Shown piece by piece: positions 1 to 64,000 of a stretch of DNA of 64,000 nucleotides (the stretch's first letter is position 1; the number at the start of each line of letters is the position of its first letter). Location of the stretch: the IMG/VR virus record IMGVR_UViG_3300035185_000025, positions 1 through 64,000 of that record; one strand, 5' to 3'. Origin of the DNA: a virus. The position numbers and the translations under genes are program-made. The notes below the pieces were generated by a model, which made no database searches, was not told where the DNA came from, and was given only the letters and a program-made list of their open reading frames with translations.

Positions 1-52
1 GCTGGTGCGAGCACGACATGTCGGTGGCCTTCGGGCCGATGCGCATCCTCAT
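1..52 (-). CDS. 5' end of a gene running off the window (MRMRIGPKATDMSCSHQ...), possibly QueD-like
   Basis: ATGA overlap with the stop of 49..762. SCSHQ resembles the N-terminal xAxHxL of QueD. Only 17 codons visible. Confidence 0.25.
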   Translation of the reverse strand, partial: MRMRIGPKATDMSCSHQ

Positions 53-762
53 GGTTCAAACAGCCTTTCCTGACGGATCGCTCCGTCGAGTTTCCTCAAT
101 GTTTTCCCGTAGATAGAGACGCTCGTTCCGTCGAAGCTGTGCGCCCCGGCATCGCCGCAGATCCAGATCCGGCGGACGGTGTTGACGCGGCCGACGTGAA
201 GCCAGCAGCCAGCCTCGCGAGCGAGCGGACCCCAGACGGTCGGCGACGTGCGCTCCTTGAACTCGGTCAAGCCGCCGACGAAGATCCCCACGCGCTCGGT
301 CAACAGCGGCGCGACGTCGGCGGCAGTCATCCCGTCCTGCACCGGGATCAGCGCGCGCTCGCACCGATCCAGCGCCCAGGAGATCCATTCGGCCGAGCGC
401 TCGAGCGAGTCGAGACCTCCGGCGATCAGATCCGGGAGCACGATGAAGGACGCACGGTCGCCGAACCTGGCCACGATCGTCTCGTAGAGAGACGGATCCC
501 AGCCGCGGCAGATCTCGACGAGGTCCTCGGCCGGCAGGTCCTGGAACCCCTTCATGCCGCGACGCCGAGCCTCCTGGTTGCACGGGGTCACGACGCCGTT
601 GTCGAGCCCGACGTGACGATCGTCCGGGAGCCCACGGGTGTTGTGCTCGCCCTCTGCTGAAAGCATCAGGCCCCACTCGCCTGGGGCTTCGATGATCCTG
701 CGCATGTTCTCGCCGCCGGTCTGCGAGGCCATCGGGATCATGCGCTCGGGTAGGGGCCTCAC
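49..762 (-). CDS. DpdA/TGT-like (queuine tRNA-ribosyltransferase-fold) phage protein, candidate 7-deazaguanine DNA-modifying enzyme
   Basis: LDNG, VLPD, IPVQDG, IFVGG, LHVGRVN and SFDGT motifs in TGT-barrel order. Confidence 0.6.
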   Translation of the reverse strand: MRPLPERMIPMASQTGGENMRRIIEAPGEWGLMLSAEGEHNTRGLPDDRHVGLDNGVVTPCNQEARRRGMKGFQDLPAEDLVEICRGWDPSLYETIVARFGDRASFIVLPDLIAGGLDSLERSAEWISWALDRCERALIPVQDGMTAADVAPLLTERVGIFVGGLTEFKERTSPTVWGPLAREAGCWLHVGRVNTVRRIWICGDAGAHSFDGTSVSIYGKTLRKLDGAIRQERLFEP

Positions 763-765
763 GGC

Positions 766-897
766 TCACGTCCCGCCCTGGTCCATGGCCACGAGCCCGC
801 GGAGCCACGACCGGAGCCAGACCCGAGCGAAGCGCCACGCGAGCCCGAGGCCCCAGAAGGCCACGGAGACGAGGATCTCGCCGACGAGCGCGTTCAT
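766..897 (-). CDS. small membrane protein
   Basis: MNALVGEILVSVAFWGLGLAW hydrophobic stretch; ATGA coupling to 894..1100. Confidence 0.5.
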   Translation of the reverse strand: MNALVGEILVSVAFWGLGLAWRFARVWLRSWLRGLVAMDQGGT

Positions 898-1100
898 CGA
901 AGCAGGCCCCGCGCCTCGGCAATCTCGGCCACGATCTCCCAGACCTCGTGATCTGGATCGTCGAGCCACTCGTCGTGGTCGAGCTCGTGAGCCGCGGCCT
1001 CGGCGATCTCCGTCATGTTCGCCTCGCCGTGATCGATCCCGATCCCGTCGTCGATGAGAGCAGCCACGGTCCTGCGGATTGTGCGCGTTTCCTGCGTCAT
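894..1100 (-). CDS. hypothetical acidic protein
   Basis: Start MTQETR lies 34 nt from a class C motif. Confidence 0.65.
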   Translation of the reverse strand: MTQETRTIRRTVAALIDDGIGIDHGEANMTEIAEAAAHELDHDEWLDDPDHEVWEIVAEIAEARGLLR

Positions 1101-1134
1101 GTCGAGCCCAACACGAGCCACGCCTGCCTATTCC
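1101..1134 (-). promoter_or_regulatory. class C promoter motif
   Basis: GGAATAG-N14-TGTTG-N8-ATG. Confidence 0.6.
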
Positions 1135-1381
1135 GTGGCTCCAAAATAAAGTGTGCCGGTAGCGGCGGCCGCGAGCTTCGCGCCTTTCGTTGGCCCCGCG
1201 CTGCTCTCCGACCCCGGATCCAAACCATGCCGGTAAGCGCGGCCAAACGGTTCCTCCGTCGCTGTCGGCCGCTGGCGGGCAAACGACACGATCCGCGGAG
1301 GTGCCGCTCGCGGTTGTCGGCGTGCTCGGTGGTGACGGTCGCGGTCCGCGCTGGTGATCGTGAGGCCACTAGGAGCACCCA

Positions 1382-1732
1382 TCACGGCACGTCCGTCCTG
1401 ATCGAGCACGCCCGCAGCACGGCGCCGCAGCAGACCGCCCCGGTCACCGGCTCCCCGGCCGGCGAGGTCGCCGCAAACTCGACGGTGCGCCACCCGCCGC
1501 CGCCGCATGCCCACGCGGAGAAGCCTGTGATGGCGACGTCGGTGTAGCCGTCGAGCTCGAGCGTGGACTCGGCGGCTGCCCGGCTCTTGGGTGTGCTGCT
1601 GCAGCCCCACCGCGTTCCGAGTAGCGCGCCAAGCACGAGGCCGAGGAGTGCCACCTGCGCGATCACCGGTGACCATACGTGGCTACGCCGACGACGCCGG
1701 AACAGGACACTGTCGGGCTGGAGCTTGCTCAC
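1382..1732 (-). CDS. membrane-anchored/lipoprotein-like phage protein
   Basis: GTGA coupling; hydrophobic segment then GC; ITGFSAWAC...FAATSPAGEPVTGAVCCG pattern typical of a small phage family. Confidence 0.6.
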   Translation of the reverse strand: MSKLQPDSVLFRRRRRSHVWSPVIAQVALLGLVLGALLGTRWGCSSTPKSRAAAESTLELDGYTDVAITGFSAWACGGGGWRTVEFAATSPAGEPVTGAVCCGAVLRACSIRTDVP

Positions 1733-2097
1733 GGCTTGGTCTCCGCGTTGCTCGACGCGAGCATCTCCAGGATCTCCGGCGTCATCTCGGGCAGGTCGTC
1801 GATCGGCATCCATCGTCCGAAGCTGAACCCACGGCATTCGGAATATCCGTCGTAGCGGAGCGTGATCTCGCGGTGCAACACGCGCCGAGCCTCGTCGCCT
1901 TCTGCTTCGTCCGCCTCGATCTCGCGGAGCACCCAGCGTGCGCACACGGCGGCATCCGGAACGAGCACCAGCGACCCGTCCGCCTTCACCAGCACGCCGC
2001 CCGGGACGTCCATCGCCTCGGTGGAAAGGGGCGCGATGATGTGCCAGTGGTGGTGGTTCGTCCATGGCCGCCCTCGGTCTACTTCGATCTCGCTCAT
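1729..2097 (-). CDS. hypothetical protein
   Basis: MSEIEVDRG start 35 nt from a class B motif. Confidence 0.65.
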   Translation of the reverse strand: MSEIEVDRGRPWTNHHHWHIIAPLSTEAMDVPGGVLVKADGSLVLVPDAAVCARWVLREIEADEAEGDEARRVLHREITLRYDGYSECRGFSFGRWMPIDDLPEMTPEILEMLASSNAETKP

Positions 2098-2168
2098 GGC
2101 CGACCTACCGACCTCAGGCGCTCGCGCTTCCCCGGGAAGCACTCCGGCCGCACTCGAGTAGTGCCGCC
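2098..2168. promoter_or_regulatory. bidirectional class B promoter pair sharing palindrome GCTTCCC-C-GGGAAGC (2126-2140)
   Basis: GGGAAGC-N16-GGTAG-N7-ATG on minus; GGGAAGC-N16-AGTAG-N7-ATG on plus. Confidence 0.75.
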
Positions 2169-2666
2169 ATGCAAGTGACGATCGAAGGCACACCGACCGA
2201 GGTCCGCGCGCAGATCCTCGAGCTCGCGGAGATGATGCGCGCCGAGCACCAGATCACGATCGACGGCGATCCCGTCTCCGACAAGATCATGGCCGGGATG
2301 CTCGAGCAGGCCGAGAAGCGCACGACAGATCAGTCGTCTGCCACGCCTCCGCGGGCCGTTCAGCGGACATCGGCGACGCTGGTCATAGCTATCGACAACG
2401 AGGGGATCAAGACTGTCGGAGGAGTCAATCCAGGAGATCGACGATCCGCGTGGATCGCATCTACCTGGTACAGCGTGCTCCGCGACCCGTGCATGGAGCT
2501 CATGGAGTCGGGCCGCGCTGAGGTCGAGTTCGTCGAGCGCCTCGTCAAGACGCGCGCCAAGTCGCTCATCGACCTCGGATGGTCCGCGGTCGAACTTCGC
2601 TCGCCTGGTCCAGGGACGCAGGGATGGACAACGCTCATCGACCTGCGTGAGGCCGGCGTCGACTAG
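2169..2666 (+). CDS. hypothetical protein
   Basis: MQVTIEG start fixed by class B motif; CTAG stop overlap with next gene. Confidence 0.7.
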   Translation: MQVTIEGTPTEVRAQILELAEMMRAEHQITIDGDPVSDKIMAGMLEQAEKRTTDQSSATPPRAVQRTSATLVIAIDNEGIKTVGGVNPGDRRSAWIASTWYSVLRDPCMELMESGRAEVEFVERLVKTRAKSLIDLGWSAVELRSPGPGTQGWTTLIDLREAGVD

Positions 2667-2992
2667 CCCTTGCCGCGCCGGCCCTTCGGCGGGGACTTCT
2701 TCGGCCCGCCAGGCGACCACAGGACCTTGTCCGCCCAGTAGGCCGCCGACAGCTTGCCCTTGGCGATTTTTTTCGCGTGCCTCGACTTGAACGCCTTCCT
2801 CGCCTCCGGGCTGTAGTTGTGGCCCATCGACTGATCCCCGAACCGGATCAGCTTCACGGCGTCGCCGTCCTTGGCGACCACGACGCCCTTCTTGGTCGGG
2901 TGGGCCGGGGTCATCTTCGGCTTGTTGACCCCGACGAGCCCGTGCTTCTCGGCCAGGCGCCTCGCCTTCTCACCAGGTGTCGCTTTCGCCAT
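2663..2992 (-). CDS. conserved basic phage protein
   Basis: NKPKxTPxHPTK...KLIRFG...FKSRHAK..AKGKLSAAYWADKVLW, a pattern seen in many uncultured phages; class A TAGGAT-N6-ATG. Confidence 0.8.
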   Translation of the reverse strand: MAKATPGEKARRLAEKHGLVGVNKPKMTPAHPTKKGVVVAKDGDAVKLIRFGDQSMGHNYSPEARKAFKSRHAKKIAKGKLSAAYWADKVLWSPGGPKKSPPKGRRGKG

Positions 2993-3023
2993 GCCCAGAT
3001 CCTACCCCTCGGACAGAATTCTC

Positions 3024-3057
3024 GAAATAGATCGAACGACCCACGGTTGAGGACGAC
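3024..3057 (+). promoter_or_regulatory. class C promoter motif
   Basis: GAAATAG-N14-GGTTG-N8-ATG. Confidence 0.55.
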
Positions 3058-3333
3058 ATGAGCAAAGAACAGCAGAACATGATCCGGGCCTGGCTCGCGC
3101 GAGCGTGCGGCGTCGAGCTCGACCGCGTGACCGACGACCACGTGCGCGCGTGGACCGAGCTCAACGCGAGCATCCGAGCGCACCGCCCGACCGAGGCCGA
3201 AGCGAGCGGCGCTCGAGCGTGCGCCAAGAGCCTGTGCGTTGTGCCGCGCGACAGCGGTCCCGCGAAGGCCAAGCCGACGCCGGATCACGTCAAGTTCTTC
3301 GGGCCGCGCACGAAACTGCGAGGTGAGGCGTGA
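3058..3333 (+). CDS. hypothetical protein
   Basis: ORF after class C motif, ends KLRGEA. Confidence 0.6.
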   Translation: MSKEQQNMIRAWLARACGVELDRVTDDHVRAWTELNASIRAHRPTEAEASGARACAKSLCVVPRDSGPAKAKPTPDHVKFFGPRTKLRGEA

Positions 3334-3711
3334 GCGTCGAACAGAAGGCCGTGGACCGCATGGTCATGGACAAACTGGTGTCAGCTTTGGCTGGCCATAG
3401 GATCCCCGGCGCCGAGATCTCGGCTTGGGCACAGTCGTCGCACGCGCTTCGCATCCTGGTGCGTGTGACGATGGGCGATCGCGTCTTCGGTGTGGATCGT
3501 TCGGTGACGACGATCTGCCTATGGTCGTCGGTCCTGTCCGGCTGTGTCCTCGAAGAGACGGTCGAGCAGATGGCTTACGAGCTGCGGAGGCCATGCCTGA
3601 ACTACGCGGACGAACTCGAGTCCGATGGTCGCATCGACGAGGCGCACATCTGGCGGCTGTGCTGCCCCGACTACCGAGCCAGGAAGCTGCGAGGTGAGGC
3701 GTGAGCTTCGA
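3312..3711 (+). repeat. 29-bp direct repeat (2 mismatches) at 3312-3340 and 3683-3711 flanking one gene
   Basis: GAA(A/G)CTGCGAGGTGAGGCGTGAGC(G/T)TCGA. Confidence 0.9.
3330..3704 (+). CDS. hypothetical protein
   Basis: GTGA coupling, also ends KLRGEA. Confidence 0.6.
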   Translation: MSVEQKAVDRMVMDKLVSALAGHRIPGAEISAWAQSSHALRILVRVTMGDRVFGVDRSVTTICLWSSVLSGCVLEETVEQMAYELRRPCLNYADELESDGRIDEAHIWRLCCPDYRARKLRGEA

Positions 3712-3838
3712 CCCGAGGCCGTGACGATCTCGCCAGCCGCTACAGGACCTACTTTCGGATGGGCGGCCGGTGACGACTTGGCGGAACAACTGCACGCCAG
3801 AGCCTTGACCGCGCAGCTTGGAAAGGAGCGGAGCATGG

Positions 3839-3874
3839 GAGGGGCCCGGACACACGGATGTGGCCGGGCCCCTC
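3839..3874. terminator. GC-rich hairpin between convergent units
   Basis: GAGGGGCCCGG-N14-CCGGGCCCCTC; weak U-tract. Confidence 0.5.
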
Positions 3875-3875
3875 T

Positions 3876-4022
3876 TCACTTCGAAGGCTTCTCGCCTGTC
3901 TCGCCGCCTTCGGTCCCGTCGTCGGCCGGTCCAGGATCGTCGCCTGGCTGCTTGGGCTCGCTCGGCCGCGGGCATGCGCTGAGGCCGAGGCAGACGATGA
4001 TGATCGAGATCGCGCGCTTCAT
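3876..4022 (-). CDS. small Pro/Gly-rich lipoprotein (o-spanin-like candidate)
   Basis: MKRAISIIIVCLGLSAC lipobox; ATGA coupling. Confidence 0.6.
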   Translation of the reverse strand: MKRAISIIIVCLGLSACPRPSEPKQPGDDPGPADDGTEGGETGEKPSK

Positions 4023-4159
4023 TGGACGCCTTCGATAGCCTGAGGATGGGCGGCGCGCAAGCGGCCCTGGTACCACAGCGCCGACAGCCAGCCAGCGATC
4101 AGCGCGACCGCCAAGATCTGAAGGATCAGCCGTCGGCCGCGCCCGAGCGCGTCGATCAT
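4019..4159 (-). CDS. small membrane protein
   Basis: LILQILAVALIAGWLSALW TM segment; ATGA coupling. Confidence 0.55.
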   Translation of the reverse strand: MIDALGRGRRLILQILAVALIAGWLSALWYQGRLRAAHPQAIEGVQ

Positions 4160-4614
4160 CGGATCACCCCTCGGGTCATCGTCTGCTCGGCCTCGGCGAT
4201 GTTGAGCTTGGCGCTGTGCTGGGCGGTGCGCTTGGCGACGGCATTGTGGCCGCGAGAGAGATCCGCCAGCAGGTCGGCGTGCTCGAGCGTCGTGGACTCG
4301 ATCCCGTCGAGCCGCTTGTCGACGTGGGACTCGAGCATGTCGAGCCGGTCGCTGATCGGCGCGAGCTCCTCGCGGATGATCGCCTGGAACGAGCCGGTGT
4401 GCTGGCGCTTGGCCGTCGCGGGCGACCCGGTGCCAGCGTCGACCTCGACGCCCGTCGCCTCGCCGAGGATCGCCTGCATGCCCTCGTTGCCCTTGAGGAC
4501 AGCCCGGATCCCGCGCCAGAGTTTCCACCCCGCGACAAGCACCGCGAGAAACGTCGCGGTGAATGCTCCGCCGATCGTGCCGAACGCGATCGCCGCTTCA
4601 TCGAATCCAGCCAC
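4156..4614 (-). CDS. N-terminal TM plus coiled-coil protein (holin/i-spanin-like candidate)
   Basis: TM helix then heptad region; class A TAGGCT-N6-GTG. Confidence 0.6.
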   Translation of the reverse strand: MAGFDEAAIAFGTIGGAFTATFLAVLVAGWKLWRGIRAVLKGNEGMQAILGEATGVEVDAGTGSPATAKRQHTGSFQAIIREELAPISDRLDMLESHVDKRLDGIESTTLEHADLLADLSRGHNAVAKRTAQHSAKLNIAEAEQTMTRGVIR

Positions 4615-4695
4615 ACGCGAAGCCTATCCCGCAAGGCGAGCCAGGCGCAACGTGGGCCGCGGAAGCGATCCGTCATCCGCGCGGTAGTGTGTGGC

Positions 4696-5193
4696 ATGGA
4701 CCGGAAGGATCACCGCCTCGTGCTCGCCTTCGTGCTCGGTACAGCAGCCTGCGGACCCGACCAGATCGACGTGACCGGCGCTGGATCCGAGACCGGATCC
4801 GTCGAGATCGAGGAGTGCGATGCCACCGTCGGGATGGTCGACGAGCACGGGCGCGTCTGGGGCAAGTGCGAGCAGTGGACCGCCTGGGCAGACGTGATCA
4901 CCGAGGAGGAGGTGCAGGGTGCGGTCGATGACGGCGACTGGGTCCCGACGACTTCTCGTGGAGGCTCGCCGTGCTACCTGTTCTCGCCGGACGCGATCGC
5001 GTGCACGCCGAGCTTCGGCGACTCGATGTTGTTCGCCCGGCCGCTGAGCCAACTCGAACCGATCGACGTGAAGCAGGACGACGTCGCCTGCTCGGGTGCC
5101 TCGGGAGCGTGGATCTGGACGTGGAGCGACGGGCAGAGGTGTCGCGGTGTACTTCCGGGTGGCCTCGTCGTTGTACTGCTGCCCGAGACCTAG
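4696..5193 (+). CDS. Cys-rich lipoprotein
   Basis: LVLAFVLGTAAC lipobox-like; class B motif 4660-4695. Confidence 0.65.
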   Translation: MDRKDHRLVLAFVLGTAACGPDQIDVTGAGSETGSVEIEECDATVGMVDEHGRVWGKCEQWTAWADVITEEEVQGAVDDGDWVPTTSRGGSPCYLFSPDAIACTPSFGDSMLFARPLSQLEPIDVKQDDVACSGASGAWIWTWSDGQRCRGVLPGGLVVVLLPET

Positions 5194-6908
5194 CGCGCGG
5201 CGAGGAGCATGTCCTCGTAGCCGGTCAGGCCGATCGCCGAAGCAAGCGCGCCGGCTCCCTTCGTCACCAGGTGCTGTGCCGTCTGGGCGACGTTGCGCGT
5301 CACCAGCAGGTGCTCGACGCCGAATGTCGCATCTCCGAGCTCGAGGACCTCGTAGGATCCAAGCGCAAGCGCGAGGCTCGTGGCGCCGAAGCCGAAGGCG
5401 CTCGCGATTTTCAAGACGTGAGGACCAGGGCTGACGACGTCGAAGCGCGAGAACAGATCCACGGTGATCGCCGACGCGGGGATGATCTCGGCGTCTCCGA
5501 CCGCCATGTTCGGCCATCGCCCAGGGTAGAAGACTACGAGCCCAGCGGTGCTTGCCGACGTCACGAAGATCGGCCGGTTACCCGTTCCAGCGATCACGTC
5601 GACGGTGTCGATCACCCTGACGTAGCCGCGGCCCTTGTACGCCTGGCCAAGGAACAACCCGGCGCCGAGGCTGGCGATCGATCCGATGTAGACGCTCTCG
5701 GTCACGATCTGCGACACGCCCCAGCTGACGTCCTGAGTCGCGTCGAGCGTGATCGAACCAGCACCACCGAGCGCCGTGTCCGGGTGCGGTCCGCGGGCAT
5801 CCGTGACGCGTGCGGAAGCATTGCCGAGCGGACCCTGGTCGAGCCCCGTCGGCGTGCTCGAATCCCAGATCACGATCGCTGATCGGTGAGCGACGGTTGA
5901 CGTTACGGGCGCGAGAGAACTGAAGCTCGATCCGTCGCCACCGACGACTGACTCAGGTGTGCCGGCCAGGCTCAGCTGGTTCGGGTTCTGCTGCCACGCC
6001 TCGCGCGGCGCGATGTTCCCGTAGTCGGAGGCCCATGGGGGAGGCACTGCGTAGCCGTAGACAGGCTGCACCGCTCCCGCGAGCGTGGCCGGGTCGGTCG
6101 TGTTTGGCGTCCTCGAGTTCGCGAACACGGTGGCGCCCGAGATCCGGCTGTCGATCCCGAGCATCGACAAGTTGATGTCGTGCACGGTCGTGGTGTTGAG
6201 GTTGACCAAAACACCGCCGTTCTCCTCGCCGACGCTGACTCCGCCTCCGCGGACGTACCTGCGCGGGGCCAGCTTGTCGCCGAGCGCCTCGAGCAGCGGA
6301 CGGCACATGAGCACCGCGACCCACGTATCCGAGAAGGAGACCTGCGCCGTCGAGAGCTTCACGACCGCCAGCGGGATCCGGCCCGGGGTTCCTGCGGCCA
6401 CGACCGGAGACGCAGCCGCGGCCCCTGCGGTCGCTGTGAGCGTCGGCGAACTGCCTGTGACGACGTCTTGGTTGGCGACGCCGAAAGTCCCCGTCACCGG
6501 ATCGAAGACATCGACCGGCGCGTTCACCTTGGCGACCTGCGTGGCCTCGATCTCGATCGTGACGAGCCGCGGGCTTCCGCCGTCGACGAGACCGCCGAGA
6601 TCCACGCGCGTCGCGGCCCCGAGCTCGATCCACTCGACCGGCGCGTCGTAGGTTGCCGAGGCCGGAGTCTGGGCGACGAGCGCGATCCCAGGCTGGACCT
6701 CGACCTCGTTGGTGCCGACGACCGCGCGCACGGTGAGGCCACCGACGACGCCGCCGACCCCCGCGGCGGCGACCTTGTAGACGTCGGCGAGCCCCAGCGC
6801 GCTGATCGACTCGAGCAAAGCTCGACTGCTCAGGCGCTCGGCGTTGTTGAAGTCGGCGCTCAGGAGTCGCCGACGGGTACCGATCTCGATCTTGTCGACC
6901 TGGCTCAC
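5190..6908 (-). CDS. putative baseplate/tail structural protein
   Basis: 572 aa, beta-rich G/A/V/T composition, downstream of baseplate J; class A TGGTAGCCT-N6-GTG. Confidence 0.65.
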   Translation of the reverse strand: MSQVDKIEIGTRRRLLSADFNNAERLSSRALLESISALGLADVYKVAAAGVGGVVGGLTVRAVVGTNEVEVQPGIALVAQTPASATYDAPVEWIELGAATRVDLGGLVDGGSPRLVTIEIEATQVAKVNAPVDVFDPVTGTFGVANQDVVTGSSPTLTATAGAAAASPVVAAGTPGRIPLAVVKLSTAQVSFSDTWVAVLMCRPLLEALGDKLAPRRYVRGGGVSVGEENGGVLVNLNTTTVHDINLSMLGIDSRISGATVFANSRTPNTTDPATLAGAVQPVYGYAVPPPWASDYGNIAPREAWQQNPNQLSLAGTPESVVGGDGSSFSSLAPVTSTVAHRSAIVIWDSSTPTGLDQGPLGNASARVTDARGPHPDTALGGAGSITLDATQDVSWGVSQIVTESVYIGSIASLGAGLFLGQAYKGRGYVRVIDTVDVIAGTGNRPIFVTSASTAGLVVFYPGRWPNMAVGDAEIIPASAITVDLFSRFDVVSPGPHVLKIASAFGFGATSLALALGSYEVLELGDATFGVEHLLVTRNVAQTAQHLVTKGAGALASAIGLTGYEDMLLAAR

Positions 6909-6933
6909 GAGCGCAGGCTACCACGCGGCACGA

Positions 6934-7119
6934 TCAGAGCATGGACTCCATGGCCTCGACGAAGGCGGCGTAGGCCGCCCGCGTGACCTCGGGCCGGATC
7001 GTGCAGCTGCGCGCGCGCGATCGGGCGACGGCGAGGCCCCACGGATTCGTGATCAGCCAGCGGACGTGGGGATCGCCGAGAGCGAGCCGGACGTGCTCCT
7101 GGAGATCTTCGACCTTCAT
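6934..7119 (-). CDS. hypothetical protein
   Basis: MKVEDLQ, ATGA coupling. Confidence 0.5.
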   Translation of the reverse strand: MKVEDLQEHVRLALGDPHVRWLITNPWGLAVARSRARSCTIRPEVTRAAYAAFVEAMESML

Positions 7120-7385
7120 CGATCCGACCCCGCGAGGTACGGCCGCTCGTCGACCCACGCGATCAGCCGGTCGAGATCCTCGAGCGAGTCGAGGGGGCCG
7201 GAGTCGCGCCCGCCGCCGCAGCGCGTGAACATCCACCCGGTGTAGGACGCCAGGTCGACCCAGAAGACGGCGAGGTAGCGCGGGGCGTCGGAGGCGAAGG
7301 CGTGCCGGCCGTCGCCGGAGCCCACGTCGATCAGGCGGGGGCGGAGCGCGATCAGGGCGTCGAGGTCGTTGGTGGTCGGCAGCAT
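7116..7385 (-). CDS. hypothetical protein
   Basis: ORF in small-gene cluster. Confidence 0.6.
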   Translation of the reverse strand: MLPTTNDLDALIALRPRLIDVGSGDGRHAFASDAPRYLAVFWVDLASYTGWMFTRCGGGRDSGPLDSLEDLDRLIAWVDERPYLAGSDR

Positions 7386-7430
7386 GGTCGTCTCTCGTGG
7401 GGCGCGTGCGGGGCTCCGGGTGGGCTCGGG

Positions 7431-7694
7431 TCAGTCGGAGACCGGTGTCGGCATCCACATTTTCCGGTAGGGGGCCACCGACTCGCGCACATAGACATCG
7501 GCGCCGTCGATGCCGCACAGCATCTCATCCCGGCCCGATCGAAACGCCCACGTGCCCCAGCCGTCCTCTGCACGGCGGCCCCAGTTGTTGGGGTTGTACC
7601 AAAGCTCGGACGGCGCCAGGCCAAGTCCGCGCGTCAGACCATCCCAGATCCGGCGGGCGTTCCCGGTCCTCGGTCGCGTGGTGTGAATCTTCAT
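7431..7694 (-). CDS. hypothetical Trp-rich protein
   Basis: MKIHTTRP start. Confidence 0.55.
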   Translation of the reverse strand: MKIHTTRPRTGNARRIWDGLTRGLGLAPSELWYNPNNWGRRAEDGWGTWAFRSGRDEMLCGIDGADVYVRESVAPYRKMWMPTPVSD

Positions 7695-7711
7695 GGTTCC
7701 GCAGCCTGGGG

Positions 7712-8017
7712 TCAGAGGACGGAGTAGGTGCCGTCCGTGTTGCGCATCTTGATCGTGGTGCAGCCGAACGAGTAGCCGAAGCATTCGAGCACATCGAACT
7801 CGTCGGAGCCGTTCGAATCGAGGTAGTAGCCGTCGAAGTAGTGCTCGCCGTCATCGTCGTACACGCGGAAGTGCTCGGGCTTCATGCCGGATGGGCGCTT
7901 GCCGCTGGCGATGCTCTTGAGCAGGGCGACGTCGGCGTCGCTGATGTTTCCGGGTCCGCAGATAGCCGTGGCCCTCGGCTCGTCGTGGGTGATTCGGTCT
8001 TTGGTGATGATGAACAT
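7712..8017 (-). CDS. conserved phage hypothetical protein
   Basis: FRVYDDDGEHYFDG motif; GGAG RBS. Confidence 0.7.
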   Translation of the reverse strand: MFIITKDRITHDEPRATAICGPGNISDADVALLKSIASGKRPSGMKPEHFRVYDDDGEHYFDGYYLDSNGSDEFDVLECFGYSFGCTTIKMRNTDGTYSVL

Positions 8018-8051
8018 TGGTCTTGGTCTCCAGGGGTACGGGGTCAGCGGG

Positions 8052-8519
8052 TCAGGCGTGGACGTCGACGTAGAGCAGCCCGGCGTCCTCCTGCGCGACC
8101 TCGCGGGCCTCGGCTAGGCTCAGGTCGGAGCGGGCGCACTCGACGGGGTCGGCGTGCTTGCAGACGGGGACGTCCTTGTCCTCGGCGTAGGCGATCGCGT
8201 CCGCGCCGGTGAGCCGGCGGATGGGCGCAGGCTCGGTCGGGGCGGCTGGGGTGGTGATCGGCGAAAGGAGGTACTCGACGCAGGCGGTGCCATGGTCCTT
8301 CGGAACCTGAGACGTGCGCACGGTCCGGCTCCTGCCCGCTCGCAGGCTCGCAAGAACGTCATCGATGGCCTCGCCGCCAGGGTTCCACCCGAGGATCTCG
8401 CCGAGATTCTCCGCGCTCAGCTCGACGTCGAGCGAAAAGTAGCTGCTCGGCTGATTGATGGTCTGGACGCGTACGGTTGCGGGGGTGGTCTCGGTGTTCA
8501 TGGTGTCTTGCGTGGTCAC
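8052..8519 (-). CDS. hypothetical protein
   Basis: GTG 34 nt from class C motif GCAATAG-N14-GGTAT-N8. Confidence 0.65.
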   Translation of the reverse strand: MTTQDTMNTETTPATVRVQTINQPSSYFSLDVELSAENLGEILGWNPGGEAIDDVLASLRAGRSRTVRTSQVPKDHGTACVEYLLSPITTPAAPTEPAPIRRLTGADAIAYAEDKDVPVCKHADPVECARSDLSLAEAREVAQEDAGLLYVDVHA

Positions 8520-8570
8520 GCTGAGCCATACCGGCCCCGCGCGGATCTATTGCCGCCCGGACAAAGAAAA

Positions 8571-8592
8571 TCGCAAGCCAGCGAGATCACTA
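8571..8592. repeat. 22-bp element, copy 1 (copy 2 at 21175-21196), upstream of class C promoters
   Basis: TCGCAAGCCAGCGAGATCACTA exact in both places. Confidence 0.9.
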
Positions 8593-8979
8593 GCGTTTTC
8601 CGTGCACAAGGCTCGGCGCCGTCGAGTTCAGCAGCCGCGCGCGCGTCTGCGGATCCTGCTCGGCGAGCCCCCGGTGCAGGTCCACGGTGGCGCGGTAGAC
8701 GTGGTCTCCGCCGTGCCGGCGCTTGAGCTCCGCGGCGACCTTGTCGCGGTACTCACGCAGGCCAGCCGCGAGGACCTCGGGCGAGAGCACCGGGCGCGGG
8801 TAGCTCCGCACGATCACCCGGCCGAGCTCGTCGATCGTGGTCTCCGTGTGGGCGACGTAGCCGAAGCTGTGGCCGCAGACCTCGCAGGACGCCGTGTGCT
8901 CGTCCCACGGCGGCTCGTAGAGCACGTAGAGCTGCTTGCCGGCGCAGTCCGGGCAGTGCCAGTAGCCGATGCGCCGCAT
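8590..8979 (-). CDS. zinc-ribbon protein
   Basis: CPDC...CEVC; class A TGGTAGCCT-N6-ATG. Confidence 0.65.
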   Translation of the reverse strand: MRRIGYWHCPDCAGKQLYVLYEPPWDEHTASCEVCGHSFGYVAHTETTIDELGRVIVRSYPRPVLSPEVLAAGLREYRDKVAAELKRRHGGDHVYRATVDLHRGLAEQDPQTRARLLNSTAPSLVHGKR

Positions 8980-9032
8980 GGGTTCAGGCTACCACGCGGG
9001 AAGCCGATCGCGGCGCGGATGGTAGGCCGTGC
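8980..9032. promoter_or_regulatory. abutting divergent class A (minus) and class B (plus) promoters
   Basis: CAGGCTACCACGCGGGAAGC core, repeated at 10428-10447 and (one change) 13433-13452. Confidence 0.75.
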
Positions 9033-9305
9033 ATGAGCGACCGGATTCACCCACAAGTTGGAGAGGCCCATGGCGTTAGCGGTCGCGACGTTCACCGTCG
9101 AGGAGGAGCACTGCACCACTGCATGAACGAGGAGCAGGCGGAGCAGTGGGAGGCCGAGGCAGGCGAGCAGCGGGCTGCCGGGCGTGCCCTGTACCGCGAT
9201 GGCGAGCCTCGCGATGCCTGCATCGGGATCGATCAAGAGTTCGGCTGGGATATCGAAGCCGAACTCGCGGAGGCTGTCGGATTTAGCTCGCCGCCGTCAG
9301 GCTGA
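9033..9305 (+). CDS. hypothetical protein
   Basis: class B start. Confidence 0.6.
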   Translation: MSDRIHPQVGEAHGVSGRDVHRRGGALHHCMNEEQAEQWEAEAGEQRAAGRALYRDGEPRDACIGIDQEFGWDIEAELAEAVGFSSPPSG

Positions 9306-10422
9306 TCGAGTCGAGATCCGTCACGAGGTACTCGCCGCTCGCGGGCACCACGTCGTCTGTCGGGAGCGTGAGAGATCCGGCTGGGATCTTGAGGCCGTCG
9401 GTGTCGCGCAGCACCCCGAGCACGTCGGAGAGGTAGAGCTTCGCGCCAACCTGCAGCTCGCCGTCCTGCCCCACGGATCCGATCAAGGCCACGAGCGCGC
9501 GCCGGGCCTCGCTGAGCACGCCGGCCTCGTCGAAGCCGTCGAGGATCAGCAGGCCGGTCGCGGTGATCGCCACGGTCCGAGGGTTGAGCGCGTCGGTCGT
9601 CACGGGCACGCCGGCGCAGCGGAACTCGCGGACCCGCTCACGCACGCGAGCAGCGAGCGCAGCGTTGGTGGTCCCGCCGCCGCCGAGGATCTGCACGACC
9701 ACGCGGCCGACCTCGATCCCGTCGCTGTCGAGCACCTCGTAGGCGCGGGCGCTCGAGACACCTGGCGTCGTCGCGGCAGCAGCTTCGATCGCGCCGAGTG
9801 TCCCGCGTCGGGCTCGCGCGAACACGGACTGCAGTTGCGCCTCGTAGTCCTCGATCGACTGCTCGGCCTGGCCACCGCTCGCGCGCTCGTCGTTGGTTAC
9901 GCTCAGCGTCGGATCCGGGACCGAGCTTAGGATCTGCGTGATCGTGCCGTCGGGAACGTTGCCGCCGGTGCCGGCCGTGGTCGCGATGCCGACGACGGTC
10001 GCGGGTCCGGTCTCGCCGGATCCGATCGCAAGATCCGCGGAGGTCTCGAAGGTCACGCCGCCGGCCGTCGCCACGAGCGTGCGCTCCGCGATCACGATCG
10101 CCGCGCCGCCAGGCTCGCGGGTCCAGATCAGCGGAACGATCGCGGACTCAGGCCCCGAGCGAACCTCGCCGCCGAACTCGCTCGCGCCGAACTGCTCGAG
10201 CGCGTCCTCGCTCACGGAGCTCGCGGTGCGCAGGCGCGTCGCGTTGATCTCGCCCTGGGCGAACACGGCGGCCTTCTCCGCCATGCTCGCCTGGGCGGCG
10301 AAGGCGATGCTCACGTCGCTCCCGGGCTCGTCGATGATCTCGCGGCTCAGGCGGGTCGGCAGGCCGAGGGCCTCGCGCTTGCCGGACTCGATCAGGTCGT
10401 CGAACGTGGGGAGCGTGGCCAC
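9283..10422 (-). CDS. baseplate J-like (wedge) protein
   Basis: GTGGNVPDGTI, VTND...GGQAEQS, RRGTLGAIE...PGV motifs. Confidence 0.9.
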   Translation of the reverse strand: MATLPTFDDLIESGKREALGLPTRLSREIIDEPGSDVSIAFAAQASMAEKAAVFAQGEINATRLRTASSVSEDALEQFGASEFGGEVRSGPESAIVPLIWTREPGGAAIVIAERTLVATAGGVTFETSADLAIGSGETGPATVVGIATTAGTGGNVPDGTITQILSSVPDPTLSVTNDERASGGQAEQSIEDYEAQLQSVFARARRGTLGAIEAAAATTPGVSSARAYEVLDSDGIEVGRVVVQILGGGGTTNAALAARVRERVREFRCAGVPVTTDALNPRTVAITATGLLILDGFDEAGVLSEARRALVALIGSVGQDGELQVGAKLYLSDVLGVLRDTDGLKIPAGSLTLPTDDVVPASGEYLVTDLDSISLTAAS

Positions 10423-10475
10423 GGTCGCAGGCTACCACGCGGGAAGCTGATCGCTGGGGCGACGGTAGGTCCGGC

Positions 10476-10709
10476 ATGAGCACGCCGACCCCAGACCCAA
10501 TCATTACCTTGTCCAACGGCGACGCCATCGCTGCTGAGGCCGTCCTCAGCGTTGCGATCGGCGTGATCGCAAAAGATCGAGTTCTCATATCGCGCAAGGG
10601 AGGGCCGGACCTTGTGGTCAAGCACGGTACTGTCGAGGCTGCACAAGCCGAACGCGACGCGGTTGTCTCGCGGTGGCGCGCATGGTCTCAGCACGCCAGG
10701 CAAACCTAG
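10476..10709 (+). CDS. hypothetical protein
   Basis: class B start; CTAG stop overlap. Confidence 0.65.
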   Translation: MSTPTPDPIITLSNGDAIAAEAVLSVAIGVIAKDRVLISRKGGPDLVVKHGTVEAAQAERDAVVSRWRAWSQHARQT

Positions 10710-11602
10710 GAAAGCGGATGCTGGAACGCGAGCCGCACGAGCCCCTCGCTTCGCGGCTGTACCGTGATCAGGAACCGCAGGATCCCGCCGCCGGTCGCCG
10801 CGCTCACTTCGATCCGGGCCTCGACCGTCGCCTGCCGGACGTCGGCGAACTGCCTGATCTGCTCCTGCAACAGCGACGCGATCCGCTGCACGTCTTGCTG
10901 CCGCGCGACCGAGTTCGAGAGCCCGCGAAGCCCGAAGCGCGGCAGGTGAGCGAAGGCGCCCTGCTCGGTCGAGATCACCCGGAGCACGCGCTTCTTGAGC
11001 GAGGCCGCGTTGTCGTCGAGCACGATGTCGCCGGCCTCGTCGATCTGCCAGATCCCCGGACCCTCGACAGGCTGTCCGGTGACGGGGTCGATCAGGAAGA
11101 ATGGATTCGCCCAGTCGCGGAACGTGTCCACCGCCGCCGACTGCGGATCCCTGCGCGGCTCCGGCTTGTTGCGCGCGAGCACGTCGAAGGCCCGGCGGCC
11201 GCCGAACTCCTCGCACGCTGCCCCGCGGATGTCGCCCTCGAGCGTGACCGTGTAGGTGATCCCCGGCTCGAGTTGCGGGACCGTCTTGATCACGATCTGC
11301 GTGGCGTCGTCCTCGTCGACCACGATGTCCGCGATCCGCACGCCGAAGCTCGGCCTCCGCTTGCCGGGCTCGACGATCACCTCTCCGTTGATCCCGATCG
11401 AGATCGGATCGACGGGCACCAGCGACCAGAGCAGTGTGTTGGTCGCGTGCTGGTAGCCGAGCGGATCGCCGGCGCGCGGCGGAGATGTGAAGAACGCGAT
11501 CAGCTTGTTGGTCCCGACCGGCAGGATCGTGATCAGCGAGATCAGGCCAGGCCCGCCCCACGGCGCCTCGGTCCCGAACGGGAGCAAGCCGAAGGCGCTC
11601 AC
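10706..11602 (-). CDS. baseplate wedge protein with C-terminal gp25/GPW-like domain
   Basis: LKKRVLRVISTEQGAFAHLPRFG; immediately upstream of baseplate J; GTGA coupling. Confidence 0.7.
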   Translation of the reverse strand: MSAFGLLPFGTEAPWGGPGLISLITILPVGTNKLIAFFTSPPRAGDPLGYQHATNTLLWSLVPVDPISIGINGEVIVEPGKRRPSFGVRIADIVVDEDDATQIVIKTVPQLEPGITYTVTLEGDIRGAACEEFGGRRAFDVLARNKPEPRRDPQSAAVDTFRDWANPFFLIDPVTGQPVEGPGIWQIDEAGDIVLDDNAASLKKRVLRVISTEQGAFAHLPRFGLRGLSNSVARQQDVQRIASLLQEQIRQFADVRQATVEARIEVSAATGGGILRFLITVQPRSEGLVRLAFQHPLS

Positions 11603-12435
11603 CGGATCGGCACCAACCGGAACTGCATCAAGAAGGTAACGTCGATCACATTGGCCGGCAGGATGAGCCCGGCGAGATCGGACTGCGGCGAGATCGGAGT
11701 CGCCGCCGGATCGGACTCGAACAGGACCGTCGCGGACTCGATCGACGCGATCGGCAAGATCTGCCAGGCCGTCCCCGGTCCGAACGTGGTGGAGATGAAC
11801 GCCTCGCCGCGGCCCTTCGCGGTCCCGATCGGGGCCGAGGTCAGGCGCGCGGTTTTGTTGCGGGGGACGTGGAAGGCGGCCGATCGCGACCTTCCGGCGC
11901 CGATCGGGATCGCCTCGAACTGGACCGCGCCACCGTCGATCACCGAGATGATCCCCAAATTGTTCACGCGAGGCGCTGCCTCGGTGGCTCCGAGCGAGAC
12001 GACAGCGAACGCGTCCTGCACCCGGAACACGTTGGCGACGATGCTGCTTCCAGTCGGAGGAGTCGGGCCTTGCGGCGGCCTCGAGTTGTCTCCGAGGATC
12101 CCGTCGTCCGGCTTGTAGGTGACCGGAACTGGAGTAGCCGCGTTCATCGGGAGCAGGTCTGAGTTCCGCCAGTCTCCGAACTCGTCGATGAACGTCACGA
12201 TCGCGAACTGGGCGCCAGATACTCCGAACTGATCGGCGCCGGTGCTGACCACGAACATCGGCTTCGGCGCGAGAGGGAGCGGGCGGGTGTTCGTGGTGCC
12301 AGACCACACGTCAGCGAGCACGCCATTGGCTGCGTTCTGGCGGCGACCAAACACGGTCTGGATCCCGCGCCCGCGGATGACGTCGACCTCGACGTTCAGA
12401 GATGGAGTTGCGTTGCCGCCGCCTGGCTCTGCCAT
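11599..12435 (-). CDS. putative virion structural protein
   Basis: MAEPGGG start, TGATG coupling, beta-rich. Confidence 0.6.
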   Translation of the reverse strand: MAEPGGGNATPSLNVEVDVIRGRGIQTVFGRRQNAANGVLADVWSGTTNTRPLPLAPKPMFVVSTGADQFGVSGAQFAIVTFIDEFGDWRNSDLLPMNAATPVPVTYKPDDGILGDNSRPPQGPTPPTGSSIVANVFRVQDAFAVVSLGATEAAPRVNNLGIISVIDGGAVQFEAIPIGAGRSRSAAFHVPRNKTARLTSAPIGTAKGRGEAFISTTFGPGTAWQILPIASIESATVLFESDPAATPISPQSDLAGLILPANVIDVTFLMQFRLVPIR

Positions 12436-12878
12436 CAGACCCCCACCGCCGCGCCGCGGATGAACCGGTAGCTGAGCCAGAGGTGGGTTGCCGCGCTCGC
12501 TCCGACCCCGAGCGAGATCATTTGCAGCCAGCCCTCGGCGTTGCTCGGCAGGTCGCGCTCGATCACGGCCTGGCCCCACGGCAGGAGCCCCCCGAGCGTG
12601 ACTGAGATCGGGGTGAAGCCGAGGTACTCGTAGCCGCGCCCGTCAGCAGACTGGGTCCGGATCACGAGCCGAGCGTCGAGAGTCGCGCCAGAGCCGTCGA
12701 CCGAGCTCGCGTTCGCGTCGGCCCCGTCCTTCCCGATCCCCCACCACAACAGGGTGCCCGGGCCCGGCACGCGGATCGTCTCGACAAGATCCGGCGCCAT
12801 GATCGCGGGATCGGCCTGGGTCACGGACCACTCTGGATCGGCAGCGAAGCCAGAGACGGCGACTCGGCGGTGCAGCAT
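12435..12878 (-). CDS. hypothetical structural protein
   Basis: class A TGATAGCAT-N6-ATG. Confidence 0.65.
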   Translation of the reverse strand: MLHRRVAVSGFAADPEWSVTQADPAIMAPDLVETIRVPGPGTLLWWGIGKDGADANASSVDGSGATLDARLVIRTQSADGRGYEYLGFTPISVTLGGLLPWGQAVIERDLPSNAEGWLQMISLGVGASAATHLWLSYRFIRGAAVGV

Positions 12879-12890
12879 GGCCGGATGCTA

Positions 12891-13427
12891 TCACGCGCAG
12901 GAGCAGGCGCCCTGCGGATGCGGCAGCAGGATCACGGTGTAGCCCGACTCGAGCACGGCGCAGCCGGCTCCGAGCACGTCGAAGCCGAGGGCCCCGCACG
13001 CGCCCCCGGAAGCACCACCGCCGATCCCGCTCGAGCATGTGAACAACGGCTGCGGGATCCCGTTGCCGACCAACTCCCAAGGGCCTGAGACGATCGTCTT
13101 CGAGGTCGTGCCGTCGGTCAGGATCAGCGCCCAGGATCCGAACTCGGTCCAGCCCACGGTGGCGTTGATCGCGGCGGAGATTGTGACCACGCCCGTGGTC
13201 GGCAGACCGGCGGCGGACTGGTCGACGTCGACGGTCATCGTGTGCAGCGCGGCGCCGGCGAGCGCGGTCGCGTAGACGTTGGCGACGCCGGACCAGCCCG
13301 TCAGGACGATCGGCCGGCCTGTCGCGGCGGAGACCAGGCGCAGCTTGATCGAGATCGAGTCGCCTCGCACGGGGCGGAGCGACGCGGGCACGGGGCAGGA
13401 TGTCTGCGCGATCGGGTCGAGCGCCAC
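12891..13427 (-). CDS. BppU-N-like baseplate/tail protein with Cys-rich C-terminus
   Basis: VRGDSISIKL...PIVLTGW pattern; class A TGGTAACCT-N6-GTG. Confidence 0.55.
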   Translation of the reverse strand: MALDPIAQTSCPVPASLRPVRGDSISIKLRLVSAATGRPIVLTGWSGVANVYATALAGAALHTMTVDVDQSAAGLPTTGVVTISAAINATVGWTEFGSWALILTDGTTSKTIVSGPWELVGNGIPQPLFTCSSGIGGGASGGACGALGFDVLGAGCAVLESGYTVILLPHPQGACSCA

Positions 13428-13481
13428 GAGGTCAGGTTACCACGCGGGAAGCTGATCGCGATTCATGCGGTATGGGTGGGC

Positions 13482-14030
13482 ATGGGACGAGAAGTTCGAA
13501 AAGTGCCAAAAGACTGGGAGCATCCGCGGGACCACCGAGGGCAGCAAACCGCATGGACAAGTGGCGAGGGTTATCGCTTCGAGCAGCCCTACAGGCCGTT
13601 GTCCCCAAGCGCCGATGTCGGAGCCCTGCAGAAGCGCTGGGACACTGACGAGGCGGCGTGGCTCGCGGGCACGAGCGACGTGTTCAAACGGCACCCCGAC
13701 ATGCGAGGGACTCCGTTCTCGGAGTGGGAGGGTCTACGCCCCGACCCGGCCGACTACATGCCGAACTGGCCGGAGAACGAGCGAACGCATTTCCAGATGT
13801 ACGAGGACACCACCGAGGGCACGCCGATCTCGCCGGTGTTCGAAACGCCCGAAGAACTCGCGCGCTGGCTCGCCGACACTGGCGCGAGCGCCTTCGGTAA
13901 AATGACCGCCGACTACGAGCACTGGCTTCGAATCTGCCTCGGTGGGTGGGCTCCGATCATGGTCATCGCGGGCGGAAAGATGATGTCGGGGGTTCAGGCT
14001 ATCGATGACGCGACGGATGGTGATCGCTAG
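13482..14030 (+). CDS. conserved phage hypothetical protein
   Basis: MGREVRKVPKDWEHP...QMYEDTTEGTPISPVFETPEELARWL; class B start. Confidence 0.8.
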   Translation: MGREVRKVPKDWEHPRDHRGQQTAWTSGEGYRFEQPYRPLSPSADVGALQKRWDTDEAAWLAGTSDVFKRHPDMRGTPFSEWEGLRPDPADYMPNWPENERTHFQMYEDTTEGTPISPVFETPEELARWLADTGASAFGKMTADYEHWLRICLGGWAPIMVIAGGKMMSGVQAIDDATDGDR

Positions 14031-14398
14031 CGCTTCTTCTTCGCGGTCTTCTTCTTCGCCATCATCGCCGGGTTCGGCTTCTTGGCCACCGGCTTGACCG
14101 CTGGCAGTTTGCCGCCCTTCGCCTTCTTCGCGGCCTTGATGATCTCGGCCGGACCCATGCGCCCGGCCTTGGCCTTGGCTCCTCCGCCGAGGACCGCGTC
14201 GGCCTTGGCGATCACCTTCTTCGCGTCGGCCGGAGTGATCTCGCCGTCGCGTAGCGCCTGAGCCACGCGAGCCTTGGCGTTGCGGGCTCGCGCGGGCGTG
14301 TCGACCGGGTACTTGCCCTTCTCGGGCAGGCCGAACTTCTTGGCCGGGAGCTTGCGCCTTCGAGCCGCGGTCATCGCCGGTGACTTGGTCTTCGCCAT
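14027..14398 (-). CDS. basic Lys-rich protein (DUF6582-like)
   Basis: KFGLPEKGKYPVDTPARARNAKAR; class A TGCTACCGT-N5-ATG. Confidence 0.65.
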   Translation of the reverse strand: MAKTKSPAMTAARRRKLPAKKFGLPEKGKYPVDTPARARNAKARVAQALRDGEITPADAKKVIAKADAVLGGGAKAKAGRMGPAEIIKAAKKAKGGKLPAVKPVAKKPNPAMMAKKKTAKKKR

Positions 14399-14424
14399 GG
14401 CCGACGGTAGCACGGCGCGGATCG

Positions 14425-15180
14425 CTAGATGATCGTCAACTTGGTCAGGAGCAGCGGCGTCGTGCCCGTGATCATGACCAGCGCCCAGATGTCGCCGATC
14501 GTCGTTCCGCTGGTGTCCAGGTCGACCGTAGCCACGCAGATCGACGCGAGGCCGCCGGCCCCTGGCACGTCGGAGAAGGTCTCGCCGTTCACCGTCGGAG
14601 GTGGACCGAGGTTGCCGCCCATGATGTCGATGAAGTCGTACGCGTCGACCTCGGCCGATGAGGACGGCAGACCGATCGCCCCGATCGTCACGATCTCGGA
14701 CGCGGACACCGCCACGCCGTCGGACTGCGCAGCGTTGAGGAGCTGCGGCGCGCCGAGCGAGCGTAGGATCCGCTCGACCTCCTTGGCCCAGCCGTTCTGG
14801 TTCGGCGTTCCTCCGACCAGGTAGTTCGCCTCGCCCGCCTGCTGGCTTGCCGCAGGGTACAGGCGGCCGAAGCCATCCCGGACCCCAGCGATCCGACGGT
14901 CGATCTGCCCGGTGAGCCCGTCGTTGACTGCGAGCTTCACCAGATAGCTACCGGGGATGTCGGGCGTGAAGCTCACCTGCGATGCCGTCAGGCTCGAGAG
15001 TGTCACCGTCGATCCGATCGGGACGTCGATCAGCGACCAGCGCCAGCGATTGACGTCGGTGTCGTTCGCGTTGCGCAGCGTCACCGGCTGGCTGATCAGC
15101 AGGTCGTCACGAGCTCGGCCAGCGACGCCGATCGGGCTCGTGTTCGCGGGCTGGTCGATCGTGATGAGCGCGCTGGCCAC
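14425..15180 (-). CDS. PKD/Ig-like domain virion protein
   Basis: WSLIDVPIGS...SFTPDIPGSYLVKLAVNDG; class A motif. Confidence 0.7.
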   Translation of the reverse strand: MASALITIDQPANTSPIGVAGRARDDLLISQPVTLRNANDTDVNRWRWSLIDVPIGSTVTLSSLTASQVSFTPDIPGSYLVKLAVNDGLTGQIDRRIAGVRDGFGRLYPAASQQAGEANYLVGGTPNQNGWAKEVERILRSLGAPQLLNAAQSDGVAVSASEIVTIGAIGLPSSSAEVDAYDFIDIMGGNLGPPPTVNGETFSDVPGAGGLASICVATVDLDTSGTTIGDIWALVMITGTTPLLLTKLTII

Positions 15181-15232
15181 GTCCGCAGGCTACCACTTGC
15201 GGCTGACCGCGGTCTGCGAGAGGATCTCGCGC

Positions 15233-16102
15233 ATGGCGACTCAGACGCAACGACGCTCCGCGCTCACGCTCACCCTCCAGCAGTTCGCCACCGGGTCGGC
15301 GGCTGAGTTCGTCTCGTCCCAGATCCAGGAGTTCGCCGCGGCCGGAACTCTCGACGCGGACAAGGACTACGCGGCCTGCGACGCGAGCGGCGGCGCCTTC
15401 ATCCTCACGCTCCCGGGCGGCGCGAGCGTCTACGTCGGCAAGCACTACGTCGTCAAGGAGTGGGAGGGAACGAACGCCGTCACGATCGACCCCGAAGGAG
15501 CAGGGACGATCGACGGCGCTGCGAACCTCGTGCTGCCCGCCGGCGAGTCCGTGATCCTGGCGGCTCGGTCGGTGTCGGCCGCCAACCTCGTCGTATGGGA
15601 CATCGTCTCGCAGACCCAGATCGCGGAGGCCGGAAGCGACACGGCCGCGGTCCATGTCAACGTGGCGGCCGAGATCTCTGCGGTCGCGGCCAAGGCGACG
15701 CCGGTCGCGGCGGACTACCTGCTGATCGAGGACTCGGCTGCCGCGGATGCGAAGGCATCGATCACGATCGGGACGATCCCCGTCGCTCAGGCGCAGGTCT
15801 CACAGGTCGTTGCGCAGCCGGCCGCTGATGCGGCGTTCGAGATCGACGCGACGATCGGCGGAGTGCAGTTGACCGTGACCGCGGCCGGCAACGTGGCGAT
15901 CACGACGAACGCCAACGCCTTCCCCGGCCAGCGCGTGAACCTCTTTGCGCTCTCCGTCGCTGGCGGCGGTAGCTACACGCTCGCGCTCGACGTCGGCACG
16001 CTGACGCTCAACGCCACGAGCGAAGGAGCGATCGTCATGCGCAACGCGGGCGACACGGCGTGGGTGTGCGTCGGCCTCAGCGGCGGCGCGACGATCGTCT
16101 AG
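15233..16102 (+). CDS. tail fibre/decoration-like structural protein
   Basis: DASGGAFILTLP...VTIDPEGAGTIDG fibre-type repeats. Confidence 0.65.
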   Translation: MATQTQRRSALTLTLQQFATGSAAEFVSSQIQEFAAAGTLDADKDYAACDASGGAFILTLPGGASVYVGKHYVVKEWEGTNAVTIDPEGAGTIDGAANLVLPAGESVILAARSVSAANLVVWDIVSQTQIAEAGSDTAAVHVNVAAEISAVAAKATPVAADYLLIEDSAAADAKASITIGTIPVAQAQVSQVVAQPAADAAFEIDATIGGVQLTVTAAGNVAITTNANAFPGQRVNLFALSVAGGGSYTLALDVGTLTLNATSEGAIVMRNAGDTAWVCVGLSGGATIV

Positions 16103-17013
16103 ACCAGCTCGAAGTCGCCGCTGGCCGTGTGCTTCGAGCCCGGCCCCGCGGCGCCGCTGACAGCCGAGTAGACGTTCGTGGGCGCAGGAGGCAGCGCTTG
16201 ATTGATGCCGCGCGCGACCGCGTCGACACCGATGATCCAGGCCCAGAACACAGGATCGATCGCGACGTTGGACTGGAACAGATCCTTCGCGCGGACGATC
16301 CCGTCGTCGTTGCCGACGTAGGGCGTCTGCGCCGGAGGCTGTGGCGCCGGAGGCACGTACGGCGTCGGCACGTACGGGACCGCAGGCACGCCAGGGATCT
16401 CCTCGCCGCCCGGAGCCGCGGAGCTACCGATCGGCGGTGTGATCGGCTTGGCTCCGAGGTGCGTCGTGCCGTCGAGGTGGATCGCGCCGGCGGTCGCCTT
16501 CAGGTGCAGGCCGGCGCCCGCCCAGATGTTGATGTCGGCGTCGTTGGTCTGGATCGCGAGCATGCGCCCGTTTTCCAGCCTGACGAATCGCCACGTCGCC
16601 CCTGGCACGCGCACGCCCTTCTCGGTCGCAGCCCCGGCGCCGGTGAGAACGCCGGCCACGCTCGACGGTGCGGGCTCGAGCGCGCTGTTGAGCACGCCGA
16701 CGATGATCGCCGCGTTGGGTTCGCCTTCCGGGAACGCCAGCGCGACCTGCTGGCCCTCGACCAGTTCGCACTCGCACCCGAGACGCGCGCAGATCCGGTC
16801 CTCGTCCTTGAGCGTGACCTCGACGAGCAGTTCGCCCTGCTCCCACCGAAGCCACGCGGGCGTGCCCTCTGGCAGCGAGGTGCGGCTGTCGGCGTAGCCC
16901 ACCGTCCCGATCCCGGTCTCGATCAGCGCCGGCGGTGCGCCGTTGCGGTTCTGCCGCGCGGGGTCGGACGACATCCTCGGGGCGGGGCGCTTGAACTTGA
17001 TCGGGACAGCCAT
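16099..17013 (-). CDS. baseplate spike (gpV/gp45-like)
   Basis: GQQVALAFPEGEPNAAIIVG OB-fold pattern; follows the hub gene. Confidence 0.7.
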   Translation of the reverse strand: MAVPIKFKRPAPRMSSDPARQNRNGAPPALIETGIGTVGYADSRTSLPEGTPAWLRWEQGELLVEVTLKDEDRICARLGCECELVEGQQVALAFPEGEPNAAIIVGVLNSALEPAPSSVAGVLTGAGAATEKGVRVPGATWRFVRLENGRMLAIQTNDADINIWAGAGLHLKATAGAIHLDGTTHLGAKPITPPIGSSAAPGGEEIPGVPAVPYVPTPYVPPAPQPPAQTPYVGNDDGIVRAKDLFQSNVAIDPVFWAWIIGVDAVARGINQALPPAPTNVYSAVSGAAGPGSKHTASGDFELV

Positions 17014-17050
17014 GCGGGAAGCTTACCCGGCGCGCGCAGGTAGTCCGGCC
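17011..17050. promoter_or_regulatory. nested divergent promoters (class B -35 lies inside the class A -10/start window)
   Basis: CATGCGGGAAGCTTA; same geometry at 24097, 34180, 35272 and inverted at 60603. Confidence 0.75.
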
Positions 17051-17233
17051 ATGAAGATCACCGTCATCCCCACCACAGAACAGATCGCCGCAGCCATCGC
17101 TCACGTCTGGGGCTGCACGCTCGCCGACGTCACGATCAGCGAGTCCGGCGCGGTCGAGATCGAGACCTCGCTCAAGGGCGCCCAGAAGGCCGACCGCATC
17201 ATCGGAAAGGTCGAGAAGGGCGCCGCAGGATGA
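17051..17233 (+). CDS. hypothetical protein
   Basis: class B start MKITVIP. Confidence 0.6.
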   Translation: MKITVIPTTEQIAAAIAHVWGCTLADVTISESGAVEIETSLKGAQKADRIIGKVEKGAAG

Positions 17234-17523
17234 GCCGGCGAAAGGAGATCGCGGACGCGTTACGGCGATCGGCATGCACACTCGACCCGCACTCCCCGGA
17301 CGTGGATCGGCTCATGTCCGGGCTCATCCAGTACGCCGAGAGCCAGGATGCAGTCGAGCGTGGTCCCTGGATTGCGGACGCACTGGACCGCGCGTCCGAC
17401 GAAACGGAGGCGTCAATAGCTGACGTTCCATGGTGGTGGTGGGTTGAAAAACGGCAAGCGCGAATCGCTGTCGGATACATGCGGACGCTCGCTCACTACA
17501 TCCGAAATCCCAGCGACGACTAG
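17230..17523 (+). CDS. hypothetical protein
   Basis: ATGA coupling; CTAG stop overlap. Confidence 0.55.
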   Translation: MSRRKEIADALRRSACTLDPHSPDVDRLMSGLIQYAESQDAVERGPWIADALDRASDETEASIADVPWWWWVEKRQARIAVGYMRTLAHYIRNPSDD

Positions 17524-19412
17524 CGAGGCACCGTGATCCCCGTGCGCGTCTCGGTCACCTGGATCGAGTCGCGCACGTCGAGGAAGTTCACGGCCTGGAT
17601 CGCCGCGTCCCACCCGTCGGTGACGGACCAGGTCCACGTGACGATCCGAGTCCTGAACTCGCGCTGGATGTACTGAGTCGATGCTGCCGCCGCGTACTTT
17701 GCCGCGACGTCGATCGGCAGCCCGGCCAGCCGCGCCTGCTCGAGCTTCTCGAACTGCCCGCCCTCGGCGAGGATCAGCGCGGTCGAGATCAGCCCGCTCG
17801 CCGGATCATGCGGAGGGATCTCGACGGCGATCGGATCGCGCGGGCGCAGGGCGAACAGGTCTCCGATCACGCCGGCCTGAAGGTTCTCGGGCAGCGCCGA
17901 GAGCACCGGCGTCCGGATCGAGACGACAAGATCCCCGCGCGAGAGTTGCTCGTAGACCGAGGCAGCCGCCCGGGTGAGCGCGGACACGATCGCGTCCGGC
18001 GAGCCTCCGGTGATCGAGTCGAGGTTCACGACCTTGATCTCGTCTCGGTCGCCCTGGCCTGTTGGGCTCGGCCTGCCGTTGCGAGCGAGCGGTGGCCACG
18101 TACCGGAGTAGCGGATCCCGGTCGCCGTATCGAAGCCGCGGATCTGGATCGTCGGCACCGCCGTGCCCTTGAGCGAGCGCTCGAACGTGATCTCCTCCGC
18201 GTTGCCGCCGTGGACGAACACCCGCGTCGAGGTCGGCGGCGGGAAGATGTCTCCGGCGGTCGTCGATGCGCGGTAGTAGTTGCGCGGGTTCGTGATCACG
18301 ATCTCCGACGCGGTGAGGAACGGATCCCGCGGCAGCCTGACGTCCACGATGTAGCCGGCGCTGTATACGAGCTCGGTGATGAAGTCCCAGTAGCTCACCT
18401 TCTGGCGGTTGCCCTTGCTCTTGCGGCGGCCTCGCTTCGCAGCCCCTCGCGAGTCGACCCACTGCTTGGGCCTGATCTCGTCGATCGTCGGCAGCAACTC
18501 GGGCACGCCGGGTGCGGACTGGACGTCGTTGAAGACCCGCATGCCGCGGAAGCCGGGGAGGCCGAAGCGGCGTGACGCCGGCGGTAGCGCGGAGCCAGAT
18601 TGCTTGAGCCCGTTCGCCTGCTGGCGGAGCGCCTGCGCCTCGGCTCGCGCAGCGATGGCGCCCGCGTCGTTGCCGTCCGCAGCGAGATCAGCAGCCTCGG
18701 CGTCCTTCGCTCGCGCGTCCTTCAGGAGCCGCCTCCTACCGCGTCCAAGCTCGCGCGTCTTCTGCTCGTTGAAGCGCTTGTCGACGGACTCGGTCTGCGC
18801 GAGCGCGTCGCCGGTGAGCAGGAGTTGGATCGCCTCGTCGAGTCGAAGGAAGCCCGGCAGATCCTCGAGCATGTTCGGCGGGATCTCGGCGTCGAGGAGC
18901 TCGCCCGTCAGATCCCGGCCTTCGATCTCGACCACGTGCTCGCCGATCTGGATCCCATGCTTGTCGGCGAAGCCCCGGATCAGCTCGTTGCTGACGCCGC
19001 CGAAGCTCGTGGGGACGCCGGTGAGCGGGGACGGGACGTCCGGCAGGTAGAGCGCGTCGGCGTCGGGCGCCTGGCCTGCGGCGTACTCGGCAGGCGTGAA
19101 GACGCCTCCGAAGATCTGCACCGTCATCGCCCGGATCAGCCGCGGATCGAACGGCAGCCGCGCGAGCGGGATCGAGACCTTGAATGTGTCCGCCTTGCGG
19201 TAGTTGTTCAGCTCGAGCGTGCAGGTCTCGGGCACGATGTCGTCGCCGAGTTGGACGAAGGTCGACGCGAGCGCGGCGAGGGTAGGCGCGCCGAAGGACT
19301 CGACCCCGCTCCCGGGTGCGGTCGGCGACGGGACCGGTGGCGCGAACGCCTGCGCCTGGTCCTCGAACCGGACCTTGATCCTGACCTTGCAGCCGACCCA
19401 GTACTGCGTCAT
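17520..19412 (-). CDS. baseplate hub (gpD/Mu gp44-like)
   Basis: LNNYRKADTFKV, IRGFAD, VEIEGRDLTGELLD; class A TACACT-N6-ATG. Confidence 0.75.
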   Translation of the reverse strand: MTQYWVGCKVRIKVRFEDQAQAFAPPVPSPTAPGSGVESFGAPTLAALASTFVQLGDDIVPETCTLELNNYRKADTFKVSIPLARLPFDPRLIRAMTVQIFGGVFTPAEYAAGQAPDADALYLPDVPSPLTGVPTSFGGVSNELIRGFADKHGIQIGEHVVEIEGRDLTGELLDAEIPPNMLEDLPGFLRLDEAIQLLLTGDALAQTESVDKRFNEQKTRELGRGRRRLLKDARAKDAEAADLAADGNDAGAIAARAEAQALRQQANGLKQSGSALPPASRRFGLPGFRGMRVFNDVQSAPGVPELLPTIDEIRPKQWVDSRGAAKRGRRKSKGNRQKVSYWDFITELVYSAGYIVDVRLPRDPFLTASEIVITNPRNYYRASTTAGDIFPPPTSTRVFVHGGNAEEITFERSLKGTAVPTIQIRGFDTATGIRYSGTWPPLARNGRPSPTGQGDRDEIKVVNLDSITGGSPDAIVSALTRAAASVYEQLSRGDLVVSIRTPVLSALPENLQAGVIGDLFALRPRDPIAVEIPPHDPASGLISTALILAEGGQFEKLEQARLAGLPIDVAAKYAAAASTQYIQREFRTRIVTWTWSVTDGWDAAIQAVNFLDVRDSIQVTETRTGITVPR

Positions 19413-19435
19413 GGGCGGAGTGTAGCGCGGCCGGT

Positions 19436-19882
19436 GGCGCGCACCTCAGATCGGGAAGCGATCGTGTCTCGCGTCGGTAGGGGTAGACATGTTCACATCC
19501 CTCTACATCAAGCTGACCACCGAGAACGATGACGGGTATGTCGAAGTCTCGCGCTGGGATGGCGTCGACCCTGTCGAGCCAGGTGACCTCCTCACGATCC
19601 ACGGTCCAGGTGCCGGTATGGTGACCGATATGGTGACCGCCAAAATCGACGCTCGTCGATGGGGTGTCCAGCGCGGCGACCGGGTTCGCTCACTCGAACT
19701 CTACGCGCATCTCGTTCGCTTCGACGGGACGCCTGGCGACATCCCTGCCGACGAAGCGGTGCAGATCGTGCGCCGAGAACTTGCGGCGTCAGGCGACGAC
19801 GCCGAAACGATCGACGACGTGATGGAGAGCGATTTCTCGAAGATCGTGTTGGACAAGCGGTAACCGCGGCGCGCACCTCAGA
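19436..19882 (+). repeat. 15-bp direct repeat at 19436-19450 and 19868-19882 flanking a promoter+gene cassette
   Basis: GGCGCGCACCTCAGA exact twice. Confidence 0.9.
19489..19863 (+). CDS. hypothetical protein (moron-like cassette)
   Basis: class B motif 19453-19488. Confidence 0.7.
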   Translation: MFTSLYIKLTTENDDGYVEVSRWDGVDPVEPGDLLTIHGPGAGMVTDMVTAKIDARRWGVQRGDRVRSLELYAHLVRFDGTPGDIPADEAVQIVRRELAASGDDAETIDDVMESDFSKIVLDKR

Positions 19883-19919
19883 GGTTGCGCCGTCGGCCTG
19901 TCCGCGCGAGCCTGGTGCG

Positions 19920-20787
19920 GTGGACAGCGACGCCCCAGCCCTGCACCCGCGCCTGGTCCCGATCGCGGATCTGAACCTGGATCCGAAGAACGCTCGGCTG
20001 CACAGCGAGCGCAACCTGTCCGCGATCGGCTACTCGCTGAGCAAGTTCCGGCAGCGCAAGGCGATCGTGGTCAACCGGCGCACCATGACGGTCGAGGCCG
20101 GCAACGGGACGATCACCGCGGCGCTCGAACTCGGTGCGGATCACATCGTGGCGGTGTTCGTCGACGATGAAGACGCGGACGCGGCCGAGTACGCGCACAT
20201 CGACAACCGAACCGCAGATCTGGCCGAGTGGGACCCCGACCAACTCGCGGCCAACATCGGCGAGTTCCCGGACCTCGACTGGTCCGCGGGCGGATGGGAG
20301 CCCGCGGACTTCGAGGACTTCGAGGTTAATGCGGTGGCTCCTGCGACTCGTCACGCCTCCTGGCGGGACGGTGCTCGAATCGTTCGGCGGCAGCGGGACC
20401 ACGCTCGTCGCGGCCGCTGGGCTCGACTGCAAGGTCATCGTGGTCGAGATGGCTCCCGAGTACTGTGACATCATTCGAGCACGCGGCGAGTGGTCGATCT
20501 CCGACAGGTCCGGGTCACCGCAGACCCGCCCCGCGCGAGCGCCTCGGACAGCCGCCCGCGACGGCGACAAGCGGCAGGCCCGGCGGCGCATCCAGACCTT
20601 GATCCAGAATGGCACGCTGCCCGCCCCAGCAGACGTCACCTGCGTCGACTGCCAGGCCGCTCCGGGGCGCGAGTACGATCACCACCTCGGGTATGCGGCG
20701 GAGCACCACGAGGACGTCGAGGCCCTCTGCGCGAGCTGCCACCACAAGCGCGAGGCTGACCGCGCGAACGCGAAAGCCCCGGCATGA
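19920..20787 (+). pseudogene. internally deleted, frameshifted ParB-N6/N4 DNA methylase fused to an HNH-like Zn domain
   Basis: ParB-N (LDPKNARLH...AGNG) in one frame; MTase C-terminus (LVTPPGGTVLESFGGSGTT...EMAPEYCDII) in another from about 20329; no D/NPPY; then CVDC...DH...LCASCH. Confidence 0.65.
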
Positions 20788-20802
20788 TCCGGGGCTCGAT
20801 GG

Positions 20803-21096
20803 TCACGCAGCCGAGGCGCGCGCGGATCGGAGAGACGCGATCCCGTCGGCCGTCGCAGTGACCGCCGAGCGGGCGCTATCGGTGTCGTACCCAGCCTCGT
20901 CGAGGTAGAGCAGAGCATCGGAGGCGATGCGGGCGACCTGCTCGGCGATGGCGTCCCAATCGTCCTCGTCGAGGTCCGCGAAGGCGCGGTCCTGCGGAGA
21001 CTGGACGGGCGCGTTGCTCGTGGCCTTGGTGGTCAGCGCGCGGAACTTGCGGGCGATGTCGGCGAAGCGTTCGGGGGCGGTTTTGTAGTTGGTCAT
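20803..21096 (-). CDS. hypothetical protein
   Basis: MTNYKTAP; GAGGAAG RBS; class C motif 21141-21147 upstream. Confidence 0.65.
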   Translation of the reverse strand: MTNYKTAPERFADIARKFRALTTKATSNAPVQSPQDRAFADLDEDDWDAIAEQVARIASDALLYLDEAGYDTDSARSAVTATADGIASLRSARASAA

Positions 21097-21174
21097 CGGT
21101 CTTCCTCGGGCTCGGTGGGTCCAACCGCGACCCTCTGGCGCTATTCCTCGCCATGCGATGTTTTTCGATCTTTC

Positions 21175-21196
21175 TCGCAAGCCAGCGAGATCACTA
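21175..21196. repeat. 22-bp element, copy 2
   Basis: identical to 8571-8592. Confidence 0.9.
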
Positions 21197-21198
21197 CG

Positions 21199-21519
21199 TT
21201 ATTCGCCGTCGAGCCGCCCGCGCATCACCGCGTTGTCCATCGCCTGCTCGGCCGACGCAGCCTCCGCGCCGCAGATCTCGCAGACCGGAGACGGCAAGCA
21301 GTGGTGCGGCTCGGCGGCCCATCGGAGCGCGGCACGGACGAACCTGGCGGTCTCCGTGTCCGCCGTCGTGTCGACCTCGGCGATCACGATCTCGCCCGGG
21401 TGCTCGTCCATGTCGCACGGGCTGATCGCGATCGTTCCGTCGGCGAGCCCGATGCCGATCGCCGGCAAGCCGTGCTCGTTGAAGCACCAGCAGATCGTGA
21501 CCTTCACGGCGCCCTGCAC
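21199..21519 (-). CDS. hypothetical protein
   Basis: ORF coupled to 21504..21917; start uncertain. Confidence 0.5.
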   Translation of the reverse strand: MQGAVKVTICWCFNEHGLPAIGIGLADGTIAISPCDMDEHPGEIVIAEVDTTADTETARFVRAALRWAAEPHHCLPSPVCEICGAEAASAEQAMDNAVMRGRLDGE

Positions 21520-21917
21520 CCGGAGATGATCCGCGACTTCATCATGTCGAGCGCGCCGAGGATCCGGAACATGTCGTGCTCACCCGCGACGCCCGTGATC
21601 ACCTCGCGCCCGGTGAGCTCCCCGGCGATCGCAACCGCGAGAAGTTCGCCGGACTCGGCTCGCTCGAGCAGGGTGCGGAGGTAGGCGACCACGCGATCGT
21701 CGGCTGCCGGCTTGACCTCGGCGAGCGCGGGCGCGTCGTCTGGTTGCTGGCCGGCCTCGTACGGCGTGCCCTCAAGCTCGGTGTAGACCCAACGCTCGAC
21801 CTCATTACGGTAGTGAGAGAGGCCGCCGACGTTGCGGCAGACGGTGTCTGCGATGGCCATCGACAACTTGATGATCTGTTTCGTGGTCAGCGCGAGCTTG
21901 TGCGGGTTGTCGCTCAT
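21504..21917 (-). CDS. hypothetical protein
   Basis: LLERAESGELLAVAI pattern; ATGA coupling. Confidence 0.65.
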   Translation of the reverse strand: MSDNPHKLALTTKQIIKLSMAIADTVCRNVGGLSHYRNEVERWVYTELEGTPYEAGQQPDDAPALAEVKPAADDRVVAYLRTLLERAESGELLAVAIAGELTGREVITGVAGEHDMFRILGALDMMKSRIISGCRAP

Positions 21918-22177
21918 GAAAGCCCCTCAATCATGTCCTCGATGAGCGGCATCCCGGAGTCGACAGCCTCTCGCTTCATGATGCCTAGTCGCCTCGCCGC
22001 CTCCGCGCGGTCTTCTTCTGGGACTAGATCGATGACGCGTGCGAGTGCCCACAGACGACCGTCCCAGAACCCGTCGGTGAACGCGTCGTCGCGGCCGAGG
22101 CTGTACTTGGACGCCTTGACTGCCCATGCTCCGTGCGCCGTTGTCTTTGCGCTCGATAGATCTTTGTTTTGCAGCAT
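21914..22177 (-). CDS. hypothetical protein
   Basis: class B start MLQNKD. Confidence 0.6.
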   Translation of the reverse strand: MLQNKDLSSAKTTAHGAWAVKASKYSLGRDDAFTDGFWDGRLWALARVIDLVPEEDRAEAARRLGIMKREAVDSGMPLIEDMIEGLS

Positions 22178-22246
22178 GGTCGAACTACCGCGCCGGCGGC
22201 TGGCCGCTTCCCGGAAGCGTTCGCGCTCGCCGTCGGTAGGGTGGTC
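22178..22246. promoter_or_regulatory. bidirectional class B promoter pair, palindrome CGCTTCC-C-GGAAGCG (22205-22219)
   Basis: GGAAGC-N16-GGTAG-N7-ATG on both strands. Confidence 0.75.
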
Positions 22247-22534
22247 ATGGCCAGCGCACGCGACCTCATCATCAGCCTTGGCGCCGAGTTGTCGGACCAG
22301 GAGAACGTCGCCCACGACCTCTGGACATGGCTCCCGTCCTACAAGGTCGCCAAGGAGTTGCGAGGGGACTACGCCTGCGAGTACCGGCCTGGCGTCGCCG
22401 ACGTGATGCGCGATGCCATGGCGTTGATCTCCACCCTTCAGGATGCGCTCGGGGAGGCGGCTTTCGATGATGTGATTGAAGCTCTGGCCGAGACCGTCCG
22501 CGAGGAGTGGGCAGCCGACCTCAAAGAGGTCTGA
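22247..22534 (+). CDS. hypothetical protein
   Basis: class B start MASARDL. Confidence 0.65.
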   Translation: MASARDLIISLGAELSDQENVAHDLWTWLPSYKVAKELRGDYACEYRPGVADVMRDAMALISTLQDALGEAAFDDVIEALAETVREEWAADLKEV

Positions 22535-22537
22535 TCC

Positions 22538-22948
22538 ATGTCGCTGGCCGACACGCTACGAGCAGACGCAGCCGAGGTCCTCGACGCGATCACGTCCGCG
22601 CCGGACGGCTTGACGGTCCGCGAGATCACGTACTCGACCACGATCCGCCAAGGCCGCGCACGCGAAGCGCTGGCCTATCTGCTCGGCGCGTCGGCGGTCA
22701 CGTGCGCGACGGAGCCAGGCCGTGGCGCCACCGTCAGCGGCACGAAGGGACCGGCGCAGGTCTGGCGCGTGGCTGAGCCGGGCTCGCTGCCGCCGTTCGA
22801 CCACGTCTACGCCGCGATCGAGGACGTGCAGGAGACCCTCGGCGAGGTCTGGGCCAGCGCTCCGAGCGGGCTTCGAAACCGGATGGAGTGCTGCATGGCC
22901 TGGCTCGGGCGCGCGATCAAGCGCATCGACGGCGAGCCGGTCGACTAG
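22538..22948 (+). CDS. possible winged-helix DNA-binding protein
   Basis: VLDAI...GLTVREI...AREALAYL pattern. Confidence 0.5.
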   Translation: MSLADTLRADAAEVLDAITSAPDGLTVREITYSTTIRQGRAREALAYLLGASAVTCATEPGRGATVSGTKGPAQVWRVAEPGSLPPFDHVYAAIEDVQETLGEVWASAPSGLRNRMECCMAWLGRAIKRIDGEPVD

Positions 22949-24099
22949 TTGATCGCCGGCACCCGCACCAGAGTCCCGCGCGGCACCGTGTCGCTGTAGA
23001 AGCCGTTGTAGTTCGAGATCACCGTCCACTGCGTCGGATCCCCGTAGTTCTCCGAGGCCACGTCGCGCAGGCTCGTCAGCGTGTCAGCGAGGAACGTCGA
23101 GAGGATCTCGGTCCCCTCGAACAACTCGAGGAGCCGCTGCTGCTCTGCCGCGAACGCAGCGAGTTCCTGCAGCCGTTCGCGCAGCAACGACTCGATCAGC
23201 GCCGCGTTCGCCGTGGCCGAAGGCGATCCGACGAGCGAGGCGTCTCCTCGGGCTGATCGGATCTCGGAGATGTCCTGCAGCAGCCCCCGCGCGGCGAGAC
23301 GGATCAGCGCGAGCTGTCCCTGGATCGTCGAGAGCAGATCCTGAGGCACCGACGCGATCGAGACGATCCCGCGCAGCGCTTCGATGATCCCGACGATCAG
23401 CGCGCCGATCGTGGTGATCGCTGCGACGAGCCGGCGAACGAATGCGTTCGGCTGTCGCAGGCTCAGCAGCGCTTCGATCACGGCGAGGATCGTGGCCAGG
23501 ATCGCAGCGAGGCCGGCCGCGACGCTGAGCGCGTTGAACTCGACGAAGCGGCGCACCGGGCTGAACTCGGTGACGCCGCTCCACTCGAACTCGAGCTCGA
23601 ACTCGACGTCGCTGATCCGCAAGAACCGCGGCGTGAAGCGCTTGATGATCCCGTAGCGGACGTATTGATCCCACGTCACGCGGACCTTCTGCTGGTCCGT
23701 GGTCATCAGCGTGAGCGCGTCGACGACCACGCGCGCAAGCTGGGCGGGCTGCGACGACGGGAACACGGCGGTCGTGACGAAGGTGCCGCCGGCAGCGACG
23801 CCGGACTGCGGGATCCCGGCGCCGCTGACCTGCGGGAACCCGACCAGGTCGACGCCGTTGCTCGCCGTGTTGCTGAGCAGGAAGCGGTCCTTCCACATGC
23901 CGGTGAGCACGGTGTTGCTCAGCATCGAGCCGAGCACCTGCTGCGTCGCCACGGGGTTCGCGGGGAGCCAGGTCTGCTTGGTGCGGATCTCGACGCCGAG
24001 TTCGATCGGCTGGTAGGGCAGGCCGCGGCCCTTGAAGATCATCAGCCGGCGCGGGCCCGTGACCTGCTCGATCGTCAGCGGCGAGGCGTTGCTGGGCAT
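22945..24099 (-). CDS. tail tube initiator/baseplate protein with C-terminal LysM-like (gpX) domain
   Basis: SLRDVASENYGDPTQWTVISNYNG...GTLVRVP; downstream of tape measure. Confidence 0.75.
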   Translation of the reverse strand: MPSNASPLTIEQVTGPRRLMIFKGRGLPYQPIELGVEIRTKQTWLPANPVATQQVLGSMLSNTVLTGMWKDRFLLSNTASNGVDLVGFPQVSGAGIPQSGVAAGGTFVTTAVFPSSQPAQLARVVVDALTLMTTDQQKVRVTWDQYVRYGIIKRFTPRFLRISDVEFELEFEWSGVTEFSPVRRFVEFNALSVAAGLAAILATILAVIEALLSLRQPNAFVRRLVAAITTIGALIVGIIEALRGIVSIASVPQDLLSTIQGQLALIRLAARGLLQDISEIRSARGDASLVGSPSATANAALIESLLRERLQELAAFAAEQQRLLELFEGTEILSTFLADTLTSLRDVASENYGDPTQWTVISNYNGFYSDTVPRGTLVRVPAIN

Positions 24100-24213
24100 G
24101 CGGGAAGTCTACGCGACGAGCGGCGGTATGGCGGGCATGAGCCACAACAATACGCTCGCAGCGGCCTGCGGCCTGTTCGACCGTGACACGAACGCTGCTC
24201 TTGAGGTGGATGC

Positions 24214-24471
24214 GTGAGCTATCGAAGCCTCTCCGTCGTAGAGAAAGCGTATCCAGAAAGCGAGTGCTGGCGATGCGATCACGGTATCGACGAAGGTATC
24301 GCCGTGCGCTGCGCGATCTCACCTCGGTTCAGCATCGATGAGCCGGCGTGGACGGCCTGGTACAGGCGCGCTGATGCGAAGCGATGTGTCGATTTCGAAC
24401 CGAACTGGTGGGTTCGCCTGCGCGTGAAGGCGAGGCGATGGCCCATGTTCGTCGTGACGCAGGATCACTAG
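24214..24471 (+). CDS. Cys-rich hypothetical protein (preceded by 26-aa ORF 24137..24217)
   Basis: CWRC...C...CVDFEP; class B motif at 24102. Confidence 0.55.
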   Translation: MSYRSLSVVEKAYPESECWRCDHGIDEGIAVRCAISPRFSIDEPAWTAWYRRADAKRCVDFEPNWWVRLRVKARRWPMFVVTQDH

Positions 24472-24800
24472 ATCTTGACCAGATCGGTTATCCGTCCACA
24501 GGTCGGGCACGCGCATGGTGGCTTGACCACCTGGCCAAGATCAATCGCCTCGGCGAAGACGAATCCAGAAAACGCCAGAACTGGATATTTCTCGGCGTTG
24601 GCGCGCTCAGGCTCAGGCTCAGGCGTGCCGCCTTGAGGCGCGGGCATCTTATGGCAGTAGGCGTTGCCACGCAGGTGACCGTAGGGACCGATGGTCATCT
24701 GGATCGGCATCTTGATGACCATGTCATCAAATGGATCCTTGATGGCGCCGAGGCTCTTCGTCTGGAACGACATCTCGGACAGTATACTGCGCGTGGCCAT
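24468..24800 (-). CDS. hypothetical protein with C-terminal CPTC
   Basis: ORF downstream of tape measure. Confidence 0.55.
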   Translation of the reverse strand: MATRSILSEMSFQTKSLGAIKDPFDDMVIKMPIQMTIGPYGHLRGNAYCHKMPAPQGGTPEPEPERANAEKYPVLAFSGFVFAEAIDLGQVVKPPCACPTCGRITDLVKI

Positions 24801-24815
24801 GGTCGCTTCCTACGG

Positions 24816-27008
24816 CTAGGTGCCCTGCTCGACGGCCTCGTACGGCTGCACGCGCCTGTCTGACTGCTTCTCGGCGTACTGGATGAATCCGGCCATCAAC
24901 CTGTCCACGTCCGGGTCCGTCGTGTTGATCACGATCTTCTGGTCGATCTTCGTGGCCTTGCCCTTGCGGCCTCCGCCCTTGGCGCCTTTGCCGGTGAGCA
25001 TGTCGGTGAGCGCGCCCTCGAGGCTCTTGGCCTTCTTCTTCGCGGCCTCGAGTTGCATCGGGGAAAGCTGGGCCTCGGCGATCGCATCGGCGGCCTTCTT
25101 GAACTTGTCGGCCTGCTGGAATGTGTTCTGCGCCGAGTCGTGCGTCGCCTGCGACATCTTCTCGATCGATCCGATCGCGCCGTCGAGCCCGTCGCCGATC
25201 TTCGGGATCTTGGCGAGCACGCGCAGGCCCTCGCCGATCAACTGGAACACTGCGGCGAGACCGAGCTTGAGCGCGCCCCAGGCTTCGATCCCGAACGCGA
25301 CCACGCGGATCATCCCGCCAAGGACGGTGCTCGCCATGTCGACCGCTCCGGTGAGCATGTCGAGCCCTCCGACCATGACGCCGGCCGCAGAGATGTCGCC
25401 AAAGATCGCCTCGCCGACCAGCTTGAGGCGCTCCCAGAACGTGTAGAGCGCGGTGATCAACGGGACCAGCGTGATGCGTCCGTCCTCGATCGCGGTGACG
25501 ATCGACGACTTGATCTTGTCCCAGTTGGAGATCATGTAGGCCGCGAGTCCGCCGACGATCAGCGCGACGCCGGAGAACGCGAGTAGCAGCCCACCGGCCG
25601 CCACGCTCGCGCCCGCGAGCATCGTCGCCATGGTCCCGAAGCGGAGCACCGTCCGGTCGAGGTTGGGCCCGACCTTCGCGCCAAGCATGCTGGCGAGCGC
25701 GCCGAAGCCCTTCTGTACTCGCGACGGTCCCTTATCGCTCATCCTCCGGCCGCGGCGGAGGTGCTCGGCCTGCATGCGCTTGCGCCCGAAGTCCCTAGCT
25801 CGACCGACGCCGGCCCCGACGGCCTTGGCTGCGGCTGCGCCCTTGCCCACCGCGATCATCCCGTAGCCGGCGACCAGGCGCGCCGTGGCGACGACGCTCG
25901 CGGCCTTGAGCGCTGCGCCGGCCAGCACGCCGGCCTGTTGGATCTTGGTGGCGATCATCGCCCAGTTGTTGGCTACGTACTCGGCCCCCTTGATCAGCTT
26001 TCCGAACACGTAGTCGGCCGCTCGAGCGAGCTGCTGGCCGGCGAACGAAGCGACGATCTCGAGTCGCTTCAGCGGGGAGTCTGGCCCGGCCGCCGTCTCC
26101 ATCGCGCGCTTCATCGAATCCATGAGCGGCTTGCCGAACGCGCCCGCGAGCGTCTGCCCCATGGACTTGATAGTCGAGGCCATGCCGCCGAAGGACTTGC
26201 CGAACGCGTCGGAGACTTCTCCGCCCATCGACTCGCCGACCATCTCGACGATCCGCAGCGCTTGGTCCGGGTCCAGCTTGGCGGCCTTGTTCCACTGCGC
26301 GTTGAAGTCGGCGACGGCCTTCTCCCCGGTCACGGTCTCGAACGCCTTCTCGAACGCCGGCCGCAACTGTTGGAACGTCAGGTTGTCCATCTCGGCCATG
26401 CCCTTGACGATCCGGCCGACGTCCATCCCGAGCTGCTTGTAGTCGCCCGCCGTGGCGAACCCGAGCAGCGACATGTTCGCCATGAGATCACGCTGGCGCT
26501 TCAGATCTCCGGTCACGCCGCTGACCGCAGGTGCCATGGAGCGATACGCGAGCGCGACGTCCTCGAACGTGGCCGGCGACTTCTTCGCGATGTCGTACAG
26601 CTCTTGCTGCATCGCCTCGGCTTGCTCGACCGACTTCTCGAACAGGCTCATCTTGCCGCTGGCGACGTCGGCCGATTTGTTCATCAGGCCGAAGGTCGTG
26701 TACATGGTGCCGAGACCGAGCGCGCCCTGCTCCATCACGTTGTTGAAGCGGATCCCCTCGCGCGCCGCCAAGGCCACGCCGCCCGCGAGCCCTGCCGCGC
26801 CGGCGAAGATCGCCCCGCGAGCCATGTCGCGGATCGTCGCGCCCATGGTCCCGCGCACGCGCTCGCCACCGGCCACGAGCCGGTCGGACATCGACGAGTA
26901 GCTGCGCCCGAGCTTGTCGGCCGCGCGCGCCGAGCCGGCCATCTCCTTTTGAAACGAGCCCTGCGTGCGCAAGAACGCGTTGACGTCGTATGTCACGCCC
27001 TGCGGCAT
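24816..27008 (-). CDS. tail tape measure protein
   Basis: 730 aa, Ala/Gly-rich helical, IAKKSPATFEDV tape-measure motif, NWDKIK; follows the chaperones. Confidence 0.9.
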   Translation of the reverse strand: MPQGVTYDVNAFLRTQGSFQKEMAGSARAADKLGRSYSSMSDRLVAGGERVRGTMGATIRDMARGAIFAGAAGLAGGVALAAREGIRFNNVMEQGALGLGTMYTTFGLMNKSADVASGKMSLFEKSVEQAEAMQQELYDIAKKSPATFEDVALAYRSMAPAVSGVTGDLKRQRDLMANMSLLGFATAGDYKQLGMDVGRIVKGMAEMDNLTFQQLRPAFEKAFETVTGEKAVADFNAQWNKAAKLDPDQALRIVEMVGESMGGEVSDAFGKSFGGMASTIKSMGQTLAGAFGKPLMDSMKRAMETAAGPDSPLKRLEIVASFAGQQLARAADYVFGKLIKGAEYVANNWAMIATKIQQAGVLAGAALKAASVVATARLVAGYGMIAVGKGAAAAKAVGAGVGRARDFGRKRMQAEHLRRGRRMSDKGPSRVQKGFGALASMLGAKVGPNLDRTVLRFGTMATMLAGASVAAGGLLLAFSGVALIVGGLAAYMISNWDKIKSSIVTAIEDGRITLVPLITALYTFWERLKLVGEAIFGDISAAGVMVGGLDMLTGAVDMASTVLGGMIRVVAFGIEAWGALKLGLAAVFQLIGEGLRVLAKIPKIGDGLDGAIGSIEKMSQATHDSAQNTFQQADKFKKAADAIAEAQLSPMQLEAAKKKAKSLEGALTDMLTGKGAKGGGRKGKATKIDQKIVINTTDPDVDRLMAGFIQYAEKQSDRRVQPYEAVEQGT

Positions 27009-27017
27009 GCAGGGAGT

Positions 27018-27766
27018 CTACCCCTTCGAGGACGCATCGTTGCGCCGCGAGCAGGCGTCAGCCCAGCGGCACAGATCCTTGATCGGGTGACGGTCGCACT
27101 CGGTCGGCGACCAGCCGCACTCCTGCCCGAGGTAGCTGTACAGATCCGGCAACTGCCCGTCGAACGCGGGCCCGAGGTTGCCCGAGCACGCGATGATCCA
27201 CAGGCACCAGATCCGCTCGGAGAAACGCGCGCGCCTCACCCCCCGACCCATTGCCTTGAGGCGCGCAGCGATTCCCCCTCCTCCTCCGTCGGCATGATCA
27301 TCTCGACGAACAGGCTCGTCACCATGGTCTGCGCCTTCGGGGTGAGCCTGTGCCACCAGGGGCTCACGTCGCTGGTGCTGTCGGCGGGCATCAGCACGGG
27401 CTTGCCGTTGGCGTCGCGCGCGAGCTTCCCGGTCTGCTGATCGAGCACGCCGAGCGCGGCGATGAAGTTCTTGGCGCCGTCGGAGAAGTCGGTGCCGGCC
27501 TTGACGAGCTTGCGGACCTCGCCGCCGTTCGGCTCCCACATGCCGAAGGCCCGGTCTGCGTCGGAGCCGGTCCAGTTCATCGACTGCACGATCGACTCCG
27601 GGAGCTCGAGCGACCAGTAGCCGCGCGTGGGCTTCGGCGGCGCGTCGCGGATCATGCGACCGAGATCGCCGGGGGCTCCGGTCTGGACTTGTTGCTGTTG
27701 CTGGGACGCGGGCGCGGACATGAAGCCGCCCTGGTCCCACATCTGCTTTGGCTGGTGGTCGGACAT
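27018..27766 (-). CDS. tail assembly chaperones gpG (27236..27766) and gpGT via -1 frameshift
   Basis: Slippery G GGG GAA at 27272-27278; -1 frame open to 27018 (GWSPTE motif); upstream of tape measure. Confidence 0.8.
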
Positions 27767-27811
27767 GGCGCGAGGGTAGCACCCGCACGGGTGCGCGAGT
27801 AGAGTGGAGCC

Positions 27812-28180
27812 GTGACCGTCCGAACCCGCATCGCCAGCGACCTCCGCGACTCCGGCGAGATCGAATCCGAGGCCGCGATCCTCGTGACCACGGACAAGGT
27901 GATCGTCGCCGCCAGCGAGGCCGAGGCGTTCAAGCTGTGGATCGCGCTCACGGCCTACCTCGCGGAGAGCCTCAAGCCGTCGCGGCAGTGGCAGGCGCTC
28001 CACGTCGCGCTCGCGCATGGCCTGGCGGCCGAGAACGCCGACGCGCAAGCGCAGGCCCAGCCGGACTACACCAGCGCCTCGACGGTGCTGGAGATGGTCA
28101 AGGAGATCGCGGGCGCCGACGTCTACGCGAAGGTGCGCCAGGGGATCGTTGACCGGATGCTCGGGCGGTCGGGAAGCTGA
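27812..28180 (+). CDS. hypothetical protein
   Basis: class A TAGAGT-N6-GTG. Confidence 0.6.
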   Translation: MTVRTRIASDLRDSGEIESEAAILVTTDKVIVAASEAEAFKLWIALTAYLAESLKPSRQWQALHVALAHGLAAENADAQAQAQPDYTSASTVLEMVKEIAGADVYAKVRQGIVDRMLGRSGS

Positions 28181-28205
28181 CCGGCGCGCAGTCGGTAGAC
28201 CGACC

Positions 28206-28706
28206 ATGTTCAACCTACCGATCGAGGACGGCGCATCAGCCGAACTGTGTGCAGAAGAAGGCCGCGGCCGCATCGTGGTCGAGTGCTCGCGCGCGAAAGA
28301 TTCTCCGCGCTGGTCGCTGCGCTTCGAGGTCGACGAGCGCTACGAGGACGGCGACGGGTCCGAGCTCGTCGAGTGGATCCCGGGCATCCCGATCAGCATG
28401 TGGATCAGTGCGTGGGTGGATCTCTTGCTCCCACTGCGCGACCTCTCCAACGCGACCGTCGCGTCTCTTGTCAGGGCTGTCACCAGCGGCAGCAAGAAGA
28501 TGCCCGTCCATAAGAAGGTGCGCGTCGCCAAGTCGCGGGGCTGGTGGGTTGACCTCGAATGCATCGGCGACCTTCAGAGCGGAGAGCCGATCGTCGTCAT
28601 CGAGTTCAAGCGTCCGCTGGCGGCTGAGGAGATGGTCGCGTTCCTCGGGCAGATGGCGCTGGCGTTCGATGCTTGGCGATCTGAGGGATACGACTTCCTC
28701 GACTGA
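28206..28706 (+). CDS. hypothetical protein
   Basis: class B start MFNLPIE. Confidence 0.65.
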   Translation: MFNLPIEDGASAELCAEEGRGRIVVECSRAKDSPRWSLRFEVDERYEDGDGSELVEWIPGIPISMWISAWVDLLLPLRDLSNATVASLVRAVTSGSKKMPVHKKVRVAKSRGWWVDLECIGDLQSGEPIVVIEFKRPLAAEEMVAFLGQMALAFDAWRSEGYDFLD

Positions 28707-28760
28707 GGATCACCGTCTTCGAGCCGGGAAGCTGACGCCGAGGAGGACAGTAGGCTCTGC

Positions 28761-29042
28761 ATGGCCGATCGACAGACCCAGAAGAACCTAGATCCGATGC
28801 GCGCAGGCGCATGTCTGCTCGCCACGGTCACGGCCATGCGCGAGCACGACGACGTCTCGTGTGCCGAGATGGACCGCCGCATGGGTCGGCCGTCTGGCAC
28901 CTGGGCTCGGCGAGAGCGCAACGATGCCGGGCTCACGCTGTTCGACTTCTTCTCGGCCTGCGTCGCCCTGGATCTCCGCGCGTCGGCGGTCGTCGGGTTT
29001 GCCGAGAACGCGTTCTGCGATGACGAGCACGCCATCGGGTAG
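28761..29042 (+). CDS. XRE-family HTH protein
   Basis: VSCAEMDRRMGRPSGTWARRERN...LTL...ALDL; class B start. Confidence 0.6.
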   Translation: MADRQTQKNLDPMRAGACLLATVTAMREHDDVSCAEMDRRMGRPSGTWARRERNDAGLTLFDFFSACVALDLRASAVVGFAENAFCDDEHAIG

Positions 29043-29051
29043 ACTCGGAGC

Positions 29052-29357
29052 ATGCCCGAGCCGATCCGCATCAGCACCAAGCCCACCGCTGCCCAGGTCG
29101 AGGCGATCAAGTCCGCCGGCACCGGCGCGACCGTCTCGCACCCGAACGTCGCGTTCCCCGGGCGCCGACGACAGCTCGAGCAGGCTCTTGGGCGCGCTGG
29201 CGTCCCGCACAGGCTCGTCCGCACGCTGGGCTGGACCACCAAGGGGCCGGCTCCTGTGGCCGCTCCTGAGACGGCTGAGGCGCAGGTCGACGAGCACGAG
29301 CCTGGCGACACGGTCGTCGACGGCGAGCGGCCGAAGTCCAGCCGGCGCAAGCGCTGA
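29052..29357 (+). CDS. hypothetical protein
   Basis: class A TAGACT-N6-ATG. Confidence 0.6.
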   Translation: MPEPIRISTKPTAAQVEAIKSAGTGATVSHPNVAFPGRRRQLEQALGRAGVPHRLVRTLGWTTKGPAPVAAPETAEAQVDEHEPGDTVVDGERPKSSRRKR

Positions 29358-29398
29358 TCATCGGGAAGCGTCGCGCGTCGCCGGCGGTAGTGTCCTGC

Positions 29399-29692
29399 AT
29401 GGACCGACATGAGATCTACGAGAAGCTCGACGCATCATCTGTCGAGCGCGCTCGACTTCGCATGGACTATCTTCTGGCCCTCGAGCGTGAGTGCGAGGCG
29501 ATTCCATTCCCGTGGAAATGGTTGCGGTCTTCGCCTGCTCTCGTGTGCGCTGCGGTCATGGGAACCGAGGAACGGGAGACGATTACATTGTGCAGCAACG
29601 GTGATTTGGTCGTTCACACCAAGCACATCATTGAGGCCAATGTTCTTGGCGCGCTTCGTAGGCAGCTCGACATCGAACTGTCGAACACGTGA
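29399..29692 (+). CDS. hypothetical protein
   Basis: class B start; locally lower GC. Confidence 0.6.
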   Translation: MDRHEIYEKLDASSVERARLRMDYLLALERECEAIPFPWKWLRSSPALVCAAVMGTEERETITLCSNGDLVVHTKHIIEANVLGALRRQLDIELSNT

Positions 29693-29693
29693 T

Positions 29694-29984
29694 CTACTTG
29701 AGCTTGCGCGTGCGGATCGGAACGATCGCCGGCACCGTCGGCTGCGTCATCACCGGCAGCGATCCGGGCGCGACCTCGCTCGACGGGTAGCCCGAGAGCA
29801 CGGCGCCGCGCGGGGGCGGGAAGTCGGTCCGCGTGTCGCCGATCGGCTCGACGAAGCTGCGCTGCGGCTGGACGCGACGGGCCTGCGGGATCTCGTCGGT
29901 CATGCGGGCAGTCGGCGCGCGTGGGAGCGCTTGCGGGAGCGGGATCGACGTGGATGGATCGTTGGGTTTGAACGGGCCGGCCAT
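29694..29984 (-). CDS. Pro-rich hypothetical protein
   Basis: class A TACACT-N6-ATG. Confidence 0.55.
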   Translation of the reverse strand: MAGPFKPNDPSTSIPLPQALPRAPTARMTDEIPQARRVQPQRSFVEPIGDTRTDFPPPRGAVLSGYPSSEVAPGSLPVMTQPTVPAIVPIRTRKLK

Positions 29985-30004
29985 GCGTCGAGTGTAGCGC
30001 ACGC

Positions 30005-30049
30005 AAAGCCAAGGGCGCGGCCGCGACCCTACCCGCCGCGACCGCGCCC
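30005..30049 (-). terminator. intrinsic terminator-like hairpin after tail tube gene
   Basis: GGGCGCGGTCGCG...CGCGGCCGCGCCC then TTGGCTTT. Confidence 0.6.
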
Positions 30050-30061
30050 CGGGGTCCACCG

Positions 30062-30505
30062 CTACAGGTTGAGGCTCTGCACGACCGAGCAGCTGCCCTC
30101 GAACGACATCGTCACGTACTCGGCGCGCGCGCTGTCGCTGGTCTCGATCGGTCCGAACTGGAAGTCGACCAGCGTGAACAGCCGCGACTGGCCGTTCGGC
30201 GCGGTCAGAACGTAGGCGATGTCGAATCGCGCGGCAGCTCCATCCCGCCGCTGCGCCTTGGCGACGATCTCATCGCGCAGATCGAAGCTATCCACCCGTT
30301 CGATGTGGATCTCGAAGCTCGCGCTCGTGCCCTTGTAGATCGAGTCGTAGCGCGCCTCGGTCTCGCCGAGATACTCCTCCTCGAGAACCTCGAGCTCGTC
30401 GGTCATCGAGAACGACATGATCGCGTTGATCGCCTGGGTGGGCGCGCCGTTCCGCAGGAGACGGATCTCGGTCTCCTGGCCTTTAATTCGAAGTGGTCCT
30501 GCCAT
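30062..30505 (-). CDS. tail tube protein
   Basis: 147 aa directly after the sheath, EEEYLGE motif, AGGAG RBS. Confidence 0.8.
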   Translation of the reverse strand: MAGPLRIKGQETEIRLLRNGAPTQAINAIMSFSMTDELEVLEEEYLGETEARYDSIYKGTSASFEIHIERVDSFDLRDEIVAKAQRRDGAAARFDIAYVLTAPNGQSRLFTLVDFQFGPIETSDSARAEYVTMSFEGSCSVVQSLNL

Positions 30506-30530
30506 GATCTCGGTCTCCTATCAGGGCCGC

Positions 30531-33074
30531 TCAGGCGGCTTCTTGGCTTACGACGACGGTGGGTCCAACGGTGGTCTCGAACACGATCGCCTCGGCGACG
30601 GCGTACATGCGGACCTCGACGACCAAGCGGAGGATGCTCGGCACGGCCGGGTCCGTGGTGTCGGTGACGCTGAATGCTTCGAGCCGACTCGCGCTCGGGT
30701 TGCCGGGCGAGGCGAACAGTTCGAGCGTCCCCTCGACCTGGCTGATCAGATCCCGGCGAAGCTGCGGCGTGATGATCTTGTTGCCGAACGGCACCGCGAT
30801 AATGAACAGCGTGTCGTTGATGAAGTCGGCGAAGGCTCGGCGGTTCGCGGCCGTGCGACCCGGGTTGGTCACGCGGTCGACCGAGGTCACGTCGTCGACC
30901 CAGCCGGCGCCGGCATTCCTGTCGACCTTCGGTGCCGAGATGCCCTCACGCTTGAAGCGCTGATAGTCCCCGACCTTCAGCTTGATCGAGCCCTCGCTCA
31001 ACGGGTTGTAGGCGTCTTCGAGCCCGGCCACGTCGAGCTTGCCGAAGTTGGTGCCGCGCTGATCCTCGGCGGCCGACTGCTCGGGGTTGATGATCGACCG
31101 GATCGCCGCGAGCCAACTGTCGGAGTGGACGTTGACCACGCCGTCGTCAGCGAAGCCGATGCCGCCGACAACCCCGGTCTCGCGGATCTCGGGAACGGCG
31201 GTGAGGAAGCCGGGGAACGGCACCTGCACGCGCTCCTCGCGAAGCGCCACCGCCCAGGCGACCGCGTCGTCGCGGCTCACCCCGATCCGCGGGCTCGAGT
31301 AGCCGGTCCGGCCTGCGCTGCCCGACGCGGTCGCCGTTCGGCAGTTGGCCGCGATCTCGTCGCGGATCACCGAGGAGCTGCGCGCCGAGAAGATCCGGTT
31401 GATCTCGTTGGCTGGAGGCGCGTCGACGACGGTCTCGCGCAGGGCGGTGACGTAGCGGTTGTCGAGCTGCGCCGCGGTCAGGCGCGTGATCGCGGCCGGG
31501 TTGCTGACCGCGAAGCCGCCGGGCAGGTCGGACAAGATCACGGTGACGTCGGTCGCCGAACTCGCCAGCGCGGTGTCGGTGTCGAGGTAGGGCCGGACCT
31601 TCGCGGTGAATGGCCCGCCGCCGGTCCCTGTCGAGACGTCGCTGAGCGTGATCCAGATCGTCGCGGTCGCGGTCGAGTCCTGCACCCGCGTGCCGGCCGG
31701 GATCGTGATGTCGGCCCCCTCGTCGGCGCTGACCACCGTGGTGGTGTCGAAGCCGAGAGCGGTGAGCCAGGTCCCGGAGCTGCCCTTGATCGAGCCGGTG
31801 ACCGGCGTGAGCTCGTTGCACACGCGCAAGGTGCCGTCGCTGTTGATCGCCGCTCCGAGGTTGCCGACGGCGTCGATGATGTCGACGGCCTCCTGCGTGC
31901 TGATCTGCTGGTCATCGCCGACGTTGCCGGTGCCGTAGACCTCGAGCGCGACGCCGGGGACAGTGTTGAGGATCGTCAACTCCGCGCCGCCTTGCAGGGC
32001 CGTGATCGCGGTGAGGATCTGGTTGTCCTCGCCCGTGATCGTGATCGTGTCGATCCCGGTGGCCGCGAAGCCGAAGCCTGGCACGCTCAGTTGCGCGAGT
32101 TGGGGCGGATCCGTGATCGCGTCGCTGAGCAGCTTGTCGCGCTTGAGCGTCACGCTGCCGACGGGCCCGAGGAACGGCGCGGTGTCGTAGTCCGTGGCCA
32201 CGCCGTTGACGATCCGGCTGACCCGGACCTCGGTCGTGATCGCCGTGTCCGCGATGACTTGGATCGTCCACACGTCCTGCACGACGGCCGTGGGCAGGCC
32301 GAGGACCGCGAGCGCAGTGCCTCCGACGATCTGGAACCGTGCCCGCGCGCCGGACCGGACCGAGCGCAGATCCAACTGGCCGCCGTTGTCGGAGGCGATC
32401 GTGGTCGCGACCTTCGCGTTGATCCGGTCGATGACGTTGGCGAGCGTGGTGTCCGTGTCCGTGAACGTGATCGTCTGCGCGTCGGTGGAGAGCATGTCGT
32501 CCCACGCGACGAGCAGCGTCAGGCCGTCGAGCGCTCCTGGGGCGAGCGGGTAGACGACGCCGGACGCGAGGATGTTGGCCTTGGCCGAGACGACCGTCGC
32601 CGTCGCGGTCGTGGGGCCGCCGTTCAGCTCGAAGACCGCCGTGTCGCCGTTGGCTGCCGCGTACGGGCCAGCGTCGCCGTTGAGGCATGCGAGCCGCGAG
32701 AACTCGACCGAGCCCGCGGAGTTGTCGACGCGCATGATCACGAGCCGCCCGAAGGGCTTGTTCACCAAGGCGATGAACCCGTTCCCGTTCCAGGGCTCGG
32801 AGCCGCCGGACTGCTGGGCGACGGGGCCCGCGTGGAGGTTGCCGCCTACCGACCAGCCGAGGCCGCCGAAAGTGCGCTCCCGATCCGTGGGACCGAAGAC
32901 CTCGGTGGGCGTCAAGACCGGCCCGCGCTCGAACTCGCCGACGACGCAGACGGTGCCCGCGCCCGCGCCGAGCACGAGTGCAGGCGGTGCGCGATCGATG
33001 ACCGCAGTCTGTGAGACCGAGAGAAGCTCGGCCTGGCCAGGATCTTGGAGATAGACTCGGCGGAAGGCGACCAC
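30531..33074 (-). CDS. tail sheath protein
   Basis: VVGEFERGPVLTPTEV N-terminus; ANRRAFADFI C-terminus; class A TGATACCCT-N6-GTG. Confidence 0.9.
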   Translation of the reverse strand: MVAFRRVYLQDPGQAELLSVSQTAVIDRAPPALVLGAGAGTVCVVGEFERGPVLTPTEVFGPTDRERTFGGLGWSVGGNLHAGPVAQQSGGSEPWNGNGFIALVNKPFGRLVIMRVDNSAGSVEFSRLACLNGDAGPYAAANGDTAVFELNGGPTTATATVVSAKANILASGVVYPLAPGALDGLTLLVAWDDMLSTDAQTITFTDTDTTLANVIDRINAKVATTIASDNGGQLDLRSVRSGARARFQIVGGTALAVLGLPTAVVQDVWTIQVIADTAITTEVRVSRIVNGVATDYDTAPFLGPVGSVTLKRDKLLSDAITDPPQLAQLSVPGFGFAATGIDTITITGEDNQILTAITALQGGAELTILNTVPGVALEVYGTGNVGDDQQISTQEAVDIIDAVGNLGAAINSDGTLRVCNELTPVTGSIKGSSGTWLTALGFDTTTVVSADEGADITIPAGTRVQDSTATATIWITLSDVSTGTGGGPFTAKVRPYLDTDTALASSATDVTVILSDLPGGFAVSNPAAITRLTAAQLDNRYVTALRETVVDAPPANEINRIFSARSSSVIRDEIAANCRTATASGSAGRTGYSSPRIGVSRDDAVAWAVALREERVQVPFPGFLTAVPEIRETGVVGGIGFADDGVVNVHSDSWLAAIRSIINPEQSAAEDQRGTNFGKLDVAGLEDAYNPLSEGSIKLKVGDYQRFKREGISAPKVDRNAGAGWVDDVTSVDRVTNPGRTAANRRAFADFINDTLFIIAVPFGNKIITPQLRRDLISQVEGTLELFASPGNPSASRLEAFSVTDTTDPAVPSILRLVVEVRMYAVAEAIVFETTVGPTVVVSQEAA

Positions 33075-33086
33075 GAGCAGAGGGTA

Positions 33087-33299
33087 TCAGCCTCGCTGGC
33101 CGCGCGCGAGATCAGGCGTCGGGATCGCCTGGACCTCGGCTCGCATCGCATCCACCTCTGCCACCAGCGCACAGAACATCCTGTGCATGTCTGGATTGAA
33201 GCCCCAGCCAATCCCAGAATTCTGCGCGGACGCGATGGTGCGCGCCTGGTCAAGTTCTGCGGGCGTCATCCGTACGGGAGGATTGATCAACTGGCTCAC
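33087..33299 (-). CDS. hypothetical protein
   Basis: ORF between neck genes and sheath. Confidence 0.45.
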   Translation of the reverse strand: MSQLINPPVRMTPAELDQARTIASAQNSGIGWGFNPDMHRMFCALVAEVDAMRAEVQAIPTPDLARGQRG

Positions 33300-33306
33300 G
33301 CCAGGT

Positions 33307-34182
33307 CTACCCGACCGGGTCCTGCCCGCTTCCCGCGACCGAGACGACCGACGAGATTCCGACCGTATCCACGCGCCCTGGCGACCACACGAGCTCGACG
33401 TGCGGCACCTCGGCGAGCACCGAGACGTCGAGGACCCACTCGTTCCCGCGCGCGCCTTCTTCTGCGTCCGGCCTCGACGTGCTCTGGATCGTGTAGCGGA
33501 TCACGCGCGAGAAGTATTCGGGCAGGATGATCCGCCGGCCGCACTTGTCGTCGTGCCGCTCGGCCGCGAGCAACTGCGCGACCCTGGCCTCGAGACCGCG
33601 GCGCTGATCCTTGTGCGCCGTCCAGAAGATCAGGCGCAGCGGGATGATCTGGTCGTGGCCGAGGTAGCGCAGGAGCGTCTCCGGGTAGAAGCGATCCGCG
33701 GTCTCTTCGAGGATCCGCGCGCCGCGGCCGGATGGCTCGAAGACGGCGTCCTCGACGCTCGTGATCAGGGCCGTCTGCGCCGGCATCGACTCCTGCTCGG
33801 ATCGCGGCCAGTCCAAGAACACCCGCGTGAGCGGGTGGACGCTGACCCGGGCCTGCGGTGCGCCGTCCTTGGCGAGCGCTTCGAGGTCGACGCTGTGCCA
33901 GCGCAGGCCCTCGATCAGACGGTACAGCCCGAGCATGGCCGCGTCGCGGGGCGCGAGCGTCAGGACCGGCGGCCCGTCGAAGGGGAACGACGCCGACCGG
34001 AGCTCGCTCGGGTACCTGCCGATCTGCGTGGCCGAGTTGAGCGTCGCGGTGCCGTCGAGGTTGCGCAGGATCTCGACCTCGTAGACGTTCTCAGGAAGCG
34101 CTCCGCCGGATGGTCGCGGTGGCTGGCCTGCGGTCGGGATGTCGGCGCACAGGCTGTCGGGATCGAACTGGCGATCGTTCAT
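33307..34182 (-). CDS. putative tail terminator/completion protein
   Basis: position upstream of sheath; class A start MNDRQF. Confidence 0.6.
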   Translation of the reverse strand: MNDRQFDPDSLCADIPTAGQPPRPSGGALPENVYEVEILRNLDGTATLNSATQIGRYPSELRSASFPFDGPPVLTLAPRDAAMLGLYRLIEGLRWHSVDLEALAKDGAPQARVSVHPLTRVFLDWPRSEQESMPAQTALITSVEDAVFEPSGRGARILEETADRFYPETLLRYLGHDQIIPLRLIFWTAHKDQRRGLEARVAQLLAAERHDDKCGRRIILPEYFSRVIRYTIQSTSRPDAEEGARGNEWVLDVSVLAEVPHVELVWSPGRVDTVGISSVVSVAGSGQDPVG

Positions 34183-34221
34183 GCGGGAAGCGTACACGCG
34201 GCCACGCGGTAGAGTCAGGTG

Positions 34222-34473
34222 ATGGCCACGAACGAAGACGAGCGCACCGACGTTTTCGACCCCAAGACCGGGATGTTCTACGACTCAGCGGACGGACCGC
34301 CTGACCCGGAGTCGGCTCAGGCCAAGGCGTCACGCAAGCGGCGCGCGCCAGTTCCCAAGCCGGCGATCGCCCCCGTCGACAGCCGCAGCTACAAGTACCC
34401 GGACGTCGCCCGCGTCGGCCCCGTGCGCTCGGGCAGCCTGCGCGAGTTCGAGGACGAGGAGCCGACGTCGTGA
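34222..34473 (+). CDS. hypothetical protein
   Basis: both class B and class A motifs upstream. Confidence 0.6.
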   Translation: MATNEDERTDVFDPKTGMFYDSADGPPDPESAQAKASRKRRAPVPKPAIAPVDSRSYKYPDVARVGPVRSGSLREFEDEEPTS

Positions 34474-34739
34474 GCGCATTGATCCGAGCGCGGGCGCGCT
34501 TGCCGATCCGTCGAGTTGATGATGCCTGCCGATGTGAGCCCGGAGACGATGTCTACATTGAGGCCGACGCTCCGTGCGGGTTGAAGGTCTGGATGCGATC
34601 GCCCGGATGCGTCGGCGGAACGCCTGGCCATGGCTGGGGCTTCGCTAGCATGGTCCCGATCGATGCGATCGCGGCGTACGGTGATCTTCCCGAGCAGACT
34701 CCATTCGGGATCCTTCGACCGATGACGGTGCCGGCGTGA
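34470..34739 (+). CDS. hypothetical protein
   Basis: GTGA coupling. Confidence 0.5.
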   Translation: MSALIRARARLPIRRVDDACRCEPGDDVYIEADAPCGLKVWMRSPGCVGGTPGHGWGFASMVPIDAIAAYGDLPEQTPFGILRPMTVPA

Positions 34740-34764
34740 GCGCCATGGTCTTGTTGTGCGAAGA

Positions 34765-35274
34765 TCACCCCTTCGAGCGCCGCGCCGCCCGGTCGATCGA
34801 GCGCTGCATCTGCAGGCTGATCTCCAGCGGCAGGCGCTTCGCCACGAGCGGCATCGTCCGGCGCAGCACGTAGCGGCCCTTGGTGCCCTTGCGCCCGATC
34901 TTGCGCTGGATCGCTACCGCCACGCGCACCGCCTTCGAGCCCTTGGCGAGCCGCTTGATCCGCACCCACTCGATGATCGACTTGAGAGGCGGCCGCTTGC
35001 CCGGCCGGCGCCCGACCTCGACGAAGATCGAGTGGCGCGCCGTGTTCGTGAGGACCGCGCCGTCCGGCACCTTGATCACGGTGAAGCTGCGCTCGTAGGT
35101 CCCGGTGGCGCGCGGGCGGTATGGCTTCGACTTCGCCGAGACCTTCACGGCCTGCGTCGCGCCGTAGCGAGCGGTCTTGCGGAGGGCTCGGATCACGCCG
35201 GCGTCGAACTGCCTGGCCAGCGTTCGGACGGCCGGCCCGAGTTGCTTCGGGTTGCGCAGCTTGATCGTGGTCAC
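34765..35274 (-). CDS. neck/tail completion protein (HK97 gp10-like)
   Basis: TGTYERSF...HSIFVEVGRRPGKRPP...IGRKGTKGR. Confidence 0.75.
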   Translation of the reverse strand: MTTIKLRNPKQLGPAVRTLARQFDAGVIRALRKTARYGATQAVKVSAKSKPYRPRATGTYERSFTVIKVPDGAVLTNTARHSIFVEVGRRPGKRPPLKSIIEWVRIKRLAKGSKAVRVAVAIQRKIGRKGTKGRYVLRRTMPLVAKRLPLEISLQMQRSIDRAARRSKG

Positions 35275-35312
35275 GCGGGAAGCGTAGCGCGGCTCCGGCG
35301 GTAGGGTCCGGC

Positions 35313-35630
35313 ATGACCAGCAAAGCGAAGTCCAAGAAGATTCTCGTCGCCCGTATCGTCACCGCGATAATTTCGTTTCCCTACGCCGCATGGGTCGCAT
35401 CGCTCATGTGGGGCTGGTTCGTCGTACCATTGGGCGTGAGTCAGATCGGCATGTGGCACGCCGGTGGCCTCGTGCTGTTCATGACGTGGCCTTCTGCGTC
35501 GGCCGCCGTCGCACTGGTCGATCTAGGCCGCAAAGAGGATGAGATCGACGACCTGGCAAAGTCACTTGGCGCCCTGTTCGTGCCGACGATCATGTTGGCG
35601 TTAGGGTACGCATATCGCCTGTTCATGTAG
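35313..35630 (+). CDS. multi-TM membrane protein
   Basis: MWGWFVVPLGV; three hydrophobic segments; class B start. Confidence 0.7.
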   Translation: MTSKAKSKKILVARIVTAIISFPYAAWVASLMWGWFVVPLGVSQIGMWHAGGLVLFMTWPSASAAVALVDLGRKEDEIDDLAKSLGALFVPTIMLALGYAYRLFM

Positions 35631-35631
35631 A

Positions 35632-36315
35632 TCAGGCCAGCAGTACCGCGTCCTCGAACACCTCGTCATCGACGACCACGGTCTGATCGACGAGATCCTC
35701 GCGCCGGTAGCCGGACTGCGTGGTCAGCCGCACGCGCCACTCGTTCGAGTCCAAGCGAAGCACCGGCGCACCGGCGAGTTCGAATCGATACGTCCGCGGC
35801 GTTCGATCTGCCGGACACATGCCGATCGCCTGCACCTCGTAGAAGAACTCGCGCGTCGCCGTGTCGTCGCCCCACGGCTCGCCGTTGCGGTAGCCGCGAA
35901 GCGTCCAGTCGTCGACCTGCAACGGGCTCACCTCGCGCAGGTTGACCACGCCGTCCGGCTTGCGAGCGGCCTGCTCGACGATGAGTTCGACCGCGTCCAG
36001 ATCTCGAAGCTCGACCGGCATCAACTCGAGCGAGGCGTCCTCGGACCAGGTCCCGGAGATGTCGTCCTGCACCTGCCACACGAGCCGCACGCGGTACGGG
36101 CGTTGCCCGATCTTGTGGATGGCCAGGCGCGCGCGGTCGATCGCCTTCTGGCGGCGCAGCGCTGGCGTACACGCGAGCAGGTCGATCGCCGGCGGCGTGT
36201 TGCTCGGCGCGACGGGGAAGTCAGGCCCGCGACCGGGCGGGCAACTCGACGGGCTCGCCGTGGGGACGCAAGAGCAGGGCTTGCGCGAGCATGATCCGCA
36301 GACGGCCATGGCCAC
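35632..36315 (-). CDS. putative head closure/stopper protein
   Basis: synteny between adaptor and neck gene. Confidence 0.55.
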   Translation of the reverse strand: MAMAVCGSCSRKPCSCVPTASPSSCPPGRGPDFPVAPSNTPPAIDLLACTPALRRQKAIDRARLAIHKIGQRPYRVRLVWQVQDDISGTWSEDASLELMPVELRDLDAVELIVEQAARKPDGVVNLREVSPLQVDDWTLRGYRNGEPWGDDTATREFFYEVQAIGMCPADRTPRTYRFELAGAPVLRLDSNEWRVRLTTQSGYRREDLVDQTVVVDDEVFEDAVLLA

Positions 36316-36318
36316 ATG

Positions 36319-36519
36319 CTAGCCGGCTCGACGGACCCAGCGCTCGCCGTCCTTGCGGTAGGACTTCTTCACGGCGGCCCAGGCGATCTTCGCGGCCTTC
36401 GACTCGCTCCCGCCGTCGGACGCGACCGAGTTCCAGGTCTTGCGGTAGATCGTCTGGCCTCCGGCCGGGAGCTTGCGGACAGGCGGCGGAAGCTCGGCGT
36501 TGCGTCGGTACGGCATCAC
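36319..36519 (-). CDS. chaB: ChaB-family protein
   Basis: MPY...ELPPPVRKLP...IYRKTWN...IAWAAVKKSYRK...W. Confidence 0.8.
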   Translation of the reverse strand: MMPYRRNAELPPPVRKLPAGGQTIYRKTWNSVASDGGSESKAAKIAWAAVKKSYRKDGERWVRRAG

Positions 36520-36920
36520 CAGTCCCCTTCGACGACGCGGCCGCGCATGGCCTCTTGGTTCGACACCGGATTGACGAAGGTCCCGAGTTGATCCGCAAGC
36601 CGTAGCTGGTACTTGCGGTAGCGCAGCTCCAGCAACTCGTTCGGCCGCTCGTACTCGAACTTTGTCGAGCCTGACGCGACCACGCCCGACGACATCGTGT
36701 CCATCAACTCGTCGAGCTGCTTCTCGGTGCAGTCCAGCCGATCGATCGTGGCGATGACGTCGGGCTCGGCGATCGGGTCCAGGTTCGCCGCGTTGCTGTC
36801 GAGCAGCAGCTTCGCCTGGGTCACGACCGCCGAGCCCAACGAGAGCGCGGTCGGTGTCGTCAGCTGGGTGTAGCTGAGGTGATACCGAGCGCGCTGGATC
36901 GTCCGCTGGGACAGGGCCAT
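36516..36920 (-). CDS. putative head-tail adaptor
   Basis: helical 134 aa, RARYHLSY; synteny. Confidence 0.6.
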   Translation of the reverse strand: MALSQRTIQRARYHLSYTQLTTPTALSLGSAVVTQAKLLLDSNAANLDPIAEPDVIATIDRLDCTEKQLDELMDTMSSGVVASGSTKFEYERPNELLELRYRKYQLRLADQLGTFVNPVSNQEAMRGRVVEGDW

Positions 36921-36924
36921 GGGA

Positions 36925-37356
36925 TCACGCCGCCCGTGCGACCTGCAGCTTGCGGCCGCGGATCATCGACAGCATGGTCGCGGTCGTCGAGAACCGCTGG
37001 CGGGGCTCGAACACCTCGCCGGGACCGAGCCCGGACGCCCGGTGATGGCTGAGGCTGACGAGCTTGGCGAGCGGCTGCTCCTCGAGCAGCTTGGCGACCT
37101 CCTCGACGCTGAGCGGGACCTGTGCCCGGGAGCGAAGCGCGGGAACGTCGACGCGCAGTTCCTCGAGCGCGGTCTCGATCCGGGTCATCTGCGCCGTGAG
37201 CTCGAGCATCGCGGCACGCGGATCCAGATCCGCGATCGCGGCCTGAGTCGCGGCGCCGGTAGCCCGGAGCTCGGTCAGAGAGGTCTCGATCTTGTCGAGC
37301 CGAGACTCGACGCTGGTGGGGCTGGACTCGCCCCGGCGATCTTTTTGGCCGGCCAT
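36925..37356 (-). CDS. coiled-coil hypothetical protein
   Basis: AGGAGG RBS; in head-completion run. Confidence 0.65.
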   Translation of the reverse strand: MAGQKDRRGESSPTSVESRLDKIETSLTELRATGAATQAAIADLDPRAAMLELTAQMTRIETALEELRVDVPALRSRAQVPLSVEEVAKLLEEQPLAKLVSLSHHRASGLGPGEVFEPRQRFSTTATMLSMIRGRKLQVARAA

Positions 37357-37360
37357 CGGA

Positions 37361-37603
37361 TCAGCCCTCCTTGGGGTCCGAGTGGTACATGAGCGGCGTC
37401 ATCGCGACCTTCTGGTCGCCGGCCGCCTTCGCGGTGAAGACCGCGCCGTTCTGGTACTCGGCGGACTCGGGGCCCGCGGGAAAGCTGACGAGCCCGGGCG
37501 GGGTCAGTTGCCCGGCGCCGGTCTTCGACTTGGTGAAGGAGTTGGTGGTGCCGCTGCCCTCGATGCCCCGGGAGCCGTCGGTCATGTAGCTGGGCTTCTT
37601 CAT
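37361..37603 (-). CDS. hypothetical protein
   Basis: class A TGGTACGCT-N6-ATG. Confidence 0.6.
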   Translation of the reverse strand: MKKPSYMTDGSRGIEGSGTTNSFTKSKTGAGQLTPPGLVSFPAGPESAEYQNGAVFTAKAAGDQKVAMTPLMYHSDPKEG

Positions 37604-37617
37604 GCGGACAGCGTACC

Positions 37618-37687
37618 AGAAAAGTGGGGGCCGGGCGCTTGGCTGTCCGAGCCGCCACGCCCGACCCCCGTCTGACGATTGCCAGCC
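37618..37687 (-). ncRNA. candidate ~70-nt small RNA or terminated leader
   Basis: class A TGGTACCGT (37702-37694) with no start codon at +1; 12-bp stem then ACTTTT. Confidence 0.4.
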
Positions 37688-37745
37688 GCGCAGACGGTAC
37701 CACAGCGGGCGGGAAGCGGGCGGGCGCGTGATCGGTAGTGCGGGC

Positions 37746-38063
37746 ATGACCAATCAAGAATTCTGCTACTGGCTGCAGGGCTTCTTCGAACTGCGCGCCG
37801 AAAACGATGCGCTAACTGCGACGCAGGTTGAGTGCATCCGCCGCCACACCGACCTCGTCAAAGAGAGCCTCGGCAAGCCTGGCCCGGCGGTGCTCGCCAT
37901 TCGGGCCCTGCTTCCCTACGCAGAGCGGAGCGATGACATCACTCGCGCCGTGCAGTCCATCCTCTCCGATGTATTCGAGCACGTCATCGACCCGCAAGCT
38001 GGCGAAGCGTCCCCGCACCTCAGCCACGTTCACAACCCGGGCGGGCCACTCACCCGCTGCTAG
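37746..38063 (+). CDS. conserved phage hypothetical protein
   Basis: MTNQEFCYWLQGFFEL family pattern; class B start. Confidence 0.8.
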   Translation: MTNQEFCYWLQGFFELRAENDALTATQVECIRRHTDLVKESLGKPGPAVLAIRALLPYAERSDDITRAVQSILSDVFEHVIDPQAGEASPHLSHVHNPGGPLTRC

Positions 38064-38072
38064 GAGCAAGCC

Positions 38073-38360
38073 GTGACCGCCATCCCCAGCACCTACAAGG
38101 ACGCGACCAAGCTCAGCGCCAACGCCCGAGCAGCGCTCGCCGCCGCCAGGCTCGTGTGGGACGGGCTGCCCAAGGGCCCAAGGGCCGCGCTCTCAGAAGC
38201 TGTCCGTTATGCGCACGGGAGGTTCCTCGATACCGGTCGCCGCCGAGACATCCAACGACTCCATGACGAAGGTATCGCCATCGGCGCAAGGGTGACGCCG
38301 CTCGGCGAGTTGGTCCGCGAGGCCGGCACGCGCACCAAGATCGAGGTGTCCGGTGGCTGA
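38073..38360 (+). CDS. hypothetical protein
   Basis: AGGAG RBS. Confidence 0.55.
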   Translation: MTAIPSTYKDATKLSANARAALAAARLVWDGLPKGPRAALSEAVRYAHGRFLDTGRRRDIQRLHDEGIAIGARVTPLGELVREAGTRTKIEVSGG

Positions 38361-39066
38361 GCGCCCGATCCTGTTCAGCGGCCCGCTCGTGCGGTCGATC
38401 CTCGACGGTCGCAAGACCGAGACCCGGCGGCTGGTCACGAAGGGCACGAGCCAGGTCAGCGACGTCGTCGGCGAGCAGGCTCCCTGGTGCGGTCTCGCCG
38501 ATGCGTCCCGCGCTGGCACATCGATCTTGTTGGTCGGATCTGGTGTTGACGGTCACTTCATCGACTGCCGCATCCAGCCAGGCGACGCGCTCTGGGTGCG
38601 TGAGTCGTGGCAGCCGATCGGCGGAAACATCTACGGACCAGCGGGTGTGATGGTTCGCTACTCGGCCGACGGTCATCCGCGCGACTGTACGGGGACGTCC
38701 GACGCGTGGCGAGTGGCGCGCATGAAGAAGTACGGCCTGCACTGGACACGCGTCGGCGGTCAGCACAAGGGGGAGTGGCCCTCGATCCACATGCCGCGGT
38801 GGGCCTCTCGGATCAGCCTGCGGGTGACCGACGTCCGGGCCGAGCGGGTGCAGGAGATCACCGGAGCGAGCGCTCAAGCAGAAGGCGTCTCGCTGCCTGA
38901 CCCCGGTCGAACTGTGGTCATGCCGCGTTCCGCCATAGACGATCTATATGTCGGAAAATTTGAGGAGCTATGGGACCAGATCAACGGCAAGCGCGACGGC
39001 GCTGCGTGGGCCGATGATCCCTGGGTCTGGGTGATCAAGTTCGAGGTCGCCGAGGTGAAGCGATGA
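38353..39066 (+). CDS. ASCH/PUA-like phage protein
   Basis: ERPILFSGPLVRSILDGRKTETRR, GDALWVRE, PSIHMPRWASRI, PWVWVIKF. Confidence 0.85.
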   Translation: MAERPILFSGPLVRSILDGRKTETRRLVTKGTSQVSDVVGEQAPWCGLADASRAGTSILLVGSGVDGHFIDCRIQPGDALWVRESWQPIGGNIYGPAGVMVRYSADGHPRDCTGTSDAWRVARMKKYGLHWTRVGGQHKGEWPSIHMPRWASRISLRVTDVRAERVQEITGASAQAEGVSLPDPGRTVVMPRSAIDDLYVGKFEELWDQINGKRDGAAWADDPWVWVIKFEVAEVKR

Positions 39067-39290
39067 CGCGCCCGCTCGCCGACAGGCTCAACCCGCCGCC
39101 ACGGCCAGCGGCTCCACGAGCGAACCGCGAACGCAAGGCTCGTGACCGCGGCGAGGCGATCGAGCCACGTCCGGCAACGCTCCGAGCGATCGAGGAGATC
39201 TCGACATTCAAGACCGTCGCGGACATGCTCGCGTCGGACCACGCGTCGAGCGGACCGCGCTGGTGGGACTGCAAGGCAGGCGCCGAGTGA
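39063..39290 (+). CDS. hypothetical protein
   Basis: ATGA coupling. Confidence 0.45.
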   Translation: MTRPLADRLNPPPRPAAPRANRERKARDRGEAIEPRPATLRAIEEISTFKTVADMLASDHASSGPRWWDCKAGAE

Positions 39291-39408
39291 CCGTCCTGCG
39301 AGCGATCATCGGGCTCGTGCTCGGCTGCGCTTCGTTCGGCGTCGTCATGCTGCTCGTTGCGGCGGCAGTCGTTGTCGGCCGGATCCTCGAGATCGTCTCG
39401 GTGATCCC

Positions 39409-41031
39409 GTGAAGCTCCGCGACTACCAGCGCGAGGCCAAGCGCGAGTGCTTGCGCGCGCTCGAGCACAACCGCAGCGCGCTCGTCGCGATGCCGACCGG
39501 GTCCGGCAAGACCGTCACGTTCGCCGACCTCGTCAGGACAGGAGTCGAGCACGGCAGGCGGATCCTCGTGCTCGCTCACCGCGAGGAACTGCTCGACCAG
39601 GCCGCCGAGAAGATCGCTCTCGTCGCTGGCTGTCCAGTTGTGATCGAGCAGGGCTCGCGCAAGCAGGCCGGCGCGGATGACCACGTCGTGATCGCCAGCG
39701 TTTTCTCGATGATCAAGCGGCTCGACAGGTTCGGCGCCGACCGGTTCGATCTCGTTATCGTGGACGAATCGCACCGCGCGCTGGCCCAGACCTATCGAGA
39801 CCTGCTCGACCACTTCGCCGGGGCGAAGGTCCTGGGCTTCACGGCGACTCCGAACCGAGGCGACGAGAAGGCGCTCGCGCAGGTATTCGACACCGTCGCC
39901 TACGACATGACGATCGGCGACGCGATCGGCCTCGGCTGGCTCGTCCCGATCAGGTCGCGGTCGATCAAGCTGCGGTCTCTCGATCTGTCGAAGGTGCGCA
40001 AGCGCCAGGGCGAGCTCGCGGCCGGGGAGCTCGGCACGGTCATGTCCGAGATCGCCGTGCTGCGCGAGGCGATCGTGCCTGCCGTCGAGATTGCCGGGGA
40101 GCTGCAGGCGATCGTGTTCACCGTCACACGGGCGCACATGCACTGCGTGGCGGAGACGATTCGGCGCGTCTCCGAGGAGCGCGCGCTCGAGTTGCCGATC
40201 GCGTGCGTCGACGGGACCACGCCGAAGGACGAGCGCCGCCGGATCATGGCGGACTTCCGGGCCCGCAAGATCCGCTGGCTGATCAACGTCGAGGTCGCGA
40301 CCGAGGGATTCGACGCGCCGGCTGTCGAGGCCGTGATCTTTCTGCGGCCGACGCTAAGCCGGGCGCTGTACCTGCAGATGGGCGGGCGCGGGACTCGTCC
40401 GCTGCCTGGCGTCGTGGACGGGCTCGGCTCGCCTGACGAGCGCAGGGCCGCGATCGCGGCGTCGACCAAGCCGCATTGCCTGTGGCTCGACTTCACCGAC
40501 AACACCTCGCGGCACGACCTCGCCTCGCCGATGGACCTGCTCGGCGGTGACTACGATCTGCCCGAGCAGCGTGAGGCTGAGCGCCTGCTCGCGGCGGGCA
40601 AGGCTGACGATCTGCTCACCGCGCTCGAGATGGCGCGCGCCGCCCGAGCCGCGGTGCTCGTCGAAGCCTGCGCGCGGGCCGGGGATCCGCTCGCGCTGTT
40701 CGGGATCACGTGCTCGAAGGACCGCTGGTCCAGGCCGGCGACGCCGAAGCAGCTTGCGGCGCTCGGGCCCATGCCGCGGCGCCTCGACTTCCGCGAGTCA
40801 AACGCCGTGCTCGCAGAGATCGGCAGGCGAAAGCGCGAGGGCCTGGCGCTCTACGAGCAGCTCGCCGTGCTCGCGCGGCCGAAGATCCGCCACGAGATCG
40901 AGCCGCTACGGACGATGTCGCGGCGCGATGCTTCGTCGCTCGTGCGGACGCTGGCGGATCGGTACTGGCTCGCCGACTGCGGGTGGGAGCGGATCTACGA
41001 CCTGGCCGGGCTCGTGCCGCCGGGAAGCTGA
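39409..41031 (+). CDS. SF2 DExH helicase (ResIII/RadD-Irc3-like)
   Basis: LRDYQ, MPTGSGKT, DESH, TATP, TEGFD, QMGGRGTR. Confidence 0.92.
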   Translation: MKLRDYQREAKRECLRALEHNRSALVAMPTGSGKTVTFADLVRTGVEHGRRILVLAHREELLDQAAEKIALVAGCPVVIEQGSRKQAGADDHVVIASVFSMIKRLDRFGADRFDLVIVDESHRALAQTYRDLLDHFAGAKVLGFTATPNRGDEKALAQVFDTVAYDMTIGDAIGLGWLVPIRSRSIKLRSLDLSKVRKRQGELAAGELGTVMSEIAVLREAIVPAVEIAGELQAIVFTVTRAHMHCVAETIRRVSEERALELPIACVDGTTPKDERRRIMADFRARKIRWLINVEVATEGFDAPAVEAVIFLRPTLSRALYLQMGGRGTRPLPGVVDGLGSPDERRAAIAASTKPHCLWLDFTDNTSRHDLASPMDLLGGDYDLPEQREAERLLAAGKADDLLTALEMARAARAAVLVEACARAGDPLALFGITCSKDRWSRPATPKQLAALGPMPRRLDFRESNAVLAEIGRRKREGLALYEQLAVLARPKIRHEIEPLRTMSRRDASSLVRTLADRYWLADCGWERIYDLAGLVPPGS

Positions 41032-41056
41032 CGGCGGCGCGGGCGGTAGCCATCGC

Positions 41057-41692
41057 ATGGAACACGACCTCGAACCGTCGGCCACCGTCACCATCACCCT
41101 GACGAGCTTTGGCAGGCATATCGTCGCCAAGCACTACAGCAGCCCCGAGTGGGACGCAGATCCTCGACGCGACGGGTTGCGGTCTCAGAAGATCCACATG
41201 CCTCTGTGGGAGGCGTTCGCCGTTTTCGGACCGCACATCAAGGGCAGCAACGCGTTGCCAGTGGCCTACCTGTCGGTCCCGTTGCCGGAGGACCCGCTCG
41301 TCGATGGGTTGCGGGTAGAAAACACGTCGCTTGCGCTGGACGCAAAGCGTCGGCTCCGGCTGCTCAGGATGCTCGGCAAGGACATCGGGCTCGGCGACCT
41401 CGACTACTGCTCGCCGGAGGATGTCGAGCGGCGCGTCGAGGGCTACGTCGAAGCGCAGATCCCTCGCATCCCAACTGCCAGCGGACTCTGGTTCTACGGC
41501 GACCGCGTCGTCGAGGTCCTCGACATCGAGCCTGGCTCCGGCGCCGACGGGTTGTTCGTCAAGCTGCGCAACGGCAGGCGCAAGCGCGTCGACCAGATGA
41601 ACGCGAACCTCTGGCTCGGGCCGGCGAGGGTCGACCACCGGATCCCGAAGCTCGAAGCGGACGCGGACAACGACGAGGACATCCCGTTCTGA
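41057..41692 (+). CDS. hypothetical protein with acidic DEDIPF tail
   Basis: class B start. Confidence 0.7.
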   Translation: MEHDLEPSATVTITLTSFGRHIVAKHYSSPEWDADPRRDGLRSQKIHMPLWEAFAVFGPHIKGSNALPVAYLSVPLPEDPLVDGLRVENTSLALDAKRRLRLLRMLGKDIGLGDLDYCSPEDVERRVEGYVEAQIPRIPTASGLWFYGDRVVEVLDIEPGSGADGLFVKLRNGRRKRVDQMNANLWLGPARVDHRIPKLEADADNDEDIPF

Positions 41693-41994
41693 TGAGCCTG
41701 CGCGCCGACGAGACGATCGCCGTGCTGGTCTACGACGGCACGGTGATCTCCGCGCACATGCGAGGACGGCACCGAGACGGCAAGCCCGTCGTCGCGTTCG
41801 GCCGCCGCTGGCGAGTCGTGCAGATCAAGCCGACCGACGGCGCGCGCCTCGTCGAACTGCGGGCTGAGCCGAGCGAGCGGCCGCTCATGTGCTCGGCGTG
41901 CGGGTCCTTCGACGTCGATCAGCCCGACATCGGCGGCGCGTTCGAGTGCTCGGAGTGCCCGCGTCGTGGGCCCGGCAACGGCGTGCTGCTGTGA
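41692..41994 (+). CDS. zinc-ribbon protein
   Basis: CSACG...CSEC; TGATG coupling. Confidence 0.55.
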   Translation: MSLRADETIAVLVYDGTVISAHMRGRHRDGKPVVAFGRRWRVVQIKPTDGARLVELRAEPSERPLMCSACGSFDVDQPDIGGAFECSECPRRGPGNGVLL

Positions 41995-42030
41995 CGGGAA
42001 GCGCCCGGGCTCGGGCGAGGTAGATCCGGC

Positions 42031-42333
42031 ATGAGCACGAAGCCAGACCCGGCCACCGTCAGTGCAGAGTCACCCAAGGGCCGCGAACGCATCGCGCGGA
42101 TCCACACAAGGATCGATTTCCTCGGGACGTGCGATGGCTACATCGCCAAGGCCGAGGCGTCGGCACTTCGATGGGCGCTCGCTCGGCTCGACTTCCTCGA
42201 GAACCGCGCGCCGAAGATCTCGCAGGCCGCCGCCGCTGACATCATCGAGGCTTGGCGCGTCGACTCGGTCGAGGACCACAACGGCCGGCCGGTGCTCGAC
42301 GGGCTCGACCTCGACGCGCTGGGGATCGGCTGA
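42031..42333 (+). CDS. hypothetical protein
   Basis: class B start. Confidence 0.65.
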   Translation: MSTKPDPATVSAESPKGRERIARIHTRIDFLGTCDGYIAKAEASALRWALARLDFLENRAPKISQAAAADIIEAWRVDSVEDHNGRPVLDGLDLDALGIG

Positions 42334-42480
42334 TGGACGCGCAGGCCCGCGCGCGGATCGAACTAGCGCTGGAAACCGACCGCGACCATGCGGTAAAAGT
42401 GGAGAGCCCCAGCAGTGTCAGCTGCCGAGGCTCGGACCGGCACGCGGCCGGATCGACAACCCGAGGAAGGAAGGGCCGCC

Positions 42481-42969
42481 GTGCCCGAAGAACATAGCCC
42501 CGCGCAGGCTCACCGCGCAACACCAACCGGCGATCTGGAGCCGGTGAATCCTCTGCTTCCTTGCGGGCACCGCAAGCTTGCAGGATGCTCTGGATGCGAA
42601 CCGTCGCCTCACGACCCGGCGACAGCAGAGGCGCTGCTTGAGGCGGGATTCTCCAACGACGCCGACCTCGGGCTCGCCGTTCGCCTGTTGGTCACCGAGA
42701 TCGGGATGACCGATTTCTATATCGGATGGGTCTGGGAGATCGTGTTTGGCCATCGAGCGATGCCGACGAAGGCCGAGAGCTTCTCGGTTGGCCCGCGCCG
42801 GACAGCGCTCAAGCGCATCGCCGCCATGTGCTCGCGCGTCGAGTGGCCCTGGCAGAAAGATCTCCCAGAAGGCGTGGAGGTCGCCGTGAGTGACAGGTCA
42901 AACCGACGCTGTCCTCACCTTGTGTTCCACAACCTGCTCGGGTGGCGAGGCGGTGGGGTTCATGACTAG
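42481..42969 (+). CDS. hypothetical protein
   Basis: purine-rich upstream; start uncertain. Confidence 0.5.
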   Translation: MPEEHSPAQAHRATPTGDLEPVNPLLPCGHRKLAGCSGCEPSPHDPATAEALLEAGFSNDADLGLAVRLLVTEIGMTDFYIGWVWEIVFGHRAMPTKAESFSVGPRRTALKRIAAMCSRVEWPWQKDLPEGVEVAVSDRSNRRCPHLVFHNLLGWRGGGVHD

Positions 42970-44017
42970 GCCAGATTGGTGCCCGACGATGCCGCCGTGG
43001 GTCCGCCGGATCCCAGTCGGACGCGGGCGAGATCTCAACGTGACCGCCAGGACCGTGATCGAAGGGCTGTGGTTTTGCGCGCCCGTCTCACGTAGCGGCG
43101 CGATGTTCTCCGGCCCTGTCGATCTCGGCCGGTGGACACCATCTGCGTCCGAGCTTGCGGAGGCAAACGGGCTCAGCCAGGTCAGCGCAAAGAAGGGTTT
43201 GGCGCTTGCGATCTCTGTGGGCTGGGTTACGCGACGAGGCCGATCGCTCGTGCTCGCGTGGGAGTCGCCAGGCAACTTCGGTGATCTTGCGAGGATCCTC
43301 GAGGATCCTCTCAAGGATCCTCTGGGATCCGACGGATCCTCGAGGATCCGGATCCTCGAGGATCCGTCGGAGGATCCTCGGGTAACCGGCCTCGGATCCT
43401 CGGGTAACCGGCCTCGGATCCTCGAGGATCCTTCCATTTTAACTACCCCGCTACCCCAAGCTACCCCACTACCCCAAACGCGCGAGACGTCGATCTCTGG
43501 TGAGCAGTTCGCGCTGATCCCACAGGTGCCCGATCCGGAGCGTGACGCGATCACCGACGCGAAGCTCCGCGCCTGGTGGGCGGAGATCTTCGTGCCGCTC
43601 CGGGCCTCGACCCTCGACGCCTACCGGCCGGGAACCGCGCAACCGATCGCCTGCTCGCCCTCGCGGCTCAAGGCGATCCGTGCGAGGCTCGTCGAGACAT
43701 GCCCCGACGAGACCTGGACCGAGCAGCGCGCGCGCCTGACCCACGTGGTTCGAAACGCAGCCGCACGAGTCCACGAGCACGCGGGGGCCGAGACCTCGTG
43801 GGGCTGGAGTTCGCTCGACGCGATCCAGCCGAAGCACTGGACCGCCGAGAAGAACTTCACGCGGTACTACGAGGCTCCGCCGTCTGACCAAGCCGCCGGG
43901 AAGCAAGCGCCAGACGTCGAAGTCATCGGTGGCGTGGTCCAATACCCACGAGCAGACGGCACCGACTGGGGCACCGCGACGGCCTACGGGGATCCGGCCC
44001 GGAGGCGTCCTCGATGA
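42962..44017 (+). CDS. replication initiator (lambda O-like architecture)
   Basis: N-terminal HTH (PSASELAEANGLSQVSAKKGL), repeat-rich linker, directly upstream of DnaB. Confidence 0.75.
   Translation: MTRPDWCPTMPPWVRRIPVGRGRDLNVTARTVIEGLWFCAPVSRSGAMFSGPVDLGRWTPSASELAEANGLSQVSAKKGLALAISVGWVTRRGRSLVLAWESPGNFGDLARILEDPLKDPLGSDGSSRIRILEDPSEDPRVTGLGSSGNRPRILEDPSILTTPLPQATPLPQTRETSISGEQFALIPQVPDPERDAITDAKLRAWWAEIFVPLRASTLDAYRPGTAQPIACSPSRLKAIRARLVETCPDETWTEQRARLTHVVRNAAARVHEHAGAETSWGWSSLDAIQPKHWTAEKNFTRYYEAPPSDQAAGKQAPDVEVIGGVVQYPRADGTDWGTATAYGDPARRRPR
43291..43478. repeat. putative replication origin: 12 GGATCC, 44-bp palindrome, 22-bp tandem, AT patch, 4x CTACCCC
   Basis: direct reading; inside the initiator gene. 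Confidence 0.75.
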
Positions 44018-45537
44018 GCGACCAAGGTCTCCCCAACAACCCTGCGGCCGAGCTCGCCTGCATCGCGGCGATCTACGCTCGAGGGATCCCAGGTCTCGAC
44101 ACGGTGGTCGCCGAGGTGCGCGACGCCGAGGCGTTCTTCGTGCCCCGCAACCGGGCGCTGTTCGCCGCCATGCTGGCCTGCGCAGACGCGGCCGAGCCGA
44201 TCGCCGACCAACAGATCTTGAGCGAGCTTCGGCGCCTCGGTGAGTTCGATCGAGTTGGCGGCGAGTCGGCGATCGCCTACATGCGATCGGGGATCACGAC
44301 GAGGACCGAGGACGCGGCGAGGGCCGTGCGTCGCGACTACCTCCGGCGGCAGTTGTTCACGCAGCTTCGCGAGGTCTCGGAGCTGCCGCTGCGGAGCGAC
44401 AACGTCGGCGAGTCGATCGCCGCCGTGCGTCAGGTGCTCGACAGGCTCGAGCGCGACCAGGCGCAGCTCCGGGTGTCGATCCGAGAGGCCGTCGCGGAGA
44501 CGCGCACGGAGCTCTACGCGGACCCATCGGAGGCGACTGGGCATGTACCCATCGGCTTCGACTCCGTCGACTCCTACGCCGGCGTGAGCGAGCCTGGGGA
44601 CCTCGTGATCCTGGCCGGCGAGTCGGGCACCGGGAAGACGGCGGCGCTGCTGTCGTGGATCCGAAACGGCGTGCTCTCGTGGAACCGCGAGTCGGAGCGG
44701 TACCGACCTCGACAGATCCAGATCCCGGCGCTCATGTTCTCGGGCGAGATGCTTCTCCCGAAGCTCGTGCGGCGATGGTTGTCCGACATGGCGCAGATCG
44801 ACGGCCGCGATCTGCGAGGTCGTCTCGACGCTGGCTGGCTCGAGTCTCGACGCGACGGCAAGACGCACCGGCAGATCGTGGAGCGCGAGCTCGACCTGCT
44901 CGCCGCCTGCGAGATCGAACTGACCAGGCCGGAGGCTTCGACCGAGATCGACGGGATCGCTGCGATCTCCAGGGCGTGGCGCGCGACGAAGGTGGCGAAG
45001 TACGGCGCGAGCTCACCGGGTTTGATCGGCGTCGACTTCTTGCAGCTCGTAGAGCCGCCGTCCGGCCTGCCGCGCAACGCTCGGAGCGACGAGCGCGAGG
45101 AGGCGAAGGCGAAGTCGCTCAAGCGGCTTGCGATGTCGACGGGCACGGTGGTCACGGCGCTCTCGCAGCTCACGGTTCCGACTGGCCGAGAAGGCGAGCG
45201 CCCGAAGGTATCGTGGCTGCGCGGGAGCAAGGGGATCCGCAACGCCGCGGACAGGATCTACCTGCTCCACAGGCCGTGGATCCACGACAACAACGTCGAC
45301 GACCGCGAGGCCGAATACCAGCGCCTTCGTGGGCTGTACAACGAGGGCCGACTCGGCGATCAGGCCAAGCGCTTCCACGGGCTCGAGCGCGCGCGGCACT
45401 ACGCCGAGTTGGGGATCGCCAAGGGTCGAGACGGCGCGGCGTTCCGCTGGCTGCCGCTGGACTTCGCGCCCGAGTACACGCGCTTCCTGGACCGGCGCGG
45501 AAGCGACGACTACGCCGGAGGGTACGACGGCCGATGA
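44014..45537 (+). CDS. dnaB: replicative DNA helicase
   Basis: N-domain FFVPRNRALF, GESGTGKT, FSGEM, VDFLQL, ALSQL, LRGS..I...AD, AKGRDG. Confidence 0.92.
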   Translation: MSDQGLPNNPAAELACIAAIYARGIPGLDTVVAEVRDAEAFFVPRNRALFAAMLACADAAEPIADQQILSELRRLGEFDRVGGESAIAYMRSGITTRTEDAARAVRRDYLRRQLFTQLREVSELPLRSDNVGESIAAVRQVLDRLERDQAQLRVSIREAVAETRTELYADPSEATGHVPIGFDSVDSYAGVSEPGDLVILAGESGTGKTAALLSWIRNGVLSWNRESERYRPRQIQIPALMFSGEMLLPKLVRRWLSDMAQIDGRDLRGRLDAGWLESRRDGKTHRQIVERELDLLAACEIELTRPEASTEIDGIAAISRAWRATKVAKYGASSPGLIGVDFLQLVEPPSGLPRNARSDEREEAKAKSLKRLAMSTGTVVTALSQLTVPTGREGERPKVSWLRGSKGIRNAADRIYLLHRPWIHDNNVDDREAEYQRLRGLYNEGRLGDQAKRFHGLERARHYAELGIAKGRDGAAFRWLPLDFAPEYTRFLDRRGSDDYAGGYDGR

Positions 45538-45935
45538 CCACCGCGACCGCGCCGCCGGCCGAGCTTCGGGCGCGTGCCCTGATGGAGCTGTGCGCCGACT
45601 TCATCGAGCGGGCCGAGGCCAAGGCGAGGTCCGGCGACGGCGACGATGATCGGCGGCTGAGCTTCCTCGTGGCCCTCGACGAGCTTCGGCGCGTCGCGGA
45701 GCGTCGCCCGCTACGACAGGCACCTCCAGGCGCCAACCACCGACACGCTGCCGTGGACAAGTTCGCCCGGATGGCCAGGGCGTCGCTCGACTCCGTCGCC
45801 GAGCGCACCCGAGAGCTCGAATGGAGGCACGCGGCGCTCGAGCTGGATCTCGCCAGGACATCGTCTGTGCTCGAACGCCGCATCCGGGACCACCGTCGGG
45901 CTCGACGCCTGCTGAGGGCAGGATCCACGTCTTGA
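45534..45935 (+). CDS. hypothetical protein
   Basis: ATGA coupling to dnaB. Confidence 0.55.
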   Translation: MTTATAPPAELRARALMELCADFIERAEAKARSGDGDDDRRLSFLVALDELRRVAERRPLRQAPPGANHRHAAVDKFARMARASLDSVAERTRELEWRHAALELDLARTSSVLERRIRDHRRARRLLRAGSTS

Positions 45936-45971
45936 AATCTTCTACGACTCGCGCAACCCTACGGGTGCGCC

Positions 45972-46244
45972 ATGCCGACCCGCCTCACCAGCACCAAGCT
46001 TGCGACCGTCGGACGACGGTGGTCGACGGCCGTCCGAACGGAACTCGGTCGGCAGAGCAAGACGCTCACCGATGTCGCCAAGTCTGCCGGAGTCACGCGC
46101 CAATACCTGGGCCGCGTGCTCGACGGTCGGACACCCACCCTACCCGTCGAGACCTACCTCGCTGTCTGCAAGGCGCTCTCGATCGACCCTAACCGCTACG
46201 CCAAGATCGACAGGAGTACACCGCCATGGGAGTCATCCAAATGA
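45972..46244 (+). CDS. XRE/Cro-like HTH regulator
   Basis: TLTDVAKSAGVTRQYLGRVLDG...VCKALSI. Confidence 0.85.
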   Translation: MPTRLTSTKLATVGRRWSTAVRTELGRQSKTLTDVAKSAGVTRQYLGRVLDGRTPTLPVETYLAVCKALSIDPNRYAKIDRSTPPWESSK

Positions 46245-46900
46245 GCCGCCAGAATTCCAACCCCGACCCAGACGACCCGCAGTTCGTGAAGGCCCGCGCC
46301 TTCGATGTGATCTCCGCCCTCGCCTCCGCGCGCGCGCGCCTCGAGAAGCAGAAGGCCGACGCGCTCGCCAAGTGGACGAAGCTCCTCAGCGACAAGACCA
46401 AGCAGTACCGAGAGATCCTGCGCGACCCTGACCACCACAAGGCCGGGCAGAAGGCGAAGGCCGGGTACTTCGACAGCGTCGTTGGACTCGTCCAGGAGCG
46501 CGACGGGCTCAACGAGGACAAGAAGTCCGACATGGCGGCGCGTAAGGCCAAGATCGCCAAGATCGACGAGGCCGACGCCGAAGCCAAGAGCGCGAGCAAG
46601 TCAGGCGACGGCGCCCAGATGGCGCTCCTGCAGGACGCGAGCAAGGTCGCCGGCATGCCGTGGGCGACCGACGGCACGCTCGGTGTCGTCTACGCGGCGC
46701 TGCTGCACCTCGACGAGGCCGGCGCGGATCTCGACGACGACCAGCGCGCGCTGCTTCAGGAGCTCGCGGAAGTCGACATCGAAGGCGCGGACCTCGGGCT
46801 CTCCGCCGAGGAGGCGATCGAGGACGACAGCGAGGTCGAGGCGTTCGAGTCCGAGGACGACGAGGAGGTCGACCTCGACGACGAGACGTTGCCGTTCTGA
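46241..46900 (+). CDS. coiled-coil protein with acidic DETLPF tail
   Basis: ATGA coupling. Confidence 0.7.
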   Translation: MSRQNSNPDPDDPQFVKARAFDVISALASARARLEKQKADALAKWTKLLSDKTKQYREILRDPDHHKAGQKAKAGYFDSVVGLVQERDGLNEDKKSDMAARKAKIAKIDEADAEAKSASKSGDGAQMALLQDASKVAGMPWATDGTLGVVYAALLHLDEAGADLDDDQRALLQELAEVDIEGADLGLSAEEAIEDDSEVEAFESEDDEEVDLDDETLPF

Positions 46901-46939
46901 TCTCGGGAAGCTGACGGCGAGCCCGTTGGTAGAGCGAGC

Positions 46940-47554
46940 ATGAGCACCGAGATCGAGCACCCATTCTCCGACAACCACGCGCCGCTCTGGTCGCAAGCGG
47001 CCCCGAGCGACGCGCAACTCGGGGCCGCTCTGCGCAAGATCGCCGAGGCCAACGGCCAGACCACGAACGGGTTCGCCTACTACGCGAAGCGGTTTGTCGA
47101 GTGGGCGAGCGATGACGAGTGGCTGTGCCGGATGTCGAAGCGCAAGATCCACCGCGTCAAGATCTTCGTGCAGCCTGCCGGCCAAATCGACGGCGTACTC
47201 GAACGCGCCGTCGAGATGCTCGCGGGTCACAACGTTCCGGGGACGGTGTCCGCAGCGTTTGGTGAAGACGAGACCTTCGAGCAACTTCGGCGCGAAACGA
47301 TCAAGCTCCGCGCGCTCCTGGACGCCGAGACGGCGCGACGAAAATCAGCCGAGGAGAGGGTCAATGTTCTGTCCGAGGCACTCGATAAGGCCCACGGAGA
47401 GCAACGCCAGGCAGAGATCGACTATGCCTCGATGAATGCCAGCCTCGAACGGATCGTTGGCGAGCGGCGCCAGGCAGAGATCGACTCCGCTATGCTGAAG
47501 GCCAAACTCGACCGGCTCGTCGCCGTGCTGAGCGAGGTCGCCGGTGACGCCTGA
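46940..47554 (+). CDS. coiled-coil protein with a 21-codon internal duplication
   Basis: class B start; CGCCAGGCAGAGATCGACT at 47405 and 47468. Confidence 0.7.
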   Translation: MSTEIEHPFSDNHAPLWSQAAPSDAQLGAALRKIAEANGQTTNGFAYYAKRFVEWASDDEWLCRMSKRKIHRVKIFVQPAGQIDGVLERAVEMLAGHNVPGTVSAAFGEDETFEQLRRETIKLRALLDAETARRKSAEERVNVLSEALDKAHGEQRQAEIDYASMNASLERIVGERRQAEIDSAMLKAKLDRLVAVLSEVAGDA

Positions 47555-48467
47555 GATCCAGGACCTCGAACCTGGCCAGGCGATCACCGTCGACTGGACC
47601 GCGGCCGAGTACCACGCCGACCGCGAGTGCGTGAGCCGATCGATGCTCGTGGATCTCCCGGAGAATCCGGCGATCTTCATCGCCAAGCAGCGCGGCGAGA
47701 TCGAGCCGGCATCGTCGAAGGCGCTGGACTTCGGGACGCACGTGCACCTGGCCCTGCTCGAGCCCTCGGAGTGGAGCCGTCGCCTGTTCGCTCCGGCGCC
47801 CGCGAAGCCGGAAGACGCCGACGGACGCCGAAAGGCCGGGAGCCCGGAGCGCAAACTCTACGACGCCTGGAAGCTTGAACTGGCCGAGTGGAACGCCGCG
47901 CTCGAACTCCGGCCCGACGCGATCGTGCTGAGCGAGGATGCTCGATCCGCAGTCGAGCGCTGCGCCGGCTCCATGCGCGCTCACCCGATCGTCGCGGCTC
48001 TGTTCGACGCCCCCGGGTCCAACGAGCAGACCGTGATCTGGCGATGCCCCGATCCAGATGTGCTCGTGCGCGTCCGCTGCGATCGCATCGCGTTCCCCGA
48101 CGCCGACACCGTGGTGGTGTTCGACGCGAAGACGACAGTGAACCCGAGCCCGGAAGCGTTCGGCAAGTCGATGGCGGTCTACGGCTACGACGTCCAGGGC
48201 GCACTCTACAGCGACGCCGTGCGGGCGCTCCACCCAGGCAAGGCCGTCCACTTCATCTTCGGCGCGGCGAGGTCTCGCGCGCCATGGGAGGCCGCCTGCT
48301 ACTCGCTCGAAGCCGAGGAGTACGAGGCCGGACACCGCAAGTACATGGCTGCGCTTCACGATCTCGTGCGGCGCCGAGAAACGAACGACTGGATCGCGCA
48401 GTGGCAGCGCGGACTCAACCAAGCCCGGATGCCACGATGGGCACTCACACAGGACCACGACCAATGA
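47544..48467 (+). CDS. RecE/exonuclease VIII-like PD-(D/E)XK nuclease
   Basis: EYHA..VSRS, FGTHVHLALLEP, RVRCDR, DAKTT, YDVQGALY. Confidence 0.88.
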   Translation: MTPEIQDLEPGQAITVDWTAAEYHADRECVSRSMLVDLPENPAIFIAKQRGEIEPASSKALDFGTHVHLALLEPSEWSRRLFAPAPAKPEDADGRRKAGSPERKLYDAWKLELAEWNAALELRPDAIVLSEDARSAVERCAGSMRAHPIVAALFDAPGSNEQTVIWRCPDPDVLVRVRCDRIAFPDADTVVVFDAKTTVNPSPEAFGKSMAVYGYDVQGALYSDAVRALHPGKAVHFIFGAARSRAPWEAACYSLEAEEYEAGHRKYMAALHDLVRRRETNDWIAQWQRGLNQARMPRWALTQDHDQ

Positions 48468-49234
48468 CCAACGCAGCGCTAGCTACCACCACCAAAGACG
48501 ACCGCAGCCTCAACGCGTTCAGCTCCGCTGACGCGTTCGAGACCGCCCAACGAATGGCGAGGGCACTCGGCGCGAGTTCGCTCGTTCCGGCCGAGTACCG
48601 CGGGAACATCTCGAACGTGATGATCGCCATGGAGCTCGCGGCGCGGATCGGCGCGTCCCCGTTCGCGGTGATGCAGAACCTCGACATCATCCACGGCCGG
48701 CCGAGCTTCCGATCAACCTTCCTGATCGCGACCGTCAACGCGTGCGGCCGCTTCACCCCGCTTCGCTTCCGCTTCGAGGGCGAGCCCGGCACGCAGGCGT
48801 GGGGGTGCCGCGCCTACGCCAAGGACACGAAGTCCGAAGATGAGTGCGTTGGGACGCTGATCACCATGGGCCTCGCCAAGGCCGAGGGATGGACCAACAA
48901 GAAGGGCTCGAAGTGGCTGACGATGCCGGAGCAGATGCTCATGTACAGGGCCGCCGCGTTCTGGACACGCGTCTACGCGCCGGAGTTGAGCCTCGGCATG
49001 CACACCCGCGAGGAGCAGGAGGACGTCCATTTCGCGGGGCAGGTCGAGCGCGCGCCGAGCATGCTCGAGCAGAAGCTCATGCAGATCAACACGCCGGCGC
49101 AGGCCGACGAGGAGCCGCAGCTTGTCGACGTCGAGCGCGTCGAAGAGCCGGCCGAAGCCGATGCGCAGCCGGAGCACGTCGAACACGACCCGGACACGGG
49201 CGAGGTCTACGGTGTCGAGGACGACGGGAAGTGA
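48464..49234 (+). CDS. RecT/Beta-like ssDNA annealing protein
   Basis: LVPAEYRG, VMQNLDIIHGRPS, WLTMPEQMLMYRAAAFW; coupled to the exonuclease. Confidence 0.8.
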   Translation: MTNAALATTTKDDRSLNAFSSADAFETAQRMARALGASSLVPAEYRGNISNVMIAMELAARIGASPFAVMQNLDIIHGRPSFRSTFLIATVNACGRFTPLRFRFEGEPGTQAWGCRAYAKDTKSEDECVGTLITMGLAKAEGWTNKKGSKWLTMPEQMLMYRAAAFWTRVYAPELSLGMHTREEQEDVHFAGQVERAPSMLEQKLMQINTPAQADEEPQLVDVERVEEPAEADAQPEHVEHDPDTGEVYGVEDDGK

Positions 49235-49260
49235 TCGGCGCGGTCGACGGTAGGCCGGAC

Positions 49261-49425
49261 ATGAGCGCACGTGAGAAACTCGGACCATACGTCTGGGACA
49301 TGGTCGTCAACCGACCGGACGAGCCGATCTGGTGGGGCGCGGACATACCATCGCTGAAGCCGTCCGACGTCCGCGAAATCTGGGACGCGCGACGGGACGC
49401 TCATGCCAAGAGGTCGAAGTCATGA
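49261..49425 (+). CDS. hypothetical protein
   Basis: class B start. Confidence 0.55.
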   Translation: MSAREKLGPYVWDMVVNRPDEPIWWGADIPSLKPSDVREIWDARRDAHAKRSKS

Positions 49426-49856
49426 ATCGTGAGGCGGCACTAGCCCACGGGCGCGAGTGGATGGCGGCCGGATGGGAGCTGAAGCCGGGCCAGGTCCTTC
49501 GGCATGGCGAAGACACCGGGGCCATCGTCCTGGTTGTCGGTGTCCATCTCGCCGAGCGCGGAGCCGAGGGCTACTGGCTCGATCTTGTGCGCCTCGGAAC
49601 GGGCGAGAAGATTCACCGACGAGCGCGGCACTATGTTCCCGACCCGCGAGACGACGGGTTCCTCGGTCACGCGCTCGCGCAGGTCCGTCGTGCGTGGGGT
49701 TGGATCGTCGAGGTAGACGTGCTCGCCGATGCCGACGGGTTCGAGGTCGTCTGCCCCGACCTGCGAGGCGATGACCGTGAGTTGGTTGGCGAGCTTCGGT
49801 TCGGAGGCAACACCGAGTCCGAGGCCCTGCTCGCCGCTCGGAAGGCCGCACCGTGA
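49422..49856 (+). CDS. hypothetical protein
   Basis: ATGA coupling; TESEALLAA pattern. Confidence 0.6.
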   Translation: MNREAALAHGREWMAAGWELKPGQVLRHGEDTGAIVLVVGVHLAERGAEGYWLDLVRLGTGEKIHRRARHYVPDPRDDGFLGHALAQVRRAWGWIVEVDVLADADGFEVVCPDLRGDDRELVGELRFGGNTESEALLAARKAAP

Positions 49857-50374
49857 CCGTCGTCATCGACCCCGGCCGCAAGACCGGCGTGGCGATCTAC
49901 GAGGGCACCACGCCGATCGTCGCGGCCTTCACCGACGCGACACCGGCCGAGGCCCACGACCTGCTCAGCTGGTCGAAGGCGCGCGGGCACACGCACCTCG
50001 TGGTCGAGGATCAGCATGCGCCGCGGGATCCGAAGCGCTTCTCGTGGCCGCGGCTCATGACCCTCGTCCGCAGCGCTCACCGGTGGGTGGTGATCGGCGA
50101 GTTGCTCGGGTTCGTGATCGAGCGTCCGAAGTCGAGCGAGTGGCAGAGCGTCATGTTCCGGCCGATCCCGACGCACGACGTGGACACCGGGAAGAAGCTC
50201 ACGACCAAGCATCGCAGCAAGCTCGTCGTCGCGGCGACCTTCGATTGGCTTCCACGGTTCAAGCAGGGCGAGTCCCCCGAGGACGCGAGGCTCGTGCCCG
50301 CCGCGAAGCTGCCGCACGACATCTGCGACGCGGTCGTGATGGGCCGCTGGCACCGCCTGCACAGGAGCAGCTGA
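49853..50374 (+). CDS. RuvC-like Holliday junction resolvase
   Basis: IDPGRKTGVA, VVEDQ, EWQ, DICDAVVMG. Confidence 0.75.
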   Translation: MTVVIDPGRKTGVAIYEGTTPIVAAFTDATPAEAHDLLSWSKARGHTHLVVEDQHAPRDPKRFSWPRLMTLVRSAHRWVVIGELLGFVIERPKSSEWQSVMFRPIPTHDVDTGKKLTTKHRSKLVVAATFDWLPRFKQGESPEDARLVPAAKLPHDICDAVVMGRWHRLHRSS

Positions 50375-50607
50375 TGGAGAAGGTCACAGAGGTACTGGAG
50401 AGCCACGCATTCAGGCGAGACCATGGTCCGGCCGCGATGTGGGCAGTAATAGTCCTCGTGATGCCGGCATGGGCACTGCTCGCCGTCGCCGCTTGCGCAG
50501 CAGGGCTCGTCCTCGCGCTGCCCGGCATCATGGTCGCGCTCGTCCTGGCGATCCCGCACTGGATCCGGGCCCGATCCGACGGACACACGGAGGACACGGA
50601 ACGATGA
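50374..50607 (+). CDS. membrane protein
   Basis: long hydrophobic stretch; TGATG coupling. Confidence 0.55.
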   Translation: MEKVTEVLESHAFRRDHGPAAMWAVIVLVMPAWALLAVAACAAGLVLALPGIMVALVLAIPHWIRARSDGHTEDTER

Positions 50608-50825
50608 TCGAACTCAAGAAATTCACCGAGACTCGTGACGGCCTGACCGCTCGCGCGTACACGCCGACCGACGCGCTGCAGGAACGCATCCCGATCAAAG
50701 TCGAGCGCGACGGCACGGTGGTCTACGAGATCGAGTTCATAGTCTCCAAGCGATCTCTGGCCCTCGACCTGGAGGTCGCGATCCAGAGGGCTATCCGGGC
50801 AGCGCTCGAACGGTCGGTGAACTGA
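50604..50825 (+). CDS. hypothetical protein
   Basis: ATGA coupling. Confidence 0.55.
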   Translation: MIELKKFTETRDGLTARAYTPTDALQERIPIKVERDGTVVYEIEFIVSKRSLALDLEVAIQRAIRAALERSVN

Positions 50826-51043
50826 TGGCGCTCAAGCTCAAGCCCGGAACGGAACTCGTCCTCGCCGTGCGCCAGGACGCCCACGGCTTCGTGCTCGAGC
50901 AGCGTGTCCGCGTCGGCAGGACCGAGGCTCGCGTCAAGGGCAGCAAGGCCCGCCGCTGTCGGACCGAGGAACAACTCTGGATCGAGATCGAGATCCTCGC
51001 GCAGAAGAAGCTGGCGAAGGTCGGCCTGGAGAAGACGTCGTGA
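50825..51043 (+). CDS. hypothetical protein
   Basis: TGATG coupling. Confidence 0.55.
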   Translation: MALKLKPGTELVLAVRQDAHGFVLEQRVRVGRTEARVKGSKARRCRTEEQLWIEIEILAQKKLAKVGLEKTS

Positions 51044-51269
51044 CCGAGGCCTGGAAGATCATGACGCTGGCTGATCTGCCGACCGCCCGAGCCACGATGC
51101 GAGCCACGTCCTCGCCCGACCAAGAGCCCACTCCCGGCGCTCGTCCTGCCGGAGCCGACGACCGAGATCCGCCGTACTGATCGGCGCCGAGCAGTCGAAG
51201 CCGTAGCCGCTCAGGCGTGCGCAAAACCCACGTCGCCGGCGCGCGGACAGCGTGAAGCGGCAGCGGCCC

Positions 51270-51773
51270 TCACGGCACTCCACAGCGCCCGCGTAGACGC
51301 TCTGGACCTCGACGAGGTTTCGCGCCTCGTAACGCGTCACAGCCCGCCACACGAGCTCGTGGGCCACGACAGCGCTGACCTCCGGCGAGCAGAAGGCCGG
51401 ATCGGCGTCGGCGCCCCACTTCCCGGCCTGCCAGCGGAGCGAGAGGCCGTAGGCGCCGAGCCCATCCTCGCGCCCGAGCACGTCCTCCCCGCGCACATGG
51501 CGGACGCTGGCCTCGCCGCAGAACGCCTCGCGGCAGACCACGAGCGCGTGGAAGGCGGCGATGATCGGCGAGACGCCGAGGGCTTCGGTGGTCGCGGTGA
51601 CGCGTGCGGTCCTTGGCCTCGCGCGACCAGGGAACACGGGGCTCGTCACGGGCGTCGCAGTAGTCGCCTGGCACGACGCCAGGTGCCGGCGCCGCGCAGG
51701 CGTTGCAGGCGTAGAGCAGCACGAGGCAGGCGATGATCGCGAGGGCTACTCGCAGGCCGAGTCGATCGTCCAT
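51270..51773 (-). CDS. secreted/lipoprotein, possible lysozyme-like transglycosylase
   Basis: signal LAIIACLVLLYAC; VCRE...GLGAYGL pattern; class A TGCTACCCT. Confidence 0.45.
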   Translation of the reverse strand: MDDRLGLRVALAIIACLVLLYACNACAAPAPGVVPGDYCDARDEPRVPWSREAKDRTRHRDHRSPRRLADHRRLPRARGLPRGVLRRGQRPPCARGGRARARGWARRLRPLAPLAGREVGRRRRSGLLLAGGQRCRGPRARVAGCDALRGAKPRRGPERLRGRCGVP

Positions 51774-51827
51774 GGCCGGGCAGGGTAGCACCAGGAAGCG
51801 CACGCCGGCCGCGGCGGTAGGGCGAGC

Positions 51828-52175
51828 ATGGATCCTGAGCACACGATGATTCTGTTCGACCTTCGGCCGTTCAAGGCGGCCTGCCACCATGCGATCAGCG
51901 AGTGCGAGGCCGGCAGGCTGTCGCCGGATGACGCGGCCGATCAGATCGAGCGGCTCGCGGCTTCGGTGCCCGACCTCGACGAGGTCAAGTACCGCGGATA
52001 CCAGAGCAAGCTCCTGCGTTGCCGGTCGCACGATCGAGCGCGGCGCCTCGTCGACTGTCTCGATGACCACACGGTCCGGCCGTGGGTGCACCTGGCAGCG
52101 CGTGGCCTGGGCCTGGTGGCGAAGCTTGGCGCGCTCGCTCTGTTCGTGTGGTTCATCGTGTGGCTCGTCCGATGA
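51828..52175 (+). CDS. protein with C-terminal TM
   Basis: class B start. Confidence 0.65.
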   Translation: MDPEHTMILFDLRPFKAACHHAISECEAGRLSPDDAADQIERLAASVPDLDEVKYRGYQSKLLRCRSHDRARRLVDCLDDHTVRPWVHLAARGLGLVAKLGALALFVWFIVWLVR

Positions 52176-52364
52176 ACATCAACCGGATTCGTCCGCCCGC
52201 ATCGCGCTGTGGCTGTCCGGCGTCATCAACGACGCGATCCGAGACGCGCGCGATGCTGGACTCGATCAGCGCTCGATCCATCTGCTGCTTCTGAACTACG
52301 CGAATGGCGAGGATCCGAGCGGCCGCGCTCGCACCTCCGCGGGTGCGCAGGTAGACTCGAAGGC

Positions 52365-52922
52365 GTGAAGGCCGACCTCGCCACGTTCCCAGTCGGATCC
52401 GCCGATGGCCTTCCGGTGCTGCACCTCGACTGCGACGGCGCACCGTGGTCCACCGAAGATGCCGACGCCGCGGTCCAGCGCATGGCCGGCGCGCGCGGGA
52501 TCTGGGGCGTGTGGATCGACAACCCTGAGACGTGGGAGAGCCAAGACCTCGACGTTTGGATCGCCGAGCAGCCGTGCGTGATCGCGCTGCGAGAACTCGG
52601 CGCCACGGACTGGCCGGCTGCGGAACTGAACACGGTGCTCGACGTCAGCGCAGCGCTCGAGCACGCGACCGACGTGGATCGGCTCGCCGACTTCGTGGCT
52701 GGATGCGCCGCCGGATCGATCCCGATCATCGCGGACGCGATCGCGCGCGTCGGACCGCTGCAGCGCGCTCCTGTCCCGGCGGCGCTCGACCTGCTCGCCG
52801 ACTTCACCGGCATGCACGGCGAGGGCTACCTGTACACGCCGGCCGACCATCCGCACTGGCCGCTGATGCTTCGTGCGATCTCGAAGTGCGGATCGCAGTG
52901 GTCGCTGAGGAGGTCAGCGTGA
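52365..52922 (+). CDS. hypothetical protein, faintly QueE-like
   Basis: class A TAGACT-N7-GTG. Confidence 0.55.
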   Translation: MKADLATFPVGSADGLPVLHLDCDGAPWSTEDADAAVQRMAGARGIWGVWIDNPETWESQDLDVWIAEQPCVIALRELGATDWPAAELNTVLDVSAALEHATDVDRLADFVAGCAAGSIPIIADAIARVGPLQRAPVPAALDLLADFTGMHGEGYLYTPADHPHWPLMLRAISKCGSQWSLRRSA

Positions 52923-53086
52923 GGCGATTTCAGTGGTGGAGGCGCCTCCGTGGAGGACGGTGGGAGTTGCAGCGGGCTGGCGGTGATGCGTTCGCTTGTT
53001 GGTGGCGTCGTGTTGAGTTGTTCGATCACGATTGCTTCAAGAGCGGAGGATCCTGCGTGATCGCCCGCGAGGACTGGCGACGGTGA
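52919..53086 (+). CDS. Trp/Arg-rich small protein
   Basis: GTGA coupling on both sides. Confidence 0.45.
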   Translation: MRRFQWWRRLRGGRWELQRAGGDAFACWWRRVELFDHDCFKSGGSCVIAREDWRR

Positions 53087-53742
53087 CGACCAGGCCCAAG
53101 CGCCCGTCCGACGAGGACTACGCGCGCGCGCTCGCGCTGTACCGCGGCAACGCTCCGCCCGAGCAAATCGCCGAGCGCGTGGGGCTGTCGCTCGACCAGG
53201 TCGAGCACGCGATGCTCGAGGGCTGGCCGCCGACACGCGGCCGGCATCCGCGTCCAGCGCTTCGAGCATGGGAGCACGAGATCGACGACCGGATGCACCG
53301 GGCTCGGCTCGCCACGCTCGACTGGGCGCAGGCCGTCGCCGAGAGCTCGGCCGTCAGCGCAAAGGACTGGGCAGCGACGCTGAAGAAGTGCTCGGCGATC
53401 AAGCAGTCGATGCTGAATGCGTGGGGCCTGCGCGTGAAGAAGGCGATCGAGGACGCCGACGGCAAAGCCCCGGACCTCGACGGACTCTCCATCGACCTCA
53501 ACTTCGCCCGATCTCTGCGCACGCTGCACCTGATGATGGACCCCGGTCAGCAGGGCAAGATCGCCGACGTCCACCGCGCGCTCGCCGGCGACGAGGACGA
53601 CGCAGATGTCGGCGCCGACGACCGGCTCGCGGCTTCGCTCGCAGGCATGACAGAGGAGCAGATCGATCACTGGGTCGAGACCAACAAACGGCCCGACCCA
53701 GATCAGAAGGTGCTGCCGTTCCCGCAGCAAGACGCGGGCTAG
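53083..53742 (+). CDS. HTH protein, candidate terminase small subunit
   Basis: ALALYRG...EQIAERVGLSLDQV; helical; near the large terminase. Confidence 0.55.
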   Translation: MTTRPKRPSDEDYARALALYRGNAPPEQIAERVGLSLDQVEHAMLEGWPPTRGRHPRPALRAWEHEIDDRMHRARLATLDWAQAVAESSAVSAKDWAATLKKCSAIKQSMLNAWGLRVKKAIEDADGKAPDLDGLSIDLNFARSLRTLHLMMDPGQQGKIADVHRALAGDEDDADVGADDRLAASLAGMTEEQIDHWVETNKRPDPDQKVLPFPQQDAG

Positions 53743-54050
53743 GTCGCCTTCAACATCCGTTCTGCGGACTTGTCGAACATGTGGATCTTCGTCTCGTCGA
53801 TCATCCCGATCGGACGCTGTCCATGCTTGGCCACGAGTAACAGGTTACGCAGCCGACCGATGTCGTCGTTGTCTTCGTGCTCGATATGCGTCGAGCACAT
53901 GTGCTGGTCTGGCTCGCCGTCTTCGCCCTCGAAGCGGTCGAGGAAAAACGTCGCGTGCATGCCGATGTTCTCGCGCTTCGAGATCTCGATGATCTTCGTC
54001 ATGAGCGGCGCGATCTCGTTGTCATAGACGGTTTCTTTTGGTCCTGGCAT
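53739..54050 (-). CDS. conserved phage hypothetical protein
   Basis: KETVYDNEIAPLMTKIIEISKRENI; class B on minus. Confidence 0.75.
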   Translation of the reverse strand: MPGPKETVYDNEIAPLMTKIIEISKRENIGMHATFFLDRFEGEDGEPDQHMCSTHIEHEDNDDIGRLRNLLLVAKHGQRPIGMIDETKIHMFDKSAERMLKAT

Positions 54051-54095
54051 GCAGCGACTACCAGCGCACCATACCGAAGCTTCCCGACGCGCGGG

Positions 54096-54425
54096 CTAGA
54101 ACACGAGCGCAATGGCGGCGAGGACGATCGTCGCAGCCTGTACAGCGATCATGACCTTGAGCTTGGTCGCCTGGCCCTCGTGCACTGCCGTCGCACAAAT
54201 CACGGCGACCTCGATCATGCTCCTGGCCTTGGCCTTCCTGTGCTTCATGACGGGCTCGATCTCCAGGCAGAGCATGTCGACGATCTCCAGCAGATCGTCG
54301 GACGTGTGAAGTACTCCTGCAATCTTCATCGACGCGGTCCTCGTCACAGGATCGAAGACCTCCGTCATCTCTTGTCGGATCTCTACTCGCGCAAGCGCGC
54401 GCGCCACGGCGTGTTCTGTCGTCAT
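54096..54425 (-). CDS. hypothetical protein with C-terminal TM
   Basis: class B on minus. Confidence 0.6.
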   Translation of the reverse strand: MTTEHAVARALARVEIRQEMTEVFDPVTRTASMKIAGVLHTSDDLLEIVDMLCLEIEPVMKHRKAKARSMIEVAVICATAVHEGQATKLKVMIAVQAATIVLAAIALVF

Positions 54426-54514
54426 GTACCGTCTACAAGATCCGTCGGTGCATGCTTCCTGACGCAGGCGCTAGGCCGGAAGCGTTGCTATGCGGAGAAG
54501 GTAGTCCGCGAGCC

Positions 54515-54925
54515 ATGAAGACCAAAGACATCCTCGCCAAAATCAAAGCCGACCCCGCCGCCGAGTTCGCCTTGCGCCCCGGCCCTCACGCCTGGGACTT
54601 CGCCAAAGTCCGGCGGCTTCGATCGCTCGGTAACGGCCGTTGGGCGTACGGCGAGCACAAGCCCCGAGGTCGAGCCGAATGGCTCCGCGGACCCTCCGAC
54701 AGCAGCGTGCGATCGCGTAACCTTGTGGACGTCGCCACGGTCGAAGCCGAGTTCGAAGAGCGAGCGAAACACCGTGCCGGCTTGCAGGCCGAATATCGGC
54801 GGGCGAACAGGGTCGTCGATCGGCTGCGGGCGATCGGTGTGCCTGCGACGAGCACTGGCAAGCGCATCACGATCTTCGACCTGGCCGATTGGGAACGCAT
54901 CCTCGCCCTCGCTGAGCGGTCCTGA
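54515..54925 (+). CDS. hypothetical protein
   Basis: class B motif at 54477. Confidence 0.65.
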   Translation: MKTKDILAKIKADPAAEFALRPGPHAWDFAKVRRLRSLGNGRWAYGEHKPRGRAEWLRGPSDSSVRSRNLVDVATVEAEFEERAKHRAGLQAEYRRANRVVDRLRAIGVPATSTGKRITIFDLADWERILALAERS

Positions 54926-54967
54926 AGATCGGAGCACGCACCCGCGCAGGTGCGCTAGGATCCGAGC

Positions 54968-56521
54968 GTGGTAGCGCCACCCAAGCGCAGCAAGGCGAAG
55001 CGCCGCGTGTACCCGCACCGGGTCCGCCGCGCGTGGATGCGCGAGTTGGAGATGTGCCGGCGCGATCCCGTCCGGTTCATCGAATACGTCTTCCAGATCA
55101 AGCTCGACCCGATCCAGGTCGTGTGGATCCGGTTCTGGCAGCAGAACCGCAAGACCGTGCTCCACGGCTCGATCGGCCTCGGCAAGTCGATGCTGATGCG
55201 CGGGATGATCCTGTGGCTGATCGGCAACGACCCGAACGCTCAGGTGATCTGGCTCAGCGCGACGCAGCGGCAGCCGAAGAAGCACCTCAGCCTGCTCGCC
55301 GCGATGATCGAAGACGACCGCGCGCGCTCGAGGCTCCACCACGTGTTCCCCCGCATGCGCCCGGGCAAGATCTGGCGCAGCACGGAGATCACCGTCGAGC
55401 GCGAGGTGAGCCCGGTCGAAGCCGACTACACGATCAGCACCTACGGTGCCTACGCCGACTCGCTGCTTGGCTCGCGCGCGACGATCCTCGTGATCGACGA
55501 TCTGTGCAACTTCTCGAACACGCTGACGGAGGACGGCCGCACGAAGATGATCGAGTGGCTGGCGACGGTGCTGTCGCGCCTCACGGGGCCCGACTACCGG
55601 ATGATGGTCTTGGGCAACTTCTGGCACTCCATGGACGCGCTCATGGACCTCGTGAACAACAAAGAGTTCGCGTACTTGAAGACGCCGGCCTACACGCTCG
55701 CCGAGGACGGCAGCAAGATCCCGACGGCTCCGCGCGCGCTACCGGTCGCGGTCATCGACGAGAAGATCAAGGAACTCGGTCCCCGCAAGGCGCAGCAGAT
55801 GCTGCAGTGCGAGAAGCCTGATCTGAACCTCGGCCGGTTCAAGGAGTTGTGGTTTGAGGCCGCGCTAACGGCCGGGCTCGGGATGCCGTTCTCGCCGGCG
55901 CGGATCTTCTACCCAGCCTTCACCGGCGTGGATCTGGGTCACCGCGGCGCGCCCGGGGCAGACCGGACCGCGATGGTCACGGCGATCCTCCGGCCCGACG
56001 GGCGCAAGCAGATCATCGACGTCCGCAGCGGGTGCTGGAAGTCCGACGAGATCAAGGCGAACTTGCTCGAGGTCCGGCTCCGCTACGGCTCCACGATCGG
56101 CGTCGAGAACAACGGCGCGCAGAAGATGGTCATGGATCTGATCACCGACAGCACGGCGATCCCGTTGCTCGACCACAACACGAATCAGTTCAACAAGCGC
56201 GACATCGCCAACGGCGTCGAGGGTCTCGCCACCGGGCTGAGCCAGGGCGAGTGGGTGTTCCCGTGCCCGCCGAAGCCGACGGCGACCGGCCGCGGGCTCG
56301 ACGAAGGCGACGGCCAGCGCGGTCAGCCCGAGCCTGAGATCGAGCACCTCATGAGCGAGGCGCTCGTGTTCGATCCGAGCAAGCCCAGGGAGCACACCGG
56401 GGATCGGCTCATGGCCTGGTGGATCCTCAGCGAGACGATCCGCAAGAGCGCGCTCCGGGAGTACGACGACGCGATGCTGCCCGCGGTGGACGTGCCGGAT
56501 CTGGACCTGTTCAGCCGGTGA
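54968..56521 (+). CDS. terL: terminase large subunit
   Basis: GSIGLGKS Walker A, ILVIDD Walker B, GVDLG nuclease, VENNGAQ, HTGD. Confidence 0.93.
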   Translation: MVAPPKRSKAKRRVYPHRVRRAWMRELEMCRRDPVRFIEYVFQIKLDPIQVVWIRFWQQNRKTVLHGSIGLGKSMLMRGMILWLIGNDPNAQVIWLSATQRQPKKHLSLLAAMIEDDRARSRLHHVFPRMRPGKIWRSTEITVEREVSPVEADYTISTYGAYADSLLGSRATILVIDDLCNFSNTLTEDGRTKMIEWLATVLSRLTGPDYRMMVLGNFWHSMDALMDLVNNKEFAYLKTPAYTLAEDGSKIPTAPRALPVAVIDEKIKELGPRKAQQMLQCEKPDLNLGRFKELWFEAALTAGLGMPFSPARIFYPAFTGVDLGHRGAPGADRTAMVTAILRPDGRKQIIDVRSGCWKSDEIKANLLEVRLRYGSTIGVENNGAQKMVMDLITDSTAIPLLDHNTNQFNKRDIANGVEGLATGLSQGEWVFPCPPKPTATGRGLDEGDGQRGQPEPEIEHLMSEALVFDPSKPREHTGDRLMAWWILSETIRKSALREYDDAMLPAVDVPDLDLFSR

Positions 56522-56544
56522 TGCCGCCGTGGTAGCCTGCGCGG

Positions 56545-58554
56545 GTGCCCGTAAACCCGCGCCTGAGCAAGCTCCGCGTCCTGGGGCTCGAAGAGACCCC
56601 GCGCGCGCGGCTCCTGACGATGCGCTGGCTCTACTACGAGCAGCGCCAGGACGACGGGTGCTCGGTCGACTGGGAGGGCTATCAGCGCACGTCTGGAGAG
56701 CAGTTCTTGGAGTGGCGAATGCGCGGCTACGTCCGCGCGGATCAGGGCTCGATCCCGTGGGGCCAGAAGCGACCTACCTGCCACTCGATGATCGTCGGCG
56801 AGACCGTCGACACCTACACGTCGCTCCTGCTCGGCGACGGCCGCCAGCCCGCGATCAGGATCGCTGGCGACGACGCGAGCTCCGAGGCGATCGAGGCGCT
56901 GTTCAAGCACGCTGGGATCTGGCCCGTGCTCGCCGAGGGTCGCAAGCACGGCGGCGCGCAGGGAGCCTTCGGCATGCTCGTCGAGGTCCGCAAAGGGAAG
57001 CTCTCGACGCGAGTCCTTCGGCCCGAACATCTCCACATTGAGTGGTCCGACGAGTGCGACTGGATCCCTGAACTCGTGATCGAGCAGAAGCGCGTCACGA
57101 TTTATCGGATCGGATCGAGCGGCAAGGTCGAGTGCGGCGAGGTCTGGCGGACGCGGGCGTGGGATCAGACCCACAGCTACGCCTACCACGACCAGCCGAT
57201 CGGGACTTACACGCCGGTCGACGACGACGGCACGAAGACCGAGTTGCCCGAGGACATCGAGTTGAGCGAGGCGCCGGTCGAGCACAAGGCCGGCCGCTGC
57301 CCGGTGGTGTGGGTCCAGAACACGCTGTGCTCCGACGAGCCGCTCGGAGTCCCCGACTGCGAAGCGGTCTACGAGCAGGTCGACCAGCTCGACAAGTCGA
57401 TGTCGATGGTCATGCGCGGATCGAGGGCCAACAACGATCCAACGCTGGTGGTGAAGGACACGCAGTCCGGCCTCAACCAGTGGACCCGCAGGCGCAAGGG
57501 CTACGGCGCCGAGATCACGGTCTCGGAGAAGGGCGCCGTCGAACTGCTCGAGACGTCGGGCGCCGCGATCGACCAGTCGTGGAAGTCGATCAACGCGCTC
57601 GAGTCCAGGATCGAGCGGCGCACCGGTGTCGTCGCGATCACGCCCGAAAAGGCGAGCTCAAACTGGTCCGGCGTCGCGCTCAAGATCCTGCACCGCACGC
57701 AGATGAGCCGCGCCGGCGAGCGCCGCAACCCGATCGGAGTCGGGATCAAGCAACTCGTGCGGATCGTGCACACGCTCCTGCGCGAGCTCGGAATGCGCAA
57801 CGTCGGCAGCACGGGCAAGGGGATCGAGATCCCGCAGGCCGAGCGCAAGATCACCGCGGACGACGGCACGATCGAGACCGTCCGCGATCCCCACCAGATC
57901 GGGCCTGGCGGCGCTGTCCGGCTCAACTGGCCAGCGCTTCATGAGCCGATCCCGGACGAGCTTCGAACCGTGGCCGACGCGCTCACGAAGATGAACGGCG
58001 GCCGCCCCGTGCTCTCGCAGGAGACGGCAGTCGCGTACGCGGTCAACCTCGCGCAGACCGACACGGATCCAGCGATGGAGCTCGAGCGGATCCGCGAGGA
58101 GACGGCGGAGAAGGTCGCGGCCTTCGACGAGACGATGATGCCGGATGTCGAGGACGGCGGCGAAGGCGAGCCGGACATGCCGGACACCGGCGACGGAACG
58201 CAGACGGGAGATCAGCAAGTGCAGCACGAAGCGATGAACGGCATCCAGGTCAAGACGCTCGGAGACACGCTCGCTCGGACCGGCCGCGACCTCACCCCGG
58301 AGGCGGCGAAGTTCACGATCAACGAGGGCTTCCCGAACACGACCATGCCCGATGCGCAGCGCAGGCTGAACGAAGCGATCCAGGCGCAGCTCGAGCAGGT
58401 TGCTCAGGACAAGAAGGACGGCGTCGAGCCCGAGGCTGGAAAGCAGTTCGACACGCTCGGCCGAGCGATCACTCGGCGCGCCAAGGCCACAGCGGAGCCG
58501 AAGGCCGAGGAGTCCGAAGACGAGCCTGAGTCCGAAGACGAGGAGACCGAGTGA
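56545..58554 (+). CDS. portal protein with acidic C-terminal extension
   Basis: follows terL; CPVVWVQN...GVPD, SGVALKIL, LSQETAV (SPP1 gp6-like). Confidence 0.88.
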   Translation: MPVNPRLSKLRVLGLEETPRARLLTMRWLYYEQRQDDGCSVDWEGYQRTSGEQFLEWRMRGYVRADQGSIPWGQKRPTCHSMIVGETVDTYTSLLLGDGRQPAIRIAGDDASSEAIEALFKHAGIWPVLAEGRKHGGAQGAFGMLVEVRKGKLSTRVLRPEHLHIEWSDECDWIPELVIEQKRVTIYRIGSSGKVECGEVWRTRAWDQTHSYAYHDQPIGTYTPVDDDGTKTELPEDIELSEAPVEHKAGRCPVVWVQNTLCSDEPLGVPDCEAVYEQVDQLDKSMSMVMRGSRANNDPTLVVKDTQSGLNQWTRRRKGYGAEITVSEKGAVELLETSGAAIDQSWKSINALESRIERRTGVVAITPEKASSNWSGVALKILHRTQMSRAGERRNPIGVGIKQLVRIVHTLLRELGMRNVGSTGKGIEIPQAERKITADDGTIETVRDPHQIGPGGAVRLNWPALHEPIPDELRTVADALTKMNGGRPVLSQETAVAYAVNLAQTDTDPAMELERIREETAEKVAAFDETMMPDVEDGGEGEPDMPDTGDGTQTGDQQVQHEAMNGIQVKTLGDTLARTGRDLTPEAAKFTINEGFPNTTMPDAQRRLNEAIQAQLEQVAQDKKDGVEPEAGKQFDTLGRAITRRAKATAEPKAEESEDEPESEDEETE

Positions 58555-59270
58555 TCGTCGAAGGCGTCGACGTCAGCCACAGCCAGCGGCCTGACGCATG
58601 CGACTGGATCGAGGCGTCGGCGGCCGGCCTGACCTTCGCGTGGGTCAAGGGGTCCGAGGGCCGTGGTGGCGATGGTGCGTACGTCGACCCGGCTGCGGCA
58701 GATCACGCGGATCGGATCCGTCGATCGCCTGTGGTGCCGGGCATGTACCACTTCGCGCGTCCGGACAACCGCTTCGGCGAGTCGCAAGACGGCTACGCGA
58801 ACGGAGTCGCAGAAGGCGAGCACGCGGCGCGGACAGCCTTCGACCTCGGACTCGTCGAGCGCGCGCTCCCGATCGCGATCGACCTCGAGAAGTACTCGGG
58901 CAAGGACTCCGGCGGTAGGCCGATCGCAAACGTCGAGCAGCGCGACGACATGGTCCGCGGCATGGTCGACACGATCGTCCGGCTCACGGGTCGACGGCCT
59001 GTGGTCTACACCGGGGCCGGGTTCTGGGACTACCAGCACTCGACGGAGCTTGCGCTCGAGCTACGCGAGCGAGGCGTGCCCCTGTGGCTCGTCAGCTACT
59101 CGCGCGCCGCCGACCCGCCGAAGTCGATCGCTGGTTGGCCGTGGTCGATCTGGCAGTGGTCCGGAGGTGGCGAGTTCGAGTTCTCGGATGCGTGGCCGGG
59201 ACTGCCTTCGCCGATCGATCGCAACCGCTACCGCGGATCGGCTGCCGAGTTCTCGGGGCTGGTCGGGTAG
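58551..59270 (+). CDS. GH25 muramidase endolysin
   Basis: GVDVSHSQ, KGSEG, GMYHF, IDLE, VVYT, LWLVSY, WQWS, IDRN. Confidence 0.93.
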   Translation: MIVEGVDVSHSQRPDACDWIEASAAGLTFAWVKGSEGRGGDGAYVDPAAADHADRIRRSPVVPGMYHFARPDNRFGESQDGYANGVAEGEHAARTAFDLGLVERALPIAIDLEKYSGKDSGGRPIANVEQRDDMVRGMVDTIVRLTGRRPVVYTGAGFWDYQHSTELALELRERGVPLWLVSYSRAADPPKSIAGWPWSIWQWSGGGEFEFSDAWPGLPSPIDRNRYRGSAAEFSGLVG

Positions 59271-59477
59271 CGACAGGCGCTCCTGGGGCGGGCGTACTTC
59301 TGCGGCTTGCACCCGCACGAGACGTGGTCGATGGCCGTCCGTGAACAGCCCTTGCACTCCAGGCTCCCGTAGTAGGCCCAGCGCGGACCCCATGCCGCTT
59401 CACGACCGCAGTCGGAACATGTCCACTTGCGCACCGCCGCGCCTGCGCTCACGGGGTTTTCGCCGCACGCTGGCTCG

Positions 59478-59690
59478 TTAGAGGCCACCACGCGGCTGTG
59501 GTCGTCGATGGTCTTGTGCGCGCATCCTCGGGAAGTCACTCAGATCCCGCATGGTCGGGTAGCGACATCGTCCTCGCCACACGGTGATGGTGACACCGAG
59601 GCGCGTCCTGATGCGGATCATCTCGTCGGTGCGCTCCACGAGTTCGGCGAGCCCGCGCGCGATCCAGTCCTCGGCAGTGGACCAACTCAC
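59478..59690 (-). CDS. hypothetical protein
   Basis: GTGA coupling, VSWSTAEDW. Confidence 0.4.
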   Translation of the reverse strand: MSWSTAEDWIARGLAELVERTDEMIRIRTRLGVTITVWRGRCRYPTMRDLSDFPRMRAQDHRRPQPRGGL

Positions 59691-59763
59691 GGTGCGTCGC
59701 TCCGCGCTGTCTTGTCCTGCGGATAGGCCGGGTTGTTCTCGACGGCGGCGTCGGTGCGGAGGG

Positions 59764-60576
59764 TCATGGCGTGGGCTCCGTATCGGGCTCCTGCGGCGGG
59801 ACAAGCCGAGGGCCCCAGGCCAGCCCGTCGATGCTGTAGCCGTTCGTCATCAACTGGCCGTCGGGTCCACGATAGACCTCGGCGGGCGCCCAACTCCACG
59901 CGCGGTCGTCGAGGCCACGGATGCGGCGCCAGTAGAGCCCGGGAACTGTCGGGGTAGTCTCCACCTCCTCGCAGGGCCGCTTCGCTTCGGCTACGCGGGC
60001 GAGCAGGGCGTCACGCTCACGGGTGAGCCGATCGACGACGTCGCGCAGGCTGGTGAAAGCGGCGTGAGCGTCCGCCACCGCTGCGCCCATGTCGAACGGC
60101 GTGCCGTCGCCGTACTCCCACTCGGATGGGTCTGGCCGCCCGGACCACAGGGCCAGGCACCACAGCGCGATCTCGCCGGTCGCCGTGCGGCCGGGCGTCA
60201 GGCGACCGCGGACCCGGCTGGGCCGCTCGGCGAGGCGGGCCTCGGCGTCCTCGACGTAGCCCTCGAAGTTGGCTGCGGTCATCGCGTGGGCGCCCTCCTC
60301 GTCGGCGAGGGCTGCGGTGAGCCGCTTGACCTCGGCTCGCAGCCTGGTCACGACCTCGCCTCCGTGCTCGTAGACAAATGCGTTGGCGGACCAGTCCTCC
60401 TCGTCGACAGGCCCATTGTCGATGTTGACCACGACGCGTGCCCCGCAGCCCGGGCAGTAGTCCTCCTCGCCGTCTGAATAGCGATCGGCGTCGCGCCTGA
60501 AAACGCTCTCACCGCAGGCGTCGCACTCCAAGCCAAACGGTCCGGAGACATCGGGTTGAACTGGTGAATCGGCCAT
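59764..60576 (-). CDS. zinc-ribbon plus coiled-coil protein
   Basis: CDACG...CPGCG; class B start MADSPVQ. Confidence 0.7.
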   Translation of the reverse strand: MADSPVQPDVSGPFGLECDACGESVFRRDADRYSDGEEDYCPGCGARVVVNIDNGPVDEEDWSANAFVYEHGGEVVTRLRAEVKRLTAALADEEGAHAMTAANFEGYVEDAEARLAERPSRVRGRLTPGRTATGEIALWCLALWSGRPDPSEWEYGDGTPFDMGAAVADAHAAFTSLRDVVDRLTRERDALLARVAEAKRPCEEVETTPTVPGLYWRRIRGLDDRAWSWAPAEVYRGPDGQLMTNGYSIDGLAWGPRLVPPQEPDTEPTP

Positions 60577-60614
60577 CGTCGGGCCTACTCGCGCCGCCGG
60601 TGTACGCTTCCCGC

Positions 60615-60779
60615 GTGCCATACCGCGACGACCGCCCGCGCTGCCCGACCTGCGCCGAGCCGGCCGAAGGCTACGACGCGATGTGGGACTACCACCGCTG
60701 CCCGAACGGTCATCGATGGGACGGGCCGGTCAACGGTGGCCCGCCCGTCAGCCGCTCACAGGACGGCAGCAGGCGGTGA
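60615..60779 (+). CDS. small zinc-finger protein
   Basis: CPTC...CPNGH; class A TACGCT-N6-GTG. Confidence 0.6.
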   Translation: MPYRDDRPRCPTCAEPAEGYDAMWDYHRCPNGHRWDGPVNGGPPVSRSQDGSRR

Positions 60780-62692
60780 GCACCGAACTCGCGGCCGAGC
60801 TCGCCGACATCCAGCGCGGCCGTTTTGACGGGCTCTGGGAGACGCTCAGCGTGCGGCAGCGCCGGATCGTCGAGCGGAAGCTCGCTCAGCTGGAGAAGGA
60901 CCTCGCCAAGACGCGCCGCGGATCCTGGTCGGCCGCGAACTCGGCCGCGACGATGATCCAACTCGCGCAGGCGGTGAAGGGCCTCAGCGCATCGCAACTC
61001 GCGTCACTCCGGCGTGCGCTCCCCGGCATCGCCGCTCGCGCGCAGGACTCCTCGGCGAAGTGGCTGCGGCTGCTGGACCAGAGCTTCACGGGCTCGACGG
61101 TGCCGCTGCGGTGGGACTCGCTCGAGTGGCTCGAGGACTACCGCGAGCCGCTGCTGCGCTCGCGCCTTCGGATCTACCGCAAGAGCTTCGCCCGCTACGG
61201 GTCCGAGGCCGTCAGCGCGATCGAGGATGCGCTCGCGCAGCGCGTGCTCGTCGGCACGCCGTGGACCGACGCGCGCGACGAGGTGATGTCGATCGTTCGC
61301 GAGCATGTCAACGACAAGCAGTGGATGGTCGACCGGATCGTGAGGACGGAGACGGCGACGATCTACAACGCGACGACGATGGCGGCGCTGCACGCCGAGG
61401 ACGAGCCGGACGATCCGATGCTGAAGAAGCTGGTCGCGACATTCGACGCGGCGACCGGGCAGGACTCGCGGCTGCTGCATGGCCAGACGCGGAGGCTCAG
61501 CGAGCCGTTCGTCGACGTCACGACCGGCCGCGAGTACATGGCGCCGCCGAACCGGCCGAACGACCGCGAGATCGTCGTTGGGTGGCGAAAGTCGTGGGGC
61601 GATGATCGGGAGTTCGATCAGGAGACGGCCGAGCCGTTACCTGATCAAGACATCATGACGCAGGACGACCTTGACAAAGCTGTCGCTGAGGCGGTCTCAA
61701 CTGCCGCACCAAATGAACCGGAGAAGTCAGAGATCGAACGCCGGTGGGACGCACGGGTCATGACAGATGACGAGCGACGTTATAATGATCTACTCGCTCG
61801 GCGTCCGGTCATGGATAAATACTCCAATGCAGAATACCGAGCGCTCGACAAATGGACCGAGACGATTACGCCGTATCAGACTCGTGTTCAAGCCGAATAC
61901 CGAGCTATTCGTGATGAAATCATCGCTGAGCATGCAACTCGAGCTGGTGAAAGCGGTATCTTCGACACCGACGCGGATGCGATCGATGCCATGGCAGAGA
62001 GAGGAATAAAATGGAATGCCGACAAGATGCCAGCAGGGTTTGCTCGTATGATCGAAAGCGAGCTTAGGATGCTTGAGTCGACGCCGTTTGCGCCTGAGGT
62101 GACGGAGATCGTTATCGATGATCTTCGTGGAGGCACTGCGTTGGCCCAGAAAGTTATCCGTAATCCTCCGTACCCTCAGGGAATCAGACTATCATTCGAC
62201 CCGGACGGGATCCCGACTGCATCGGCTGCGCTACGCGACGACATGCGCGACATCGCTGACGGCAAGCAGCCATATCTTTCCGCTGCCAGGATCAGCACAA
62301 AACAACGTCATGATCTAGCACAACGGTACGGTCACCTGACAGATGATCCGGTAATCCTATCTCACCTGATACGGCACGAGTTTAGTCATGGAATCGACTT
62401 CAATCTTCGAGATCTTTCAAACCATCGAAATGACGGCTATGCGCTCATGCGCAAGGCGTGGATCCAATGGGGCGAGTCTTCGTTCAAGTCTGGAGGGTTC
62501 TCTTCTGTAAGTCGCTACAGTTCGACGGATAAGTACGAGTTTTTTGCAGAGGCGGTCGCGCTTGCGCTGTCCGATGGCAACACAAACGCGCTCCCGCAAG
62601 GTCTGCGTTCTGCTGTCTCCGCGATCCTTGGATGGGAGGACATGCCAGACGTATACGTCAAGATGCTACGGGAACGCGGACCCGAGTTGTGA
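60776..62692 (+). CDS. MuF/SPP1 gp7-like head morphogenesis protein with C-terminal zincin (HExxH) extension
   Basis: RIVRTET, LHGQ, PPNRPNDRE; C-terminal HEFSH and SRYSSTDKYEFFAEA. Confidence 0.85.
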   Translation: MSTELAAELADIQRGRFDGLWETLSVRQRRIVERKLAQLEKDLAKTRRGSWSAANSAATMIQLAQAVKGLSASQLASLRRALPGIAARAQDSSAKWLRLLDQSFTGSTVPLRWDSLEWLEDYREPLLRSRLRIYRKSFARYGSEAVSAIEDALAQRVLVGTPWTDARDEVMSIVREHVNDKQWMVDRIVRTETATIYNATTMAALHAEDEPDDPMLKKLVATFDAATGQDSRLLHGQTRRLSEPFVDVTTGREYMAPPNRPNDREIVVGWRKSWGDDREFDQETAEPLPDQDIMTQDDLDKAVAEAVSTAAPNEPEKSEIERRWDARVMTDDERRYNDLLARRPVMDKYSNAEYRALDKWTETITPYQTRVQAEYRAIRDEIIAEHATRAGESGIFDTDADAIDAMAERGIKWNADKMPAGFARMIESELRMLESTPFAPEVTEIVIDDLRGGTALAQKVIRNPPYPQGIRLSFDPDGIPTASAALRDDMRDIADGKQPYLSAARISTKQRHDLAQRYGHLTDDPVILSHLIRHEFSHGIDFNLRDLSNHRNDGYALMRKAWIQWGESSFKSGGFSSVSRYSSTDKYEFFAEAVALALSDGNTNALPQGLRSAVSAILGWEDMPDVYVKMLRERGPEL

Positions 62693-62891
62693 GCCCTGCA
62701 AGTCGCAGCGCATCGACGTCGGAGTCCTTGCCGATAACGAGCGTGTCTTTACCGATTTGCCGTTTCTGTACGCTTAGATGCAGTGACTCGCCGAGCCAGA
62801 AGCGGTCGGGAATCCTGGTCGTATACGCTGTGCAAGTCCGACCAGTTCCAGTTAGGTGGACGCAGTACCGACAGCCAGAGACAGGGATCAT
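62658..62891 (-). CDS. small Cys/His protein of the type found next to MuF toxin domains
   Basis: CRYC...CTAY..RIP...G...H; shares the lower-GC patch. Confidence 0.6.
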   Translation of the reverse strand: MIPVSGCRYCVHLTGTGRTCTAYTTRIPDRFWLGESLHLSVQKRQIGKDTLVIGKDSDVDALRLAGLTTRVRVPVAS

Positions 62892-63115
62892 TGGCTGAGT
62901 ATACAAAACGCCTGCACGAGCCCGGCCTTCGAGATGAACTCGACGGCGTCTTGCTCCTCAAATCCCACGAGCGCCATGGAGCGCTGGTCGTACCACCCGG
63001 ACGGGCCCCACGACCCTGCGTCCATCTTCGAGACGCGGGCAACAGCGGCTCCTGTGCTGTCGTTCACGCGGTATGTCGCGCCGGGTCGACCAGTGATCGA
63101 GTTCGGACTGTTCAT
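62888..63115 (-). CDS. hypothetical protein
   Basis: ATGA coupling on both sides. Confidence 0.55.
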   Translation of the reverse strand: MNSPNSITGRPGATYRVNDSTGAAVARVSKMDAGSWGPSGWYDQRSMALVGFEEQDAVEFISKAGLVQAFCILSQ

Positions 63116-63918
63116 GCCGCACCCCGCGGATACACGCCGCGCCGGTCACCCGTGCGCACGTAGAGCGTCCCGAGCGAGGCGAAGTAGCGCGCGAACTCCT
63201 TGACGTCGATCGGGTGCTCGGCGCCCTCGTCTCGCAGCCCGTAGCGCCCGACGCGGTCCGCCCAGAACCCGACGAGAGACGGGAACGGCGCTGCCTGTGG
63301 GATCGCCGGCTTGCCTGGCTTGCCCGAGACCTCTGGCCCCACGGCGAGCCCAGGCCCGACGATCCTGAACGGCGCGGGCAGCTTCTTCTTCTTCGACGCC
63401 CACGGCCACCACTTCTGGAGGTAGTAGTCCGGGTCCGCCGACTCCGCGGCGACCTTGCGCGTGATCGGGATCGGCCGCCAGAACGTGAGCCGGCCCTTGA
63501 CCTCGACCCAGGCGTCGCACGAGCGATGGATCCCGGCCACGATCTTGACGCTGTTGCCGGACTTCTTGGTCCCGCCCTGCATCCAGCGCGTGTCGGTCCG
63601 CGCCGGCAGCAGGATGACGCCCGGCATGCCTACCTCGACGTGCCAGTGGTGCGAGGTCTCGATGCAGTCCTCGATCTCGGATCCGTACGGCGGGTTCTCA
63701 TAGCTGCAGTCCGCGTCGGTCCAGCGGATGTCGTGGCCCGAGACCCGGATCCCGTCGGCGATCAGATCCGCGCCGACTTGGCTCGCGTCGTTCGTCCACG
63801 GATCGATCAGCGTCCGGCCCGCGCCCGGTGGCACGAGCAGGCTTCGCATGCGCGTGATGATCTTGGGCGGTGAGCAGTAGTGCATGGACTTCGAAGTGAG
63901 GCACGCCGCGATCTTCAT
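63112..63918 (-). CDS. phage Dam-type N6-adenine DNA methyltransferase
   Basis: YCSP, LIDP, NPPY, LLPARTDTRW, KGRLTF, APFPS; class B start MKIAAC. Confidence 0.85.
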   Translation of the reverse strand: MKIAACLTSKSMHYCSPPKIITRMRSLLVPPGAGRTLIDPWTNDASQVGADLIADGIRVSGHDIRWTDADCSYENPPYGSEIEDCIETSHHWHVEVGMPGVILLPARTDTRWMQGGTKKSGNSVKIVAGIHRSCDAWVEVKGRLTFWRPIPITRKVAAESADPDYYLQKWWPWASKKKKLPAPFRIVGPGLAVGPEVSGKPGKPAIPQAAPFPSLVGFWADRVGRYGLRDEGAEHPIDVKEFARYFASLGTLYVRTGDRRGVYPRGAA

Positions 63919-63988
63919 GGCTGACCTACCGCGCACCCGTGCGGGTGCTTCCCGGGAAGCACCCGGGGCCCGCCGAGGTAGTCCATGC
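63919..63988. promoter_or_regulatory. bidirectional class B promoter pair in a 24-bp perfect palindrome (63942-63965)
   Basis: CGGGTGCTTCCCGGGAAGCACCCG; ATG 35 nt away on both strands (63918 and 63989). Confidence 0.8.
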
Positions 63989-64000
63989 ATGGCCAAGAAG

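Follow-up and report, generated by a model that had tools for sequence, protein, structure and literature searches.

The five junctions considered here lie in the genome of an uncultured, high-GC phage of 82 kb (record 81,566 bp), within a window (the whole stretch of DNA analysed) of 64,000 nucleotides. At each of them, a virion gene or unit on one strand and an accessory unit on the other diverge from closely spaced start codons, and the DNA around the gap carries a promoter-like sequence on each strand. One, called class A, reads TAnnCT-TCCCGN-RTG; the other, on the opposite strand, is class B and reads GGGAAG-N18-GTAG-N7-ATG. The features of these junctions, or nests, are listed below, with the class A-side genes numbered A1 to A5 and the accessory units B1 to B5.

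Nest 1, 17011..17053: minus-strand ATG 17013..17011; class A -10 TAAGCT 17025..17020 (minus); class B (plus) GGGAAG 17016-17021, GTAG 17040-17043, plus-strand ATG 17051-17053
A1, 16099..17013, minus strand: 304 aa, GC3 0.89; putative baseplate spike (gpV)-like protein, a lead only, with a presumably leaderless start
B1 accessory unit, 17051..17523, plus strand: 60-aa ORF 17051-17233 and 97-aa ORF 17230-17523 (ATGA overlap)
Nest 2, 24097..24139: minus-strand ATG 24099..24097; class A -10 TAGACT 24111..24106; class B GGGAAG 24102-24107, GTAT 24126-24129, plus-strand ATG 24137-24139
A2, 22945..24099, minus strand: 384 aa, GC3 0.92; putative tail-tube-initiator/LysM-like protein, a lead only
B2 accessory unit, 24137..24471, plus strand: 26-aa ORF 24137-24217 and 85-aa ORF 24214-24471 (GTGA overlap)
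Nest 3, 34180..34224: minus-strand ATG 34182..34180; class A -10 TACGCT 34194..34189; class B GGGAAG 34185-34190, GTAG 34209-34212, plus-strand GTG 34219 (ATG 34222)
A3, 33307..34182, minus strand: 291 aa; virion-module protein, no family match
B3 accessory unit, 34219..34739, plus strand: 84-aa ORF 34219-34473 and 89-aa ORF 34470-34739
Nest 4, 35272..35315: minus-strand GTG 35274..35272; class A -10 TACGCT 35286..35281; class B GGGAAG 35277-35282, GTAG 35301-35304, plus-strand ATG 35313-35315
A4, 34765..35274, minus strand: 169 aa; neck / tail-completion protein (HK97 gp10-like)
B4, 35313..35630, plus strand: 105-aa predicted membrane protein
Nest 5 (mirror orientation), 60574..60617: plus-strand class A -10 TACGCT 60603-60608 and GTG 60615-60617; class B (minus) GGGAAG 60612..60607, GTAG 60588..60585, ATG 60576..60574
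A5 unit, 60615..62692, plus strand: 54-aa zinc-ribbon-like ORF 60615-60779 and MuF-like ORF 60776-62692
B5, 59764..60576, minus strand: 270-aa accessory protein with a Cys-rich N-terminus; weak matches only

The gene labels proposed in a first-pass annotation held to different degrees. The neck label of A4 was borne out (phrog_5, E=2.6e-9, with a Pfam HK97-gp10_like match just under the cut-off). For the MuF label there is a Pfam match that is likewise under the cut-off (E=6.7e-5), and "spike" (A1; Phage_base_V clusters at 0.92) and "LysM tube initiator" (A2; LysM/DNA_circ_N clusters at 0.95-0.96) are Atlas leads only. A1 also has a weak DUF6484 match, and neither A1 nor A2 gave anything significant in Pfam, PHROGs and PDB sequence searches. 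The start assigned to the MuF unit, GTG 60615, opens the zinc-ribbon-like ORF, which is coupled by a GTGA overlap to the start of the MuF-like ORF. On the accessory side, no family was found for the B1 unit, whose end overlaps by 4 nt the end of a convergent virion gene (17520-19412); the B2 unit has a GC3 of 0.70-0.72; and B4 matches phrog_2169 (1e-5), with a single nucleotide separating its stop from that of the convergent gene 35632-36315.

The same 15-mer geometry had been reported five times, and this observation proved robust. The pattern CAYGCGGGAAGNNTA has exactly five matches in the window, at 17011+, 24097+, 34180+, 35272+ and 60603-, and 0/100 dinucleotide-preserving shuffles matched it; the remaining 17.5 kb of the record holds no extra copies, and a reversed-pattern control had 0 matches. 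Each copy lies within a 36-38-nt gap that separates divergent start codons. In 5/5 sites the CAY of the motif is the start-codon complement of a long high-GC3 ORF (304, 384, 291, 169 and 54 aa; GC3 0.87-0.96), and the opposite-strand ORF starts 39-42 nt from the motif's first base. When positions are counted from the start codons, GGGAAG, the class B -35, falls on class A positions -8..-3 and GTAG, the class B -10, on about -30..-27, again at all five sites. The core elements of the two divergent promoters are therefore on the same DNA, on opposite strands, in every nest. Among 11 aligned nests (five from this phage, G000, five from its 84-kb relative G001 and one from L040), C-GGGAAG, TA and GTA are invariant and the spacers vary.

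Class B is found well beyond the nests. It had been claimed that GGGAAG carries its own GTA(G/T) and start downstream, and the strict form GGGAAG-N18-GTAG occurs 25 times in the 81.6-kb genome (22 times in the window), against 0.18 expected and a maximum of 2 in 100 Markov simulations. The N18 spacer is exact in all of these copies, and an RTG follows 6-9 nt past GTAG in 25/25; G001 has 26 copies. Non-nest copies carry C at -36 (33/34) and at -29 (32/34), as counted with a script filter that dropped copies with a start 8-9 nt past GTAG. Helicase, DnaB and nuclease operons have class B at their head, and the motif is directional, as its palindromic back-to-back pairs show. It resembles the SigH/SigE-type ECF promoters described for Corynebacterium glutamicum (GGAAT/C-N18-19-GTT, with GGAAGA-N17-GTT at rshA; PMC10012870) in its GGAA-containing -35, 17-19 nt spacer and short GT-containing -10, and GGAAG plus N18 is present in 25/25 strict copies. 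Compared with that description (PMC10012870), class B has GTA(G/T) and not GTT at -10, an extended C-GGGAAG-C -35, and a start on the start codon, and it is probably read by a divergent phage ECF sigma rather than a SigH equivalog. GTT is found in a separate promoter class, GGAATA-N15-GGTT.

An ECF sigma is indeed available. The phage encodes a protein of 170 aa (genome 68736-69248, outside the window) that matches Sigma70_r2 (E=7e-15) and TIGR02937 sigma70-ECF (62 bits; cut-off 42.9) and is not a SigH equivalog. The ECF sigma of G001 also scores above the TIGR02937 cut-off, and both genomes have class B. The two sigmas are divergent, with only 36% identity although the class B consensus is the same, and they have in common the sigma-4 stretch TTxNTIxGRTSRSRI. 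The sigma of a more distant relative, G002, is SigH_actino-like (E=3.7e-53) with a different sigma-4, and that genome has 0 class B copies and eight GGAATA-N15-GGTT promoters. The reader of class B is most likely the phage's own ECF sigma. Counting against this assignment, GGAAG-N18-GTA is also near host SigH-type promoters, and SigH is reported to accept GGAAN (PMC10012870).

Class A is found in front of portal, terminase and baseplate genes. A distance of exactly 6 nt between TAnnnT and the start codon is seen in 19/104 called genes of this phage (0-4 at other distances), 22/114 of G001 and 12/105 of G002, and at other distances from 0 to 39 nt the counts in the three genomes are 0-5. There is no conserved -35, and TTGACA-type promoters numbered 0 in 16.5-36.4 kb, with 1.2 expected. 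No Shine-Dalgarno sequence was found upstream of the nest class A starts, where the sequence is CTTCCCGC and CTTCCCGN; SD-like motifs precede 6/39 leaderless-type heads versus 22/65 other genes. The five nests all fit the actinobacterial -10-only leaderless arrangement, in which TANNNT ends 6-7 nt ahead of a purine start that coincides with the first base of the start codon. In Mycobacterium tuberculosis, TANNNT was described 7-12 bp upstream of the start site with no -35 motif, 26% of genes were leaderless, and TGN-extended versions were stronger (Cortes et al. 2013, PMC3898074). The likeness extends to the purine start, the pyrimidine at -1 and the use of both ATG and GTG; relative to that account, the phage differs in that almost all virion genes or small clusters have a promoter to themselves and in that, in five cases, the discriminator doubles as the other promoter's -35 (PMC3898074). 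The earlier view of both motifs as promoter-like, with leaderless starts and complete overlap, is supported.

Comparison with relatives shows how far the arrangement is maintained. Four nests (A2, A3, neck and MuF unit) have orthologous nests in G001 with unrelated accessory genes; the A2, A3 and neck proteins are 49-60% identical between the two phages (52% for A3), and for the MuF pair the match is by N-terminal similarity alone. Retention of the geometry with other passengers was thus found at these four junctions and failed at A1, in whose G001 ortholog the class B -35 immediately precedes the -10 (CTTCCC-G-TAGACT-N6-ATG), arguing that the exact register is not obligatory. A 227-aa virion gene is un-nested and operon-internal in this phage and is nested in G001, where an accessory gene precedes it, and the A3 ortholog is operon-internal in G002. 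Two G001 nests contain an identical 27-mer, spacer included, which suggests module copying. Tight packing is general in the phage group, since G002 has two -10-only promoters in a 38-nt gap with no class B element.

The reading that we favor, with some reservation, is that the five sites are dual-coded, fully overlapping divergent leaderless promoters, located where antisense accessory units abut virion genes, and that competition between them is likely a side effect. Toward the accessory unit, C-GGGAAG-N18-GTA(G/T)-N6-8-RTG would serve as a member of an ECF-sigma-type regulon of ~30 promoters. Toward the virion gene, TAnnCT-TCCCGN-RTG would serve as a -10-only promoter of the kind read by actinobacterial housekeeping sigmas, and transcription would presumably start on the start codon. 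Our own reasoning from the consensus sequences is that the two seem superimposable in one register only, which would explain the fixed 15-mer. In that register, the "CT" closing TAnnCT would be the complement of the "AG" closing GGGAAG, and the 6-nt discriminator would consist of TCCC, the complement of the conserved C at -36 and one free base, so that the virion start codon would begin one base past the class B promoter edge. The predicted start points would be ~38 bp apart, with each -35 region on the other promoter's -10/discriminator. ECF holoenzyme footprints are reported to reach about -60 (PMC5263251), and RNA polymerase competition is reported to occur at bidirectional promoters (PMC12825309). 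If both promoters are real, mutual exclusion would be physically expected from the geometry: the two holoenzymes could not be bound simultaneously, so heavy use of one side should lower the activity of the other, and probably only one promoter of a nest would fire at a time. The sharp class B consensus is typical of strong phage promoters, which makes high occupancy likely in part of the cycle. Competition would be a physical consequence of the overlap, and possibly a local modulator of the five virion transcription units.

The first-pass annotation went further, proposing a genome-wide early/late switch, and this is not supported: only five of about 22 virion-type (TAnnnT-N6) promoters are nested, and the portal, terminase, baseplate-wedge and 847-aa gene promoters are un-nested. 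It is doubtful that the overlay is a selected timing device in which class B holoenzyme occludes late virion promoters across the genome with no DNA-binding repressor. Such a device would fit the complete overlap of core elements, the register kept at four orthologous junctions despite accessory-gene turnover, and the plausible difference in timing between class B genes (helicase, DnaB, nuclease) and class A genes (portal, terminase, baseplate); holoenzymes acting as repressors are also documented (PMC5263251; PMC4330354). It fits less well with the changed register at the A1 ortholog and with the nest in G001 that is absent from G000 and follows an accessory insertion, both of which also speak against a genome-wide design. 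Overlap is furthermore reported to give competition only if one side is strongly activated (PMC12825309). The claim that no dedicated repressor is involved has support at the nests themselves, where no dyad operator was found in any of the five (the longest inverted repeat arms are 4-5 nt, no better than shuffles). It is weakened elsewhere by a recurrent palindrome that covers the -35 region in other class A promoters (six copies, 0/6 in nests), which points to a separate regulator; DNA-binding regulators are, judging from these repeats, probably in play. Also unlikely is a selected, portable "sigma-titrated" switch cassette, in which ECF-sigma polymerase would repress host-sigma virion promoters at accessory insertions and would hold back the five virion units until genome replication dilutes the phage sigma or the sigma is inactivated, while the ~40-bp module would recombine within phages and between them and so spread with different passengers.

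At the other extreme, the overlap might reflect packing alone, with promoters that fire too rarely to compete or with supercoiling that helps the other promoter to open, resulting in co-expression. The compaction of these genomes agrees with this reading (the 38-nt gap of G002 that lacks class B, one A/A pair with a 45-nt gap in each of G000 and G001, and six convergent gene ends that overlap by 4 nt in G000), as do reports that five E. coli bidirectional promoters had too little basal activity to compete (PMC12825309), so that overlap alone is no proof of antagonism, and that divergent promoters can be transcriptionally coupled (ilvYC, cited in PMC5263251). We nevertheless consider it improbable, because the near-invariant class B consensus argues for high occupancy and, if the start points are 38 bp apart as expected, polymerase on either promoter would exclude the other. 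Very unlikely is the possibility that class A is no promoter in the nests, so that transcription of the virion genes would come from upstream promoters across the antisense accessory unit and the TA would be incidental. Read-through is conceivable, since terminators between units could not be detected above the expected number (six found, 6.9 expected), and 25/31 neck-gene relatives lack TAnnnT-N6-RTG at the aligned start (it is present in 6/31, two of these nested). The TA is nonetheless tied to the virion start: relaxed class B sites have TA at +3/+4 after GGGAAG only if CAY is 2-3 nt upstream, the numbers with TA and CAY, TA only, CAY only and neither being 5/0/3/26 in G000 (n=34; Fisher 2e-4) and 5/0/2/21 in G001 (n=28; Fisher 2e-4). 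In the two genomes TA is found at 10/10 abutting-start-codon sites versus 0/52 other relaxed class B sites, and the sharp N6 peak and the lack of Shine-Dalgarno sequences ahead of the starts point the same way. Some actinophages have conserved start-associated sequences of unknown role, and GGGAAG-N18-GTAG could by analogy be another factor's binding site or a translation signal rather than a sigma-dependent promoter. This is extremely unlikely given its co-occurrence with a particular phage ECF sigma and the directionality of its back-to-back pairs; two boxes, a rigid 18-nt spacer, a fixed start distance and no Shine-Dalgarno are, furthermore, traits of ECF promoters as described in PMC10012870.

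Several known systems resemble the dual-coded nests in part. Warman, Grainger et al. (NAR 2026, PMC12825309) described how polymerase competition alone can repress one side of a bidirectional promoter. In their case transcription both ways uses one pseudo-symmetric sigma-70 -10 region, whereas the phage would superimpose two promoter types (ECF-like -35/-10 and -10-only) with starts predicted ~38 bp apart, both leaderless, in a composite sequence that recurs at five junctions of one genome. In Pseudomonas syringae, the sigma-54 promoter of hrpL is repressed by holoenzyme that carries the ECF sigma HrpL and occupies the divergent hrpJ promoter (mBio 2017, PMC5263251). The likeness, predicted on the phage side, is that an ECF holoenzyme bound to its own promoter occludes a divergent promoter of another sigma with no separate repressor. 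In that report, what is occluded is the upstream activator and IHF sites of the sigma-54 promoter, at a single locus and in negative autoregulation, whereas the phage would have the core -10/+1 of a housekeeping-type promoter blocked, and this at several junctions. The C-protein and QseC-QseM systems, which are switches on mobile elements, have divergent promoters whose -35 regions overlap, and their regulator mRNA is leaderless (NAR 2021, PMC8789080). As described there, they need a dimeric DNA-binding protein and dual operators amid the overlapping promoters, and the phage nests have no dyad above chance. The phi29 A2b/A2c and A3 promoters also mediate an early-to-late switch at closely spaced early and late promoters; in the account of PMC3100819, the phage proteins p4 and p6 bend the DNA in one control region per genome, with no second sigma and no superimposed core elements. 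The phage nests would add a new form of overlapping divergent promoters.

If competition does occur at the nests, an accessory gene and a virion gene would be coupled to each other in opposite senses with no operator, through two sigma specificities only, in ~40 bp of DNA, which would be of interest for phage gene timing, sigma-factor competition and the design of small synthetic circuits. The arrangement would also allow antisense accessory genes to be wedged into an array of virion genes with no silencing of downstream genes, since transcription would start afresh in either direction at the junction. Even without regulation, this phage group offers a clean natural case of an almost fully leaderless genome, with an ECF sigma of its own and promoters that fall into three sharply defined classes, so that promoter specificity and sigma-promoter co-evolution are directly testable in vitro.

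A pattern describing the 15-mer, CAYGCGGGAAGNNTA, matches the window exactly five times and matched none of 100 shuffles, which confirms the first-pass annotation in its claim that one geometry recurs five times. The rest of the phage genome (G000; 81,566 bp, with the window as its first 64 kb; CheckV completeness 97%, GC 62-70%) contains no further copies. The five matches, which we call nests, are:

17011: nest 1, spike-like gene A1
24097: nest 2, LysM/tube-initiator-like gene A2
34180: nest 3, family-less gene A3
35272: nest 4, neck gene (A4)
60603, inverted: nest 5, MuF unit (A5)

At all five, the CAY of the motif, read in reverse complement, gives the start codon of an ORF with high GC3, a second ORF begins on the opposite strand 39-42 nt from the motif's first base, and the nest is an intergenic gap of 36-38 nt separating divergent start codons. 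A promoter for a single-subunit phage polymerase was considered as the source of the whole 15-mer and rejected: no such polymerase was found, and the motif consists of two promoter families that also occur independently of each other. Class B, probably of the ECF-sigma type, points toward an accessory gene, and class A, a probable leaderless promoter with only a -10 element, points toward the virion gene.

The strict class B sequence, GGGAAG-N18-GTAG, is present in 25 copies in the genome (22 in the window) against 0.18 expected, always with a spacer of exactly 18 nt and with RTG 6-9 nt downstream, and relaxing letters of the -35 and -10 gives 34 sites. Outside the nests the -35 reads C-GGGAAG-C, with C at -36 in 33/34 and C at -29 in 32/34 when copies with N8-9 before the start are left out. 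By position, class B genes include the plus-strand operons of 37.7-50 kb, with a ResIII/DEAD helicase, a DnaB-like helicase and a PDDEXK nuclease, as well as small accessory ORFs facing backwards among the tail genes; ten accessory ORFs compared with Pfam and PHROG gave no family. Class B promoters also form back-to-back palindromic pairs (CTTCCC-n-GGGAAG) at window 2097-2175, 22175-22245 and 63918-63991, between divergent genes about 70-77 nt apart, and the pair at 63.9 kb carries a palindromic operator candidate within one spacer.

The class A family is marked by its spacing: 19 of the 104 called genes have TAnnnT exactly 6 nt ahead of the start codon, and each of the other distances between 0 and 39 nt accounts for just 0-4 genes. 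Two relatives show this peak too (22/114 and 12/105 genes). Adding three starts that were mis-set by gene calling (34182, 60615 and 33074) brings the total to about 22 heads, five of them nested, and these include the baseplate wedge, portal, terminase, neck gene, MuF unit and other tail-module genes. Most of the TAnnnT promoters end in CT (TAGACT, TACGCT, TAGCCT, TACCCT), and the class shares its geometry with the housekeeping promoters that have been mapped for leaderless messages in actinobacteria (PMC3898074). No promoters of the TTGACA/TATAAT type were found within 16.5-36.4 kb. The proposed division into virion and non-virion promoter classes is a reasonable one judged by the genes that are headed, and it rests on position rather than on measured timing; the sequencing runs that contain the phage are three wetland-metagenome DNA runs, where it occurs as contigs, and no RNA run. 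Two further class A arrangements deserve mention. At window 27766-27812, a divergent pair of -10-only promoters (TACCCT-N6-ATG and TAGAGT-N6-GTG) shares a 45-nt gap with a palindromic operator candidate exactly midway, and the layout is identical in the 84-kb relative (G001) at 14897-14943. At 33074-33110 on the minus strand, the TGA that stops a class-B-driven 70-aa ORF also serves as TGn in the extended -10 (TGATACCCT-N6-GTG) of the next, 847-aa virion gene, one more case of promoter letters used twice.

The two consensus sequences suggest why the nests all have the same register. The CT that ends TAnnCT complements the last two letters of GGGAAG. If the two consensus sequences share DNA, TAnnCT would have to be followed directly by TCCC; two more bases, one complementary to the C conserved at -36 and the other free, would then fill the 6-nt discriminator, with the start codon next. 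On the class A strand the free base is C, G or A, and in the class B direction it reads G, C or T. Reasoning from the sequences, this would leave only one register for the 15-mer. The nest is the tightest packing possible, with the virion start codon one base past the edge of the class B promoter. Among the relaxed class B sites, TA at +3/+4 after GGGAAG is found only where a start codon abuts, as the shared register would explain; class B promoters outside the nests do not conserve these two positions. Counted as TA with CAY, TA without CAY, CAY without TA and neither, the sites fall 5/0/3/26 in our phage (n=34) and 5/0/2/21 in G001 (n=28), with a Fisher p of 2e-4 in each genome, and these counts reject a chance association. 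Without the sites whose accessory ORF is weak or missing, the counts are 5/0/1/22 and 4/0/2/18, respectively. Another divergent module of fixed form, which on the minus strand reads CTTCCCGCGTGGTA(G/A)CCT-N6-RTG, occurs at window 8985-9004, 10428-10447 and 13433-13452. Here the class B -35 directly adjoins the extended -10 (TGG-TAGCCT) of a tail or baseplate gene, which puts about 53 nt between the start codons; CACGC precedes GGGAAG as in the nests, but the GTG there is no start codon.

The evidence for conservation comes from the phage itself, G001 and one 2.2-kb metagenome contig (L040). Among GenBank phages, megablast of 10 kb gave no match, tblastn with A2 gave nothing, and tblastn with the terminase gave only matches of at most 29% identity, to T7-like and other terminases. 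Searches for related loci found none with A3 alone and only G001 with an alignment of two necks. Across IMG/VR, the nest pattern matched 4 stretches, with a G001 locus the sole relative, and a looser pattern matched 84, the related ones again being G001 loci only. G001 (IMGVR_UViG_3300017971_000026; 84,078 bp with terminal repeats; proteins mostly 50-70% identical) has 26 strict class B copies and five nests. Four of these nests lie at the orthologs of A2, A3, the neck gene and MuF, opposite accessory genes unrelated to those of our phage, and this persistence of the overlay with differing passenger genes speaks for the first-pass interpretation. The fifth precedes the ortholog of the 227-aa gene at 35632-36315, which in our phage is operon-internal and un-nested; the G001 gene has a discriminator of 7 nt and is preceded by an accessory gene. 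At the A1 ortholog the register differs, the class B -35 standing just ahead of TAGACT. The nest is kept in L040, whose neck protein is 80% identical. The 11 aligned nests all share C-GGGAAG, TA and GTA, and differ in their spacers. Two non-orthologous G001 nests, one heading the A2 ortholog and the other MuF (11126-11153 and 51330-51357; loci L176 and L178), nonetheless share an identical 27-mer spanning the otherwise variable spacer, a sign that the promoter module may have been copied or gene-converted recently.

Among 31 neck-homolog loci, TAnnnT-N6-RTG stands at the aligned start in 6 (2 nested, 4 without GGGAAG) and is absent in 25. In the 89-kb relative (G002; 89,353 bp; protein identities of about 30-57%) class B is absent, many virion genes carry GTAGACT-N5-6-RTG, and one pair of such promoters fits into a 38-nt gap. 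Judging from this pair, close packing of divergent leaderless promoters is general in the phage group, and the class B overlay is specific to the lineage of our phage and G001.

A third leaderless class, GGAATA-N15-GGTT-N9-10-ATG, is present in 2, 4 and 8 copies in our phage, G001 and G002 (about 0 expected). The two copies in our phage are at:

genome 71474-71450 (outside the window), minus strand: third-class promoter
window 21147-21123, minus strand: third-class promoter

This class precedes the operon of a UvrD-like helicase, an ECF sigma and a DNA methylase in both our phage and G001; in our phage the ECF-type sigma is 170 aa long (genome 68736-69248, outside the window). The third class matches actinobacterial SigH promoters as given in PMC10012870, except that the phage spacer is one base shorter. 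The G002 sigma is strongly SigH_actino-like (E=3.7e-53, under the equivalog cut-off), and the sigmas of our phage and G001 are divergent, 36% identical overall, with a common sigma-4 stretch unlike that of G002. The simplest reading would assign the third class to a SigH-type sigma, class B to the phage sigma and TAnnnT to the host sigma-A. Recognition of class B by the phage's own sigma seems fairly probable from these comparisons; a host SigH-like sigma is a possible alternative reader, and the same source describes SigH as tolerating GGAAN.

A1, A2 and A3 had no sequence match in PDB, and the Atlas-based identities of A1 and A2 are leads only. Nest 5 in fact heads, as its first leaderless gene on the virion side, a 54-aa ORF (60615-60779) with a zinc-ribbon-like CPTC...CPNGH, coupled to MuF through a GTGA overlap; it is absent in G001, whose nest drives MuF directly. 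Within the MuF-like ORF, GC3 drops from about 0.9 to about 0.5 over the C-terminal half (window 61600-62692), which has an HExxH-like HEFSHG motif and resembles a fused domain of recent acquisition; the GC of 62-64 kb is only 0.62. Neither this half nor four other proteins gave a Pfam family.

The start points inferred for the two promoters of a nest are about 38 bp apart, with each -35 region over the other's -10 and discriminator. The virion-side open complex would melt the class B -35, and the class B holoenzyme would cover the virion -10 and +1. Because the core elements are overlaid at this distance, both promoters of one nest could not be occupied at once, a probable mutual exclusion judged from geometry. 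The proposal that two polymerases exclude each other therefore stands as to the overlay and this probable exclusion, and its effect depends on occupancy. According to PMC12825309, competition at E. coli bidirectional promoters arises only under strong activation of one of the two directions; PMC5263251 and PMC4330354 describe, respectively, repression of a divergent promoter by the ECF holoenzyme of HrpL and, for sigma-S, sigma competition at promoter DNA. Interference of another kind could be added by convergent transcription, because the accessory units stop against the next virion gene or 4 nt inside it and no excess of terminators was detected within 16.5-36.4 kb. Six pairs of convergent gene ends in the window overlap by 4 nt (including 17520-17523) and one pair is 1 nt apart (35630-35632); terminator-like structures are not detectable at these ends, and transcripts of the two strands probably extend into one another there.

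The larger claim of a repressor-free, genome-wide early/late switch is not supported, since 17 of the roughly 22 virion-type promoters are un-nested and a palindrome points to a separate regulator. This palindrome, GCA(C/A)C-N6-G(G/T)TGC, has 6, 7 and 17 copies in our phage, G001 and G002 against about 0.5 expected. The 16-mers in our phage are at:

window 19873: palindrome
window 27779: palindrome
window 45953: palindrome
window 52331: palindrome
window 54938: palindrome
window 63933: palindrome

It adjoins a promoter element in 5/6 copies in our phage and 6/7 in G001, either 2-5 nt upstream of a class A -10, as at the terminase promoter (54968), or in a class B spacer. It is a candidate operator and implies a putative separate DNA-binding regulator.

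The closest precedents are the E. coli bidirectional promoters (PMC12825309) and hrpL/hrpJ (PMC5263251). The C-protein/QseC switches are also near, but they need an operator protein (PMC8789080), whereas an operator within the nests was rejected, no dyad above chance being present in any of them. The main texts of the open-access papers searched contain no account of a two-sigma overlay recurring within a phage, and the nests are a form of overlapping divergent promoters that is new in the kind of overlay. In the best reading, a nest is a dual-coded junction that restarts transcription both ways where an antisense accessory unit sits in the virion array; competition would be a by-product that may locally modulate five virion units.
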